This document shows positions 1 through 64,000 of a stretch of 64,000 nt of DNA, one piece after another. The notes under the pieces were generated by a model. The model did no database searches, was not told where the DNA came from, and saw nothing but the letters and a program-made list of their open reading frames with translations. This DNA comes from Bugula neritina (taxonomy: Eukaryota > Animalia > Bryozoa): assembly GCA_964035545.1 (NCBI GenBank), contig OZ037769.1, positions 11,748,633 to 11,812,632 on the forward strand, in the 5' to 3' direction. The position numbers and the translations under genes were made by a program. Each line of letters begins with the position of its first letter. Position 1 is the stretch's first letter.

Positions 1-1308
1 CTTTAACTTATGTACTTTGCCTCCTACAGATGAAGCTATTGCACAATGTCACCAGAGCACACCTCCAGGTAGCCATATGAAACTTCGGCATTAAACTCAC
101 TAGAACATTGGTAGGTGAAAAGAGATCTAATAGAATCTCTTTTATCAAAAAAGTAGGAAATGATGTTGTGCTTACACCAGCCAGTATTATGGAGTGGATC
201 ATTTTACCTAATTTTGTGTACACTCGATGACTTTAGTTTTGGCGATTTTTTACAATTTAGCTGTTATTGTATATAAATTTTTGCCTCAAACTATTAAAAT
301 TTTAACAAATAAAACTGAATAATTAAGGCTTTTTCAATTATGCATGATTTTCTATGTTTTTTCCTAATTTATTAGTACATTGAGATATTATATGGACCGT
401 GATGGTTCACAAATATATATTTAACTCGTATGACATGACGCAGCGCTTAAATGTTGCAGGACCTCTTCCCAGTTTTTTTTGCTATGCATAGTTAGAATCA
501 GCAAATTCTATTACTCTTTGTAGTAAGTGTTAATGAATTTTGAGCAAACATTAAAATTTTTGATCATAATCTGCTGATGCGTGCTAAATAAAGTAAAATG
601 GCCCAAATTCATTAAATGCTCTTGTGGAAGCCAACAATCATGCAAAACAAGGAGATATGGCTATTCTTATAGTACATCTATCCCATGCACAGAGTTCTGT
701 CCTTGTGAAGCAGTAACAGGAGTGTGCTGCAATGAACTAACATTTCTAACAAATGCTAATGATGGAAAAAAAAAGTGTTTAATATGAACATGAGCGAAAG
801 TTTTTCACATCTGTATGATTATATATATGTTCCATTTTATCTTCAGCTGAGCAATATGCCTGTGTATCTTTTTCACTTTTTATTCACTGGCAATAAGCAA
901 TGTTTTTCTTTATATATCTGTCCAAAAAATTATTCAAAAACCTTGTATCATTTCTCTGCACCATATGTGATGTTTTATTGAAGCAATTCCAATTTTTGAG
1001 CTGAGCAACATGTTTCTTGGTTTTTTACCTTGATTAATTTTGCACTGGCATGGCAGATATTCATTCCAAAAATGCACATCTATTTGAATCATCAAAAAAA
1101 TTTGGTTTTTGCAACATAATATAGACTTTATGCCTATTAGATTACGGTTTTTTCATAATTGGCGGCCATCTTGGATTTCTCGAAATGCTGAAGGGTGGCA
1201 GGTCCACACCCACCTGGAAACATTTACCTGGACCCTCAAGATAAATAATAAAGAGAGAAAAACACTTTATGCGAGATTGCGAACCTAACCCCCAGTTCTG
1301 CCAGACTA
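1..1308 (+). mobile_element. Degenerate 3' end of an Academ-like (XPG/Cys-rich) DNA transposon
   Basis: A frameshifted LPPTxEA...RAHLQVAI-type motif at ~18-80 and a Cys-rich CxC...C...CTEFCPC segment (581-787) resemble the C-terminal region of Academ-type transposases. The segment ends in ...GCCAGACTA (1308), matching the TAG...CTA termini known for Academ. Similarity to the host duplicate at ~21.95 kb starts right after 1308. Confidence 0.5.
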
Positions 1309-2022
1309 TTTCTCACAAATTAAGTTCTAACTTCTTCCCAGCCGTCTCAAGATCCTCTTCCTGTGCATCTATACCTGCAGTTCCGGTCAACAAGGAAATA
1401 CTTTCATAATTAGTTTAGCAGATATTTTTCTTCAGCTATGAACTTGAGTAAAAATAAAAAAGCTATGAAGTGATGCATTTAATAGTTTTCAGCAATGAGT
1501 GTATCTTTATTTCAATTTATTATCCATGCAATTCTTTTTCAATCTTATACATGCTTATTTATTTGATTTTTGCAAACCAATTTTGAGTTGTTTTGTTAAT
1601 TTGAAAATATTATTCCATGTGTCTGTCAAATGCACTCCAAGCGCCCGTTAGACACATACAGGTTTTAAAACACTTAACAACAAGTAGCAAACAAAATATG
1701 TAATATTTTATCTATGTAGCAGTAGGAATAAGAATATTATAATGAATTACTGCAAAATTTCATTTAAAGAAAGCTGTATAGATTGCTATAATGATCAATA
1801 GTAATGTATTCTATTTATGTTCAATTTAATCAAAACTAGGTATAACATTGTTTCCGCACACGTATATGTGTAGATGAAGCTGAATAGCTTAACTTACCCA
1901 TACCTAGAGCAATGCACGTGGCAGCTTGGCACAAAAACATAGTACATGAGGTTTTGATCAATTAAGCCATGTTATTTAAAACAGAAGTAAATATATTTAC
2001 AATATTATACTGATTATAGTAT

Positions 2023-2240
2023 AGGGAGCTATCGTGGTCTAGGGGTTAGGGCGTTTGCTTAGTAAATACGAAGTCATGGGTTCCAACCGGACAAAAGCTA
2101 TTGAAGATATTAAGAAGAGCATCTAATTACAATTGCTTCTGTGCCTTATCTGAATAATTTCTTAGCCAAATTTAACAAAAAATTCTTTCCATTAAGGGTT
2201 TCTTACAAGGAATGGCGACTATAAACTTGCATGAGTTCTT
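2023..2240 (+). mobile_element. tRNA-derived SINE, copy 1 (more decayed)
   Basis: A box (tggtctagggg) and degenerate B box (ggttccaacc). Body homologous to the adjacent copy. Flanked by an 18-bp direct repeat ttatactgattatagtat (2005-2022, 2241-2258). Confidence 0.8.
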
Positions 2241-2268
2241 TTATACTGATTATAGTATGAAATGCGTT

Positions 2269-2480
2269 AGGGAGCAGCCGTGGTCTAGGGGTTAGAGTGT
2301 TTGTCTAGTGAGCACGAAGTCATGGGTTCGAACCCCGACAAAGGCTATTGGTGATGTTAGGAAGAGCATCCAGTCATAATTGCTCCTGTGCCCCACCTAG
2401 ACAAGTCCTTAGCCCGATTTAACAAAGACCCTATCCATCAGGGTTTCTCACAGGGATAGCAACTATAAACTTGCGTGAGT
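2269..2480 (+). mobile_element. tRNA-derived SINE, copy 2
   Basis: A box tggtctagggg and canonical B box ggttcgaaccc. Flanked by a 19-bp TSD ttatagtatga(a/c)atgcgtt (2250-2268, 2481-2499). Confidence 0.85.
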
Positions 2481-3778
2481 TTTATAGTATGACATGCGTT
2501 GCGAAGTGGTATAATAAACAAGTATTATAGACTACTCAAGAATCTTTCTTAATATGTCATAAGCATCAGTTGTTATGTAATCATTGACATGTTACAGTAA
2601 AATATCTCCAGTTACATATATAGATAGAAAATTAATTAAACTGAAAGTAATTTTCTTGAAGCAAATACTTTAAAATGCATCATCATTGATTTAATGAGAG
2701 TTAAGACTTATAGCATGCTTCAAACCTGCTTCCAAATGCTGACAGACAGTGACTAGAGTAAAACATAAACACCTGCACTCTGAACAAAACTTACCTATTC
2801 TGCACCTTTCAGGTTTGTCTTCCTCTATTACATTGACTGATCTGTGATATACTAGTATATTATTATAAATATTATTAAGCTAAAGTGCCACATGCTTATA
2901 AAATTAGTTAGTAACTTTTTTATGTTAAATCCCAGTTCCATACTGCAATATTTGTACTCATATTGTGTGCGTATTTTTGTGATTAACAAATATATTTGAA
3001 TTAATTATTAATTTGCTATAATCAGCTTTATAAATTATGTCTTTTGACAAAAAGTATATATTACAAGTTACAAACAGTATACTATTTTACAATAAACAAT
3101 AACAGGACTAAATCACTAACTATAAAACAGTTGTGCTATCACAACCAATTTATTGTAGCATGAATTTAAGAATTACTATAATTAGCACATCAGTAAAAAA
3201 GCCTTATGTAACTGGGTACGTGTCTGTTTCTTTAGTCACTATATAAAAACTACTTGATATTCCGAGAAACAAATATAAACTATATATACGTACTATAGAA
3301 AAAAAACATGGTCAGAGATAATGCTCAGCTCCAATGAAAGACAATCTGTTTTTACTATAATAAGAATGTGAAACATTCTTATTATTCAGCAGGCATCACA
3401 GAATAGAGCACCATTTAGTTGTAAAATCATTATGGGATGCAAAAGAAAATGAAAATTTTTTTAAAAAATTACAAACAGCAAAAAGAAGAGATCAATAAAA
3501 TGAGTAGGAGAGATAAAATGATTTTTTATGATTTGAGTGATGTGCTCTAGTAAGGTTTCTATATAGGTCTATCACTTTTTAACTGCATGAATTTATAAAA
3601 ATGGCTTCAAGAATGTTTTTTAGTTTTTCACCGTAACTGATTTATTCTTTGGGGAAATGTTTTAAGAATCTTTTTTTAAAATAGTATTGTATTATTATGA
3701 TATGAAACAGTGCAGTTTCTGACATTTTATATAGTTATACTCAAGTTATAGACTGTATAGTGTTGAGTTTACCCAGTG

Positions 3779-3848
3779 GCTCCTGTGGTGTAATGGTAGC
3801 ACACTTGCTTGCAAGCAAGAGGACTCGGGTTCGATTCCCAGTGGGGCA
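3779..3848 (+). pseudogene. tRNA-Ala(TGC)-like pseudogene or SINE head, copy 1
   Basis: D arm gtgt-aatggta-gcac, anticodon arm cttgc-ttgcaa-gcaag (only a 6-nt loop), T loop ggttcgattcc. Acceptor and T stems are imperfect. Confidence 0.6.
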
Positions 3849-4001
3849 ATTATTTTCAAGCTATTTCGGCCTGTAGTAAAGTGTAGTAGTAGTACTCCGA
3901 GGGAATTGAGAAGCCAAGGGAGCCTGAAAACTGAATGAGTAGTAGATAGGCTAGTGGAGTTCAGAGAACTGGGTAGGATGTAGTGATGAGTTTACCCAGT
4001 G

Positions 4002-4073
4002 GCTCCCCGTGGTGTAATGGTAGCACATTTGCTTGCAAGCCAGAGGACTCGGGTTCGATTCCCAGTGGAGGCA
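4002..4073 (+). pseudogene. tRNA-Ala(TGC)-like pseudogene or SINE head, copy 2
   Basis: Near-identical to copy 1 at a spacing of ~223 bp, including ~20 bp of shared 5' flank (tgagtttacccagtg). Anticodon stem has a mismatch. Confidence 0.55.
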
Positions 4074-4990
4074 AAGCTATTTTTCAGACAGTAAAAATAT
4101 TTTTTCTTCAAAAAGATGTAGTAACGAAGCTTATAGTGAGTGTGATAACAATTAACATATTTTGTATGGGTATAGAGCAGAAGTTGTGGCTAAATTGAAA
4201 AGTTTCTTCATTAGTGCAAGATTTAGTTATCACTTTGATGCTTGCTTAGGTTTGTTATAGTGCTGTCAAGTTTAAACTGAGTTCAACTGTTTCTGTGAAC
4301 AAGATGTATAGCAATAAAATGGAGTTAGTTGATCATGGATTATATAATCTATGATAATCTCTATACCTTTTACTTATCAAACAAACTATGAACCCAACAA
4401 GCATATTATAGACTCCTATAGATTTTCTGCATGGAATCGCAAATATACTGCATATTACTTATATTCATGCAATTTATATTTGAGCTCGTGTCACAGAGTA
4501 ATAATATAATGTAAAACATTGATGTCAGCTTGATTCAGAGGGATTCTTGCATTATTTATGAAGCATGATCACATTAGCCGTAATTGCATTTATGATTTTT
4601 GCTGTCCTAAGTGCTAAACTTTTGTATTTTTCTTGCAGAAAGATGGTAAAGATTGAAGCTGCTGCTAATGACATGGTGTATCAGAATAATAACTGCTGTA
4701 ATTGACAACTATGTATATATTCAACTATAGAAAGAAAGATGAGCAGAGTGATGCAGTAATACAGTGACACAGAGTGATACACTGTACTACATTAAGACTG
4801 ACATGGTATGTGCAAAGTAAATCTTGTTTACTTATTAAATATGAGAAAATATTTTTCTAATTCTAGCGCTTACCTCATGTATTTTACTTGCAGAAATAGT
4901 GTAAAGCCACCAGACCATGCAATAGCATATCTAATAGTAAAAGATTTGCATAGACTTTGTTGTGTATTTAACCTTAGGTTATAAAGAAAG

Positions 4991-5954
4991 ATGAAAAACT
5001 ACAGTTTCTCATACAGAGATATTCTACCCTAGCTGTCACAATGACACAGATCAATGCTATCATCCACTTGCACAGATTCTCGATGCAGTGAACTGTCTTT
5101 CCATAATTCTCAATATTTTACATCTGGTTATACTAAATCAGATGAAAGAGATTAAAACTACCAAATATTTCTGGATTCTAGTGAATTTTATCATCTCTGA
5201 TTTAGTATTCTGTTTTCTCAGTTTTCTATACTATAACTGTGAGGTTAGACAAGCCGTTTTGAAGCTTCATGCACCAGCGGCTTATTGGATTTCAAAGGTT
5301 ATATTTGCTGGAATGGGATGTGGAACTATTCTAAGGTTCTTTGTGTTTTTGTTATCTAGTATTGAGAAGTATATTGGGGTTTGTCAGCCATACAAGTATA
5401 ACACACACTTTTTTATTAACAATTTCAAGTGTGTAGCTGGACTCACTTACACTTTAGGGTTGCTATGCCCAATCGCACTTGGCATGATACCAGAAATAAA
5501 ATTTTGCTGCACATCAATGACTTTGCGAGTTGTGCCACAAACTCTCGAACAAAAAATAGTCTATTCGTTGTTTGTAATTCAAAATTCTATTCTGTCTATT
5601 CTAATATCTGTTATACTGGTCAAAGTATGGAAAGAGTTGAAGGTAATGATTCAAAGGAACTCATCTGAAGATAGACTAGTAATATCAGCCAGTAAATACA
5701 TTATTTGGAGTTATGTTGCCTACCAACTTAACCTTTTATTTGTTATTGTAATTATGATCTGTCAGATATTTACCTTTATTTCCACCTTTGCGATTACAGT
5801 GGAAGCAATAAGTGCAATTTTTGCTTCAATGTATGGCATTGCAAATATTTTGATGTTTATTTATTTTCATCCCAAATACATTGATCATGTAAAGAGTATT
5901 TTAAAAGTAGGTAGTCGTTCTAACAGAGTTGTTAGACCTGGAGAATGCAACTAA
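4991..5954 (+). CDS. Rhodopsin-class (class A) 7TM GPCR, probably a lineage-specific chemoreceptor; start codon problematic
   Basis: Multiple hydrophobic segments, an SIEKYIGVCQPYKY (DRY-like) motif and an NILMFIYF (NPxxY-like) motif. The frame is open from 4995 and gives an N-terminus with an N-glycosylation sequon (NDT) and two Cys. The ATG at 4991 is out of frame by one A. Confidence 0.8.
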
Positions 5955-8499
5955 GATAACACAGTACTTTCTCCAAAAGCAGATTAATGGAATATTTCAT
6001 GTTCTCACTCAAAGCACACTTTAAAATCTGTCATTAAACCATTAAATCAGATATATCTCATCCTGAACCAGATCCTTGACATTGTAGATGATGTTACTAC
6101 CCTAAGAACATATGCCCTGTTTAAAATTCAGACTAGTTGCAAGTTCAGACATAACAGAAAACAACTTTCCCTGTCTTTTCCAATAGTTTTGAACCTGCCG
6201 CTAGCAAGAATTTTTTTAATAATAAAATTACTTAAACACATACACAAGTTGAACTCGCCACTCAAATATTGACACCCACTCTCACGCCATCATTCATGAC
6301 TAAACATATAGTAGCATTGTAAAATGCCTTTCCATTACAGCCCTGAATAATTTTGCTGTTTCACAACTTTTTCCAGTGTTACATATTTAAAATATGAAAT
6401 AGTCAAAACTTTGTTTATTGTAAAGTGCTTGGCTGTTTATTGATCGTCACATTTCTCATCAAATAGTATTTACCGTTTAAATCATTGTTATCAGTGTTAA
6501 TTCAAAGATATTGTTTTTTGTCTTTTATTATATATTTGATTTTAATAACTACTTGAGAAATAAGAGAGAAGTTGTCATGCTAATGAATTTTGGAGTTATT
6601 TTATTTCAATTATAATATTACTATAATATTATGTTGTTTTGTTATTATGTGGAGTTATGTTTATGTATTAATAAAGCTAGATTAACAACATCCTGTTGAA
6701 TTCATGCTGCATGTATTTGTCTATATGACCATAAGGCTGTGAGGACAGGCTTTAATGCATTATCAACAAAGTTTTACCTACTTGACTCTAAGTGCTGTAA
6801 ATTAAAGCAGTTCAAAACTGTTCCTGTATGGGCTTCATAACAGTACTTGTGAGCATGGTAGTTGATAAAGTTTGTAAGGCTGATGATGAAAATATTCTCT
6901 TATAAATTTCATACAAACAAATAAGAAATCAAGTTTGCAAAACTTGTTTTAGTGTTCATTTTTAGTGCCATCAATAAATTCTCTCTACATTGATTATGAA
7001 CATTTGATGCCTAGAGGTTACTATATTACAGCTGAGAAGTCTCACTTCTTGTCGATGATAGCAAATTGAAACATAAATTATATTTTTAAGTATACTGACG
7101 TGTTTAGTTACATATTACATCTATTTTCATTTAACCTAAGCGATACACCTTTTACATCATATTTGATAAGCATTGAACCCAGCTTTCATTATTTGATATA
7201 TAGTAGATTTGTGCAGAGTAACTTCATACTAGCAGACACATTTGTGTCATTTATCATGAAAAGAAAACAACCAGGAAAATAATTTCTCAGCATTGCTAAA
7301 GTATTTATTAGCAGGTGAAGCAGACAACATAAGTATGATAACTTCATAACATGTATGCGAATTAATAAATATAAAATTAAAATTGTCAAAATTTAACAAG
7401 TTTCAATTTTGTTTGCAAAGTGTATAATTTGGTCTTAAAATAGTAATTAGTATGCTGTGTGACATATTGCCATTTTAGAGGTAGTATATAACATGGTGCC
7501 CCTAGTCAAATTTATCCAAATTGCTCATAGCGACATATTTAATATAATATAGTAGTTGAAAATATTACTTATTGTGACTTACATACAGCAACTAATCAAT
7601 ATTGTATATTATATATAATCACAGCATACCATATTATATAGCAACAGCTGGGTTAATTAAGGAACTTAATACTCACAATATCATATAAGTATATTATATA
7701 ATAAGATCATGCATTACCTGAAGGGGAGATTTAGAGATGGCCGATGTCTGTAACTTAGTAAAACACAACTCAGTGGTTACATCACCCTGTTATAACCTTC
7801 ACTACACATAATTAGATTTATGTTCACATACTAAATCTCCTCAACGAAGTAGCAAAATTGAATATTAGATAATATATTTATTGGTTCTGAATTGAAGTGT
7901 TTCCTGCAGCAGAATGAAACTTGCAACAGAACCTCTTATCACAATCTCCTATGCAACTGATTAGTGAAGTATTTCAGGCATGTTGTAGACGTTCTTCAAC
8001 CGTGATGATTAGTTTGGCAGAGGGGAGGGCAACTCCCAATTTATTGACTTTTTGGCTTAAAAGTAGTATAACTCCAAAAATAACGCACCGCAGCCTTAAT
8101 GACTTGCGGATAAAAGCAAAAATAATTAAGAAAATTTAAGTCAAAATGCCTTAAGCACTAAAGTAAAATTATATAGCTATTTTTGCCAGTAAAAATTATA
8201 AGATAAATAATAATTTTGCAAAACCTATGCCATTTACTTTCTTGTTGTTCTTTTGAAAAATGCATATTAAAGCTTCAAACTTTGCATATCAACTTGCCTT
8301 TTACGAAGGTCATAGTAGTTAATAATGTTGTTAAAATTTGCTCTGCTGCTGATTGCAGAATAGATTTCTTATGTTTAGTGTCAAAGTTAAATTCAACAAT
8401 ATGCTTTTATCAGATTTTATTTTGACAGTTGAAAAAACAATATTTTAGAATGATATATTATACCAATGTAAAATTTGTTTAGTAACAAATCACTTGCAT

Positions 8500-8830
8500 A
8501 TTAAAATAGAATGTTCATGCAAATTATAGTTTGAAGTTAAAATATTATACAGCAAGTTATTGCTATTAAAATAAAATTTTAGATATGAAGAAGGCGCCAA
8601 TTTTTGGAATGGTTTCAAAACCCTACACGAGCTGGATGCCAGGAAATTTGCCTTGGGAAAAGACAACAGCACTGACATCTGTTAATAGAGAACACATAGT
8701 TTCAACTCTGGTTTTGAAATTTAGCTCAAATGAGATTCCAAGTGCTTTCCTAAACCACACCACTAGAAACGTGGGTTCTACTGTTGTGATTAAATTCGGC
8801 TCAAGTGAAATTCCAGATCTGTCAAATTGA
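8500..8830 (+). pseudogene. Decayed partial paralog of the orphan gene exon at 13539
   Basis: PIFGMVSKPYTSWMPGNLPWEKT aligns with PVFGMVREPYTGWVPRSLPWEKT. The upstream intron end (aaaatagaatgttcatgcaaa...tag) is also shared. Stop at 8828-8830. Confidence 0.7.
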
Positions 8831-11800
8831 CTTAAGGAACAATATTGGCTAATCAAAAACAAATTACAAAAAAACATGCAAAAGGAAGCCTAACTGTTGA
8901 CAGATTTTGCAATAATTTAATATTTTGTATCAAGTCAAGATCCTGAAAAGACTTCTAGCTCTTTTGGGTAAAATAAGTTTTGTAAGCTAAAAACACATAA
9001 AGGAAAGTTGGCCAGCATATATTGCCTTAAGGTGCAGTTTCCTTTGAGAGATTTCTAAAACTTACAAAGAAAACAAGAAGGCATTGCCTAATAATTGAAA
9101 ACTGCATTATAGGCAATAGAAAACAACTTCTAAGCAACAAAACCTGAGATACAGAACTGGCATTGGAGAAAAAGATAGTTGCATAAAGGAAAAAAACATG
9201 CAATTTCTGAATATAAGTAAAAGCAGTACACATGCAGTTCAATAAAAATATAATTGCTAAACGATAAAACGTGATGTTATCTAGGAGTGAGTTCATCAAA
9301 CTTGCCAACCACTCACAACTTCCTCTCGAAGCAAGCTCTTAGTCTATTCAATCAGTTATTAATGTAAAACCGATGATGTAATACAGAGAATCCAACATGA
9401 AACTAGTGATATCTTCTCTAAATAACTGCCATGTTCTAGAGTTCTAATGTTGATGCAGTTGCAGATTGCCAGCTAATTGTTACCATATTTTGACCAGGAC
9501 AGTAGATTGAGAGATCAGGACAGATGAACACACCTGATGGTTCGTACTTGTGTCGGAGGTTATGGAGATTATCATTGATAGTTTCTGAATCTGTTCATAG
9601 ACATCACATTCTACAAGCAAACATAAAACATATAAAACTGCTATTGTGATTGCATGCATTGCTGTTATTATATATTTATATTTATTTATTTATTACTCAC
9701 TATTTGCATTCCACCCTATTGTTTTCTACGTGTGCATAAGGTTTCTTACTCTAAATGTATACTCTGAGTATTTTATTCAGCTATATATTAATTTGTTGAA
9801 AATATGATTATAAAAATGTTAATATTGCTAGATTTTTCACTTGTTGACTATATAATTACATGCATATTATGTAACTTTTGTTTACTAATATTTTCTTTCC
9901 AATTCACTCTTTGCTTGACTGACATCGTTGTGGATATACATGTTATAATTTACAGTAAAAATAGTCACTTTTGATACATTATACGATTTTATACTCACTA
10001 TATTTTCTTTCTTTATAATGCAATGATGAATGTTTATTCAAATGGAGAAGCTTTTGCAGCGCAATATAAAACAAGAATAAATGCAATAATTCATTCCAAT
10101 CATACTTGTTGATTGTTTCTTTGCAATGATTTCTTTCAACTTTTGTTTTTAGTAATATCTCTGTTACTAATATATGCTTATTATCAAAGTGCTCAAGAAA
10201 AATAGGGCTATACAATAATTATTATAATACAGTTATTGGTGTTTGAATTGTGGCAATATTTCAGACATATTTACAATACAACGTACTAAAAGTTGAAATG
10301 TTTACTAAATATTGTAAATATGTTTATTCTTAATTTTTTGTTGTTTTACATGACATTTATCACTAGTAAATAGTATAGGTTACTACGGTACCAAAATAGT
10401 TATTCGGTTTAGTTTTACTTATAGTAACTTATAAAGCTGGTATAATTGGTCACAATTTTTTTTTTGAATGGCTTTTCAAAAGGAAATATTTTGCATGTAC
10501 TTAAAAATATTGTGTTTTCTATAACTAAAACCAATGATGGAAAAATTATTGTTCCATTACGTAATGAGAATCCTACATTCACACATTTCTTTTTTGTTGA
10601 AGAATTGAGTGAACCTGCCAAATATTTTTTGTAGATTAAAAATGCAAACGGCCTCAGGTTTAAATCAAATGATTTTCTTAAAACATTATCTTCAATGGCA
10701 AGTATTGGAAAGTGCAATATTTTCTGATTATAGTCATAAGTTGCAGTTTAGTTTATGAAGTTTACAAATAGAATGCATCATGTAATTATATGATTATAAC
10801 ACCAATTACAATATAATCAAACAGTATATCTATATAGACAAATTAGTAATTTACTAACATCAACCAGTTGTTTATTAAAAACATTACGACATCATATGAT
10901 TGTTTACTGGTTTCTCATAGCAACGATTGTTAGCAGCCATCTTGTTTAATAGAAATGGTTTCACTAATTGTAAAATAACTGATTGTACTCCTTGTCAATG
11001 ATTATTTTATGCGAATAAAACTTTATATGATTACATATTATACTAGCTGATTATCTGAGCCATGGAAACTCTAGCGTTGGCTAGATTCTGGTGTATCTTT
11101 ACCCAGATGGTTTCACTCAAAGAACTTGGTAAGATTTCTGTTCTACTGATAACACCACAAATGTTTGCTTTATTTTATAACTTTTTGTATTGCTAAATGA
11201 TGAAGCAGTTATCATAAATATTTGTCTACTTTGATGTTTTTAAATGATGATGCAGATTGATCACATAAAATGCATCCTACTGTGTAAACCATCAAACATC
11301 TAAACAAATCACATAATAATTGAAACATTTTTCTTTAAAAAAAAGTATTTTCTTATATGATCATAAAAAGCATTTCATTTCAATGACTAAAAAAATCTGT
11401 AATTGACTGTAATGTGGGAGCAATTTGAGCTTTTGAGAATATTTCTGTTTCAGATTTATTATAGTTAAGTTATATGCATTTAGTGAATGTCTAAGAACTA
11501 TAAATTGATTTATTAATTGATTTAGGTAAATGTTTTTATCAAGAGAGAGAAAAATCAGGATGGGAGAAGGTTCTCAGCTTCTTGTAAGAGTTTAAAATAA
11601 TTTATAAGTTCATTGCACAGTCATAAAATTAATCCAGTTTAATTGTGACAACTTTTATAAACTATAGCTGCAAGTTTTAAGTAAAGCTATTGATATTTTA
11701 TACTCTATACCATTCTTTTTCAGACTTCATCTATATCACAAAAATATTTCAAATTACTATAAAATAAACAAAGCAAATAGACTGGCAGTTTTATGCACTT

Positions 11801-12817
11801 CAAAAACGTATTCAATCTGAACCCAGCAGTGGCTTGAGTAACTTTATACACTGATGCACTTTCAATGCAGTGTTCATTTAGGTTTTTACTCAACATTCGC
11901 CTCTTCAGCCATCACTGGCAATTGTTTTATAAATTAAGTCTTCATAATGTCAACTTTTACTAGGTTGTGCATAAGCTCATCAAAATTTAAAAATTTTTGA
12001 CAATATTTTTGATTCTTTTGTAGCTATGACATGTATCCTCCAAGAGAACTCTCTACATTGGAAGGCGAGTGATTTATTATCAACTAACTCATGTGGTTTA
12101 AATTACCCAATAGAATGGTAGAAAATGGTGAAAAAATTAAGTCTAAGCACTGGTTCTCACAAAATTATTGTGTTCTTCAGACAGAAGTAAATGATTTTTT
12201 ATAGATGCAAATAACATTTTATAAAAACAGTTTAGAAACTGCGGCCACTGCGGCCACTATGGGCATTACAGAATGAAATTTTAACAACTATGTAATGAAT
12301 AAATTTATTCCAATTCATGGATTTGAAAACCTTGCCAAATTATAGGTAACTTATATAAAATTACAATTCAGTTTATCACCTAATGTAGTGACAGTAAATC
12401 TTGAGCTTGCTTGCATTGTTTCACTATTTTTGCAAACTCTAAACTTTATTCCAACTATTTTTTAAACTTTGATTTCACAGTTTATTGGAATGCATTCCTC
12501 TCACTGCATGTCAAAGCAGAACCCCCCAAAAACCTGCCTTGGCACACTCAATTTGCTCTGGAAATCCAGTATTGCTTTGGGTAAGATCTTTAAATATATT
12601 TTATGCGGTGTATTTTATTGCAATATATACACCATAACTTTAAACATATTTCTAAAAACATTGGCTTTTTTTGTTTAGAGCTCACAAAATTAATTGATTG
12701 CTTTGATATTTTTTTATCAAAAATGATGTGCACAATTGCTTATAAGAATTACCATAAATATGCTTAAATGTAAATTACTTACAGTTTGTGCTAATGTAGT
12801 TTTTGTGTCACTCTAGA

Positions 12818-15382
12818 ATGCCTCCAGTAGCGAAGGCTCTAATACTCCTGACCCTGTTGGCTGGTATCCTGGTATCAGTCAAACTCCGAAATCGCAAGAG
12901 ATGGTTTGGCAGCAGAAAAAGATGGAGGAATCATCAGGTTGAAAGAATCACCAAGCTCAGCTCAAAAACACAAACTGCAACAGAATTATTCATGGGTAAG
13001 TCTATATAGACACATTTAATTATTGTTTTATACCCCAAAACAGCAGCAGAAGCTTTTTGTGTCAGCGATTATTAATTTTTTCCAGCATTTTAAAGGTTTG
13101 TTTAAAAACATGATGCGCTACAGTAAAAACATGAATTTAGGAATTTGAGATTGCTTATTTGCATCTTTAAATATACATGCTGTATGTTGGGATAGATATT
13201 CTAGTATATATAGCTGTAAATGTCATGTATAAGAAAGCGTTAGATTTTGAAATGAGTTTCGTTACATAATTTCTCTTTTAAAACAGCATAATCTAAGTGA
13301 AATGGTATGCTGCTGATTAGAGAAGAGAAACATAAGTTTTTTTGTAAGCTATGCGTCATAAACTTATGAACCAACTCTGCTGCATTTTATAAATAAAAAA
13401 ATACTACTTTTTAGAACACACTTTACCACAAAAGTTATATTAGAAATCACTTACATACTAAAATAGAATGTTCATGCAAACTAGTTTTAGATTAAAATAG
13501 TTATGTAGCAAGTTATTACTATTAAAATAAATTTGTAGATATAGAAAGGATGCCAGTCTTTGGAATGGTTCGAGAACCCTACACGGGCTGGGTGCCAAGA
13601 AGTTTGCCTTGGGAAAAGACAGCCCTAACATCTGTTAAAAGAGAAGACACAGTTTCAACTCTGGTTTTAAATTCTGGTCCAAGTGAACTTTCGAAGGCCT
13701 TTCCAAAAAACACCACTAGAAATAATCAGAGCTGCTATGGATTTAATGTCATGCTAGAAAACCTGGAATTGGTAAATATGATGGGTGTAAAAGAGAGATT
13801 TGGCAACAGCAACATATTGGAATCTTTCTTTTCATGTGAAGGAAGTAGAAACTTGAATGTCATTACAAAGGTCCAAAATCTTTCCAAGGTTAGAGCAACA
13901 CAAACAATTCAACTGTCTATACAAAGTCTGTCACACGCTTTAGTCATTACCAAGTTAGATATGCTCCCTGACTCAACTATGCTGATAAACTCTGTAACAG
14001 CTGGAGCTTTGCAGTCAATTCTCGAAGGTAACACAATTAGGATTCTTCCAGCCACTGGCATGTTCAATAGAGGAAATTCCTTCAGAAAGAAAGCTTCTCT
14101 AACCTACACGTCCTCAATCACATTTGAACTTTCAGAGCCTATCATTGAATTAAACATAATGAGAATACTGGATTTAGAGAGAAAACCAGAATCTAACATA
14201 GTAGCTTGCAAATCATCGAACCAAATGGCTGTTAGCATGAAAAGAATTTCAAACGCTAAACCTGCAAATTTATTTAGCCTTCCCTCATTGAATGCAAAAC
14301 TTTGTGAGCCGACACCAAGGTCCAGAAGTAAGCAAACTGACTTTCACAGCAAAGTGAAAGCGATGGTTACAAAGAAAGCTGAGACAAACCATAAGCCTAT
14401 TGCAAAACTACTACCATTAGAGAAAACATTGACCCACTTTACCAGTGCTTGTGCCAACATCCCAGCTAAACTGAAATCAAGAGCTATTAAGACTCTTCAA
14501 AGGAAAGCCTCTACCTCTAAACCATCTTCTTCATGCAACAAAATGCTTGCTAATACAGCATTCATCAAAAGTAAATCCTACCAAAATGATTCTAGTAAAC
14601 CAGCAAACAAAAAGCAATCTATCAAAAAAGAAAAGGAAAAGGTTGTGGAAAAACTACCTGAAGGCAAACTTGACAAACAGGATAAAATAGAATTTTCACC
14701 ACTCATTAAAAAGCAACCAAACAAAACACAGCTTGCCGTAGGCCCACAGCCCCACCAGTCAATTGCTGCTGAATCCCAGAAACCAGATATACCAACTGCA
14801 TACAACTGGCCTACAGATTCTGGAGATATGCCATCAGTGTCTTTTCCAAAATCTGATTTGTCTACAAACATGTCCAAGGCACTGGCAATTGGCCAAAGCA
14901 TTAATGATGTTGATGATGCAGCTAAGCGATCAGGAAGAGATTTACCAGATTCAGGGTCCTCACCAAAAGGTTCCTCAAACTCCATGGATCAGAATTCAAG
15001 TCAGTTCAAGAAGCCAGTTAACAATCCCAAGCAGAAAGATCAATTTTTCTCTACTATCGAAAGCAGAGTTAGTTTCTTTGAAAAATTGATGGGCAGTAGA
15101 AGACCTGTTTGTAGGAAATCTCGATCCAAGAATCAGTCAGCAAAGGAAGAACTAAATGAACTAGCATGCGTTCAGACTGAAAACTCTGCCGATTCTCAAA
15201 AGGAAACCTTGCCAAACTCTACTGAAAGAGATGAACCAGTTACTCAATCAGCAGCCAATGAAAAGACTCCTAACAACACTAATTCAAATGATTTCGAGAT
15301 ACTGGGGACTCCAGACTCGTATCTAGCTGGCAATCAGAAGGAGGTGGGCGCTGCTAGTTCTACGGATAGACTCTCAATCTAA
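12818..15382 (+). CDS. Orphan ~673-aa protein, join(12818..12995,13539..15382): N-terminal hydrophobic/TM segment, basic patch, long S/K/N/Q-rich low-complexity tail
   Basis: GTAAGT donor at 12996 and TTGTAG acceptor ending at 13538 join in frame (phase 1, G|AT = Asp) into the 610-aa ORF. No recognisable domain. Further upstream exons are possible. Confidence 0.65.
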
Positions 15383-15834
15383 TCACACATTGGACACACG
15401 TAAGTTGGCTTTAGACATCAAATTATATTGTATATTCTAAATGATTCAATTGTAAGCTAGAAGAGAATTATCATAAAGTGAAAGTTACTGTAAAAATTAA
15501 TTATATGGGTTAAAAATTGGCATCGAAGTTACTGAACATTTTGCTAAAGTTAATTCGCTACTATCTTTGCTATGGTGGGATAACCATGAAAAACTTTCAA
15601 TATTTTCATGCATTTATATAACACTGCAATGCCTTAGAATAGCCTGTATTACAATATTATGCTTATACATGTAAGCACATATCTGTTAAATGTCAAAAGT
15701 ATAAGTAATATATTATTACTCTAGTATAATAAATGCTGGATTGATAAAAATGATAATGAACATAACATACATGTTGCTAGCAATAATATATCCTTGTATA
15801 TTATAATAATTATGTAATATGTAGTATATAAAAA

Positions 15835-15990
15835 ATAATATATAATATATAATATAATATAATATATAATGTAATATATAATATAATATAATATATATTC
15901 TGTAATATATAATATAATATAATATATATTCTGTAATATATAATATAATATAATATATGTTCTGTAATATATAATATATAATACATAATA
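15835..15990. repeat. AT-rich (AATAT)n minisatellite with ~30-bp higher-order unit
   Basis: Repeated ...ttctgtaatatataatataatataatata... units. Confidence 0.8.
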
Positions 15991-16434
15991 TAGCCTTATA
16001 TATTATGATGCTTTATTGGATTGTTTGTAGGAATACTTATTGAGAAAAGGTAAATTTATAGATAAAGTAACTCCAAATACTTAAGATGAGAAAAGCAGTC
16101 ATACATACTCTAGTGTGAGCTTCACATTTACTTGCTTTCTCTTCTTGCTTTTAAGCATTTGCTTCTATTCTCTTTACAAAGAGATCTAAAGAACAGGGTG
16201 GACATGTTGTAATATTTACACAGTTTATGTAAACTTGGAGTTACCTTTTCTTGATGTTTTAGCTGATCAATTATTATTCTGTTTTTGAAAAAGATAGTCA
16301 CTTCCTGTTTGACAAACTGCAGTGCTTGATTAAAATAAACTGAAGATTAAAACTAATCCACTAATAATTGCTAGATAAATAGACATCTAAAGAATAAAAC
16401 ATGGTGGCAGCGTAATTAATGATTAGTTTAAAAG

Positions 16435-17499
16435 ATGGAAGGCATTTCACCACCTGGACAATTGAATTTAAGGGCAGAAGATTTGTCAGGAGAATGGCGG
16501 CGTTGGATTAGGTCATTTGAGGATTATTTGCTAGCAATAGACCTAACTGCTAACTCAAGAGCCGCAGAAAAAAGGAAATTAGCCTTATTCAGACATTGTG
16601 GTGGTGAAGATGTACGTGAAATTTATTCTCAAATGGAATTTAATCTAGAGGTTAGTGGAGAAATTACTGAAATTGAGGAAGGGGTTGCTGGGAGAAAGCT
16701 AGAAGATGTAATTAAGTGTTTTCATGAGTACTGTAATCCTCGCACTAGTATTGTGCTGAATAGATTTCAATTTCACAACAGTAGCCAAAGTGGAGATACA
16801 ATAGATGTATACTTAATGAAACTGCGAAGGCTGGCGGAAGGCTGTGAATTTGGTAATCAAAGAGATTCATTGATAAGAGATAAACTGCTTTTTGGAATTG
16901 ATGATTCTAATGAAAGAGAAAAATTAATGAAAGAGGTTGATGAAAAACTAAGTTTAGACTTTGTGATTAAGTCACTGAGAGTAGCTGAGAAATCTACAAG
17001 GCCTAAAGCGATAACGCTACCAGACCCCAAACCCGAAGAAGTCAATGCAGTACAAAATGTTGATAATAGGAAGTCCAGAATTCCTTCTGAGGTTACTTAT
17101 GATAAACATTCAAAAAACCGATGTGAGCAATGTGGGAAAAGCCATTACAAAAGTCAGAGATGTCCAGCTTATGGAACTAAATGTGCGAAATGCAATCAAT
17201 TCAACCACTGGGCCAGAGTGTGTAGGAATTTGAATAAAGTCAATGAAGTACAGCCAGAAAAGGGTGACACAGATTTTTATTTAGGAGAGACACATCAGAT
17301 TAACTCCATAGATTCTCAATCCTGGTACACCAATCTCAGAGTAAGCACCAACAAACACAAAGGACAAAGGATCAAATTTAAATTAGATACTGGTGCGTCT
17401 CTTAGTGTATGTGGTCCACATCATGTCTCAGGGGAGCTAATCTCAACTAGCAAAAAATTGTTTGACAGCAAAATTTGTTTGACAAACTGCAGTGCTTGA
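16435..17499 (+). CDS. gag: Gag with double Cys/His knuckle plus truncated aspartic protease
   Basis: CEQCGKSH...CPA...CAKCNQFNHWARVC knuckles and the FKLDTGAS protease motif. The ORF runs into the internal LTR fragment and stops. Confidence 0.9.
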   Translation: MEGISPPGQLNLRAEDLSGEWRRWIRSFEDYLLAIDLTANSRAAEKRKLALFRHCGGEDVREIYSQMEFNLEVSGEITEIEEGVAGRKLEDVIKCFHEYCNPRTSIVLNRFQFHNSSQSGDTIDVYLMKLRRLAEGCEFGNQRDSLIRDKLLFGIDDSNEREKLMKEVDEKLSLDFVIKSLRVAEKSTRPKAITLPDPKPEEVNAVQNVDNRKSRIPSEVTYDKHSKNRCEQCGKSHYKSQRCPAYGTKCAKCNQFNHWARVCRNLNKVNEVQPEKGDTDFYLGETHQINSIDSQSWYTNLRVSTNKHKGQRIKFKLDTGASLSVCGPHHVSGELISTSKKLFDSKICLTNCSA

Positions 17500-17571
17500 T
17501 TAAAATAAACTGAAGATTAAAACTAATCCACTAATAATTGCTAGATAAATAGACATCTAAAGAATAAAACA
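17476..17571 (+). repeat. Internal 96-bp copy of the 3' half of the element's own LTR (approx. R-U5)
   Basis: Matches 16306-16401 and the corresponding part of the 3' LTR. Confidence 0.95.
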
Positions 17572-19895
17572 TGGTGGCAGCGGTGGGATCCGAACCCACG
17601 CCTCCGAAGAGACAATTAGCTCAATTAGGACAAGGACAAATTTTTTCCAAGATTGATGCAAACAGTGGATTTTGGCAAATTCCTTTAAGCAAAGAATCTA
17701 GCAAACTAACAACATTTCTGACTCATTCTGGACGATATCGCTATTTGCGACTGCCTCAAGGCCTATGCAGTGCTCCAGAGATTTTTGTTGCTGAAATGAA
17801 CAATATTTTGAAGGATGTTGATGGTGTGGTTATACATATGGATGACATACTGGTTTTTGGTGAGAGCAAGGAGCAACATGACACAAGATTGCAAATAGTG
17901 TTGGAAAAACTTAAAGCTTCAGGCATTACGCTCAACAAAGACAAATGTAAATTTGGAGTACCATCTGTTAATTTTCTTGGTTATGTCATAGATCAGTCTG
18001 GTATACATGTTGGCCCTCGAGTTCAAGGAATAGTAGATTTTCCTACTCCGAAAAATGTAACTTCAGTACGAAGTTTTCTTGGAATGGCCAACCAGTATGC
18101 CAAGTTTTCTGAGGAATTAGCTGCTGTGAGTGAACCAATTAGAATGCTGTTGAAGAAAGATGTTCCATGGCACTGGTCCAGCAAACAAAAAAACTCCTTC
18201 AAGAGGATAAAAGAAATATTTCAAAATGCACCAGTTCTAGCAGTCTATGATGTAGACAAAGACACCATAATCACAACAGATGCTAGCAATGCAGGTCTAG
18301 GAGCAACACTCTGTCAAATTCAACAGGATGGCTCTCGGCGCTTGATATCTGCTGCAAGTCGTTCTTTAACAGAGACCGAAAAGCGTTATGCAGCCATAGA
18401 AAAAGAAAGTTTAGCAGTCTGTTGGGCTATGGAAAAGTTTTCTCCATATATACTAGGTATGAAGAATGTGGTTATTGAAACTGATCACCGTCCACTAGTT
18501 ACTTTGTTTGGGAATATCTTTCTAGACAGGCTTCCACCAAGAATTCAAGGGTTTAAACTTAGACTTCAAAGATTTCAGTATACCATCAGACATGTGAGGG
18601 GGTCTAAGAATGTTGCAGCTGATGCTCTCTCCAGGTATAACACTGCTGAAGCAAACGAGATTGATGCAGCAAGAGAAATGGAAATTGAACTTTATATTGA
18701 TAACATCTACCAACATGGATCTGATAGCAGGTTGGAGCAGCTTCGTTTAGAACAGCATAAAGATGAAATACTGTCAAACGTAATCAAATTAGTAGAAAAT
18801 GGATGGCCAGGGTATTTGTCCACTGAAGATGTCCTTCTGAAGCCCTATTTTGAAAGAAGATCTCTATTAACAATAAACAAAGGATTCTTGACACTTGGCA
18901 ATCGTTTGGTAATACCGTTAGCTCAAAGAGAACAGGTGTTGCAAGATTTACATAGAGGACACTTGGGCATTACAAAATGTCAAGCACGGGCTAGAGATAG
19001 CGTGTGGTGGCCTTCTATGTCAAAGGCTATTGAGGCTATGATCAGCAATTGTGCTGAATGCAAAATCCATGCAGCTAAAATTACAGAGCCATTACGTCCT
19101 TCTGCAACTCCAGATAGACCTTGGCAACACCTTAGCACTGATTTGTTGACTTATAAAGGCCAAGTATATCTTCTGGTTATTGATAATTATTCAAGGTATC
19201 CTGAACTTGCCTTGCTGGGAAACTCTGACTTTTCTTCAAGTAAAGTAATAACACACCTAAAATCTATTTTTTCACGACATGGCATACCTGAAATACTATT
19301 GTCAGATAACGGCCCGCAATATGCAAGTGCAGAATTTAAACACTTTTCTGTCGAGTATGGATTTACCCATGTGACTAGCAGTCCACATTATCACAGAGCA
19401 AATGGAGCAGCTGAGCGAGGAGTAAGGACCATCAAAAGCATGCTTGCAAAAGAGAAAGATCCTTATTTGGCTTTGTTAGCCTATAGATCCTCACCGCAGT
19501 TTAGCTCATACTCTCCAGCAGAATTGTTAATGGGTAGAAAATTGAGATCCACTGTACCCATCCATCCGGATAAGCTTAAACCTGAACTCCCTGACCATGA
19601 CTTATTCAAAAGGAGCAACGATCAGTATAAAGAGAAAATGAAAGAAAATCATGACAAAAATCCTAAAGTGCGCCCTCTTTTGCCAGTAAATAAAGGAGAC
19701 AATGTGATGGTGAGAGATATGCAAAGAGAAGGCTATGCTGCCTCTTCTTCAGACAATATTACTCGTCGAACAAATGTCATGACTGACACTGGACCTTTAA
19801 TACGTAACAGAGCTGATATAACTAATATCCCAACACGATGTTCTGAGCGAACCAGAAAAGTGCCACGCTACTTAACAGATTTTGATTGTACATAA
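17571..19895 (+). CDS. pol: N-terminally truncated Pol (RT-RNase H-integrase), open 774 aa, starting at an ATG formed by the LTR/tRNA junction
   Basis: SKIDANSGFWQI, LPQGL and HMDD (RT); TTDAS...TDHRPL...ADALSR (RNase H); HxGH...CAEC and D,D(SDNGPQY),E (integrase). Confidence 0.9.
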   Translation: MVAAVGSEPTPPKRQLAQLGQGQIFSKIDANSGFWQIPLSKESSKLTTFLTHSGRYRYLRLPQGLCSAPEIFVAEMNNILKDVDGVVIHMDDILVFGESKEQHDTRLQIVLEKLKASGITLNKDKCKFGVPSVNFLGYVIDQSGIHVGPRVQGIVDFPTPKNVTSVRSFLGMANQYAKFSEELAAVSEPIRMLLKKDVPWHWSSKQKNSFKRIKEIFQNAPVLAVYDVDKDTIITTDASNAGLGATLCQIQQDGSRRLISAASRSLTETEKRYAAIEKESLAVCWAMEKFSPYILGMKNVVIETDHRPLVTLFGNIFLDRLPPRIQGFKLRLQRFQYTIRHVRGSKNVAADALSRYNTAEANEIDAAREMEIELYIDNIYQHGSDSRLEQLRLEQHKDEILSNVIKLVENGWPGYLSTEDVLLKPYFERRSLLTINKGFLTLGNRLVIPLAQREQVLQDLHRGHLGITKCQARARDSVWWPSMSKAIEAMISNCAECKIHAAKITEPLRPSATPDRPWQHLSTDLLTYKGQVYLLVIDNYSRYPELALLGNSDFSSSKVITHLKSIFSRHGIPEILLSDNGPQYASAEFKHFSVEYGFTHVTSSPHYHRANGAAERGVRTIKSMLAKEKDPYLALLAYRSSPQFSSYSPAELLMGRKLRSTVPIHPDKLKPELPDHDLFKRSNDQYKEKMKENHDKNPKVRPLLPVNKGDNVMVRDMQREGYAASSSDNITRRTNVMTDTGPLIRNRADITNIPTRCSERTRKVPRYLTDFDCT
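17572..17613 (-). other. 42-nt reverse-transcribed copy of the 3' half of mature tRNA-Leu (CCA, acceptor strand, T arm, long variable arm)
   Basis: The minus strand reads GTCTCTTCGGAGGCGTGGGTTCGGATCCCACCGCTGCCACCA, i.e. a eukaryotic tRNA-Leu 3' half plus CCA, with G in place of the invariant A58 (plus-strand C at 17590). Confidence 0.9.
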
Positions 19896-20664
19896 TTTAT
19901 TATCCACGCCTGTAATATAAGTTGCACTTGATTTAATTACTGTTGTCAAACCTTTTCTTTTGTGTGTTTTTTTTTGGTTGTTGTAGCCTGAAACTAAAGA
20001 GGGGATGTTGTAATATTTACACAGTTTATGTAAACTTGGAGTTACCTTTTCTTGATGTTTTAGCTGATCAATTATTATTCTGTTTTTGAAAAAGATAGTC
20101 ACTTCCTGTTTGACAAACTGCAGTGCTTGATTAAAATAAACTGAAGATTAAAACTAATCCACTAATAATTGCTAGATAAATAGACATCTAAAGAATAAAA
20201 CAGACACAGTTATTCATATATGAAATAAATTCTTAGAAAGGCAACACTTCAGTTACTAGTATTTCTAAAACATCTCAACATGCTGTATGGTTATTGTCCA
20301 AATGTGTCGACCATATGTAGCATGTCATATAGCTTTATTGAAGTAGCTCTTTGATCAAATAATATAATATTATTATAATGTGGTTAAAGCTAAATGCTAA
20401 ATTTTCTGTTATTACAAGAATATTGTAAAAATATATCTATTGAATATAAATTCTATTTTATTATTGTTTGATATGATTAACTGAATTTTATTAGGAAAAG
20501 AGATTAATACACAAGAAAATACATGCAGTTTCTATTGCTTGATCACATATATACAGTAGACCATTACTATATGCATATTAAGTACTATTTTTTTTAAAAC
20601 ATAGTCAATAAATTCCTCATTTGAATATCACACCCACAAAAATGAGTGCAACTCTAACGGCATT

Positions 20665-20712
20665 ACACAAACACACACACGCACACACGCACACACGCAC
20701 ACACGCACACAC

Positions 20713-20752
<40 letters not shown>

Positions 20753-20766
20753 ACAAACACACACAA
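20665..20766. repeat. (CA)n/(CACG)n microsatellite
   Basis: Direct reading of the sequence. Confidence 0.9.
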
Positions 20767-21949
20767 ATGATAGTTTGCAGCTGAAGTTATTTATTATCCG
20801 TGTTGGGGTGTGTTGAATAACTTTCTTACATTTACTTTCATTTGAGGCATTCACTAAATTACATAAAAACAGGGTATTACATTTCAGTGATAAAATAAAC
20901 GTTGACACACTGCAATGTATAATATTTATAATGTTAGTATCAATATACAGTCCGCCTATAACTGAAAATTTGAGAATTAAAATTTCAATGCATCTATTAT
21001 ATAATAATGCAATCTAATTATACTATCTGAATTCGAATTTATTAAAATTATGCCCAAATATGGGTAAACCTTACTTTCAACAATCAAGCTGTTTGCGAAA
21101 TGTCATCAATTTTACACTTGATTTCTGAACTAGCCACAAGCAAAGTCAAAATGTCTCTTTGTATTACTCTGCTATTAGCTGTGCAGAAGTTTCTGTCTAC
21201 ATTTTTATTTTTTGTAAATGTTATTGTCTTGACTTGTACCTTGTATTTGGAGTTGGATTTCAACTTTGGTGTTTTCCAGAGCTCTGGCAAACTTAATGTA
21301 AGCTGTATTTATTCGAAGATCTCCTTTTTCTTAGAAATATAAAACATTTAATACTAAATTTAGCTGTGCAGAGATAGTATCTGGCATGTTATACTATAGT
21401 AAATTTTTATACCATGACGATTATATTTGTGAGTGAATTCAAATTGAAACACTCTTCATGCATTGCGTTATGCAGCTCTCAACTCCATGTCAAGGGGAGA
21501 CTATAATCATGATTATCAAATAATTTGCAGGCCTTTATTTTGCCTTTGAATATAGAGTGTAAGCTATTGAGTATGTTTATGTATTTACATACAGTTACAT
21601 GTACTCAATAAACTGCATTGTAATATAAATATTCTCACCTATCTTCGCTTTGTCCTGTTGACAAAATGAAAAGCAAATAATGTTGCATGCATGGCTAGCT
21701 GTTGTCCAATATAATATAACATAATGAATAATATTTCATATCGTCATGCTAGCATGCAGAAAGTAAGTTCAGTAAAATTTAGTATGTTAAAATCTCTCAA
21801 GTATTTCAAAATTAGTAACCATGCTAAATGTTTTAATATCTATTCTTTGCTATAATTTTGTTAAATGGACAGACGACAATTTTAGTATACAGAACATCTT
21901 GCAGGGTCTATAACATCAACTTTCATCTCCTCCCATGCACCTGAAACTC

Positions 21950-23680
21950 CTCTCCTACTGCAACCTTTCCGCAACCATTTTAAGATCTTCTTCATGCGCA
22001 TCTCTATAACCTGCATTACTGGTCAACCCTTAAAATACTTCTTATAGTTTTAGTTTAGCAAACAATTTTTTCAGCTATAAACTTAAGTAGCAATAAAAAT
22101 CTATGAAGTTACGCCTTTAATAGTTTGGATGATTGTATTTTTACTCTAATTTGATATCTAACTCTTTTTAAATTTACATGCTTGTTTTTAATTTATTTTG
22201 TGAACTATTCTTGAATTGTTTTGTTAAGTTGAAAAAATAGTCAATGTGTATGTCAAACTGGTTTATTAATTACACGAAGACTTTGAGACACTACTCAACA
22301 AAATTAACTAACAAACTATTTTGTTTAGATAGCAACATGAATTTAAAAATATTATAATGTCTCAATATTCTATTTAAATAATGCTATAGACTACTTCAAT
22401 CAGCAGTAATGTATTCTGTTTTTGTTTTATTTAATCAGCGGTAGTTACTGTAAAATTATAGTCAAAGTTATTGCAGGTTCACACTAGAATCCCCAGTGTC
22501 CATGCAGCTGCTCTCACATGCGTATTGCTAATTACATTCGTACCAAAAGCTATGATGTCATAACTCCAATTACAACAGAATCATAGTCCTACAGTTATAC
22601 CGTTACTGCTGAGTATTTGTATGCATGAAGCCAAAGGAAAGAATGATTACAGGTTTTTTTAAAAAGTTTTGCTTATACAGCGGTGGAACAAAAACATAGG
22701 GTTTGAAATTTTAATTAATAAGTTATGTTAGTTAAGACAACAATGAATATAGAGAAAATGAATAGTTTAGTAATATTATATAAATTTTACTATGAAATAA
22801 GTTGAGAAGTGGTAAAATACACGAGTTATATATACTCAAGAATTTCACTTAATATGTCATAAACATCATTCATTATATAATCAATGGAATGTTACACTGA
22901 AATGCGTTCAGTTACTTGTAAATAGAAAATTAATTAAGCAGAAAGTATAAGACATTAAAATACTTCATCATTGATTTAATGATAGTTATGACTTATATAG
23001 CATGATAAAAACCTGCTTCCAAATGCTGACAGACAGTGACCAGATTAAGATAGAAAGACCTGCACTCTGAACGATGAACACCTGAATATTCTGTACCTTT
23101 CAGATTTGTCTTCATCTATTACATATTACATATTGACTTTGTCATATACGATAGTGCATAAATATCAAGCTAAAGTGTCACATGATTATAAAATTATTTA
23201 GTATTATTACGTTAAATCCAGTTGCATATACTGCATTATTTGTACCTATAGTATTGTGTGCCTTTTCTCGTGATCAATGTAAAATAAAATTAAAAAAGTT
23301 ATTGACAATTTTTATAATCAAGTTTATAAATTATGTCTTATATTTTGACAATAAGTATATTAAAAGTTACAGACAGTGCTTTTTTTACAATAGGCAACAA
23401 AACTAAGTAAGTAACTATAAATCTTGATGCAAATATTATATTACAGCTAGTATGGCAAATATGCTTTATGTTATATAACTTACGAGTAAATTGTCTATTA
23501 ATTCCCCAGTATAGGTATCATAAAGTAGAGCATCACTTATATATGTAAAATCACTATGCAATGCAAAAATCAAATGAAGAAAAGTTTAGAAAATAACAAG
23601 CAGCAAAAAAAAAGAACAAAACAAATGAACAGGAGCTGTGATAAAAGGTTTTTTGAATGATATGAGTGATGTCCTCTGGT
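21950..23680. repeat. Old segmental duplication, copy 2 (partner 1310-3560)
   Basis: Collinear diverged similarity to 1310-3560. Confidence 0.75.
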
Positions 23681-25433
23681 TGTTATATTAACTGTCATTC
23701 CAAATAGCACTTCTCAGACGCTATATCTATTTCTTTTAGTAGTTTAGTTCATGTGCAATTTATTTGAATATTGTTGAATTTTATGTATATTTAAAAAAAA
23801 TAGTTTTAAATTGATTTGCATTAGCTTATTAATTTTATATTTTCTATACTTCTTGTTTTGTAAAAAATATTTCATTAATCAGTATTCTTTAACGGTATTA
23901 TAAATGTCAATTATTGATGTATCACCGCATGCTAACTTTTTTTCTGAAAAACTTCTGAGAAATTGGAATATTATTCCAGATAAATTATTTATCAACTACT
24001 ATTTTATGTTTAGTAAGCAATACAACTGTTGTATATACGTACTAATAGGTATATTACTATAATATATGTTGTACCAAAATCAAAAATAGCCTCTAACTGG
24101 GAAGCGTCCATTTGGGTATCGTTTATATTATAGGACTAGTGCGATACATTGATGCGTATATGAATATATAAATAGTTATAGCAATTTACATAACGTCCAT
24201 TGTTTATTATATTGACCACGTTTCGCCAAGCCTCAGTTATGCAGTATTGCTTACATAAACTTTAAATAAAAAAGTGAGCCACTTATAATATCAATATGTT
24301 TACCCTTTATAGTTACAAGTTTTATATGTGTATGAATAGCTGCCAAATGAAACCATTGTATACTTGGGAATTATCAGAGGTATGAAGATTCTAATTACGT
24401 TGATGGAATTGTGCCTTTTGATGATCAATAATAGAAATCCTATTATTAGCAATTGATTTTTTATCAGTTGATGTCTGCTTGAATTAAATAGTCAATACAT
24501 TGTATATACCGCAATTGATTATTCTGATTATACCTATAACCTATTAACGTGTATGCTAGTCTCATAGAGTGTTAAATTCACAGGGACTGTTGAAGATTAC
24601 AAAGACAGTAGAGTTCTATAGAAGCATAAAATATACACTTCTGTATTGAAAGGGTTATATCAAGTTATAACTTACAATAATTATATTAAACTATAAATAT
24701 TTCATGAGGATATATACTGCACTGCAATCTGTTGAATGTAAGTTGTTTTTAATATAATTATGTAGTATAACCAAGCTATACTGTTATTATGATTTGTGTA
24801 TATTATGTATATAGTAAAAAACCTTGTATACTATATAACAGACATGCTGTTGCATTCACTCATCAACACTTACTATAGCAGTAAGTTGCTCTTATAGTAT
24901 TACTGTTATTTTACAGAACCCATATATCCATAATATTCTTGTGCCATTATGCAATGAAGAAGAGAACTCTAAAGACTTCCCACAAACAAATATTGCATAA
25001 CTGAGCCAAGGTAAGCATAGATATTTTATACTCTACAGTCTTATAAAAATTGCAAGTTTTTTATGATTTGCTAATGTATTCTAACAATTTTAATTAGACT
25101 ATAATTTGACATTGAATTTAATTTCTATAGCTTGCCAATAGTTTTACTTTCAAATTACTTAAAAACCTTGAATTTGTAATTTTTTGTGCAACACCTATTA
25201 TACATTGGAAGAGTATAATAACATATAATATATCTAAGTTAAGGTATAAGATATACATGTATGCATAAAATTCTTTTTAATTGATGGATTGGAAGAGGTA
25301 CTAAAATGCTTATATATACTATATATATACTTATATATAAATATATACTTATATATACATATACTATGACAAGCAACTTAAGTTAATTCTTATTCCAATA
25401 TACTCATGCAGGTACAACACAACATGGCAAATA

Positions 25434-28400
25434 ATGGAGGAGTACATTGCTGAATTAGAGTCACTTTTAGCAAAACACTTGGAAGAAGCAGAAACAACGG
25501 GAAACTGGGTTGACTATGTCAAGGTAAATATAGATATTGTAGTTGAATGAAATTGTCGCTATATAGATACTTATTATATATAGTATGATTTGATTCTGAA
25601 AGATATTGCAATTAACTGTATATATGATTAGGACTGAAATTTAGAATTATAACATAGTTATAATTAATAAATATATTGCTTAGACTTTTCTGTAGACATA
25701 AACAAGTAATGTTTAATATGAAAAGCACGCAGCAAAAATAGTTGCAGCAGAATTAATATACTTTTCGTATCTCCATTAGATACAAGTAAAGTATCTCCAT
25801 GCACTCCTACAAGTCTCTAGTATTTGCTTTATAAAAAACAAGACTGCTTTTAAACTAGAACAGCTTAATATCATATTAAACTAAAACCTCTTCAATAATA
25901 AAACTTAACATGCTCTTCAAATTCCAATGTGTGAAATTTTGGTAAATTAGATAACGCAAAATAAAAAACCTCAGTATAAAAACACAGAAGACTAATTGTC
26001 AAACATTGTCTCACTGATGCATGATGCATATAAATAAGTAAATAATATAGTAAAGATTTTTGGGCCATTTAACACATCAAAAACGTAATTCCAATTAATC
26101 TCTATAGCCTTTTATAAAATATTGTATAACTAAGTATTAATAATTATTGATATTTGTGACATTTGAGATAAATTGTCTTCAGTCACATGGAGTTTCATTA
26201 TTGAACTGAGCTGCGCGTGTGCCATATATAGGCAGTTGTTGTAAGGTCATTGCATGTATATATCAAAGTTACCGACTCAAAGGTCTCTTCTGAGTAGAAA
26301 ATTCTGAGTACATTAACAAGCACATTAATTCCTACTCATGAATGAATGAGTGTGAATGTGCATTTTAGAGATGTCAGTGTGGCATGTTACAGAAATTGAC
26401 TCATGCTTTGTTTATATATCAAACTAAGGTATAATCAGAGTTTTCAGTTGCTAATATGTTTTGAAAACATGGCTAAACTGTAGTTGAACTACAGTCAGTT
26501 AACAGCTGTATAGTATAAAAACTTTACAACGCAAGCAGCTCAGTTCTGCAGAAGTATTAGCAATTCGTGTATTGAAAAAAAAGATGGCGACTGTAGAGGT
26601 AGTTGGAAGTTGACATTTGTAGTCTGGGACAGCAAGGTTGCTTTTGCACAGTGATAGTCACTTCAATATTATTTTTAAAAACAAACTTATAATACTTGAA
26701 ATTAAAAAATTGAGCAAGTTACAACAACATTAACACAATACATGTAATAAACATTAGAAAATATGTAATATTGAGTCGAACATACATAGAATGCGGGGAG
26801 CTACTAAATTGAAACAATAATTAAATTATGACAATTCAATAAAACAAAGGGTAAAATATAAATATACATTAGCTGTAACGCAATTAGTGATTTTAGCCGA
26901 TCAAAGTTTTGCGCAAACTATAGTATTTCAAGATTAAAATAATACTAAAGTGACCTGAAATCTATTCCATTTTACTCACTGTTCTGTTATCAACTTGACG
27001 GTGTGAATGTTTGAGGGAGTTTATATTAGAAAACTCAATAAACTTAAGATTTATTATTTACAGCAGTTTATACCTGTAAATATAAGCAGTTTTCTCTCCT
27101 TTGTGATGTAGAGTCATGGAATAGCAAACCACCTGCAAACCATAGATTCACAAAACAGTCAGAGATACCAAAAAGTCTATGAAATAGAAAACAAATGGTA
27201 CAAAGGAAAACATCCACTCACTTTTACAGAACATCAAGAATTGACAAGAGAACATAAACAACAACTGAAAAAATATCGAGAGAATACAATAGTTAACTTT
27301 GATGGCTTGAATAGTGATGTACAGTTGTTGGACATAGACAATGTGTTTAGTGATACTAATTTAGAAATATCTCATCAGTTGTCTAATAATGTATTTGCGA
27401 GCAGTGAGAAGTGTTCCAAAAAATTTGTAGAGTTTTATAGATCAATAATTAGATCAAGTACAGAGTTGCTTAAAAGGTGTCAAGCCGAGCCACCCTGTAA
27501 TTTTGCTGTAGTTGCACTGGGCTCAGTAGCTCGTGGTGAGGCAACTCCGTATTCTGACCTTGAATATGCATTTCTCATTGAAAATGAGGATGAGAAAGAT
27601 TATTTCACTCAACTGGCTGTTGAGACATATTTTAGAATAACTAACCTCAATGAGTCTCCATTGAAAACCTTTAACATTAAAGTTGAAAATCCTCCCGATT
27701 GTCTCAGTGAGAGCTGTCCAGTTGGATATAGGATAGATGGTCTCACACCAAATGCTGGTAACATACCAACAGGAAATGGAGTGACTAGATCTCTTACATT
27801 TACTGTTGAACAAGCAGTAAAATTGTACAAAGAGGAAGTGATGTCACCATCTGGAGAATTAGCAAGTCTTTCGGATCTGCTCATGACATCACAGTTGATC
27901 TACTGTTCTGATGATGGGGCACAGTTACATCCCAGATTTATGGAAGAAATAGCTACATATGAGAAAGTCACAGCCCAAAAACGCCGTAAAATTAAAGAGA
28001 AAAGGTTGATGAGATTTTTTCTAGATTTAAAAAAGTATGATTTCCTACCAAACTTTGAATTCAAAACTGTTATTGGTTTAGATGTGAAAGTAAAAGAAGA
28101 TATTTTCCGTTACATCACTCTGTTAGCTACTAATCTAAACATTGCCCATTGTCTTCAGCTAAACTTTCCATAGAAAGTTTATGAGGCACTTTATCAGTCT
28201 GGGATAATTTCTAAAGAAAGCCTGAGATACCTTCACATTATCTTGGCACTCTCAGTATACATGAGAACTATGGCATACCTCGCTATGGGAACGCAAAAAG
28301 CTGAAATCTTGCTAAGTACCCCCACTGCTGAAATGAAAAGTGGAAAAGTAAGAAGCAAACACTACTATATACCAAGGAAAATATTTGTGACTTTTGGCTC

Positions 28401-30246
28401 AATACTGATTCCGATAAAACAATCTCTCATATCAAGTATACACAAAGGAAGTAAGCTACTGTTCACATTACAGAGAAAAAGTGTAAGTGAATACCTGAAA
28501 TTAGTAATTCCTAGTGATTTGGTGACAGATAAAAATGATTATATGACAATCTGTGAAGTATTGTGTTATGTTCAAGACTCAAAAACAGCCTTTACGTACA
28601 TATCTGCTGGTTCAGGTGCTGATATCAGGACTGTAAGTTATAAACAGTTTGTGAAACTTATACGATTGAAATACAACATAAGCAAATCAGACTATCTAGA
28701 AGAAAAATATTTAGAAATGTGTTGTTTTTTGCTAATTATTAGTGATCATGATAGTAGTGCTATAGACTACTTGGGTGAGTTAATCAGTTATCATACAGAT
28801 AGATTTACCATACTGCATTATAAGAGGATGATAGCTGGCTGTATAAACAAGCTGAGCAAATATGAATCAGCTAGGAATTTTCTCATCCAGATAAAGTCTA
28901 TGCTAGAAGAAGAGTTTATGACAGACAAAACTACATCTCTCACTGAGCATATCCTAAGAAAGGTAGCAGCTTCCACTGAATTGCCAGAGGATATGCTATG
29001 CAAGTTTCAATTCACATCTTCTCTCTACCAATCACTAGGTGAAACAAACTATCACTCAGCCAATCTTGCTGAAGCTGAATTTTACTGGAGGCACTCTCTT
29101 TTTATTCACAGACTATTGTCAGATAAGAACTTTTCAGATAGTGCAAAAGAACAGAAGGTGATGGAATCAAAAATTTTGCGGAGCCTGGGACTTGTGCATA
29201 AACTTAAAAATGACAACAGTGCAGCATTAAAATATTTCACCAAATCAATAAAGATGACAAAAGCTGTTTATGGTGAACATACAAACAACCCTAGAATAGC
29301 TGTCAGCTATGGTGATATCGGAAATGCCCACAAACGACTAGGTAACTATGACACAGCCCTAGAATATTGCGCCAAGTCTATGGAGATGACGAAAGCTGTT
29401 TATGGTGAACATACAAACCACTCTATTATAGCCATCAGCTATGGTAATATTAGTGATGTACACAGAGAACTAGGTAACTATAACACAGCACTAGAATATT
29501 CCACAAAATCAATAGAAATGATGAAAGCTGTTTATGGTGAACATACAAACCACTCTAGGATAGCTATCAGCCATGGTAATATTGGTAGTGTGTACAAAAA
29601 AATAGGTAACTATGACACAGCACTAGAGTATTACACAAAGTCCATGGAGATGCTGAAAGCTGCTTATAGTAAAGGTTCAGCACATCCAGATCTTGTAACT
29701 GTAATCTCTTCCATAATAGACATCTATTTAGAATACAAAAGATATGAAAACTGTTTGCCCCTTTGTTATGCTCCTGTATTGAGTAATTAATGTCTGTCTA
29801 AAGTCCTCAACAGAATATCTGCGGATTACATCAGATCATCAAACTACAGAAGAGCTGCTCAGTTTCTGCAGATTGCTATTTCTAAAGCTGCTGATCATAG
29901 CATGCAGCAGGCTCACAACTACCACCAGATGGGTAGATGTTACATGCTGATGTCATCATACAAGAAGAGTTGGTGTTGGTTGTACTCTGCTCTTTGTCTG
30001 TATCAGTCCTTTTCTAAAACCAGAGAAGTCATTTTGTCTCTTGGTAACGTTCACATGTCCATATCCCATCTACTTCTACTCACTGGTCATGTGACTCAGT
30101 CTCTTGAACATTGTCAAAGATCTCTTGACTACTTTAACAATTTTTCTGGTGTCCAAACAAACCCTGCTGTCAAAAATTTAAAGACACACCTTCTACAACT
30201 CACTGAGTCTTTGCACCTTTTTAAAATCTTAACTAATCACTTCTAA
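25434..30246 (+). pseudogene. Nucleotidyltransferase-TPR gene copy A, join(25434..25523,27112..30246), two in-frame nonsense codons
   Basis: Exon MEEYIAELES...DYVK with a phase-0 GT donor at 25524 and an AG acceptor ending at 27111. LGSVARGEATPYSDLE NTase motif. Stops TAG 28171-28173 (Trp in copy B) and TAA 29788-29790 (Gln in copy B), with no frameshifts. Four repeat linkers at 132-nt spacing (29269, 29401, 29533, 29665). Probable 5'UTR exon at ~24917-25010. Confidence 0.85.
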
Positions 30247-31921
30247 CAGAAATGCTCACCACACACTCTATATTCTACACAAATTTAAAAATAGAATTTG
30301 CCCTTCCTTGGTCGACATATTCGTCTTTTTTGTATCTTGTGTCAACCCTGCATGTGTTGTGATGCTTTTAGCCTGCAAGGTTATGTCATCAGTTCTTTAG
30401 TTGTCGATTCTGGTTTCACAAATACATGTATAGAAATATGGCACTTTCATCGGAATAGTTTTTGGCTCTATTTTTGCATACATGTAGATTTATTATGAAT
30501 AATAATGATTATAATTCTTTAGCTTCCTGTGTTGTTTTACTACTTCTAATACATTAAACTATACCCTGAGAGGGCAGTTTTGGTTCGTCTTACATAATTC
30601 AACTTTGAAACTTGGTTATACTGACTTCTGCATTACTTTGAAAATTATCTATTGGTAAGACTTGGTTTATGTTACACAACTTTATATTATTGTATGCTTT
30701 ACTATATGTTGCGTATCTTACCCACAATGCATTTGGTAATTGTAACCAACTTCCTGACTATATCAAGAGCTAGAACATTTTCTTATTAAAATAGTATTTA
30801 CACCTTTGGGGCTCAGTGTTTGTCTTTTCCAGTTATCATTCATCATTTCAGCAAATTTTATCTTTAACAATATTCTATTTATGATGTATTTTATATCACA
30901 TTTTGTTTGAAATCAATTTTGAAATTCCGAAAGTTTTTTTAGTTTCATAAAATTTATTTTCATGGTAATTTTTATAACGATTTTCTTACAATATTGTGTT
31001 AGTATGTATTTAATAGTATAAATAAAAATATTTTTTATGTTATGCAAACATTATTCATTTCAAAATTAGTTTGAATTTAAATCTGGCTCTTCATAGCAGA
31101 TGTGTCCCAAAACATGATATTTAAACATTTTCTGGACACAAGTAACAGGTTAAAACATATCTGAACAGTGTGAAGATACAAGCAACAAAAATTACCTATA
31201 TATTATTGTAATGTTTTTAATTGCCGTTATATTTTCTTCTACTGTTATTTTTTGATTAAATTGAAAATTTAATTTAATCAACCGCCTCTCCGGTGTTGCA
31301 ATAGCTTTTTGGCAGCTTTCCAAAAAATTATTGTGTAACGAAAACTATTTGTGAAAGCGTTCACGATAGCTATTTACTGACAGTTTTTGGTAGATGAGAG
31401 AGTGTAGCTCAGTTTTCCTCCTGTTAAAGATGCAGGCAATCTACACTTAATTGTCAAAATAATTGTTACAGTAAAGTATGAGTACAAGTAAAGTACAGTA
31501 AAGTACGAGTAGAAGTATGAGTACAAGTATAATGAGTATGAGTCTAAGTAGAAATGAAGTCTAACTTAGAAAATATACTGTTGGCAATAGACAAAAATAG
31601 AGTTGTGACCTGCATATGTGTCCTCCATTCATTCACCCTTCATTAAGTGAACCACAATAGGCCCTACATAGGCATCCGTGCCAAGCAGCATCCGTGCTGA
31701 CGCAGCAACAATTATCAGCTGATACCGTAACAACTATCGGCTGTCACAATTATTATATTGTATATATACATACGCTGCCAACCACAGAAACTTTTTTTGT
31801 ACTATTCTGATATCAACATTATTTGCTCCAAAAAAGCTATACAAAGAAAAATTAATAAATTAAGTTGATAAAATCAAAAATTTTTACAATAACTTAAGGT
31901 ACATGTTTTGATTCACATTAA

Positions 31922-32080
31922 ATTGCACTGATTATTCATATAATAATATACCCAAAGAGTATGCAGTACATACATTACACTGGTTATTCATATAATAATA
32001 TACCCAAAGAGTATACAGTACATAAATTACACTGGTTATTAATGTAATAATATAGCCAGAGAGTGTACAATATTTACATC
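31922..32080. repeat. ~52-bp tandem repeat (3 units) in the 3' flank of copy A
   Basis: attacactggttattcatataataatatacccaaagagtatacagtacata units. The paralogous units lie at ~50797-50852 and ~60466-60520. Confidence 0.8.
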
Positions 32081-32160
32081 ACATGAATGTAAGCATATAC
32101 AAACCACATATTTCATGTACATTCATAGAAAAGATACTCTATAAATTTACCCATGTTATA

Positions 32161-34864
<2,704 letters not shown>

Positions 34865-36273
34865 CATTATGAAGCTATAACTATGACACAATACGTATAC
34901 ACAGTATTTGTTGTTATAAAATGAATAAGCTAATCAAATTTGTGATTATCCAAACCTGAAAAAACTTTAACGAAAAATTCATGTGAATAATAAACGCTAT
35001 TTGTATGGTGCATTGAAAAGCTACTGATGGAAGAAAACTGTGTACATGCATGTGTTATATCTTGCTAGGAATCTAAGGCTATATGCTATAAGAGTAGTGC
35101 TATAAAACAAATAGTATACAAATATGTGTATATAAGGAGGTAGTTCCACATGCATAAGCTTGCACTGTTCATTTTGGCTTCCTGCCAACAAGTCTTATTT
35201 ATATAATATTATTTTCTATGCAAACTTTAAACAAACAGTTGAATATATTATATCATTTTATTCACCTTTTGTAGCTACAGTTTTTATAACTGCATGTGTG
35301 AAAATAGTTTAAAAGGCAATTTCATTTTCAAATCTTCACATGCATGAAAATTATATAATTAGGTTCATATAATTGTGTTCTTTGATAACCAATGAAATAG
35401 AAATACTAGTGAATAACAACTTGAGTTGCTATTTGCTTATGTCTGCTTGATTTAATATCTCAATACTTTCTATATACTCTATTATGCATTGTATATTAGA
35501 CTCTGTTATTTAACCCATTAACACAAGTGTTATTCTCACAGAATGTTGAATACATAGAGACTGTTGAAGGCTACAGAGTCAGTGGACTTCTAAATAGATA
35601 TAAGTTATACATTTCTGTATTGAAAGATCAGTATTAAATCAAGTGATAATTGTATTAAGCTACTACTTTATGAGGATATACTACATTTTAATCTTTTGAA
35701 TGGTAATCTAGCTGCTATCATTATGATATGTGTATGTATGCACTGCCTTGAAGATGCTTGTGATATGTATACTATGCATGACTATTAGTTATAGTTAGAT
35801 CTATATATTTTATTACAGAGCTATTGTTTTACAGAGTTCGTAACTATATGGTAACATTGTACTTATTTACAATGAAGAAGAGAAAGCTAAAAGCTTCTCG
35901 AAACACAACGAAACACAAAGCATAACTGCTTTAAAGGTAAGGATATAATATGGTTTATATACTATAAGGCATTTAGTTATAGTATAATTATGTATAGTAG
36001 AATATTTTATATAATATATTCAAAGCCAACATAAAAATATGCTTGATGGTGTTGTGATTTCAGAATGTATGTTTATGGCTATGAATATATACGTATTATT
36101 ATTATTAGCGTTTTAATATGATATAATTTTGTGAGGTCGATTGGAACATTTTTAAAAGTTGATCAATTACTTTTTAATTTTGTTGTTGTGAAGATTGAGG
36201 AACATTTTTGCAACGTTGAAGTTCAGTATAGACCTGCACAACAATAAAAAAATGCACATTTGCATGAGAGCTC

Positions 36274-36313
<40 letters not shown>

Positions 36314-36451
36314 ATATTTTAATACTATAATTAGATATATTGTTCTATTAATTGAATTTATATATTGGATAGTGTACCATGACAATGCTTTATATTATTA
36401 AAAACAAACTTTATCATTCCAATACTCAGGTACAACACAACATGGTGAATC

Positions 36452-39400
36452 ATGGAGGATTACATTGCTGAATTAGAGTCACTTTTAGCAAAACACTTGG
36501 AAGAAGCAGAAACAACAGAAAACTGGGTTGACTATGTCAAGGTAAATATAGATATTGTAGTTGAATGAAATTGTCGTTATATAGATACTTATTATATATA
36601 GTATGATTTGGTTCTGAAAGATATTGCAATTAACTGTATAATTATGACTGAAATTTAGAATTATAACATAGTTATAATTAATAAATATATTACTTAGACT
36701 TTTCTGTAGACATAAACAAGTTTTGTGTAATATGAAATAGTTGCAGCAGAATTAATACCTTTCATAGCTCCATTAGATACAAGTAAAGTATCTCCATGCA
36801 CTCCTACAAGTCTCTAGTATTTGTTTTATAAAAGACAAAACTGCTTTTAAATTAGAGCAGCCTAATTTTATCACTAAACTAAAACATATTCCGTAAAAAA
36901 ACTAAACATACTCTTCAAATTCTTTTGTGTGAAATTTTGGTAAACTAAATAACACAAAATAAGAAACCTCAGTACAAAAACACAGAAGATTAATTCTCGA
37001 ACATTGTCTTACTGATGCCATGATGCATATAAATAAGTAGATATTATAGTAAAGATTTTTGGGGCCATTTAACACATCAAAAAAGTAATTCCATAGAATC
37101 TCTATAGCCTTTTATAAAATATTGTGAAACTAAGTATTAATAATAATTGATATTTGTGACATTTGTGATAAATTGTCTTCAGTCACATGGAGTTTCATTA
37201 TTGAACTGAGCTGCGCGCATGCCATATATAGGCAGTTGTTGTAAGGTCATTTCATGTATATATCAGAGTTACCGACTCAGAGGTCTCTTCTGAGTAGAAA
37301 ATTCTGAGTACATTAACAAGCACATTAATTCACACTCATGAGTGAATGAATGTAAATGTGAATTTTAGAGATGTCAGTGTGGGATATACATCAAACTAGG
37401 GTATGATTAGAGTTTTTCAGTTGCTAACATGTTTTGAAAACATGGTTAAACTGTAGTTGAGATACAGTCAGTTAACAGCAGTAGTATAAAAACTTTAAAA
37501 TGCAAGCAGCTCAGTCCTGCAGATGTATTAGCAATTCGTATATTGAAAAAAGATGGTGACTGTAGGAGTTGTTGGAAATTGACACTTGCATGTAGTGTGA
37601 GAGAGCAAGGTTGCTGTTGCACAGTGATAGTCACTTCAATATCAATTTCAAAAACAAATTTATAATACTTGAAATTAAAAAATTGAGCAAGTTACAACAA
37701 CATTAACATAATACATGTAATAAACATTAGAAAATACGAAATATACTGAGTCGAACATATATAAAAGGAGGAGAGCTACCAAATTTAAACAATAATTGAA
37801 TAATGATAATTCAGCACAACAAAGGGTAAAATATAAATTTACAGTAGCTGTAACGAAATTGGTGATCTCAGCCTATCAAAGTTTTGCGCAAATTATAGTA
37901 ATTCAAGATTAAAATAACACTTGTAATGGATTTTGCATGTACTTGTTTCCGGTTGCCGAGATCGACATTTCGGGCTACCGAAAGCCCGAAGTGCCGAAAT
38001 TCGGTGTTTCGGACCTCCGATCTCGGCAACAAAGGGAAAGCACTGTATCTTGTTGTATATAAAAGCCAGCGAGCTCCAGTGTAGTTCAGTCTACTACTGG
38101 AGCTCACTGGCAGAGGACCTTCACTATATTATATCATTCGATTAAATAAAGATTTCTTCACCTTTACAATACATCTTGTTCTCTCTAACAAAGAGTATGT
38201 TCAGGCACTAGTTCTATTCAACCCACAAAAATATCACATTGGTGGCAGCGGTGGGATTTTGAATAACTAGTTCCCAAAGGGGAACGAGATGGCTCCGCCA
38301 GGGGAAACAGCCCCTGGGGCAACGGAGACGGAGACACCAACCCTCACGGTAGAGGCTTTGGTTGCAGCCCTCCAGGGATTGCGGGAGCCAAGTCAGGCGC
38401 CACCTGGTGACAGGTACCGCCTCAAGCTCCCGAATTCCGGAGGGGAGGAGGATGTGGAGCAGTTCATCCGCGAGTTCGAAGATGTGGCCACCATCGCTGA
38501 ATAGCCAGCCCCGGTGCGCATACTTCAACTCCGGTCCTGTTTGACAGGCCAGGCGAAGAGCTTTGCTCTTAGGCCTGATGAAGCCCATATCCTGCGGGCC
38601 CTCAGGGCCCGATTCGGCCGGACATCCGAAGAGGCTGTGGATCGCCTACAGGCACTGAGGCGAAACCGCAAGACGACGTTAGAAGAGCATGCCAACACGG
38701 TGGAACGGTTGGCCCAGGCTGCTTACAGCCACGCCACAGGTACAGAGAGGAAGCGCCTGGTGTACAACGCATTCTTTAAAAGCGTCAACGACTCTGGCCT
38801 GCAGCGCTACTGGCTGGCCGCCAAAGTTCGCACCTTGAAAGAAGCCCTGGAGATGGGCAAGTCATATTTCCAGGTGGAAGGGCTCCAAAAGAGGAGCTTC
38901 ACCGCACACCAGGTAGCCGAGGGGAACCCAGAGGACGCCACACCCGTAACTCCACAAGTGTCGGCAGCAACGACTCCGTCGCCAGAACAGGCGCAGCTCG
39001 CCGTGTTAGTAGACATGATGAAGGGTCTACAGGCTACGGTAACCGAACTACAACAAAACCAGGCGGATAGGCGGGCTCCCTGAATATGGGACGACCCTGT
39101 CCGCCCCTCGCAGCTTACCTGCTGCGGATGTGGAGCGTCTGGGCATGTGAAGAGACATTGCCCCAAAGGTAGCTTGCCTTTAAACAACCAAGGCTCACAG
39201 TAACTTCCGCCGACCGTGGGCCCCCAGCCAACCCCATTCGGGGGAGGGGTCAGGGAATGACCAAGAAGACCCCTACAGCGTCTGACGAGATGGGATGGCA
39301 GAGACCTCGGAGATCTCGGAAACCAAAAGGTTTACCCGATCCTCCGGTCATGCCACTCAACACCCGGATGGAGTCAGAAGACGTAGGATGGCAGGCACCT

Positions 39401-42400
39401 CGGAGATCTCGGAGACCGCAAGGTCTACCCGATCCTCCGGCCTGGCCACTCCATAACCGGTTCGCGGGGTTGCCCGAGGAAGTCAAGGAGGAGGACTCAG
39501 CTTACTCGCAAGAGTACCCCAAGCTGCCCTCCCGACCTCAGAAAACCCCCGTTGTCTCTAAGACAACGAGGAGGCCCGCTGTGCGGACCCAAGTTGTGTC
39601 TCTCCCAGAGACTAACCGCTCCGGGAGCACCCAACCGTATGGAAGCAGCTACTTCCTACCCGGAAAAATTTCGGGTAAAGCTGCCACATTCCTACTGGAC
39701 ACTGTGTGCACTACAAATCTGCTGAGTAGGTGTCTCTTTGACACTCTTGGTGCCCGAGAGCGGGCGAGCCTCGAGCCGTATGAAGGTGCGCGGACGGATC
39801 ATGCATTCCCTTCTACGGCATCCTTTCACTGCCTGGACGCATCCGTGATCAAGCAATTTACGGGACGTTCATAGTCAGCCAGCTGAAGGAGGACGCCATC
39901 CTGGGAATGCCGTTTCTGGAGAAACACCAGTGTCACATGGATTTCCAGAAGTCAGTGGTGGTAATGGCTGAGAAGGAACTTGTCTGTGTTGACAAGTTCG
40001 CCAGGCCCTTGGTGGGCGGAGTCCAGGTAGTGCGGGACTGCACAGTTCCGGGAAGATCCCAGGCGACTCTTCGCTGCAGAGTCAACTGCAAGGAGATCGC
40101 TGACCTGGGGGTGGTTGAGGGAACGCACGGAGCGATCCGACTAGCAAACAGCCTGAATCGGCTAGACTGTCGGCAAGAGCTCCTCGTGCAGTGTATCAAC
40201 CCCTTCACGGAACCTGTCCGATTATCGGCCGGAGCGCTGGTGGGGAAGTACCACTCCATCCAGGACGCGGATGTGGGTCCGGCACTGGAAACAGTGGCCG
40301 ATACCCAGGGAAACCCCCCTCGCACCAGCCAAAGAGCAGTCCCGGAGCATATGGCTGACCTGTACGATGGAGCGTGCGGCAACTGTACGAGTAGTACTGA
40401 ACGCCAAGTACTGGCTCAACTACTCGCGGAGTACAGTGATGTCTTCAGTCGTGGTGATGAAGACATGGGGCTGACTAAGGTTATCTCTCACAAGATACCC
40501 CTGGCAGCCGGCACCACTCCCATCAGGCAGCCCACCCGGCGTCTAGGCCCGGAGAAAGAGAAGGAGATGAGCCGACAGGTGCAAGATCTTCTCGACCGGG
40601 ATCTGATTGAGCCTGCCCACGGTGCGTGGAGCTCTCCAGTAGTCCTGGTCAAGAAGAAGGACGGTAGCTGGAGGTTCTGTGTGGACTACCGCAGACTCAA
40701 CAGCGTTACCATCTAAGACGCCTACCCTCTCCCACGGATAGATGAGTCTCTGGATGCCCTCGCGGGTAGCAAGTACTTCAGTACTTTGGATCTGCTTAGC
40801 GGGTACTGGCAAGTGCCCCTCAGTCCTGATGCCCAGGGCAAAGCAGCATTTATTACTCGCGACGGGCTCTGGAAGTGGAAAGTACTGCCATTTGGACTAA
40901 CGTCCGCCCCGGCAACTTTCCAACGGCTCATGGAGCAGGTCCTCAGTGGATTACACTGGAAGACCTTCCTCATCTATCTGGACGACGTCATTGTCATCTC
41001 CCCAAACTTTTCGACTCATGTCAGTCGTCTGCGGGAGGTCTTTGACTGTCTCCGGGCAGCTGGACTGAAGCTGAAGCCCTCCAAATGTGCACTCCTGCAG
41101 CCGGAAGTCACGTACCTTGGCCATGTGGTTGGCCGGGATGGGGTCGCTACTGACCCAGAGAAGGTACAGGCTGTGAAGGAGTGGGCTGTCCCCCGTGACC
41201 TCCCTGAGTTGCGCGCATTCCTGGGCCTAGTAGGGTACTACCGGCAGTACATACCTGGCTTCGCAGGAGTGGCTCAGCCGTTAAACCGGCTGACCGCAAA
41301 GGGGGTCCAGTGGCAGTGGACGCAGGAGGAGCAGCAAGCATTTGACCACCTCAAGCAACAGCTAATGGAGGCGCCAATTTTGGCGTATCCTGATCCAGCC
41401 AAGGAGTACATCCTGGACACCGACGCCAGCGACCACAGCGTGGGAGCTGTCCTGTCTCAAGTCCAGGGTGGAAGTGAGGTGGTCATGGCTTACTACAGCA
41501 AGACTCTCGCGGCCGCCGAGAAGAACTACTGCACCACTAGGAAGGAACTCCTAGCAGTAGTCAAGGCGGTCAAGCACTTTTGGCCATATCTGTATGGGAG
41601 AACGTTCCGTTTGCGAACAGACCATGCATCACTGATATGGTTGTGTAAACGTGCAGAGCCCTCGAGCCAGGTAGCTTGTTGGCTAGAGATTCTTGCTGAG
41701 TTTTCTTACCGGATAGAGCACCGTGCTGGCCGGAAGCACGGGAACGCCGACGGCATGAGCCGCCGGCCGGTAGAGGACTGTAAGCAATGCCTGCACATTG
41801 AAAAGCGGGACGGGGGACCCGCTCGCCTTGACGTGGAAACAGAGTTAGAGGAAGGCGCCGTCTACCGGTGGGAGCACGGCCATCTTCGGCCCAAAACCTA
41901 CTCAGACGACGTCCAGGCGCTCCACGCCAACCCCACTCTGTACCAGAATGTCAAGGAGCTGTGCCGACTCCAGGAGACGCTACCCGGCGCGGTAGCAGAC
42001 ATTTTCCAGGCCAAGAAGGAGGGCGGACGACCTAGCGAGGAACAGCAGCGGCAGGGAGACGTTGAGTTCCAACTTCTCTGTCGTCGCTGGGATGCCCTCA
42101 AGGTCAGTCCTGATGGCCTCCTGATGATAGCGTTAGCAGCAGACAACCGTCAACAGGAGAGGGACCGCGTCTTCTGCCCACGCGCCCTCCGACGGGAACT
42201 GATCTGGGACACCCATAAGCAGGCTCATTCTGGAGTCAGTCGGGTCATCAGGTGTCTGCGGCTGCGTTGGTATTGACCCAGAATGACTCGGGACGTACGA
42301 CTGCGGGTACGGCAATGCGAGGTCTGCTAAGCTAGAAAGCATGGCCGCCCCACGGAAACCACTGGTTGACGCCGGCTGTGCGCTGGTCGACCATGGCGGT

Positions 42401-45400
42401 AGACCTCGTCGGGCCTATGCTGTTATCCGCCAGAGGGAACACCTGGATACTAGTGCTCATGGACCACTTTACCCGGTGGGCAGATGCTCTGGCTATTCCA
42501 GACGCAACAGCCCCCACGGTGGCCCGGATCCTGGACCAACATGTGTTCTGTTACCTCGGTTTACCCGAGCAGATACATACGGACCAGGGTGCCCAGTTCC
42601 AGTCCCAGCTCATGGGAGACCTCTGCCGGATATGGGGGGTGAACCAGAGTCGGACCACCCCATATCACCCGCAAGGGAACGGAGTCGTCGAACGGAATAG
42701 CAAGATGTTGGGTGACGCCCTCAGGAGCCTGCTCCTTGGTCGAGGTCAGGAAGAATGGGACGTGGTGCTGCCGCAAATCATGCGGGCTTACCGCAGCACA
42801 CCACACAGGAGACCCCAAAATTCCTGATGCTAGGCCGAAAGACGCGGGTTCCGGAACACCTAACATACCATGTTCCTGCCCCCGAGTTACCGGTACACGA
42901 ATACGTGGAGGGTCTGATAGACATCATGAGCAAAGCTCATGATGCACTGCATACCCAACAGTAGCAGACCCGCACAGAGGACTCAGAGGAGCCCCCGTTG
43001 TACCAGGTGGGAGACTGGGTCTGGATGGTGAGCTACCATAGGCGACGCAAACAGTGGGCTAAACTTCAGCCCAAGTTCGTCGGTCCCTACTGCGTAGTGG
43101 AGGTGCTGCCCAACCACACGTACCGTGTGGAGCGCTCTGGACAGGTCTCGCCTGAAGCCGTACCATGCCAGCCCGGACGCAGTGGGTCAGGCCCCACCCC
43201 TCTTGGAGCACGTGAACAGGCCGCTCTACTGGAACGGCAACAGACAGGGGCAACAATTACCACCATCACAGGCCTCGGAGGTACCGCCCCAACTGGAAAG
43301 AGGCGTCCTCGCCCATAACACTGATGACAACAGGACCCCTCCTGTTACAGTAGTCGAAGAATCGCAAGCCCTGACAGAACCCATTCAACTTGAGAGAAGC
43401 CAGAGAGACAGAAGACCCCCCAGATACTTAGCAGATTATGCAGTAGGACGCCTTGAAGTACCCCCTCGTAGTCTTAGCTCTCATATTTCCATATACTATC
43501 CTACCTTGAGTGACGATTCCCTCAAAGACTCACAAAAATTTTACCAACAGATGAAAAACTCAGACCGAAATTTGGTGGGCACGCGATTACCTGAGTTATC
43601 ATTTCAAAATTTGATGGGAATTCCCACGGGTCACGTGGCCATCGCCGCTGCAGGTAATAATTTTAAAACACGGGGCTCGGCCATTATTACTACAGCCATC
43701 GCACAAGCAACACGCAATTTAGAAATTAAAATTCAAAATTTGAATTCTGATTTTAAACTACAATCGAACTCTAACTCAAACATGGACTCCACACTCGTCG
43801 AATCTACTAACATCACCACAGGTATTCCTTTACGGTTACAACCTCCACAAACGGAGTCTAACCAAACTAATGTTGATTGGAGTTTGTTAGATTCTCTAGA
43901 ATCTGACTTATTAGAGCCAGATACCGAGATGGATCTGGAAGGTGACCCTGTCCACGATTTCTTGTTGGACCAAGACGTGGGTTTGGTCACACTTTCAGAC
44001 TCATCTCGGCCCCCAGTATGTAGCTTAGTACCGTATAAGAGTATGCCGAATTCGGCGATAGAGAGATCGGCTTGTCACAGCCTCTTCTATCTGTTGTAGG
44101 AAATAGTATGGTGGGGTCGAGTTGTACCAACTCCCCCCTTCCCTGGCCCCTGTTCCGGCTCTCAGCAGCCAACAGGGCGCCACTCCACCGACAGGGATGC
44201 CTCCCACCACCGTCAGTGTCCCTGGGTCTAACCCGGTCGAGCTCCAACTCTCGGCCGGGAAAGAACTGGGCATACTGCTCGGTGGGGAACCCACGGAGAG
44301 AGATGATGACTCCCAGATACTGGCCTTGCCTCGGGCCTTGGTCGCCCGCCAGTACTGGATCTCCCGAGGGACCAACTTAAAAATTGGTCAGACGTGCGGC
44401 GAGCCGGGCAACCGCATCTGCCAGCAGTGTCGGAGGAAGTTTTCCTCCACACGGCGGCTGCGAGTTCACGCCCCGCAGCATTACATTAACGTATTCTGCT
44501 CGTGTGGCGAATTCTCTTATCAGCGCAATTACGTGCTGAGGCACCAGCGCATCTCGCGCTGCCACACGGGCCACACGTTTGCAGTGGACCAGGCCAGTTT
44601 CCTCGAATTCCGGGACCTGGTGCTGCCCCACGTTGCGGACCCCCGCAAACGGGCTACCCTTGCCCAAGAGTTTCCCGCATGCCGCCCAATCAGGGAGGTA
44701 GAGGAGGAGCCCGTCGCGACGCCTCAACCAGCGGCCACCCAGCCACTTCGGGTCGTGCTGGCACGGGTCGAAGGAGGCAGGTCCGCGTCCCCGGGCCTGA
44801 GCCAGCGACCCTCGGCGACGGGAAGAAGAGGACAGCCCCAGCGTAGCGTCACCAGCCACGCTGCATCCCTGCCACTGGAGGAGGAGGTCCGGTCCCTGCG
44901 CCGGCGCCTGAGATGATACGAGGACGAGTTAGGAGAGCTGAGACGACGAGTGAGCCGTCTGGAGCGGGCGCGCGATACCGACCAACAATAGGGCCGTTCT
45001 TTATATTGACATTGGTGGAGGGAGCATGTTTATTTTATTGCTTCGCATGATATTACTTTTGTTTATTGTTTTGCATGATATTACTTTTGTTTATTACTTA
45101 CATGATATTAAAGCTTATGTGTCGCATGCTGTTGATTGTTTTTTTACCTGACATATCATTTCTTGTGTTGTCCCCAACGTTGCTTCATTTTGTTTTTTTT
45201 GTTTTGTTGTTGCTAAAATCACATTTCCTCTTATCGGAAAGTATGCTTTCTGATGGGGGGTGTGTGTAATGGATTTGGCATGTACTTGTTTCCGGTTGCC
45301 GAGATCGGCATTTCGGCTTTCCAAAATGCCGAAATACCGAAAATCGGCATTTCGGGCTACCGAAAGCCCGAAGTGCCGAAATTCGGTGTTTCGGACTGCT

Positions 45401-48400
45401 GAAATGCCGAAATTCGGCGTTTTGGACGCCTGAAATGCCGAAGTTCGGCATTTCGGACCTCCGATCTCGGCAACAAAGGGAAAGCACTGTATCTTGTTGT
45501 ATATAAAAGCCAGCGAGCTCCAGTGTAGTTCAGTCTACTACTGGAGCTCACTGGCAGAGGACGTTCACTATATTATATCATTCGATTAAATAAAGATTTC
45601 TTCACCTTTACAATACATCTTGTTCTCTCTAACAAAGAGTATGTTCAGGCACTAGTTCTATTCAACCCACAAAAATATCACACACTAAAGTGAGCTGAAA
45701 TCTTTTTTATTTTACTCACTGTTCTGTTATCAACTTGACACTGTTAATGTTTAAGGAAGTTTATATTAGAAAACTCATTAGTTAAACTTAAGATTTATCT
45801 TTTACAGCAGTTTATAAGTGTAAATATAAGCAGTTGTCTCTCCTTTGTGATGTAGAGTCATGGAATAGCAAACCACCTGCAAACCGTAGATTCACAAAAC
45901 AGTCAGAGATACGAACAAGTCTATGAAATAGAAAACAAATGGTACAAAGGAAAACATCCGCTCACTTTTACAGAACATCAAGAATTTACAAGACAACATA
46001 AACAACAACTGAAAAAATATCGAGAGAATACAATCATTAACTTTGACAGTTTGAATAGTGATGTACAGTTGTTGGACATAGACAATGTGTTTAGTGATGC
46101 TAATTTAGAAATATCTCATCAGTTGTCTAATAATGTATTTGCGAGCAGTGAGAAGTGTTCCAAAAAATTTTTAGAGTTTTCTAGATCAATAATTAGATCA
46201 AGTACAGAGTTGCTTAAAAGGTGTCAAGTAGAGCCACCCTGTAATTTTGCTGTAGTTGCACTGGGCTCAGCAGCTCGTAGTGAGGCAACTCCGTATTCTG
46301 ACCTTGAATATGCATTTCTCATTGAAAATGAGGATGAGAAAGATTATTTCACTCAACTGGCTGTTGAGACATATTTTAGAATAACGAACCTCAATGAGTC
46401 TCCATTGAAAACCTTTGAAATTAAACTTAAAAACTCTCCTGACTGTCTCAGTGAGAGCTATTCAGTAGGATATAGAATAGATGGTCTTGCACCAAATGCT
46501 GGTAACATACCAACAGGAAATGGATTGGGTGAATGTCTCACTTTCACAGTTGAACAAGCAGTGAAACTGTACAAAGAGAAAGTGATGTCACCATCTGAAA
46601 AACTAGCAAGTCTTTCAGATCTGCTCATTACATCACAGTTGATATACTGTTCTGATGATGGAGCACAGTTACATGGCAGGTTTATGGAAGAAATAGCTAC
46701 ATATGAAAAATTTACAGCTCAGAATGATTATCAAATCAAACGGAAGAGGTTGGAAAGAGTTTCTCTAGATTTACAGAAATATGATTTTCTCCCAGAATTT
46801 GAATTTAAAACTGCTGGTGAAGATGTGAAGGTAAAAGAAGACATTTTCCGTTATATCACTCTTTTGGCTACTAATCTAAACATTGGCCTGTGTTTTCTAC
46901 TGAACTTTCCATGGAAGGTGTATGAGGCACTTTGCCAGTCAGGGATAATTTCTAAAGATAGCCTGAGATACCTTCACATTATCTTGGGACTCTCAATATA
47001 CATGAGAACTATGGCATACACCACTATGGGAACTCAAAAAGCTGAAATCCTGCTAAGTACTCCAACAGCTGAAATAAAAAATGAAAATAAAAAAGTTAAA
47101 CATTACTATGTGCCTAGACAGATATTTGTGATGTTTGGCTCAATACTAATTCCAATAAAACAATCCCTCGTATTAAGTATGCGCAACGGACATCGGCTAC
47201 TGTCAGCATTAAATGAGAAGAGTGTGAGTGAATACTTAAACTCAGTGATTCCCAGTGATTTGGTGACAGATAAAAATAATTATATGACAACATGTGAAGT
47301 ATTGTGTTACGTTGAAGACTTAAACACAGCCCTAAAGTGCATATCTACCGGTTCAGGTGTTGATATTAGAAGTGTAGGATACGAAGAGTTTGTGAAACAT
47401 ATACGAGCAAAATATAACACAAACAAGTCAGACTATCTAGAGCAAAAGTATCTAAAAATGTGCTGCTATTTGCTGATTACCAGTGAGTGTGATAATAGTG
47501 CCATTGAGTACTTGAGCTGGTTAATTAGTTATGAGAAAAGTTGCCATGGTGTAATGCTTTATAAAAAACTGATAGCTGACTGTATGAATAGGTTGAGCAG
47601 ATATAAATCTGCTAGGAGTATTCTCATTCAAATAAAGTTTGCACTAGAAGAGCTCATGATTATAGAGACAGACAAATCTCTTACTGAGTACATACTAAGA
47701 AAAGTAGAAGTTTCTACTAACTTGCCCGAATACCTGCTAAATCTGTTTCGATTCACATCAGATCTCTTGCACTCACTGGGTGTAACTAATACTCACTTAT
47801 CAAATCTAGCTGAAGCTGAATATTACCTGATGCAGTCTCTGGATATGCACAGAGTATTATGTGACAAAATGTTTTTCCATGATGCAAGTGGACACAAACT
47901 AGTTGAATCAAGGATTTTAAACAGCTTAGGAATTGTACATGAAAACAGGAGTAAAAACAGTAGAGCCTTAGAGTGTTTCACTAAATCTCTAGAACTGATA
48001 AAATCAGTTTATGGTGAACATGCGAACCACTTTACCATAGCTATTAGCTATGGTAAAATTGGTGATGTACACTCTGAGTTAAGTAATTATGACACAGCAC
48101 TAAAATTTTACACTATGTCAATGGAGATGATGAAGGCAGTTTATGGTGAACATACAAACCATTCTACTATGGCTGTCACCTATAACAATATTGGTGATGT
48201 ACAAAAGTACTTAGGTAACTACAACAGAGCACTAGAATACTATACCAAGTCAACAGAGATGATGAAAGCTGTCTATGGTGAAAATGCAAACCACTCTAGT
48301 ATAGCAATCAGCTATAATAACATTGGTGATGTACAAAAACAATTAGGCAACTATGATGTAGCTCTAGAATTTTACATCAAATCAATGAAGAAGAAAAAAG

Positions 48401-49647
48401 ATCTTTATGGTGAGCATACAAAACACCCCAGTATAGCTATTAGCTATAGTAAAGCTGGTGATGTACATACCAAACTTGGCAATTATGATGCAGCGCTTGA
48501 GCATTACACAGAATCAATGGAGATGTTGAAGGCTGTTCATGGTGAACATACAAACCACTCTAGTATAGCAATCAGCTATGGTAATATTGGTAATGTACAC
48601 AAACAACTAGATAACTATGACACGGCACTAGAATACTACACCAAGTCTTTGGCAATGGAAAAAGCTGTTTATGGTGACCATGAAAGTCACTCTAGTATAG
48701 CTATTAGCTATAATAACATTGGTGATGTACACAAAAAACTAGGTAACTATGACACAGCCCTAAAATACTATACAGAGTCAATTAACATGAAAAAAACTGT
48801 GTATGGACAACATACCAACCATCCCAGTATAGCTATCTGCTATGGTAATATTGGCAACGTACATAAACAACTAGCTAACTATGACACAGCACTAGGCTAT
48901 TATGCTATGTCAATGAAGATGATGAAAGCTGTTTATGGTGAACATACAGTTCACCCTGACATAGCTACAAGCTATGGTAGAATTGGTGCCGTACACAAAC
49001 ATCTATGTAACTATGACACAGCACTAGAACATTACACCAAGTCAATTGAAATGCTAAAAGCTGTCTATGGTGAAAGTTCGGCACATCCTAATCTTGCAGA
49101 TGCAATCTCTTCTATAATAGACATTTATCTAGAATTCAACAGATATGAAGACTGTCTGTTCCTTTGCGATACTCCTGTAGTGAGTAATCAATGTCTGTCC
49201 AAAGTCCTCAACAAAATATCAGCAAATTGCATCAGATCATCAAACTACAGAAGAGCTGCTCAGTTTCTGCAGATTGCTATTTCTAAAGCTGCTGATCATA
49301 GCATGCAGCAGGCTGACAACTACCACCAGATGGGTAAATGTTACATGCTCATGTCATCATACCAGAAGAGTTGGTGTTGGTTGTACTCTGCTCTCTGTCT
49401 GTATCAGTCCTTTCCGAAAACCAGAGAGGTCATTTTTTTTCTTGGTAACGTTCACATGTCCATATCTCATCTACATCTACACACTGGTCATGTGATTCAG
49501 TCCCTTGAACATTGTCAAAGATCTCTTGACTACTTTAACAATTTTTCTGGTGTCAAAACAAACTCTGATGTCAAAAATTTAAAGACACACCTTCTACAAC
49601 TCACTGAGTCTTTGCATCTTGTTAAAATCTTAACAAATCACTTCTAA
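36452..49647 (+). CDS. Nucleotidyltransferase-TPR protein copy B, join(36452..36541,45856..49647), ~1293 aa: Pol-beta-fold NTase (GlnD/GlnE/DUF294-like), helical region, array of 44-aa TPR repeats
   Basis: Same exon structure as copy A with a phase-0 intron, and the frame is open from 45856. LGSAARSEATPYSDLE (hGS-x10-DhE) plus GYRIDG. Nine repeat linkers at 132-nt spacing (48010-49066), consensus YGEHTNHSSIAISYGNIGDVHKxLGNYDTALEYYTKSMEMMKAV. Confidence 0.9.
38289..39203 (+). pseudogene. gag: gag of element 2 with CCHC knuckle; stops at 38502 and 39081
   Basis: Homologous to the gag of element 3 (RYRLKLPNSGGEEDVEQFIREF). CCGCGASGHVKRHC knuckle. Ends LNNQGSQ*. Confidence 0.85.
39179..39212 (+). 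promoter_or_regulatory. Programmed -1 ribosomal frameshift site (T TTA AAC plus downstream stem)
   Basis: Heptamer TTTAAAC (39179-39185) in X_XXY_YYZ phase of gag. The -1 frame is open into the pol ORF at 39257. A stem ggctcac/gtgggcc starts 6 nt downstream. Confidence 0.7.
39257..43200 (+). pseudogene. pol: pol of element 2 (PR-RT-RNaseH-IN) with frameshifts and stops
   Basis: LLDTVCT (degenerate protease), WRFCVDYRRLN, YLDD, DTDAS, TDHASL, HTDQGAQF, VERN. Stops at 40714, 42274, 42328 and 42962, plus frameshifts. Confidence 0.9.
44108..44991 (+). CDS. Accessory 3' ORF of element 2: two C2H2-like zinc fingers and a C-terminal coiled coil (one internal stop at 44914)
   Basis: CQQCRRKFSSTRRLRVHAPQH and FCSCGEFSYQRNYVLRH...CH, then LEEEVRSLRRRLR*YEDELGELRRRVSRLE heptads. 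Homologous to the ORF in element 3. Confidence 0.65.
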
Positions 49648-51407
49648 CAGAAATGCTGACCACACACTTTTCTTCCTGCACAAATTTCAAACTAGAATTT
49701 GCCCTTCCTTGGCCGACATTTTTTTTTCTTTTCTTGTATCTCGTGTCAATCCTGTGTGTTGTGATGCTTTCAGCCTGCAAAGTTATGTCATCAGTTCTTT
49801 AGTTGTCGATTTTGGTTTCACAAATACATGTATAGAAACATTATGGTACTGACATCAGAATAGTTTTTGGCTCTATTTTTATGTACATGTAAATTCATTA
49901 TGGATATTAATGATTATAATTTTTTTAGCTTTCTGTGTTGTTTTACTACTTCTAATATATATTTACTATACCCTGAGATAGCAGTTTTGGTTCGTCTTAC
50001 GTAACTCAACTTTGAAACTTGGTTATACTGACTTCTGCATTAATTTGAAAACTGTCTATTGGGAAGACATGATTTATGTTATACAACGTTATATTATTGT
50101 ATGCTTTACTATATGTTGCATGTCTTACCCAAAATGCATTTGGTAATTGTAACCAACTTCCTGACTATAGTAAGAACTAGAAGAGTTTTTTTTGAAATAT
50201 TATTTACACCTTAGGAGATCAATTTCTGTCTTTTCTAGTTATTTTTCATCATTTCAGCAAATTTTATCTTTAACAATATTTTATTTATATGAAGCATTTT
50301 ATGCCACATTTTGTTTGAAGTCAATTTTGAAATTTAGGAAGCTTTCTTAGTTTCGTAAAAATTGTTTTCATTGTAATTTTTATACCGATTTTCTTAAAAT
50401 AATTATAGTTGCAGTATGTATTTATTAGTATAAATAAAAATATCTTTTATGTTATGCAAACATTATTTATTTCAATATCAATTTGAATTTAAATTTGGCT
50501 CTTCATAGCAGATGTGCGCCAAAATATGATATTTAAACATTTTCTGGACACAAGTAACAGGTTAAAACATATCTGAACAGTGGGAAAATACAAGCAACAA
50601 ACATATGACCTATATATTATTATACTGGATATACATACACTGTCAACCACAAAAAAATTCTTTTGTACTATTCTGATATCAACATTATTTGCTCCAAAAT
50701 AAGCTATAAAAAGAAAAAATAAATTAAATTGATAGAATAAAAAAAAATCCACAATAACTTAAAGTGCATGTTTTGATTTACGTGCTTCACATTAAATTAC
50801 ACTGATTATTCATATAATAATATACCCAAAGAGTATACAGTACATACATTACTGCATGTATCAGGTTTGTGACAGTGTCTAGATGACTTAGATTGTAATT
50901 GACTTAATCTATTAGCCAACTTGGCAACAAGTTCATTAAGTTTATTGACTATCGAATCGTACCCTGAAAATATAATGGGAAAAATAGAAATTATATAAAC
51001 TGCATTAGACCACAGGAAGGTTTTAGATAATATAAGTTATGTACATCAAATCAAAATAGTTGAGCATCATCATTATAGGTAATGCATAAATATACATAGT
51101 GACTCAAGCTGTTGTAAGTAACAATTGTTGAATGTGTTGCCATTGCGTAAAGTATTAATTCTGAAATTCGATATTGATTGCTGATTTAACTTATCGAGCA
51201 AACTGATTGAATGATTTAATTATTTGTTAATAAAATATTTATTTAAATGAAAAACATCACGATGGTTTTGTATAACATAAAACGGAAGAGAAGGGGTAAA
51301 AGAAGTATACAGCGATTCTAGTACAGCAATTAGTTAGTATATTGTCACGTGATTGTTATGAATGTGATTAGCGATAGGATCGCATGATTGTTTCTCAACA
51401 CGCCCCC

Positions 51408-52256
51408 TCAAGCATGTGATTCGATAGCTAGTAGCTCCAGGGCAATTTTGTGATTGGTTTTAGACAAGCTCTTAGTCATGAAATTGGCAGGGTTCTCCGC
51501 TCCTCTGATGTGTTGGTACACTATAGTGGTTTGCTCTCTGACAATGTGGAATCTAATGTCAATGTGTTTCCTCCTCTGATGTAAGTATGGTTGTCTCTTA
51601 GTGAGGGCAATGGCTCCAAAGTTGTTGGTGAAAAGTTTGTTAGGGTTATGCTGTTTAATCTTGAATGTTTTGCACAAGGTCTGAAGGGTCCTGTTTTGAG
51701 TATAGACAAGGGTCTTCGGCACCAGGTGTGAAGCCTTGTTCCTTGAAGAAAGTGGTAAGTGTTTGGTGCCAATTGCGTTTGCTTTGTTTGAGGCCATATA
51801 TATGGATTTGTTGAGACGCCAAGAGAGCTTCCCTTGGTTGCTAGTTTCTTCGTACCCTTCAGGCTGTTGTAGATAGATTTTCTTATTGATTGGTGTGTTT
51901 AGGTACGCTCCTTTAACATCATGTATCTTCATGTTTTCATTTGCTGCTTTCTGTAACAGCAATCTGATTGATGTGAATCTGGTGGTTGGAGTGTATGTTT
52001 CGTCATAGTCAATTCCTTGTATTTGTGAAAATCCTTTTGCTACGTATCTAGCTTTATGTTGAGTTTCACCTGAGGTTTTTCCTTGTTTGAGAGCATAAAC
52101 CCATCTGCCCTCAGTCTCTGTCCTGTCTCCAGGTAGCGGCTGGATGGACAAGGTGTTTGAATCACGTAGGGTGTTCATTTCCTTGTTCATGGCTCTTTTC
52201 CAGGCGTTATCTTTTGAATTTACAGCTTCTTGGTAGGACTGTGGTATGTTTGCCAT
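51408..52256 (-). pseudogene. pol: Copia RT/RNase H remnant (deleted and frameshifted)
   Basis: KARYVAKGFSQIQGIDYDETY, DVKGAYLN, KHIDIRFHIVRE motifs. The YVDD region is missing. Confidence 0.85.
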
Positions 52257-52371
52257 CAGTGAGCAAGCATAGTCAGTGTCTTCTATGTCATAGTCCTGTA
52301 GGTAAGGAGGACACTTTTGCTTCCGTTCTGATTTACATGGTCCAGATTGGTCAGTGTGGCCTTTGCCAAAT

Positions 52372-52964
52372 CTGGTGCAGGTTCTTTTGGTATGGTATTC
52401 TGAGTACCATTTCTGCTGTTTTGTGCGGGTTCTTGTGGCATGACATTTATTGCGTCATTTCCGCATTTTTGTGCAGGTTCTTGTGGCCTGGTATTCTGAG
52501 TACCATTTCTGCTGTTTTGTGCGGGTTCTTGTGGCATGACATTTATTGCGTTATTTCCGCATTTTTGTGCAGGTTCTTGTGGCCTGGTATTCTGGGTACC
52601 ATTTCTGCTGTTTTGTGCGGGTTCTTGTGGCATGACATTTATTGCGTCATTTCCGCATTTTTGTGCAGGTTCTTGTGGCATGGTATTCTAAGTACCACTT
52701 TTGCTGTTTTGTGTGCCGGTGTGTGTGCCGGTGTGTATGCCGGTGTGTGTGTCAGTGTGTGTTCCGGTGTGTGTGCCGGTGTGTGTGCCGGTGTGTGTTC
52801 CGGTGTGTGTGCTGGTGTGTGTGCTGGTGTGTGTGCTGGTGTGTGTGCCGGTGTGTGTGCCGGTTTGTGTTCCGGTGTGTGTGCCGGTGTGTGTGCCGGT
52901 GTGTGTTCCGGTGTGTGTGCCGGTGTGTGTTCCGGTGTGTGTGCCGGTGTGTGTGCCGGTGTGT
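52372..52964. repeat. Tandem arrays inside the copia: 96-bp (2x48) unit x~3.5, then 12-bp gtgtgtgccggt x~21
   Basis: gtaccatttctgctg recurs at 52404, 52500 and 52596. The 12-mer array spans ~52711-52964. Confidence 0.9.
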
Positions 52965-53670
52965 AGTACTATATAGTGAGTAGTACTATATAGTGAGTAG
53001 TACAATATAGTGACTGATACTGCACAGTGAGTAATACTATGTAAAGTGAGTAGTACTGCTCAGTGAGTAGTACTGTGTACAGTGGCTGAGTGATACTGTA
53101 CAGTGAGTAATAGTAATACTGTGTACAGTGTGAGTGAGAGGTACTGTACAATGAGTAACACTGTGTACAGTGAGCGATGTTGCACAGTGAGTAATACTGT
53201 ACAGTGAGTAGTAGTAATTTTGTGTACAGTGTGAGTGACACTGTACAGTGTGAGTGATTAGTAGCTACCTTGTGGAGCAAGTCGCAGGGTAGTTGATGGT
53301 TGATGGCTACAAGACATCTGGGCCCATAACCTGTTGAATGTGTTGTCATGTGTAAAGTATTAATTACGAAATACGATATTGATTGCTGATTTAACTTATC
53401 GAGCAAACTGATTGAATGATTTAATTATTTGTTAATAGAATATTTATTTGAATGAAAAACATCACGATGGTTCTGTATAACAGAAAACGGAAGAGAAGGA
53501 GTAAAACAAGTATACAGCGACTCTAGTACATCAATTAGTTAGTATATTGTCACGTGATTGTTATGAATGCGATTAGCGATAGGATCGCATGATTGTTTCT
53601 CAACAACAATGTAGATCAAAAGCTTAGAAAAACATTATGAGAATAGCATATATTTAAACAAGATGACATT

Positions 53671-54358
53671 CACGGGCTTTCCATGTACCAATCTCAGATC
53701 GATCTCGCTGAGATCGATCTGAGAAATGTGCTCAGATCGATCGTTTTTCCATGAGAGTGTCAGATCGATCTCGCGAAGTTGCCTCCTCTTAAGTGAAGGA
53801 TACTTAAAAAGTATAATTTGCTCACCTATTTGAGTGATAAAAACTACTACTGTTGAAAACAAGATAGTCGTAGTCTAAAATTTAATCCCAGCTATAAACT
53901 ATACGCAGCAAAGCTTTCAGTGTATGGTAATTTAGCCAATTTGAAATAATTAATTTTAACTTTTTAGCTTGACAGCTTATATAAAATTAATGGCTGTCTT
54001 GCAGATTATTCATAAACTCACAGGACTGTTAGGCTTAAAATTATAACGAAAATAGCTAATGAAACTAAGTTTTAATAGTCATTTAAATTCAACTTAAATT
54101 CTCCCATTTTTCTTACCTTCTACTGCTTATAATTGAGTTTTTTTAATCATTGTACTGAAAGTCAAAGTTTTGGCATCTGAAAAGGTGGCCATCATAATTA
54201 TTTAATACTTTGCTGAGTAATTATCAATAAGTTATCATTTTTATTAGCAGACAACATTGTAGCGCGCAGTCTTTTTCTACTTCTCAGATCGATCTGGCGT
54301 CTTTCCATGGTCTTATTGACATGAGATCGATCTGAGATCGGTACATGGAAAGCCGGTG
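53671..54358. mobile_element. MITE / non-autonomous TIR DNA transposon
   Basis: 36-bp TIR cac(g/c)ggctttccatgtacc(a/g)atctcagatcgatctc at both ends, with subterminal AGATCGATCT palindromes. TSD not resolved. Confidence 0.8.
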
Positions 54359-55458
54359 TTTGTAATCAAAGTATAATAGACGGCAGCTCCAAGCTGCCCC
54401 CCCCGTGACCTCCTACCACCCCTGCGTCACACCAAGTGCCACCTCGACTTGCCCCACGCAAGCCAACGCAGTTTGGCTTTCCAAACTGCCAAGCAGTATA
54501 CACTGACGACTACACTAGTAGCCACCCTACCAGTAACACTTTACTGGTAGGCAACTAAACTGAAAACTACAAATGAGAACGACTAACACTAACTAGGCTA
54601 TTAATGTACACGAAGAAATAACTACCTACTAATAATACCAAATAAATATAACAATATAACTATTCTAATAAATGACAAGACTGAATAATAATATTAGGGC
54701 AAACCACACGTCCTTCACTGAGCAATAGCAATTTTGAAGTGCCCGTGAGTAATGCAACATGGCTGCTCAACCGGAACATGCAAATAGCGTGGTCGGTCCG
54801 AGAGGACAACTCACAGACATTAGCTATTGTAGAATTTATACATAAACTGTAGGTAAATGACATCATATTAATCCAAATAAGACTTACAAAATTGATGCAC
54901 AGATAAGATATCTTTTGTCATCCAAAATGTCAAAACCAGTGGTCTAGATCAAGAGTGTAAATGTAAGGGTATGAAATTGTGTGTTCAAATAATATTGTAG
55001 CAGATGTAGTGAGCCTTCAGTTGAAAGAGGGAAGTTAATAAATGTTCCTCTGCGACTGTTTGTTCTGAACGCACTGTCTGTTGTAATGGGATTACGTAGC
55101 ATAATAATGCATTTGTCCCCTCCTGTTTGGGAATACTTATAACTATGTTTTACTATCCAATCAGAAGGACCGAAAGACAAGGTTCCGGTCAAGTGACTGT
55201 TCGCGGGTTAGCTAGCAGAAACCATGTTGTTGAGAGCAGGGGCTCGTAGTAGCTAGACGTGTTTATAATTGATTGATGTATTGTGGTTTTGACATACTGT
55301 TATAATTATGTTTATCGAATTGAATAAAGGTTATCGTACGCAAGCTCTGTTAGTAGTTGCTAGTTAAATTGAAACTAAATACGCAGGCAATCCACGCTTG
55401 ATAATTGTGCTAGAACTCACAACAGTGGTGGCAGCGGTGGGATTTCGCGTATTTAAAG

Positions 55459-57987
55459 ATGACAGAAAGAGGCACAGAGCTACCCCTTCGGAAGGATGAA
55501 GGTGAGGAAGATAACATTGCTATACCTATAGAACCAGAAGTGCGAGTACATAGGGAATGTTACGAAGAGAAGTACCGGCTGAGGGTACCCACCTTCTCAG
55601 GTGAAGAGCCGGTGGAGCAATTCGTTCAGGAATTCCAAGATGTAATGGAGGTTGCACAATGGCCACCTAGAATAGCATTGCTCAAGCTCAGGACGGCGCT
55701 GTCAGACAAAGCCAAGCCGTACGGAGTGGGACCAGACATTGACGGCATCTTTGCTTCCCTGCGGGCCCGTTTTGGTATCTCCGCTGTGGATGCGCGGGCC
55801 CGTCTGCAAAGACTACGGCGTGATCCTCACACGCCGCTACAAGAGCACGCTACCACAGTTATGAGACTGGCGCAGATTGCATTCCGCGATCTGCCGCCAG
55901 TAAACCGTGAGAGGTATACCTATGATGCCTTCGTGCAGTCCATCAACGACTTGGGACTCCACCACCAACTCTTGGCGAGGGGAGTCACCACGGTTGAAGG
56001 TGCACTGGCGGAAGGGGAGGCTTACCTTCTGGCCAGCCAGCTGCACCGGAGCCGTGTGACTTCTCGTCAGGTGGACATGGAGCCCTCCGCTGCTCCTACC
56101 TCGTCTCACGCGGAAACTCCAGCGGTGGGCAAGGTGACGCAGATGACGGTGGCATCACAGGTCGCGCAAATGACCGACATGCTAGCCGAACTGGTCTCCG
56201 CCTTGGAAAGCCAGCTAGGCGTAGCCAGTGAGCCTAACGGGCCACCGGTGCAGTCGCCTAGTAGAGGACACCCCTCCTGCTGGGGGTGCGGAAGACCAGG
56301 ACACTTCCAGAAGCATTGTCCCCGACTTAAACTACGACGGCCCGCGGATGCTCCCACATCCGGCGGGCCGCCGTTAAAACCCCAAGGGAGGACACAGTGG
56401 CGTCCGCCACGCCGGACACCCGTCCGGGACCTCGCGGAACGGCCACCAGGACGGCAAGCAGGCTGTACAAGCCGCTCGCCGCCGGTGTTCTCAATGCCAC
56501 CCCGCAACAGGTTTGACAAACGACGAACCGCAGAGTCTGCGAGGAAAGGTGCCCAAACGCAGCAAGGCGCGGCACCAACCCCTCGACAGCTGGTCCCGAG
56601 TCGGCGTCAAGAACCTAACCCCTCCGCCAAGGCGAGGGAGATGAGGTCACCCAAGATACCACTACATCCCCACGAGAGCAGCCTGTTCCTGCCAGGACAG
56701 ATAGTCGGCAAACCTGCCAGGTATCTGCTGGACACGGGCTGCACCACCAACCTCCTGGGTCGTCGATTCTGTGACACACTCAGCGCCCAGATCAGAAGCA
56801 GGTTGGAACCGTATGAAGGCGATCATGGCACCCTGGCAGACGGGTCGTGCATCCCTTTCTACGGTATCATTGAACTCCCTGGGAGCGTCTGTAACCAGAC
56901 CATCCAGGAAAGGTTCATTGTAGGACAACTCCAGGAGGACGCCATCCTTGGGATGCCATTCTTACAACGACACGGATGCCGCATTGATTTTGGTAAATCT
57001 GCGATGATTATGGGCGGCAGGGAGCTCGCCTGTGTCGATAAGTTTGGCCATCCCCTAACGGGAGAAGAGCCGGTAGTACGTACTTGTACTATGCCTGGCC
57101 ACTCCCGGGACACCGTCCACCGCAAGGTAGACGGTGGCCATACCTCCAGGCCGGGAGCTGTAGAGAGCGCGCACCCGAAAGTCCCACCTGTCTGCAGCTC
57201 TAACCAGCTGACACGGAAAGGAAAGACCTCGGTGCCATGCCTCCACTCCCCCTCTGAACCAGTGAGCTTACCACCCACCTCTCCACCGAGCTGTACTCCT
57301 GCTGTTCAAGAAGATAACAGCAGGCCATCGCGGGAAACCGCGATGAAAAGTCCTCTAGAGAAGCCGTCCTACGGGCGAAGGACTGCCTCACCCCACAGCC
57401 AGGAGACCCGTGGGAGAACATCAGACGGTTGCGTGGATGACGAACAGCGCCCAGAGACGGCCACGTCACTACACAAAACCGAGGCTACACCTCACCTTGG
57501 GGATCCTGACATGCCCCCAGAAGTGGCACAGGACCCCCACGCCGAACCTGTCTCAACCGATGGCGTCAAGGAGCTAGGACACCTCCAGGAAATTATTCCG
57601 GGGGTGGTAGCCGACGTCTATCAAATGAAACGGGAAGGGCAACGACCCAGTGACAGACAACGGAAGCAGGGCTGCCCTGAGTGGCAGCTGTACTGCCGAC
57701 GTTGGAACGCACTGCGGATCGGGCCGGATGGTCTACTGACCATATCTTTGGCCGATAACCACCACCAGCCAGACCAGGAGAGGACCCTCTGTCCTGCCGC
57801 CATCCGCCAAGAGTTGATAGAAGAGGTACACCAACAGGCTCATGGGGGAGCCCAACAGGTGTTCACCGAACTACAACTCTGGTGGTATTGGCCTCACATG
57901 GAGCGTGATGTACGACACAGCGTTGGGCAGTGCGGAGTCTGCCGGGTCAGTAAGCACGGCCCCCCTACTGAAGAAGTAGGGCGGTGA
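55459..57987 (+). CDS. gag: Open 842-aa Gag-protease fusion ending in the integrase HHCC zinc-binding domain
   Basis: CWGCGRPGHFQKHC knuckle, intact LLDTGCT protease, VHQQAHGG...CGVC. No YxDD, RNase H or DDE motifs. Confidence 0.85.
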   Translation: MTERGTELPLRKDEGEEDNIAIPIEPEVRVHRECYEEKYRLRVPTFSGEEPVEQFVQEFQDVMEVAQWPPRIALLKLRTALSDKAKPYGVGPDIDGIFASLRARFGISAVDARARLQRLRRDPHTPLQEHATTVMRLAQIAFRDLPPVNRERYTYDAFVQSINDLGLHHQLLARGVTTVEGALAEGEAYLLASQLHRSRVTSRQVDMEPSAAPTSSHAETPAVGKVTQMTVASQVAQMTDMLAELVSALESQLGVASEPNGPPVQSPSRGHPSCWGCGRPGHFQKHCPRLKLRRPADAPTSGGPPLKPQGRTQWRPPRRTPVRDLAERPPGRQAGCTSRSPPVFSMPPRNRFDKRRTAESARKGAQTQQGAAPTPRQLVPSRRQEPNPSAKAREMRSPKIPLHPHESSLFLPGQIVGKPARYLLDTGCTTNLLGRRFCDTLSAQIRSRLEPYEGDHGTLADGSCIPFYGIIELPGSVCNQTIQERFIVGQLQEDAILGMPFLQRHGCRIDFGKSAMIMGGRELACVDKFGHPLTGEEPVVRTCTMPGHSRDTVHRKVDGGHTSRPGAVESAHPKVPPVCSSNQLTRKGKTSVPCLHSPSEPVSLPPTSPPSCTPAVQEDNSRPSRETAMKSPLEKPSYGRRTASPHSQETRGRTSDGCVDDEQRPETATSLHKTEATPHLGDPDMPPEVAQDPHAEPVSTDGVKELGHLQEIIPGVVADVYQMKREGQRPSDRQRKQGCPEWQLYCRRWNALRIGPDGLLTISLADNHHQPDQERTLCPAAIRQELIEEVHQQAHGGAQQVFTELQLWWYWPHMERDVRHSVGQCGVCRVSKHGPPTEEVGR

Positions 57988-58210
57988 AGGCAAAGTGCAG
58001 AAAGACCCGGGCAGACGGAGACTGCTAACCTGGTCGACAAACCGCCTAGTATGCAACCCAAAGCAGTGGTGAGGCAGGAAAAGCCACACCCGTTCAGGGA
58101 AGTGCGCTCACCGCCGTTAGCATGCAAGCCGCCACCGCCACTTCCTAGGTCAGGAACCGACCTGGAAGTGCAAAAACCCCCCAAGGGAGGGGCTCCGTGC
58201 GGAGGTACTG

Positions 58211-58430
58211 GGAAAGCTCCATTTGGCACAAATTGGCTGGAAGCACCACCTGTGAGATGTGACCGTCCACGGGCGCGTAAACCACCATGGCTGGAGACAA
58301 CACTTCCCCAGGCTCCGAACGGAGATGCTAGGAAAGCTCCATTTGTCACAAACTGGCTGGAGGCACCACCCAAGCGACCTGACCGTCCACGGGTGCGTAA
58401 ACCGCCTTGGTTAGTGACGACACCTGGGAA
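58211..58430 (+). repeat. 120-bp tandem duplication in element 3 (KAPFxTNWLEAPP...RKPPWL x2)
   Basis: ggaaagctccattt at 58211 and 58331. Confidence 0.8.
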
Positions 58431-59075
58431 ACGGTGTCCTAAGCCAGGCCCCGCGTATCGCAAGGACTTACCACGTTCCGTTAAGGGCGCGGTCAAACGT
58501 CCTACGAGACGCCGTGAGGGGAAAGGAGCAGAGCCTGGGAGTTGTGAGCACCACGAAAATATCAACTTTCGCCTCGGCGGAAATTCAAATAAGATTCATA
58601 CGCCGGAGGTAATAAGTCATAGTCACGTTTCACAACCACGCTGCTCGCTCTTTCACCACATTAATACAGCTTTGAGTAGACGTACGTAGAATTCATAAAC
58701 ATACCACTCTCATTCACAATGGCTTGCCAAGAATCGAGGGGTGAGTTAGTTATGTTTTTGATACGAGAACTAAACTGTATTAATCAGCTTAACTATAATA
58801 GAGTAAGCTGGAGACTCGGTAATGATTTTTAGTGGTGAGAATTCACATTGACTCTAAGACTTAACAGTCTGTTACAGCAGTGTGTGTTTTCGATCAACTA
58901 TTCGTTAACTGAGTCTCACGAGTGTCTAATTGAGTTAAGTACCCACCAGGCTGGATACGCCGGTTGTACTCAGTGTACCCTCTCACACTGTTATACTCTT
59001 GCAGATCACACTCGATCGACCAACTCTGGGTCACAGGACCTACACTCTCTCTCCTCCTTGGATAACAGACCGGAA

Positions 59076-59742
59076 ATGGACAACGGACTGCCCGCAGTGC
59101 TGCGTCGAAGACACAGATGGGTGTCGCGACGAACGGAGCGGCAAATTGAGGAAGCCTGGGGACCAAGTAGGTCACAACACACCTGCCACGTGTGTTACGA
59201 AGAGTTTCCCTCACACCAAGGACTACGGCTGCATGTGAATGCACACTTCCTGCTACGGTTTTGTCCGTGTGGATTTCACGACGTGTACCCATACCCTGTC
59301 CTGGCTCACATGATGGACTGTTTCACAGGCGAGGGCTATGTAGTAGACGCGGACAACTACGACCAATACCTAGAAGCGGTCAAACCAATGGTTAAGAAGG
59401 CTTTAACCTGGGCCGCATTATCCTCCGGATTTTATACATTACTAACAGCCGCCCGTCAGAAGTCCCCTATGGTGAAAACGGTCGCTGCAATCATACCGCG
59501 ACTAGACAATACCCCTATGGAAGCATCAGACTCTCCAGAAGAAGCGACGCCAACCCCAACCAGGCCTATTAGCAACCGTCGAAGAAAGACTCTCACGGTT
59601 ACAGGATGAACTCACCCAGTTGGCTCCCGACCTACTCAGTACCACAATGGGCCTTAGTGAATTGAAGGGCTCAGTAGGACGCCTAAAGCGTAGGCTACGT
59701 GCACGGCAGGCACGACACCGGATCGAATCCCTACGAAAGTAG
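59076..59742 (+). CDS. Accessory 3' ORF of element 3: C2H2-like zinc fingers and coiled coil (frameshift near 59570)
   Basis: CHVCYEEFPSHQGLRLHVNAH and FCPCGFHDVYPYPVLAH...C. The shifted frame gives VEERLSRLQDELTQLAPDL...LSELKGSVGRLKRRL. Confidence 0.65.
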
Positions 59743-62526
59743 GAGCTGACAGTTGGCAATTCCATCCCGCATGTTCCCGGGATACTACGTTGTGATCGTG
59801 TAAATGCTTGACTGCTAATGACCTACGATCCAGGACTCTCTCTTCATAGCTGGCCAGTTGTACGCTGGCTATCCGTATCTTACTTATGTGTTTATATATG
59901 TCATACACTTGGTATTTCTCTTCTTTCTCTTTGTGGATTTTTCTTACTTATGTTATTTTTGCATTATTATACTATTTCTGTTTTTATCAGAAAGTATGGC
60001 TTTCTGCTGGAGGGGCGGTGTAATGGGATTACGTAGCATAATAATGCATTTGTCCCCTCCTGTTTGGGAATACTTATAACTATGTTTTACTATCCAATCA
60101 GAAGGACCGGAAGACAAGGTTCCGGTCAAGTGACTGTTCGCGGGTTAGCTAGCAGAAACCATGTTGTTGAGAGCAGGGGCTCGTAGTAGCTAGACGTGTT
60201 TATAATTGATTGATGTATTGTGGTTTTGACATACTGTTATAATTATGTTTATCGGAATTAAATAAAGGTTATCGTACGCAAGCTCTGTTAGTAGTTGCTA
60301 GTTAAATTGAAACTAAATACGCAGGCAATCCACGCTTGATAATTGTGCTAGAACTCACAACACTGTGCAGTGAATTATAGTAACAGCGTTGCTAGCTAAG
60401 AACAGCTTTTGATGAATGTAGTAATAAAGCAAGAAAGCTATAACAATTGGTGGCATACCAATACAATTACACTGGTTATTCATATAATAATATACCCAAA
60501 GAGTATACAGTACATACATCACACGAATGTAAGCATATGCAAACCACACATTTCATGTACATTCATAGAAAAGACACTCTATAAATTTACCCATGTTATA
60601 TAACTATATATACCAGTATATACAATTTATAAGCCATCTCCTTATAGATGGATGGGAATATGCTAAGTTATTGAATGTAAAGAAATAATTTTCTATATTA
60701 CTATAAGAGATGGAATGAGTAAAGGAAACTTCTGGTTGTTCCTATGGAATCCTAACTTAAAGTCAAGTAGACAAATATGTGAAAGTTGATAGGTACTGTG
60801 CAGTGTACTTAAATCAGTGAGAAGATAAATGCTAAAAGCTGTACTGGCATGCAGTCACTCTGTTCTGACAGCCAATGTGTGGTGACTAAGACCAAGACCA
60901 GGTGCAATGGCCGTGACATATATAGTGACTGTAATATATAGTCACACCTTGAAGAGTGGAAGTGCTCACCATTTTAGGCAGTAATTGTTACATAGTATAC
61001 ATGTCAACTCTCTAAAGTTGAAGAGAATTTTATGAGTATTTCACTACTGCTAGCTTAATTTTATTGATTACAAACTGTAAACAATGCAAAATAGGACACT
61101 TTAGACTTTAGTGAAAGCATGAAATTGTATTTTGACATCACATTTGTGTACCATATCATTAAAGCAGCAAGCAAGATGCTGCTAAAACCATATATTATGC
61201 ACAGGAAAAAAGAAATTATGTTAATGAAGGTAGAAAAATATAAATTGAAACTCTACAACTCAAATATCTAATAACAGAGAATATAAAATAAACATGTAAT
61301 ATATAATATTATATATCAATATATAATAAAACTATCTGAAAATTTAGTGAATAAATACAAATACAAAATATTTTAGGGTTTTACAGTATACATGTAATGT
61401 CGGTTAATACTTGCACAGAGAAAATAATGGAGTCACTATATATATATTTTGTATATTAAACGACACAAAATAAATCACATAAAAATATATTATATGCAAA
61501 CAACTAAAAGATTTTAGGAAAAGTAATAAAATGAACAGCTATTCATGGGCTGATAGAACGAGTAATCAGATTCTCCTCATGTAGAGTTATCTTCCCATGT
61601 CTCACATGTAGACTAGAGAAATTAGAGTATACACATGTATTATATAGAGTATACTTGTTCAGTATGAGAAATTATCATTATATTACAATATAATCTAAGT
61701 GCAGTTAGATACACCATCTTAAAGTAAGGAGTGGATAAAATATTACTGTTCCTAGAGGGGGAGGTGGGTAGTGACTAGTGTAGTCAGCTGTCTGTCCAGT
61801 AGGGGGTGCTGCCCTTTTGATAGGTGAAAGACGACCTTGAGGATAATGTTGTTGAGACTGAGAGTATGTTGGAAGAGGTCATCTGCTGTTATGGTGACTC
61901 ATCTCTTGTTCTAAAGAAGCAGATGAGTAAAGTATAGTCTGCTAGTCATGTGACACCAGTGGTACAACCACTTGTTATTCAGTGTCACAACTGTAAACAG
62001 ATGAGTAGAGTATAGTCTGCTTATAGTCACGTGATGCCAGCCTGGAGTACATAACCATTTGTTATTCAGGTAATGGCTAAAACAATAAATGTTACTGCGG
62101 CTATTAAAAGTTACAGTATCCCAAAAAACAGCTACTGCAGCATTGTTTGTATTATAGTAATAATATTGCTATATTAGCTTTATATAGGTGCAGATTATTG
62201 TATTAACAGTAAGTGTGAAAGTAGAAGTGAAATACATCAGGATATGAAATTATTTGAAGATGGAGATCGTGGAGATTTCTTATAGCTGGTGGTAACTGTC
62301 AATACACAGCAGCATATACCTGCGAAGTACAGCTGACAGTGAAAATTTGCTTTGAAAAGTCAAAGACCAATGCAGGGTTTTTTCAACCTGCGTAATTACC
62401 GGACATATTGAGCTAAATAAACCTTTTGTGTATTCACATTAAACAATTATTTTGGAGATCAAAATTGTAGAGAGATTAGCCTATTACAAAATATTTTGCA
62501 GATTGTAAAAATTACAATATAATGTA

Positions 62527-62700
<174 letters not shown>

Positions 62701-62854
62701 TTTCTTGTGTGACTTCATGATACAACATGTGCTGGCAAGAGTTTGTGAGGCTACTGTGTGATTTGCCAGTTGGCACAGCAGCCCTCTCCACTATGCAGTG
62801 TTGAGTGAGCTGGCAAGGATGATCCAAGACGAGCTCAGACTTTGAGTAGTTGCA

Positions 62855-64000
62855 GTGACTGATGCGAGGGACCGCAATATGAGAGCTGTGCTGTCTCAGG
62901 TCCAGAATGGTCGCGAGGTGGTGGTGGCTTACTGCAGTAAAGCTATGTCGGCCCCTGAAAAGAACTACTGCACGACCAGGAAAGAGCTCCTGGCAGTTGT
63001 CAAGGTGCTCAAGCACTTTTGGCCATACCTGTATGGGCGCACTTTCAGGCTGCAAACAGATCACACATCATTGATATGGTTGTGTCGATGAGCTGAACCC
63101 TCTAGCCAAGTAGCAGGCTGGCTTGAAATCCTGGTTGAGTTTTCATACCAGATCGAGCACCGACCCCGTAAGAAATAAGGTAATGCCGACGGATTAGGCC
63201 GCCGCTCGACAGAGGGGTGTAAGCAATGCCTAAACATTGAGCGCAGGGATGGTAGACCCCTCTCGCTCGAACGTGGAAGAGCAGATAGAGAAAACAGGTG
63301 TTTTCAGCTGGGAAGAAGGACAACTCCGGTCTGAACCTCCCTCTAAAGCTGTTAATACCTTTCATGCAAACCCTACACTACTCCGGAACGTCAGAGAGCT
63401 GTGTAAGTTCCAAGCTACGCTACCTGGGGTGGTAGCCAATTTAGTTTGAGCCAAGAAGGAGGGACGACAACCTAGCAAGGCCAAACAGCGGGTCAAGTGT
63501 GCAGGTGACTAGGTGTCTTCAGCTCCGGTGGTACTGGCCCGGTATGACCTGGGATATCTGACTCCGGGTGTGGAAGTGTGAGATATGCCAGACTAGTAAG
63601 CATGGCCGCTTCACTGAGACTGTGGGGAGGCGCCGCCTCCATGCCTGTCGCCCGTGGCATATAGTTGCTGTACATCTGGTGGGCCCTACGCCAACGTCTG
63701 TGAGAGGTAATAACTGGATACTAGTACTAACTGACCACTTTATGCGGTGGGCTGATGCTCTGGCTATCCCAGATGCGTCGGCTCTCACAGTAGCCAGGGC
63801 ATTGGATCAGCATGTTTCTGTTATTTTGGCTTGCCAGAAAAAATGATTTCTGACCAGAGCGCCCAGTTTCAAGGCAACTTATGAGCAATCTCTATAAGAT
63901 GTGGGGAGTTAATCAGAGTCAGACGACCCCATATCACCTGCAAGGGAATGGGTTTGGGGAGCGGAACGATCGTATGTTAGGCGAATCTCTGAGAAGTCTA
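62855..64000 (+). mobile_element. Decayed gypsy pol fragment (RNase H and integrase) related to element 2, running off the window
   Basis: [16 protein letters not shown]...[13 protein letters not shown] and GNNWILVLTDHFMRWADALAIPDA closely match element 2. Many stops and deletions. Confidence 0.85.

Follow-up and report, generated by a model that had tools for sequence, protein, structure and literature searches.

Textbook accounts of retroviral replication, which draw on experiments in vitro and in cultured cells with a small number of retroviruses, have plus-strand synthesis stop at the methylated base m1A58 of the tRNA primer. The locus presented here raises the question whether a failure of this stop, together with an error made at the modified base, has been written into the germline DNA of an animal. 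It lies in a window of 64,000 nucleotides from the bryozoan Bugula neritina, in which positions 16205 to 20202 are occupied by a young, defective Ty3/gypsy (Metaviridae) LTR retrotransposon, element 1. Its main features are:

16201 to 16204, + strand: left copy of the TSD, GACA, repeated directly after the 3' LTR
16205 to 16401, + strand: 5' LTR of 197 bp, TG...CA, letter-identical to 20006-20202
16402 to 16412, + strand: native PBS; its 11 nt are the complement of the tRNA-Leu(AAG) 3' end with CCA
16435 to 17499, + strand: truncated gag-protease ORF of 354 aa with a CCHC knuckle, ending inside the insert
17386 to 17394, + strand: D-T-G of the protease, within the truncated gag-protease frame
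17616 to 19895, + strand: remaining pol according to a Pfam scan, with RT (from position 59 of the RVT_1 profile), RNase H and integrase; collinear with intact copies
19996 to 20005, + strand: polypurine tract, a purine run adjoining the 3' LTR
20006 to 20202, + strand: 3' LTR, identical to the 5' LTR over 197 nt
20203 to 20206, + strand: right copy of the TSD, GACA

Element 1 shares with Ty3/gypsy elements the direct LTRs beginning with TG and ending with CA, the 4-bp TSD, a PBS matching a tRNA (in this case tRNA-Leu), the polypurine tract, and the succession of gag knuckle, protease, RT, RNase H and integrase. The Pfam domains RVT_1, RT_RNaseH_2, Integrase_H2C2 and rve follow each other in the same order in element 1 and in an intact relative. 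In contrast to ordinary Ty3/gypsy elements, element 1 has lost the protease end as well as RT profile positions 1-58; consequently, it cannot supply its own enzymes.

The origin of this defect can be traced by an alignment to seven intact relatives, which are 98.3-99.6% identical to element 1 and collinear with it up to position 17461 and again from position 17616. Between these points, 509 bp of the relatives, comprising the protease end and the RT start, have given way to 154 bp in element 1, namely a 14-nt junction stutter, a 96-nt LTR end, a 42-nt tRNA complement and two filler bases. The initial annotation had described a protease interrupted by 96 bp of the element's own LTR end, then by a tRNA complement, before RT sequence resumes; exactly this arrangement is present, and the deletion of the PR-RT junction proposed there can now be given its size of 509 bp. 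The parts of the insert are:

17462 to 17475, + strand: left junction filler (stutter), from a comparison with five intact copies and the LTR
17476 to 17571, + strand: internal copy of the element's own last 96 LTR nt, an exact match to 16306-16401
17572 to 17613, + strand: complement of mature tRNA-Leu(AAG), 42 nt, matching four genes plus CCA at 41 of 42 positions
17590, + strand: sole mismatch, C for the expected T, at base 19 of the copy and opposite T-loop position 58
17614 to 17615, + strand: AA filler at the right junction

At the left junction, pol and the LTR have the letters TGT in common (a 3-nt microhomology), and an imperfect 17-nt duplication (17449-17466 versus 17467-17483) is read as the stutter of a template switch. 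The microhomology and the stutter expected from the earlier template-switch proposal are thus found on this side; the clean jump assumed for the right side is not, as the tRNA copy is followed there by the 2-nt filler or by a repeat. The alternative assignment of the AA at 17614-17615 is to a CAATTAG motif, which occurs at 17612-17618 and again at 17622-17628. The internal LTR piece, which contains an AATAAA 28 nt inside it, is probably R-U5. Its 3' end abuts the tRNA complement without a spacer and in plus-strand polarity, as is the case at the native LTR/PBS junction. The whole LTR (U3-R-U5) that over-extended plus-strand strong-stop DNA would carry was not found in the insert, which holds only the last 96 of the 197 LTR nt; the piece in pol may be a fragment of an over-extended plus strand, or it may have been copied from minus-strand strong-stop DNA together with its primer. 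Pattern searches found the same structure at no other locus of the 216-Mb genome.

The 42-nt copy covers the CCA, the discriminator, the 3' strand of the acceptor and both the T and the variable arm, with G43 as its last position. It exceeds the family's own PBS by 31 nt and, being longer than 18 nt, extends past tRNA position 59. In all other family copies found, the PBS matches the tRNA over 10-11 nt, and every match following a 5' LTR ends there. Since the PBS of the family has only 11 nt, letters 12-42 of the copy cannot come from element RNA. The genome contains four tRNA-Leu(AAG) genes, which are followed by TATC or AAAT and never by CCA; the CCA of the template is therefore not gene-encoded and was added after transcription, and its presence shows that the copy derives from mature RNA. 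These data bear out the earlier identification of the 42-mer as the complement of a mature tRNA-Leu, including the CCA and reaching beyond the 11-nt native PBS.

The comparison with the four genes also confirmed that the only departure from tRNA-Leu is the C at 17590; the other 41 of the 42 letters match. A58 is present in all four genes and in one relative that is 89% identical, and a search of the genome for a tRNA-Leu gene with G58, allowing up to three mismatches, found none. Read in the sense of the tRNA, the mismatch is an A to G change. According to published RT signatures, m1A followed by A is read as G or T and rarely as C (PMC4787781); the G at position 58 fits this spectrum, which was obtained with a different enzyme. 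The site lies outside any homopolymer run, and the C of the assembly is probably correct.

Later decay, against which the identity of the LTRs had been cited, has left few traces in element 1: 490 LTR letters show no differences, and about 3,620 other columns hold 8 private substitutions. From these values it follows that an ordinary mutation at this one site has a probability of at most about 0.2%. We infer that the C was misincorporated opposite a methylated A58, in which case the chemical mark itself is probably preserved in germline DNA. As there is one event with one mismatch, the argument from position 58 is a statistical one.

The best explanation for the defect of element 1 is that it was made by the element's own reverse transcription. 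In the model that we consider probable, RT did not halt at m1A58 of the primer tRNA but passed it with a misincorporation, and the resulting DNA recombined into pol within the same replication cycle. The growing plus strand would have copied minus-strand DNA that was still tipped at its 5' end by the tRNA-Leu(AAG) primer. The usual stop at m1A58, after 18 tRNA letters, would have failed, a C would have been placed opposite the methylated base, and synthesis would have gone on across the T and variable arms as far as G43, before switching onto minus-strand DNA in the RT-coding region. As G43 lies 6 nt before the next hard stop expected at G37, this endpoint is explained only by a template switch. 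On the left side, R-U5 would have been joined to the protease region at the TGT microhomology with a stutter, which may have happened by either of two routes: minus-strand strong-stop DNA was transferred into pol and not to the 3' R, or the plus strand switched templates. Finally, the integrase would have inserted the rearranged DNA, which lacked 509 bp of protease and RT, giving rise to the GACA duplication. Junction stutters and short fillers are also typical of end-joining repair by the host, and this counts against the model.

Such repair is the core of one competing explanation, according to which U5-tRNA DNA was reverse-transcribed and then captured by an already integrated, intact element during the repair of a break (microhomology-mediated end joining with templated fillers), without RT switching templates in the particle. 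The 3-nt microhomology, the imperfect local duplication and the 2-nt filler all resemble end joining, but the family makes up far less than 0.1% of the genome, so that it would take a remarkable coincidence for the piece to be captured by an element of its own family and in matching orientation, and the inserted LTR piece is identical to the LTRs of element 1 itself. We regard this course of events as quite improbable. The interpretation of the tRNA copy and of position 58 is the same under break repair. A different objection accepts the readthrough and holds that the C at 17590 is unrelated to the modification and reflects an ordinary slip of the polymerase, a mutation that arose later in the germline, or faulty base calling, the primer having lacked m1A58. 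Unmethylated primers are indeed copied through position 58 (PMC8599865, PMC13191261), T to C is the commonest type of substitution, and another locus of this genome, L083, has the faithful T opposite position 58. The bound of about 0.2% on an ordinary change, the 1 in 42 chance that a single mismatch among 42 letters falls on position 58, and the absence of a homopolymer run at the site make this objection unlikely to hold.

A primer that itself read G at position 58, i.e. a variant tRNA-Leu from an unassembled G58 gene or an edited one with inosine, would give the C without any misincorporation. It is highly improbable: the search for a G58 gene was negative, in nearly every tRNA A58 forms a pair with T54, and eukaryotic cytosolic tRNAs are not known to carry inosine at position 58. 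Least credible is an origin as an assembly chimera, or by recombination at the DNA level with either a tRNA gene or a long-PBS LTR family. Misassembly is often caused by repeats, but the end of this particular LTR, joined to CCA and the T arm, occurs nowhere else in the genome, and the join could not have been stitched together from other loci; moreover, the tRNA-Leu(AAG) genes lack the CCA, and no family member has a PBS longer than 11 nt.

Readthrough of m1A58 with misincorporation, the model favored above, has parallels in known systems. For retroviruses, stops at m1A58 accompanied by minor longer products are established, and these longer products end at positions 55, 54 and 37 (PMC13191261, PMC8599865). 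As in the plus-strand strong-stop DNA of HIV-1 with tRNA-Lys3, the LTR end in element 1 is followed by a copy of the 3' end of the primer, whose synthesis should halt at m1A58, after 18 nt. In contrast to retroviral strong-stop products, which were observed in vitro or in infected cells, the copy of element 1 is fixed in the germline of a bryozoan, belongs to a Ty3/gypsy element, is located inside pol, comprises 42 nt and has a mismatch at position 58. A second parallel is offered by the aberrant retroviral DNAs described in PMC12220202, among them a Moloney MLV circle whose LTRs are separated by a tRNA, hairpin-induced tRNA-mediated recombination in HIV-1, and a tRNA-Gly copy beside deleted HIV proviruses. 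They share with element 1 a reverse-transcribed mature tRNA (with CCA) that is joined to viral DNA and accompanied by deletions; they differ in that other or spurious and nearly whole tRNAs are involved and that they stem from laboratory infections and somatic cells. A modified-base signature is not reported for these cases in the accounts examined (PMC12220202). The third parallel is the m1A signature of tRNA sequencing, which has its mismatch exactly at position 58 and a readout of G or T for m1A-A, in agreement with the G found here (PMC4787781). That signature is a laboratory readout produced by commercial enzymes, whereas the one in element 1 would be the work of its own RT and is recorded in genomic DNA.

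The genome provides further indications of the stop in this animal. A homologue of GCD14/TRMT61A, a subunit of the m1A58 methyltransferase, is encoded at G000:C9:314989-319549, and tRNA-Leu of B. neritina would accordingly be expected to carry m1A58, judging from sequence. In at least 275 LTR copies from many families, exactly 18 nt are shared with tRNA-Leu and the sequences diverge beyond; at the level of the DNA, a stop at position 58 classically shows itself by a PBS of exactly 18 nt in many families. (PBS tallies across families were counted by hand from the match strings of the pattern searches.) In some families, a match to CGAA or CG follows after one or two extra letters; it could be due to chance and was not relied on. 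Within close families, PBS position 19 does not vary (T in 7 of 7 copies of family A, C in 8 of 8 of A2 and in 4 of 4 of B), and it is A in all 37 copies of the largest family. Given this lack of variation within the families checked, any hotspot at position 19 would be family-specific and not general.

Two older loci, L075 and L083, have an LTR of about 170 bp, apparently whole as judged by eye from the sequence, followed by a tRNA-Leu copy. Each copy is 47 nt long, and its last letter lies opposite C38; the adjoining G37 is the expected site of a second hard-stop methylation (m1G37). As L083 keeps the faithful T opposite A58, passage beyond position 58 does not always leave a mismatch. L075 has an A opposite position 58 and had been considered as a second clean m1A58 footprint; this proposal was withdrawn, because in an old copy with six mismatches in 47 letters the one at position 58 carries little weight.

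As synthesis beyond the tRNA stop has been described before in retroviruses, the event behind element 1 is of a known type, and the locus gives a clear natural instance of it. What it contributes is a natural, datable germline case from a distant animal lineage, which illustrates what a failure of the stop would entail: 24 more letters, an error at the methylated base, rescue only by illegitimate template switching, and a dead element. It is conceivable, if doubtful, that the RTs of LTR elements in B. neritina cross m1A58 of tRNA-Leu often enough to leave heritable marks in the germline, both as one-off fossils (element 1 and the two older 47-nt copies stopping before G37) and as a hotspot of mutation or insertion, in several families, at the first letters that follow the 18-nt PBS. 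Were this true, genomes might serve as natural archives of both tRNA modification and the in vivo behavior of RT. Surveying genomes for LTR ends that continue into CCA and over 18 tRNA letters, with a record of the bases opposite positions 58 and 37, would give the frequency and the errors with which modified bases are crossed in vivo, and would tell whether, for species without RNA data, the DNA sequence reveals tRNA modifications.

Element 1 lies in a window (G000:C5:11748633-11812632 in the 216-Mb genome) and is organized as follows:

16205-20202: element 1, with two LTRs of 197 bp each, identical letter for letter
both flanks of element 1: target duplication GACA
16402-16412: native primer-binding site (PBS) of 11 nt, directly 3' of the 5' LTR
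directly 5' of the 3' LTR: purine tract
17462-17475: junction filler, part of an imperfect 17-nt duplication that includes its flanks; pol and LTR have TGT in common
17476-17571: exact copy of the final 96 nt of element 1's own LTR
17572-17613: tRNA complement
17614-17615: AA at the right junction

An intact relative has a single 1197-aa frame with the Pfam domains RVT_1, RT_RNaseH_2, Integrase_H2C2 and rve, and this order identifies element 1 as Ty3/gypsy. The window also contains large dispersed duplications (25.4-31.2 kb versus 36.4-37.4 kb and 45.8-50.6 kb; 73-96% identity), which are spaced by about 11.0 kb and 18.7-19.4 kb; included in them is a 132-bp tandem array at 29193-29756 and at 47934-49157.

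The breakpoints were mapped by BLAST and by comparing element 1 directly with seven relatives of 98.3-99.6% identity; the alignments served solely for mapping and for counting differences. Element 1 is collinear with these copies through 17461 and again from 17616; the intervening segment comprises 509 bp in the relatives versus 154 bp in element 1. The deletion begins 22 codons past the D-T-G of the protease (17386-17394) and removes RT through profile position 58 of the Pfam domain; the net change of -355 bp breaks the reading frame. The initial annotation, which had called for an alignment to intact relatives, had described a protease interrupted by 96 bp of the element's own LTR end, a resumption of RT sequence thereafter and the loss of the PR-RT junction, and the comparison bears out all three. 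At the right junction the motif CAATTAG is present two times; this doubling makes a short stutter possible there as well.

The insert matches the complement of tRNA-Leu(AAG) plus CCA at 41/42 positions and extends from the CCA end to G43, thus covering the acceptor strand, the T arm, and the variable arm. The genome contains four tRNA-Leu(AAG) genes, all identical, and further relatives with 89%, 87% and 82-83% identity. As CCA is part of the insert but directly follows none of the four genes, the template was mature RNA, as had been proposed. The PBS of the family matches the tRNA over 11 nt only, and in all family members found the match ends at 10-11 nt; consequently, letters 12-42 of the insert were not derived from element RNA, and the 42-mer does far exceed the native PBS. 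Genome searches found no second locus joining element 1's LTR to a long tRNA copy, which rules out an assembly stitched from other loci. The + strand of the window also has two neighbouring tRNA genes (3779-3848 and 4001-4073), a tRNA-Cys(GCA) and one without anticodon assignment.

The sole mismatch in the assembly sequence is C at 17590, the 19th base of the copy, opposite A58, which is the fifth base of the T-loop. In agreement with the earlier expectation for the tRNA-Leu genes, A58 is present in all four tRNA-Leu(AAG) genes and in the 89% relative, and a genome search allowing ≤3 mismatches found no tRNA-Leu gene with G58. Later decay as the source of the mismatch had been disputed because of the identical LTRs, and the numbers bear this argument out: the three LTR pieces (197 + 197 + 96 letters) show zero differences, and the roughly 3,620 aligned columns beyond the insert contain 8 substitutions of element 1 that none of the seven relatives has. 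(Numerous seemingly private sites inside 17462-17615 were rejected as an alignment artefact.) Since ordinary change is thus ≤~0.2% per site, an upper bound that counts in changes preceding insertion, chance placement of a single hit at position 58 is unlikely. In the tRNA sense the mismatch is A to G. The signature of m1A varies with the base 3' of it and, when this is A, consists of G or T with little C (PMC4787781); here the base 3' of position 58 is A, and the observed G falls within this spectrum.

Methylation of A58 in the tRNA-Leu(AAG) of this species is plausible, judging from the gene content and the PBS length of its LTR elements. The genome encodes a homologue of the responsible enzyme:

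C9:314989-319549, - strand: GCD14/TRMT61A homologue, catalytic subunit of the tRNA m1A58 methyltransferase, in four pieces covering profile positions 1-186

A weaker second match is located at C1:12116172. An unbiased genome pattern search found at least 275 copies of an exact 18-nt tRNA-Leu PBS, a count covering only the half of cases ending in G or C. These belong to many families whose sequences diverge immediately past letter 18; an 18-nt PBS is the expected product of a stop before position 58 (PMC13191261). By this count, tRNA-Leu(AAG) seems to serve very commonly as an LTR primer in this genome. The window harbors two further LTR elements. One (37969-45682) is older, with LTRs about 95% identical, a GC-rich interior, and an 18-nt tRNA-Leu PBS (38240-38257) followed by TTTTGAA, the CpG-decayed form of its family's TTTCGAA; the other (55082-60261) has LTRs about 98% identical and an 18-nt tRNA-Leu PBS (55426-55443) followed by TTCGCG.

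Within several families, the letters just past the PBS differ, the next 14-15 letters being required to be exact. By hand counts among the matches listed, these letters are TC 17, CT 15, CC 8, AC 1 and CA 1 in one family, AA 5, CA 1, TA 1, AT 1 and ATTA 1 in another, and TTT 24, TT 4, TTA 3 and CTA 1, then CGAA, in a third. The variability may mark a hotspot opposite m1A58; neither the largest family nor the close subfamilies show it internally. Two PBS sites of like orientation on the - strand of C3, L073 (10045953) and L074 (10054772), are separated by 8.8 kb, and their flanks differ at 10/823 positions, including PBS position 19 (G vs T); they may be tandem elements with a common LTR.

Two older loci carry long tRNA copies:

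C3:16535015, + strand: L075 (= L043), apparently whole LTR of about 170 bp, followed by CCA and 47 nt complementary to tRNA-Leu(AAG)
C4:21273636, - strand: L083, of the same composition

The remainder of this LTR family consists of solo LTRs or has a normal 18-nt PBS. L075 matches the tRNA at 41/47 letters and L083 at 42/47; both copies end opposite C38, one base short of G37. Their downstream sequences are unrelated, and a host SNF2-type gene follows L075 at about 300 bp. The mismatches of L083 are all C-to-T or G-to-A, 3/5 of them at CpG sites. The base opposite position 58 is A in L075 and T in L083; both loci are too old to be informative on this position itself. Their shape is that expected of full plus-strand strong-stop DNA extended to the next hard stop, and they show that copying beyond position 58 is a repeated event in this genome, with a tendency to end at the site where m1G37 would be expected.

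In element 1, the LTR end precedes the tRNA complement on the coding strand, which is the polarity that plus-strand DNA would have when copying a minus strand still linked to its primer. The start of the LTR piece precedes AATAAA by 28 nt and follows an initiator-like TCACTTC by 6 nt; the piece may therefore represent R-U5, as in minus-strand strong-stop DNA. The most economical path, as we infer it, comprises three steps. Primer-bearing strong-stop DNA would have moved into pol at the TGT microhomology rather than to the 3' R. The plus strand made on this molecule would then have reached the tRNA and stalled, having no PBS partner for transfer, passed m1A58 with misincorporation and continued to G43. 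Finally, it would have switched to the other minus strand, 509 nt downstream, and insertion by integrase would have generated the target duplication. A plain double template switch of the plus strand gives an identical product. Host end joining could also have made the insert junctions; the piece would then have had to be captured within an element of its own family and in matching orientation, and the reading of the tRNA copy would be left unaltered.

The m1A58 stop has been described, as have minor longer products with ends at positions 55, 54 and 37 and the loss of the stop upon mutation of the methyltransferase (PMC8599865, PMC13191261). Reverse-transcribed tRNAs linked to retroviral DNA at deletions are documented in PMC12220202 and in work cited there. 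A literature search of incomplete coverage yielded no germline retrotransposon copy reported to carry a mismatch at a modification site. Element 1 is a further instance of a known phenomenon, and its mismatch at position 58 is neat and expectable.

What the first reader, a model, noticed from the sequence alone, without database searches (positions are those of the whole stretch)
25434..49647. Tandem family of Pol-beta nucleotidyltransferase + variable 44-aa TPR array genes: candidate sensor-effector (immune-like) system
Seen: two paralogs encode an N-terminal LGSxARxEATPYSDLE / GYRIDG / DxKxKEDIFR module, a helical spacer and a tandem TPR array, almost all in one >3-kb exon. Established: hG[GS]-x9-13-Dh[DE] is the catalytic signature of the Pol-beta NTase superfamily, and the GSxxRxE...SD form is typical of bacterial GlnD/GlnE/DUF294 protein nucleotidyltransferases rather than animal cGAS, OAS or poly(A) polymerases. 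An enzymatic effector plus a high-identity superstructure repeat is the architecture of fungal NLR-type and bacterial conflict sensors. Inference: these are receptors in which the TPR array senses a ligand and the NTase nucleotidylates a target or makes a nucleotide signal. They seem to evolve by birth-and-death (one copy dead, one intact) and may be of bacterial origin. Similar architectures may already sit unstudied in other invertebrate proteomes, so the novelty would be functional.
Basis: partly seen in the sequence, partly recalled or inferred. Interest (0 to 1): 0.85.

Follow-up and report, generated by a model that had tools for sequence, protein, structure and literature searches.

The report
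Bryozoan DrrA-like enzyme–TPR gene pair
Two neighbouring genes of a bryozoan, one broken and one intact, join an enzyme domain shaped like the bacterial protein-AMPylating enzymes DrrA and GlnE to a variable TPR binding array; they belong to a family of at least 60 genes whose closest non-animal look-alikes are proteins of bacteria that live inside cells, and whose function has not been tested.

Summary
Copy A (25434-30246) and copy B (36452-49647) are two-exon genes. Each encodes a 30-codon exon 1 and one large exon holding a Pol-beta nucleotidyltransferase, a helical HEPN-like domain, a helical linker and a strictly 44-residue TPR array (4 units in A, 9 in B). Copy A has two in-frame stops. 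Copy B is open (1293 codons) and carries a 7.8-kb LTR retrotransposon in its intron.

A high-confidence AlphaFold model of the N-terminal 560 residues matches Legionella DrrA (Z 26.5) and both halves of E. coli GlnE (Z about 19). It does not match cGAS or OAS. The genome, from a bryozoan of or near the Bugula neritina complex, holds at least 65 matches in tandem clusters. All 37 loci examined keep the catalytic motifs.

Across paralogs the variable TPR positions are the canonical groove positions 2, 5, 6, 9, 12 and 13. There is no NTPase domain, so this is not an NLR.

New here: the same DUF294-TPR architecture occurs in obligate intracellular bacteria (Rickettsiaceae, Holosporaceae, Amoebophilaceae, Chlamydiae, including the published Neochlamydia NEX2 family). 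The direction of transfer is unresolved. Expression of copy B could not be tested. The scan had already found this family elsewhere in this genome.

The parts
25409..31213 (+). Duplicated segment holding copy A
   Evidence: blastn against the copy B region: 82-88% identity, colinear
25434..25523 (+). Copy A exon 1 coding part (30 codons), donor GT at 25524
   Evidence: tblastn with the N-terminus of the Bugula neritina homolog P0014; sequence; the same exon lies upstream of 8 paralogs
27112..30246 (+). Copy A exon 2, a pseudogene: one frame throughout, in-frame stops at 28171-28173 (TAG) and 29788-29790 (TAA), natural stop at 30244-30246
29224..29751 (+). Copy A TPR array, 4 units of 44 residues
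36427..37921 (+). 5' part of the duplicated segment of copy B (exon 1 and the start of the intron)
   Evidence: 88% identical to 25409-26946
36452..36541 (+). Copy B exon 1 coding part (30 codons), donor GT at 36542
36542..45855 (+). Copy B intron (9.3 kb), acceptor AG at 45854-45855
   Evidence: the acceptor position is shared by all subfamilies
37922..45683 (+). Ty3/gypsy-type LTR retrotransposon inserted in the intron of copy B and absent from copy A. LTRs at 37922-38238 and 45265-45682; pol is split over several ORFs
   Evidence: G+C 50-58% against about 30-36% around it
45856..49647 (+). Copy B exon 2: 1263 codons plus stop, open throughout
46231..46725 (+). Copy B nucleotidyltransferase core (exon-2 residues 126-290). 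The G137 S138 ... D149-x-E151 motif is at 46264-46308; D209 of GYRIDG is at 46480-46482
   Evidence: invariant columns of A1; Pfam DUF294; DrrA alignment; model strands 131-136 and 149-156
46726..47220 (+). Helical HEPN-like (KNTase_C-type) domain, residues 291-455, with invariant D305, K327, R332 and R384; it has no Rx4-6H RNase motif
   Evidence: VIA Z 8.1-8.4 to HEPN toxins for residues about 290-464, as part of the DrrA match over residues 1-451
47221..47964 (+). Helical linker, residues 456-703, made of degenerate TPR-like hairpins
   Evidence: (TPR matches for residues 472-560)
47965..49152 (+). Copy B TPR array, 9 units of exactly 44 residues
49153..49644 (+). C-terminal helical hairpins that continue the solenoid (cap)
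   Evidence: model m13ca6d96a3ce is helix pairs all the way to the end, pLDDT 85.7
45684..50627 (+). 3' part of the duplicated segment of copy B

Best explanation
These are two tandem members, one dead and one open, of a large bryozoan gene family. The family encodes soluble cytoplasmic enzymes built from a DrrA/GlnE-type nucleotidyltransferase followed by a TPR superhelix. I think they most likely work as protein nucleotidylyltransferases (AMPylases or UMPylases). In this model the groove of the TPR array binds a protein or peptide partner, and the N-terminal enzyme transfers a nucleotide monophosphate to a hydroxyl, probably a tyrosine, on that partner or on a protein brought in with it. The family diversifies by tandem duplication, gain and loss of units, exchange between paralogs, and substitutions concentrated on the groove-facing residues. 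That pattern points to many changing partners, which fits a role in conflict with microbes, symbionts or non-self tissue. What is shown: the gene models, the fold class, retention of the catalytic motifs, purifying selection on the enzyme, the pattern of TPR variation, the family size, and the shared architecture with intracellular bacteria. What is inferred: catalysis, the kind of substrate, the role of the TPR groove, and any immune role.
For: Fold: the AF2 model has pLDDT 90.5 and pTM 0.92. VIA gives DrrA Z 26.5 over 320 of 339 residues, GlnE N-domain Z 19.3 and GlnE C-domain Z 18.7. In Foldseek these are the only four hits at E<=0.001. An A1 profile search of PDB sequences puts DrrA first, E 3.5e-4, with GSxAxxxATxYSDL aligned. 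Catalytic residues: G137, S138, D149, E151 and D209 are invariant in 42 homologs down to 24% identity. The motifs are kept in all 37 own-genome loci examined. Constraint: median omega is 0.16 for the NTase core, 0.25 for the HEPN-like domain and 0.42 for the linker among 16 paralogs. Copy B against its closest counterpart gives omega 0.31. Characterised members of this fold class (GlnE, DrrA) AMPylate protein tyrosines (PMC8097203). TPR: unit positions 24, 27, 30, 31, 34, 37 and 38 have 1.7-2.5 bits of entropy, while 27 of the 44 positions are at least 90% conserved. TPR_1 profile position 1 falls on unit position 26, so the variable sites are canonical positions -1, 2, 5, 6, 9, 12 and 13. Those are the concave ligand-contact positions (PMC1261162). 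All lie on helix A with i, i+3/4, i+7 spacing. pN at these sites is 1.2-2.4 times the mean pS of the repeat. Unit number is 4-9 in the close subfamily and reaches about 35 in others. Family: at least 65 matches in tandem clusters, some of them broken, and tree topologies differ along the gene. There is no signal peptide or membrane segment. TPR superhelix plus protein-modifying transferase is a known design: OGT is a top structural match of the array, and FICD is another example (PMC12409994).
Against: No activity, substrate or expression data exist for these genes. Positive selection is not shown formally: measured against the local pS of the same codons, the hypervariable sites give pN/pS of about 1.0. 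Between copy B and its closest counterpart, the nonsynonymous changes in the array are not enriched at groove positions (3 of 21). Copy B departs from the conserved TPR scaffold more than any paralog, at 4.5 of 27 positions per unit, which is more than the pseudogene copy A. It has lost the consensus 11 times against 3 for its counterpart, so this particular copy may be drifting. Bacterial DUF294 proteins themselves are uncharacterised. Pfam DUF294_C does not hit copy B at E<=0.1.
Confidence: 0.55

Rival explanations
1. Sensor-effector switch. The TPR array holds the enzyme inactive until a foreign ligand binds. The freed enzyme then modifies a host protein to stop trafficking or translation or to kill the cell, or it makes a soluble nucleotide signal.
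For: The evidence on family expansion and groove variation is the same as for the main model. The isolated DrrA N-terminal domain is cytotoxic in eukaryotic cells (PMC8097203), so a cell-autonomous 'kill switch' is conceivable. Fungal NLR TPR arrays show the same pattern of variation (PMC4986451).
Against: There is no oligomerising NTPase switch domain. No adaptor or death-fold domain was found in any bryozoan subfamily. The GlnE/DrrA fold class is not known to make cyclic or linear nucleotide signals, and CD-NTases match only at Foldseek E about 0.4.
Confidence: 0.25
2. Ordinary cellular regulators. The family consists of AMPylases or UMPylases with housekeeping or developmental targets. Its expansion reflects subfunctionalisation, not conflict. 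The TPR variation is neutral drift on solvent-exposed positions.
For: pN/pS at the variable sites is only about 1 against local pS. The three or more subfamilies predate the Bugula-Watersipora split. Omega values are well below 1 everywhere else.
Against: Variation is confined to one face of helix A while the convex face is nearly invariant, which is the opposite of plain surface drift (PMC1261162). The family also shows unit-number changes, a perfect recent 3-unit duplication, pseudogenes, mosaic trees, and a patchy distribution across animal phyla with large lineage-specific expansions.
Confidence: 0.13
3. The two genes in this window are both non-functional relics. Copy A is dead by nonsense codons. 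Copy B is an open but unexpressed or drifting copy, with a retrotransposon in its intron and an eroding TPR scaffold.
For: Copy B has the most scaffold departures in the subfamily and an 11:3 asymmetry against its counterpart. It has a 7.8-kb LTR element in its intron. No RNA holder was found. The window is rich in retroelements.
Against: A 1263-codon frame has stayed open. Omega against the counterpart is 0.31 overall and 0.30 in the array. All catalytic residues are kept. Splice sites and exon 1 are intact. An intronic LTR element does not by itself silence a gene.
Confidence: 0.3

Closest known systems
Legionella pneumophila DrrA/SidM, N-terminal adenylyltransferase domain (PDB 6yx5, 3nku)
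   Same: It is the best structural match (Z 26.5, 320 of 339 residues aligned, model residues 1-451) and the best sequence match among solved structures. It shares the G-x11-D-x-[DE] motif within GSxAxxxATxYSDL and the following HEPN-like helical domain.
   Different: Sequence identity is 12-15%. DrrA continues into a Rab GEF domain and a PI4P-binding domain, not TPRs. It is a secreted bacterial effector, whereas these are intron-bearing animal genes. Pfam SidM_N scores below its cut-off here (18.8 and 23.9 against 27).
GlnE (glutamine synthetase adenylyltransferase), GlnD and Pfam DUF294/DUF294_C
   Same: Same fold (Z 19.3 and 18.7 to the two GlnE halves). Pfam DUF294 scores above its cut-off. 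DUF294_C is also hit in the amphioxus homologs. The nearest ESM Atlas clusters are bacterial DUF294+DUF294_C proteins of about 400 residues.
   Different: There are no PII-binding, ACT, HD, CBS or cNMP domains. NCBIfam GlnD models score 16-18 bits against cut-offs of 630-800. There is one NTase per protein, not the two of GlnE.
Neochlamydia NEX2 family (F-box-(OTU)-DUF294-TPR, 50 members; Domman et al. 2014, PMC4209131) and like proteins of Rickettsiaceae, Holosporaceae and Amoebophilaceae
   Same: Same order of DUF294/SidM_N NTase followed by TPR_12/TPR_10 arrays. The motif is nearly the same (GSMALQQMTPYSDLE). Identity to animal members reaches 40% over the core. These proteins are also expanded within genomes, with 8 copies in a 1.06-Mb endosymbiont genome. 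The annelid Owenia homolog even has OTU-DUF294-TPR.
   Different: The bacterial proteins carry long N-terminal extensions (200-1300 residues before the NTase), have no introns, and are presumed to act in the host as effectors. The bryozoan clade is separated from them by a long, fully supported branch. No function is known for either side.
Fungal NLR TPR/ANK/WD arrays with high internal repeat conservation (Dyrka et al. 2014, PMC4986451)
   Same: Near-identical repeat units, variation in repeat number, exchange between paralogs, and variable residues on the concave face of KLC-type TPRs.
   Different: There is no NACHT or NB-ARC domain. Mean unit identity is 62% in copy B and 65-83% in the other paralogs, below the 85% used for fungi. 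Repeat-number variation is shown here between paralogs, not between alleles.
FICD/HYPE and O-GlcNAc transferase (TPR plus protein-modifying transferase)
   Same: The design joins a TPR domain or superhelix to an enzyme that modifies protein hydroxyls. The OGT TPR is among the best structural matches of the array. FICD is the metazoan TPR-bearing AMPylase (PMC12409994).
   Different: The catalytic folds are unrelated (Fic and GT-B). Both are single-copy conserved genes. Their TPRs are N-terminal and not hypervariable.

Membership tests
Pol-beta nucleotidyltransferase superfamily | hG[GS] followed 9-13 residues later by [DE]h[DE] on the next strand | tested here: met
   G137 S138 ... D149 L E151 are invariant in 42 homologs and kept in 37 of 37 own-genome loci. 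They lie on model strands 131-136 and 149-156.
Pol-beta nucleotidyltransferase superfamily | Third acidic residue on a neighbouring strand | tested here: inconclusive
   D209 of GYRIDG is invariant and sits in a short strand.
Pol-beta nucleotidyltransferase superfamily | Alpha-beta core fold matching solved members | tested here: met
   Matches to DrrA, GlnE, ANT(4') and ANT(9).
GlnE/GlnD/DrrA-type protein nucleotidyltransferases (DUF294 + DUF294_C) | Pfam DUF294 (PF03445) above the gathering score | tested here: met
   33.8 bits (copy B) and 38.2 bits (copy A) against a cut-off of 21.
GlnE/GlnD/DrrA-type protein nucleotidyltransferases (DUF294 + DUF294_C) | NTase followed by an inactive HEPN-like (KNTase_C clan) helical domain | tested here: met
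   The DrrA match runs through model residues 1-451. HEPN toxins match residues about 290-464 at Z 8.1-8.4. There is no Rx4-6H motif, as the HEPN survey states for this group (PMC3710099). Pfam DUF294_C is hit only in the amphioxus homologs, not in copy B.
GlnE/GlnD/DrrA-type protein nucleotidyltransferases (DUF294 + DUF294_C) | Transfers AMP or UMP to a protein tyrosine | not testable with these tools
   This needs an enzyme assay.
NLR / STAND receptors | Central NACHT or NB-ARC P-loop NTPase between effector and repeats | tested here: not met
   There is no such Pfam hit and no Walker A motif in any of the 17 paralogs. The stretch between the enzyme and the array is made of helical hairpins.
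cGAS / OAS / CD-NTase (Mab21-type) | Closest fold and profile matches are to Mab21, OAS or CD-NTase | tested here: not met
   DncV and CdnC match only at Foldseek E about 0.4, against 1e-7 for DrrA. There is no Mab-21 or OAS Pfam hit.
Repeat arrays with high internal conservation (fungal NLR type) | Units at least 85% identical to each other | tested here: not met
   Mean amino-acid identity between units is 0.62 in copy B and 0.65-0.83 in the other paralogs. At the nucleotide level it is 0.72 and 0.80-0.92.
Repeat arrays with high internal conservation (fungal NLR type) | Variable positions on the concave binding face; repeat number varies | tested here: met
   The variable sites are canonical positions -1, 2, 5, 6, 9, 12 and 13. 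There are 4-9 units among close paralogs.
Repeat arrays with high internal conservation (fungal NLR type) | Positive diversifying selection at those positions | tested here: inconclusive
   pN is 1.2-2.4 times the mean pS of the repeat, but about 1.0 times the local pS. There is no enrichment in the comparison of copy B with its counterpart. No site-model test was available.
DUF294-TPR proteins of intracellular bacteria (NEX2-like) | DUF294 NTase followed by C-terminal TPR_12/TPR_10 arrays in one polypeptide | tested here: met
   Animal genes. Bacterial loci L060, L065, L071, L076, L079 and L082. Literature: PMC4209131.
DUF294-TPR proteins of intracellular bacteria (NEX2-like) | N-terminal F-box or OTU, bacterial gene, presumed secretion | tested here: not met
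   The bryozoan genes start 135 residues before the motif, have no such domain and have a spliceosomal intron. They sit on a 17.7-Mb contig among LTR retrotransposons.

The most novel reading that the evidence does not exclude
Bryozoans, and in other forms amphioxus, annelids and octocorals, carry a germline-encoded, diversifying family of recognition-coupled AMPylases. In this reading each TPR groove captures a different foreign or non-self protein and the attached DrrA-like enzyme tags or disables it. That would be an arm of animal innate immunity or allorecognition that uses protein nucleotidylylation and needs no NLR-type switch. It would be locked in an evolutionary exchange with the DUF294-TPR effectors of intracellular bacteria, one side having captured the module from the other.
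Probability: 0.22. Interest if true: 0.85.

Novelty: new variant of a known kind. Interest (0 to 1): 0.62.

Why it matters
The two AMPylation reviews I read present the adenylyltransferase-fold AMPylases (GS-ATase, DrrA) as bacterial enzymes. The animal AMPylases they discuss are FICD and SelO (PMC8097203, PMC12409994).

A family of 60 or more animal genes with that fold, with all catalytic residues kept under purifying selection and fused to a variable binding array, would add a third class of animal AMPylase. It would also offer a tractable system for asking how repeat arrays steer a protein-modifying enzyme.

The shared architecture with proteins of Rickettsiales, Holosporales, Chlamydiae and Amoebophilaceae ties these genes to DrrA-like effectors. 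It makes testable the question of who copied whom.

For this window alone the yield is smaller: one pseudogene and one divergent open copy at the edge of the family.

Tried and rejected
I used paralog loci or stretches beside them instead. Local tools and scripts still read the window.

2. The run search found no holder on record as RNA. Three runs guessed to be RNA hold about 5% of the sampled words, which I do not count as evidence.

3. I did not search for the joined exon 1-exon 2 sequence. Exons were searched apart.

4. The JGI contig L049, which carries the closest counterpart of copy B, is genomic (the intron is present), so it gives no expression evidence.

6. PADLOC gave only a generic TPR model and weak NTase hits.

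The tally therefore rests on 37 loci.

8. Rejected readings. Contamination by a symbiont is ruled out by introns, LTR elements and a 17.7-Mb contig. NLR is ruled out because there is no NTPase. cGAS/OAS-like is ruled out by the fold. An active HEPN RNase is ruled out because the motif is missing.

9. The test of whether differences between copy B and L049 pile up at groove positions was negative (3 of 21).

Full report
**What is in the sequence.** The window lies at C5:11748633-11812632 of a 216-Mb, 321-contig assembly. The DNA is AT-rich (27-36% G+C), with G+C-rich islands that are retroelements. The best named protein hits are Bugula neritina and Watersipora subatra. One family member elsewhere in the genome is 96% identical to B. 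neritina EB796_018089. The organism is therefore a bryozoan of, or very near, the B. neritina complex.

A tblastn search with the long ORF finds exactly two copies in the window, both in frame 1 of the + strand. A self-comparison shows that the duplicated segment is 25409-31213 for copy A. For copy B it is 36427-37921 plus 45684-50627, interrupted by 7.76 kb that copy A lacks.

**Gene models.** Exon 2 of copy B is open from 45856, directly after an AG acceptor whose TAG also closes the frame, to the stop at 49645-49647. That is 1263 codons.

The N-terminus of the B. neritina homolog P0014 locates a 30-codon first exon at 36452-36541 (B) and 25434-25523 (A). Each is followed by GTAAAT. The same exon, with its donor, lies 1.3-2.3 kb upstream of 8 of 15 close paralogs. 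The exon junction falls at the same residue in the NCBI-annotated Watersipora homologs. All four subfamilies of the genome start exon 2 at the same [AS]H[GA]L motif.

Copy B is thus a two-exon gene of 1293 codons.

Copy A keeps one frame throughout but has in-frame stops at 28171-28173 and 29788-29790, and it has only four TPR units.

The extra 7.76 kb in the intron of copy B is a Ty3/gypsy-type LTR retrotransposon. Its LTRs lie at 37922-38238 and 45265-45682. It has reverse transcriptase/RNase H and integrase ORFs, and its pol is fragmented.

There is no signal peptide or membrane segment.

**The enzyme.** Pfam DUF294 is hit above its cut-off in both copies, with weak SidM_N and NTP_transf_2 hits.

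An alignment of 42 homologs down to 24% identity has these invariant residues: G137, S138, P146, S148, D149, E151, D209, D305, K327, R332 and R384, in exon-2 numbering.

With that alignment, AlphaFold2 gave a model of residues 1-560 with pLDDT 90.5 and pTM 0.92.

- Foldseek against the PDB gives only four hits at E<=0.001: DrrA (9.6e-8), the GlnE N-domain and the GlnE C-domain (two chains).
- The Foldseek-independent VIA search gives DrrA Z 26.5 (320 of 339 residues, model residues 1-451), GlnE Z 19.3 and 18.7, and the DrrA N-terminal fragment Z 13.5. HEPN toxins match residues about 290-464 at Z about 8.
- CD-NTases appear only at Foldseek E about 0.4.

The profile search of PDB sequences also puts DrrA first, with the GS...YSDL motif aligned. 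D149 and E151 correspond to the catalytic D110 and D112 of DrrA (PMC8097203).

The helical domain lacks the HEPN Rx4-6H motif. The HEPN survey reports the same for the GlnD/GlnE/DUF294_C group (PMC3710099).

**The family.** The first 440 residues of exon 2 match 65 places in the genome.

- About 20 matches are 80-86% identical. They lie on C5 at 11.77-11.82, 15.09-15.12 and 15.90-16.16 Mb, and on C7 at 13.56-13.59 Mb.
- About 25 matches are near 40% identity, mostly on C6, with open frames up to 2267 residues.
- About 20 matches are near 30% identity (C5 6.35-6.43 Mb, C2 32.47-32.55 Mb).

A few are broken. A third copy lies just beyond the window's end (L044, 1042 codons, open).

Pfam finds only NTase plus TPR in all subfamilies, with arrays up to about 35 units. 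All 37 loci I could examine keep GS...SDxE and G[YF]xIDG.

Among 16 close paralogs, median omega is 0.16 for the NTase core, 0.25 for the HEPN-like domain, 0.32 for the N-terminal helices and 0.42 for the linker.

Trees of nt 1-870 and nt 870-2100 disagree. A and B are sisters (100/99) only in the 5' part, and other pairs change partners. Synonymous divergence also changes several-fold along the gene. Paralogs therefore exchange sequence.

**The TPR array.** Units are exactly 44 residues, with 4 to 9 per gene in the close subfamily. One gene has a perfect three-unit duplication.

Over 88 core units, 27 of 44 positions are at least 90% conserved. Positions 24, 27, 30, 31, 34, 37 and 38 carry 1.7-2.5 bits of entropy. 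Positions 5, 9 and 12 vary more conservatively.

Pfam's TPR_1 profile position 1 aligns to unit position 26. The variable set is therefore canonical TPR positions -1, 2, 5, 6, 9, 12 and 13. These are the concave, ligand-contacting positions: 2, 5, 9, 12, 13, 33 and 34 are the most variable across TPRs, and HOP uses 2, 5, 6, 9, 12 and 13 to bind its ligands (PMC1261162).

A second model (residues 640-1263, pLDDT 85.7) is helical hairpins all the way to the C-terminus. It places all seven sites on helix A with i, i+3/4, i+7 spacing. Its best structural matches are TPR superhelices such as that of OGT.

pN at these sites is 1.2-2.4 times the mean pS of the repeat, but about equal to the local pS. 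Diversifying selection is therefore suggested, not shown.

Units are as alike between genes as within genes (nucleotide identity 0.85 against 0.86). The nearest unit lies in another gene for 70 of 88 units. The pattern resembles the TPR arrays of fungal NLRs (PMC4986451). However, no NTPase domain is present, and unit identity is below the fungal 85% criterion.

**Copy B itself.** Its closest counterpart is a genomic JGI contig (L049, 87% protein identity, also nine units). Against it, omega is 0.31 overall and 0.30 in the array. The open frame has therefore been under constraint.

Yet copy B has the most departures from the conserved scaffold in its subfamily, 4.5 of 27 positions per unit. 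Other paralogs have 0.2-3.2 and the pseudogene A has 2.7. Where copy B and L049 differ at scaffold positions, B has lost the consensus 11 times and L049 3 times. Nonsynonymous differences between the two are not enriched at groove positions (3 of 21).

Expression could not be tested. No run on record as RNA holds the stretch. After that I sent no reference spanning those places to any search tool.

**Relatives elsewhere.** An exhaustive profile-free search finds 1018 cluster representatives at E<=0.001. The named ones are amphioxus proteins with up to four NTase-TPR modules, an annelid OTU-NTase-TPR protein, an octocoral protein and Watersipora proteins.

The nearest ESM Atlas clusters are bacterial DUF294+DUF294_C proteins of about 400 residues, plus a ciliate cluster.

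A scan of one genome per prokaryotic species, using the family's core motif, returned 35 loci. Almost all come from obligate intracellular bacteria:

- Rickettsia, Tisiphia and Megaera;
- Holosporaceae;
- Amoebophilaceae and a 1.06-Mb Cytophagales endosymbiont with eight copies;
- Parachlamydiaceae and Rhabdochlamydiaceae.

Because the scan used the animal motif as bait, it cannot see bacterial relatives with other motif variants.

These bacterial genes encode 750- to 2500-residue proteins with the motif GSMALQQMTPYSDLE and, by Pfam, DUF294/SidM_N followed by TPR_12/TPR_10 arrays. That is the same architecture as the animal genes.

It has been described once, as the 50-member NEX2 family of Neochlamydia (F-box, sometimes OTU, DUF294, TPRs), which was taken to be a family of effectors (PMC4209131).

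In a maximum-likelihood tree of the module:

- the bryozoan genes form a fully supported clade on a long branch;
- three Bugula-Watersipora subfamily pairs show that the subfamilies predate the split of those genera;
- the bacterial sequences from different phyla are intermixed;
- animals and bacteria are separable by one weakly supported branch (69/88).

Without an outgroup the direction of transfer is open.

**Reading.** The most likely mechanism is a protein nucleotidylyltransferase steered by its TPR groove (confidence 0.55). The fold class, the retained catalytic residues and the purifying selection are shown. The substrate class is inferred from GlnE and DrrA. The partner-binding role of the groove is inferred from the pattern of variation and from TPR-transferase enzymes such as OGT and FICD.

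A role in conflict (immunity, symbiont control or allorecognition) is inferred from the expansion, the gain and loss of copies, and the link to bacteria that live in cells. The switch-type sensor model, a housekeeping role, and decay of these two particular copies remain as rivals.

In the papers I could search, no animal member of this enzyme class is described. The two AMPylation reviews I read present this fold as bacterial. Databases already label the domain automatically.

The scan had found the family before on other pieces of this genome, and two earlier follow-ups reached the same DrrA-like reading. I did not use them as evidence.

Noticed in passing
window 25409-25436 and 36427-36454; L033, L035, L038, L039, L041, L043, L044 upstream of exon 1: A conserved stretch, CAG|GTACAACAYAAC ATG RTG AAT CAT G, precedes the start codon in both copies and in 8 paralogs. 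It forms a 9-codon out-of-frame upstream ORF that overlaps the main ATG. It also looks like a splice acceptor exactly where the A/B homology begins, so there may be an untranslated upstream exon or leader.
   Followed up: partly
window 37922-45683: A Ty3/gypsy-type LTR retrotransposon lies in the intron of copy B, in the same orientation as the gene. The LTRs are about 95% identical over 270 nt and contain 31-39-nt internal repeats. Pol is split into several ORFs.
   Followed up: partly
window 13550-19895, 51408-52256 (- strand), 55459-59609: There are further retroelements: an RT-RNaseH-integrase ORF (17571-19895), a copia-type RVT_2 fragment on the minus strand, and an ORF with an integrase zinc finger. 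The gene pair sits in a transposon-rich stretch.
   Followed up: partly
window 33363-33617: An (ACC)n microsatellite of 85 copies, 98% pure, lies inside a G+C-rich island between the two copies.
   Followed up: no
L034, L037, L045 (C5 16.004, 16.021, 15.902 Mb) and copies A and B: Tree topology changes along exon 2. C5_16.004 pairs with C5_16.021 in nt 1-870 but is almost identical to C5_15.902 in nt 870-2100. A and B are sisters only in the 5' part. This points to gene conversion or recombination between paralogs hundreds of kilobases apart.
   Followed up: partly
L043 (C7 13.560 Mb): The TPR array contains a perfect duplication of three units (132 residues), and the open frame ends inside the array. 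This is a very recent unequal exchange, and possibly a truncated gene.
   Followed up: no
L057-L091 (bacterial loci): DUF294-TPR genes of Bacteroidota endosymbionts (Amoebophilaceae) and Alphaproteobacteria (Rickettsiaceae, Holosporaceae) group together in one fully supported clade (100/99). This suggests the module moves between unrelated intracellular bacteria. One 1.06-Mb Cytophagales endosymbiont genome carries eight copies.
   Followed up: partly
P0143 (Owenia fusiformis), P0062, P0073, P0076, P0134 (Branchiostoma): The annelid homolog has OTU-DUF294-TPR, the same combination as ten members of the chlamydial NEX2 family. The amphioxus proteins chain two to four NTase-TPR modules in one predicted protein; these may be true giants or merged tandem genes.
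   Followed up: no
Nothing was laid, and the places were kept out of all later searches.
   Followed up: no
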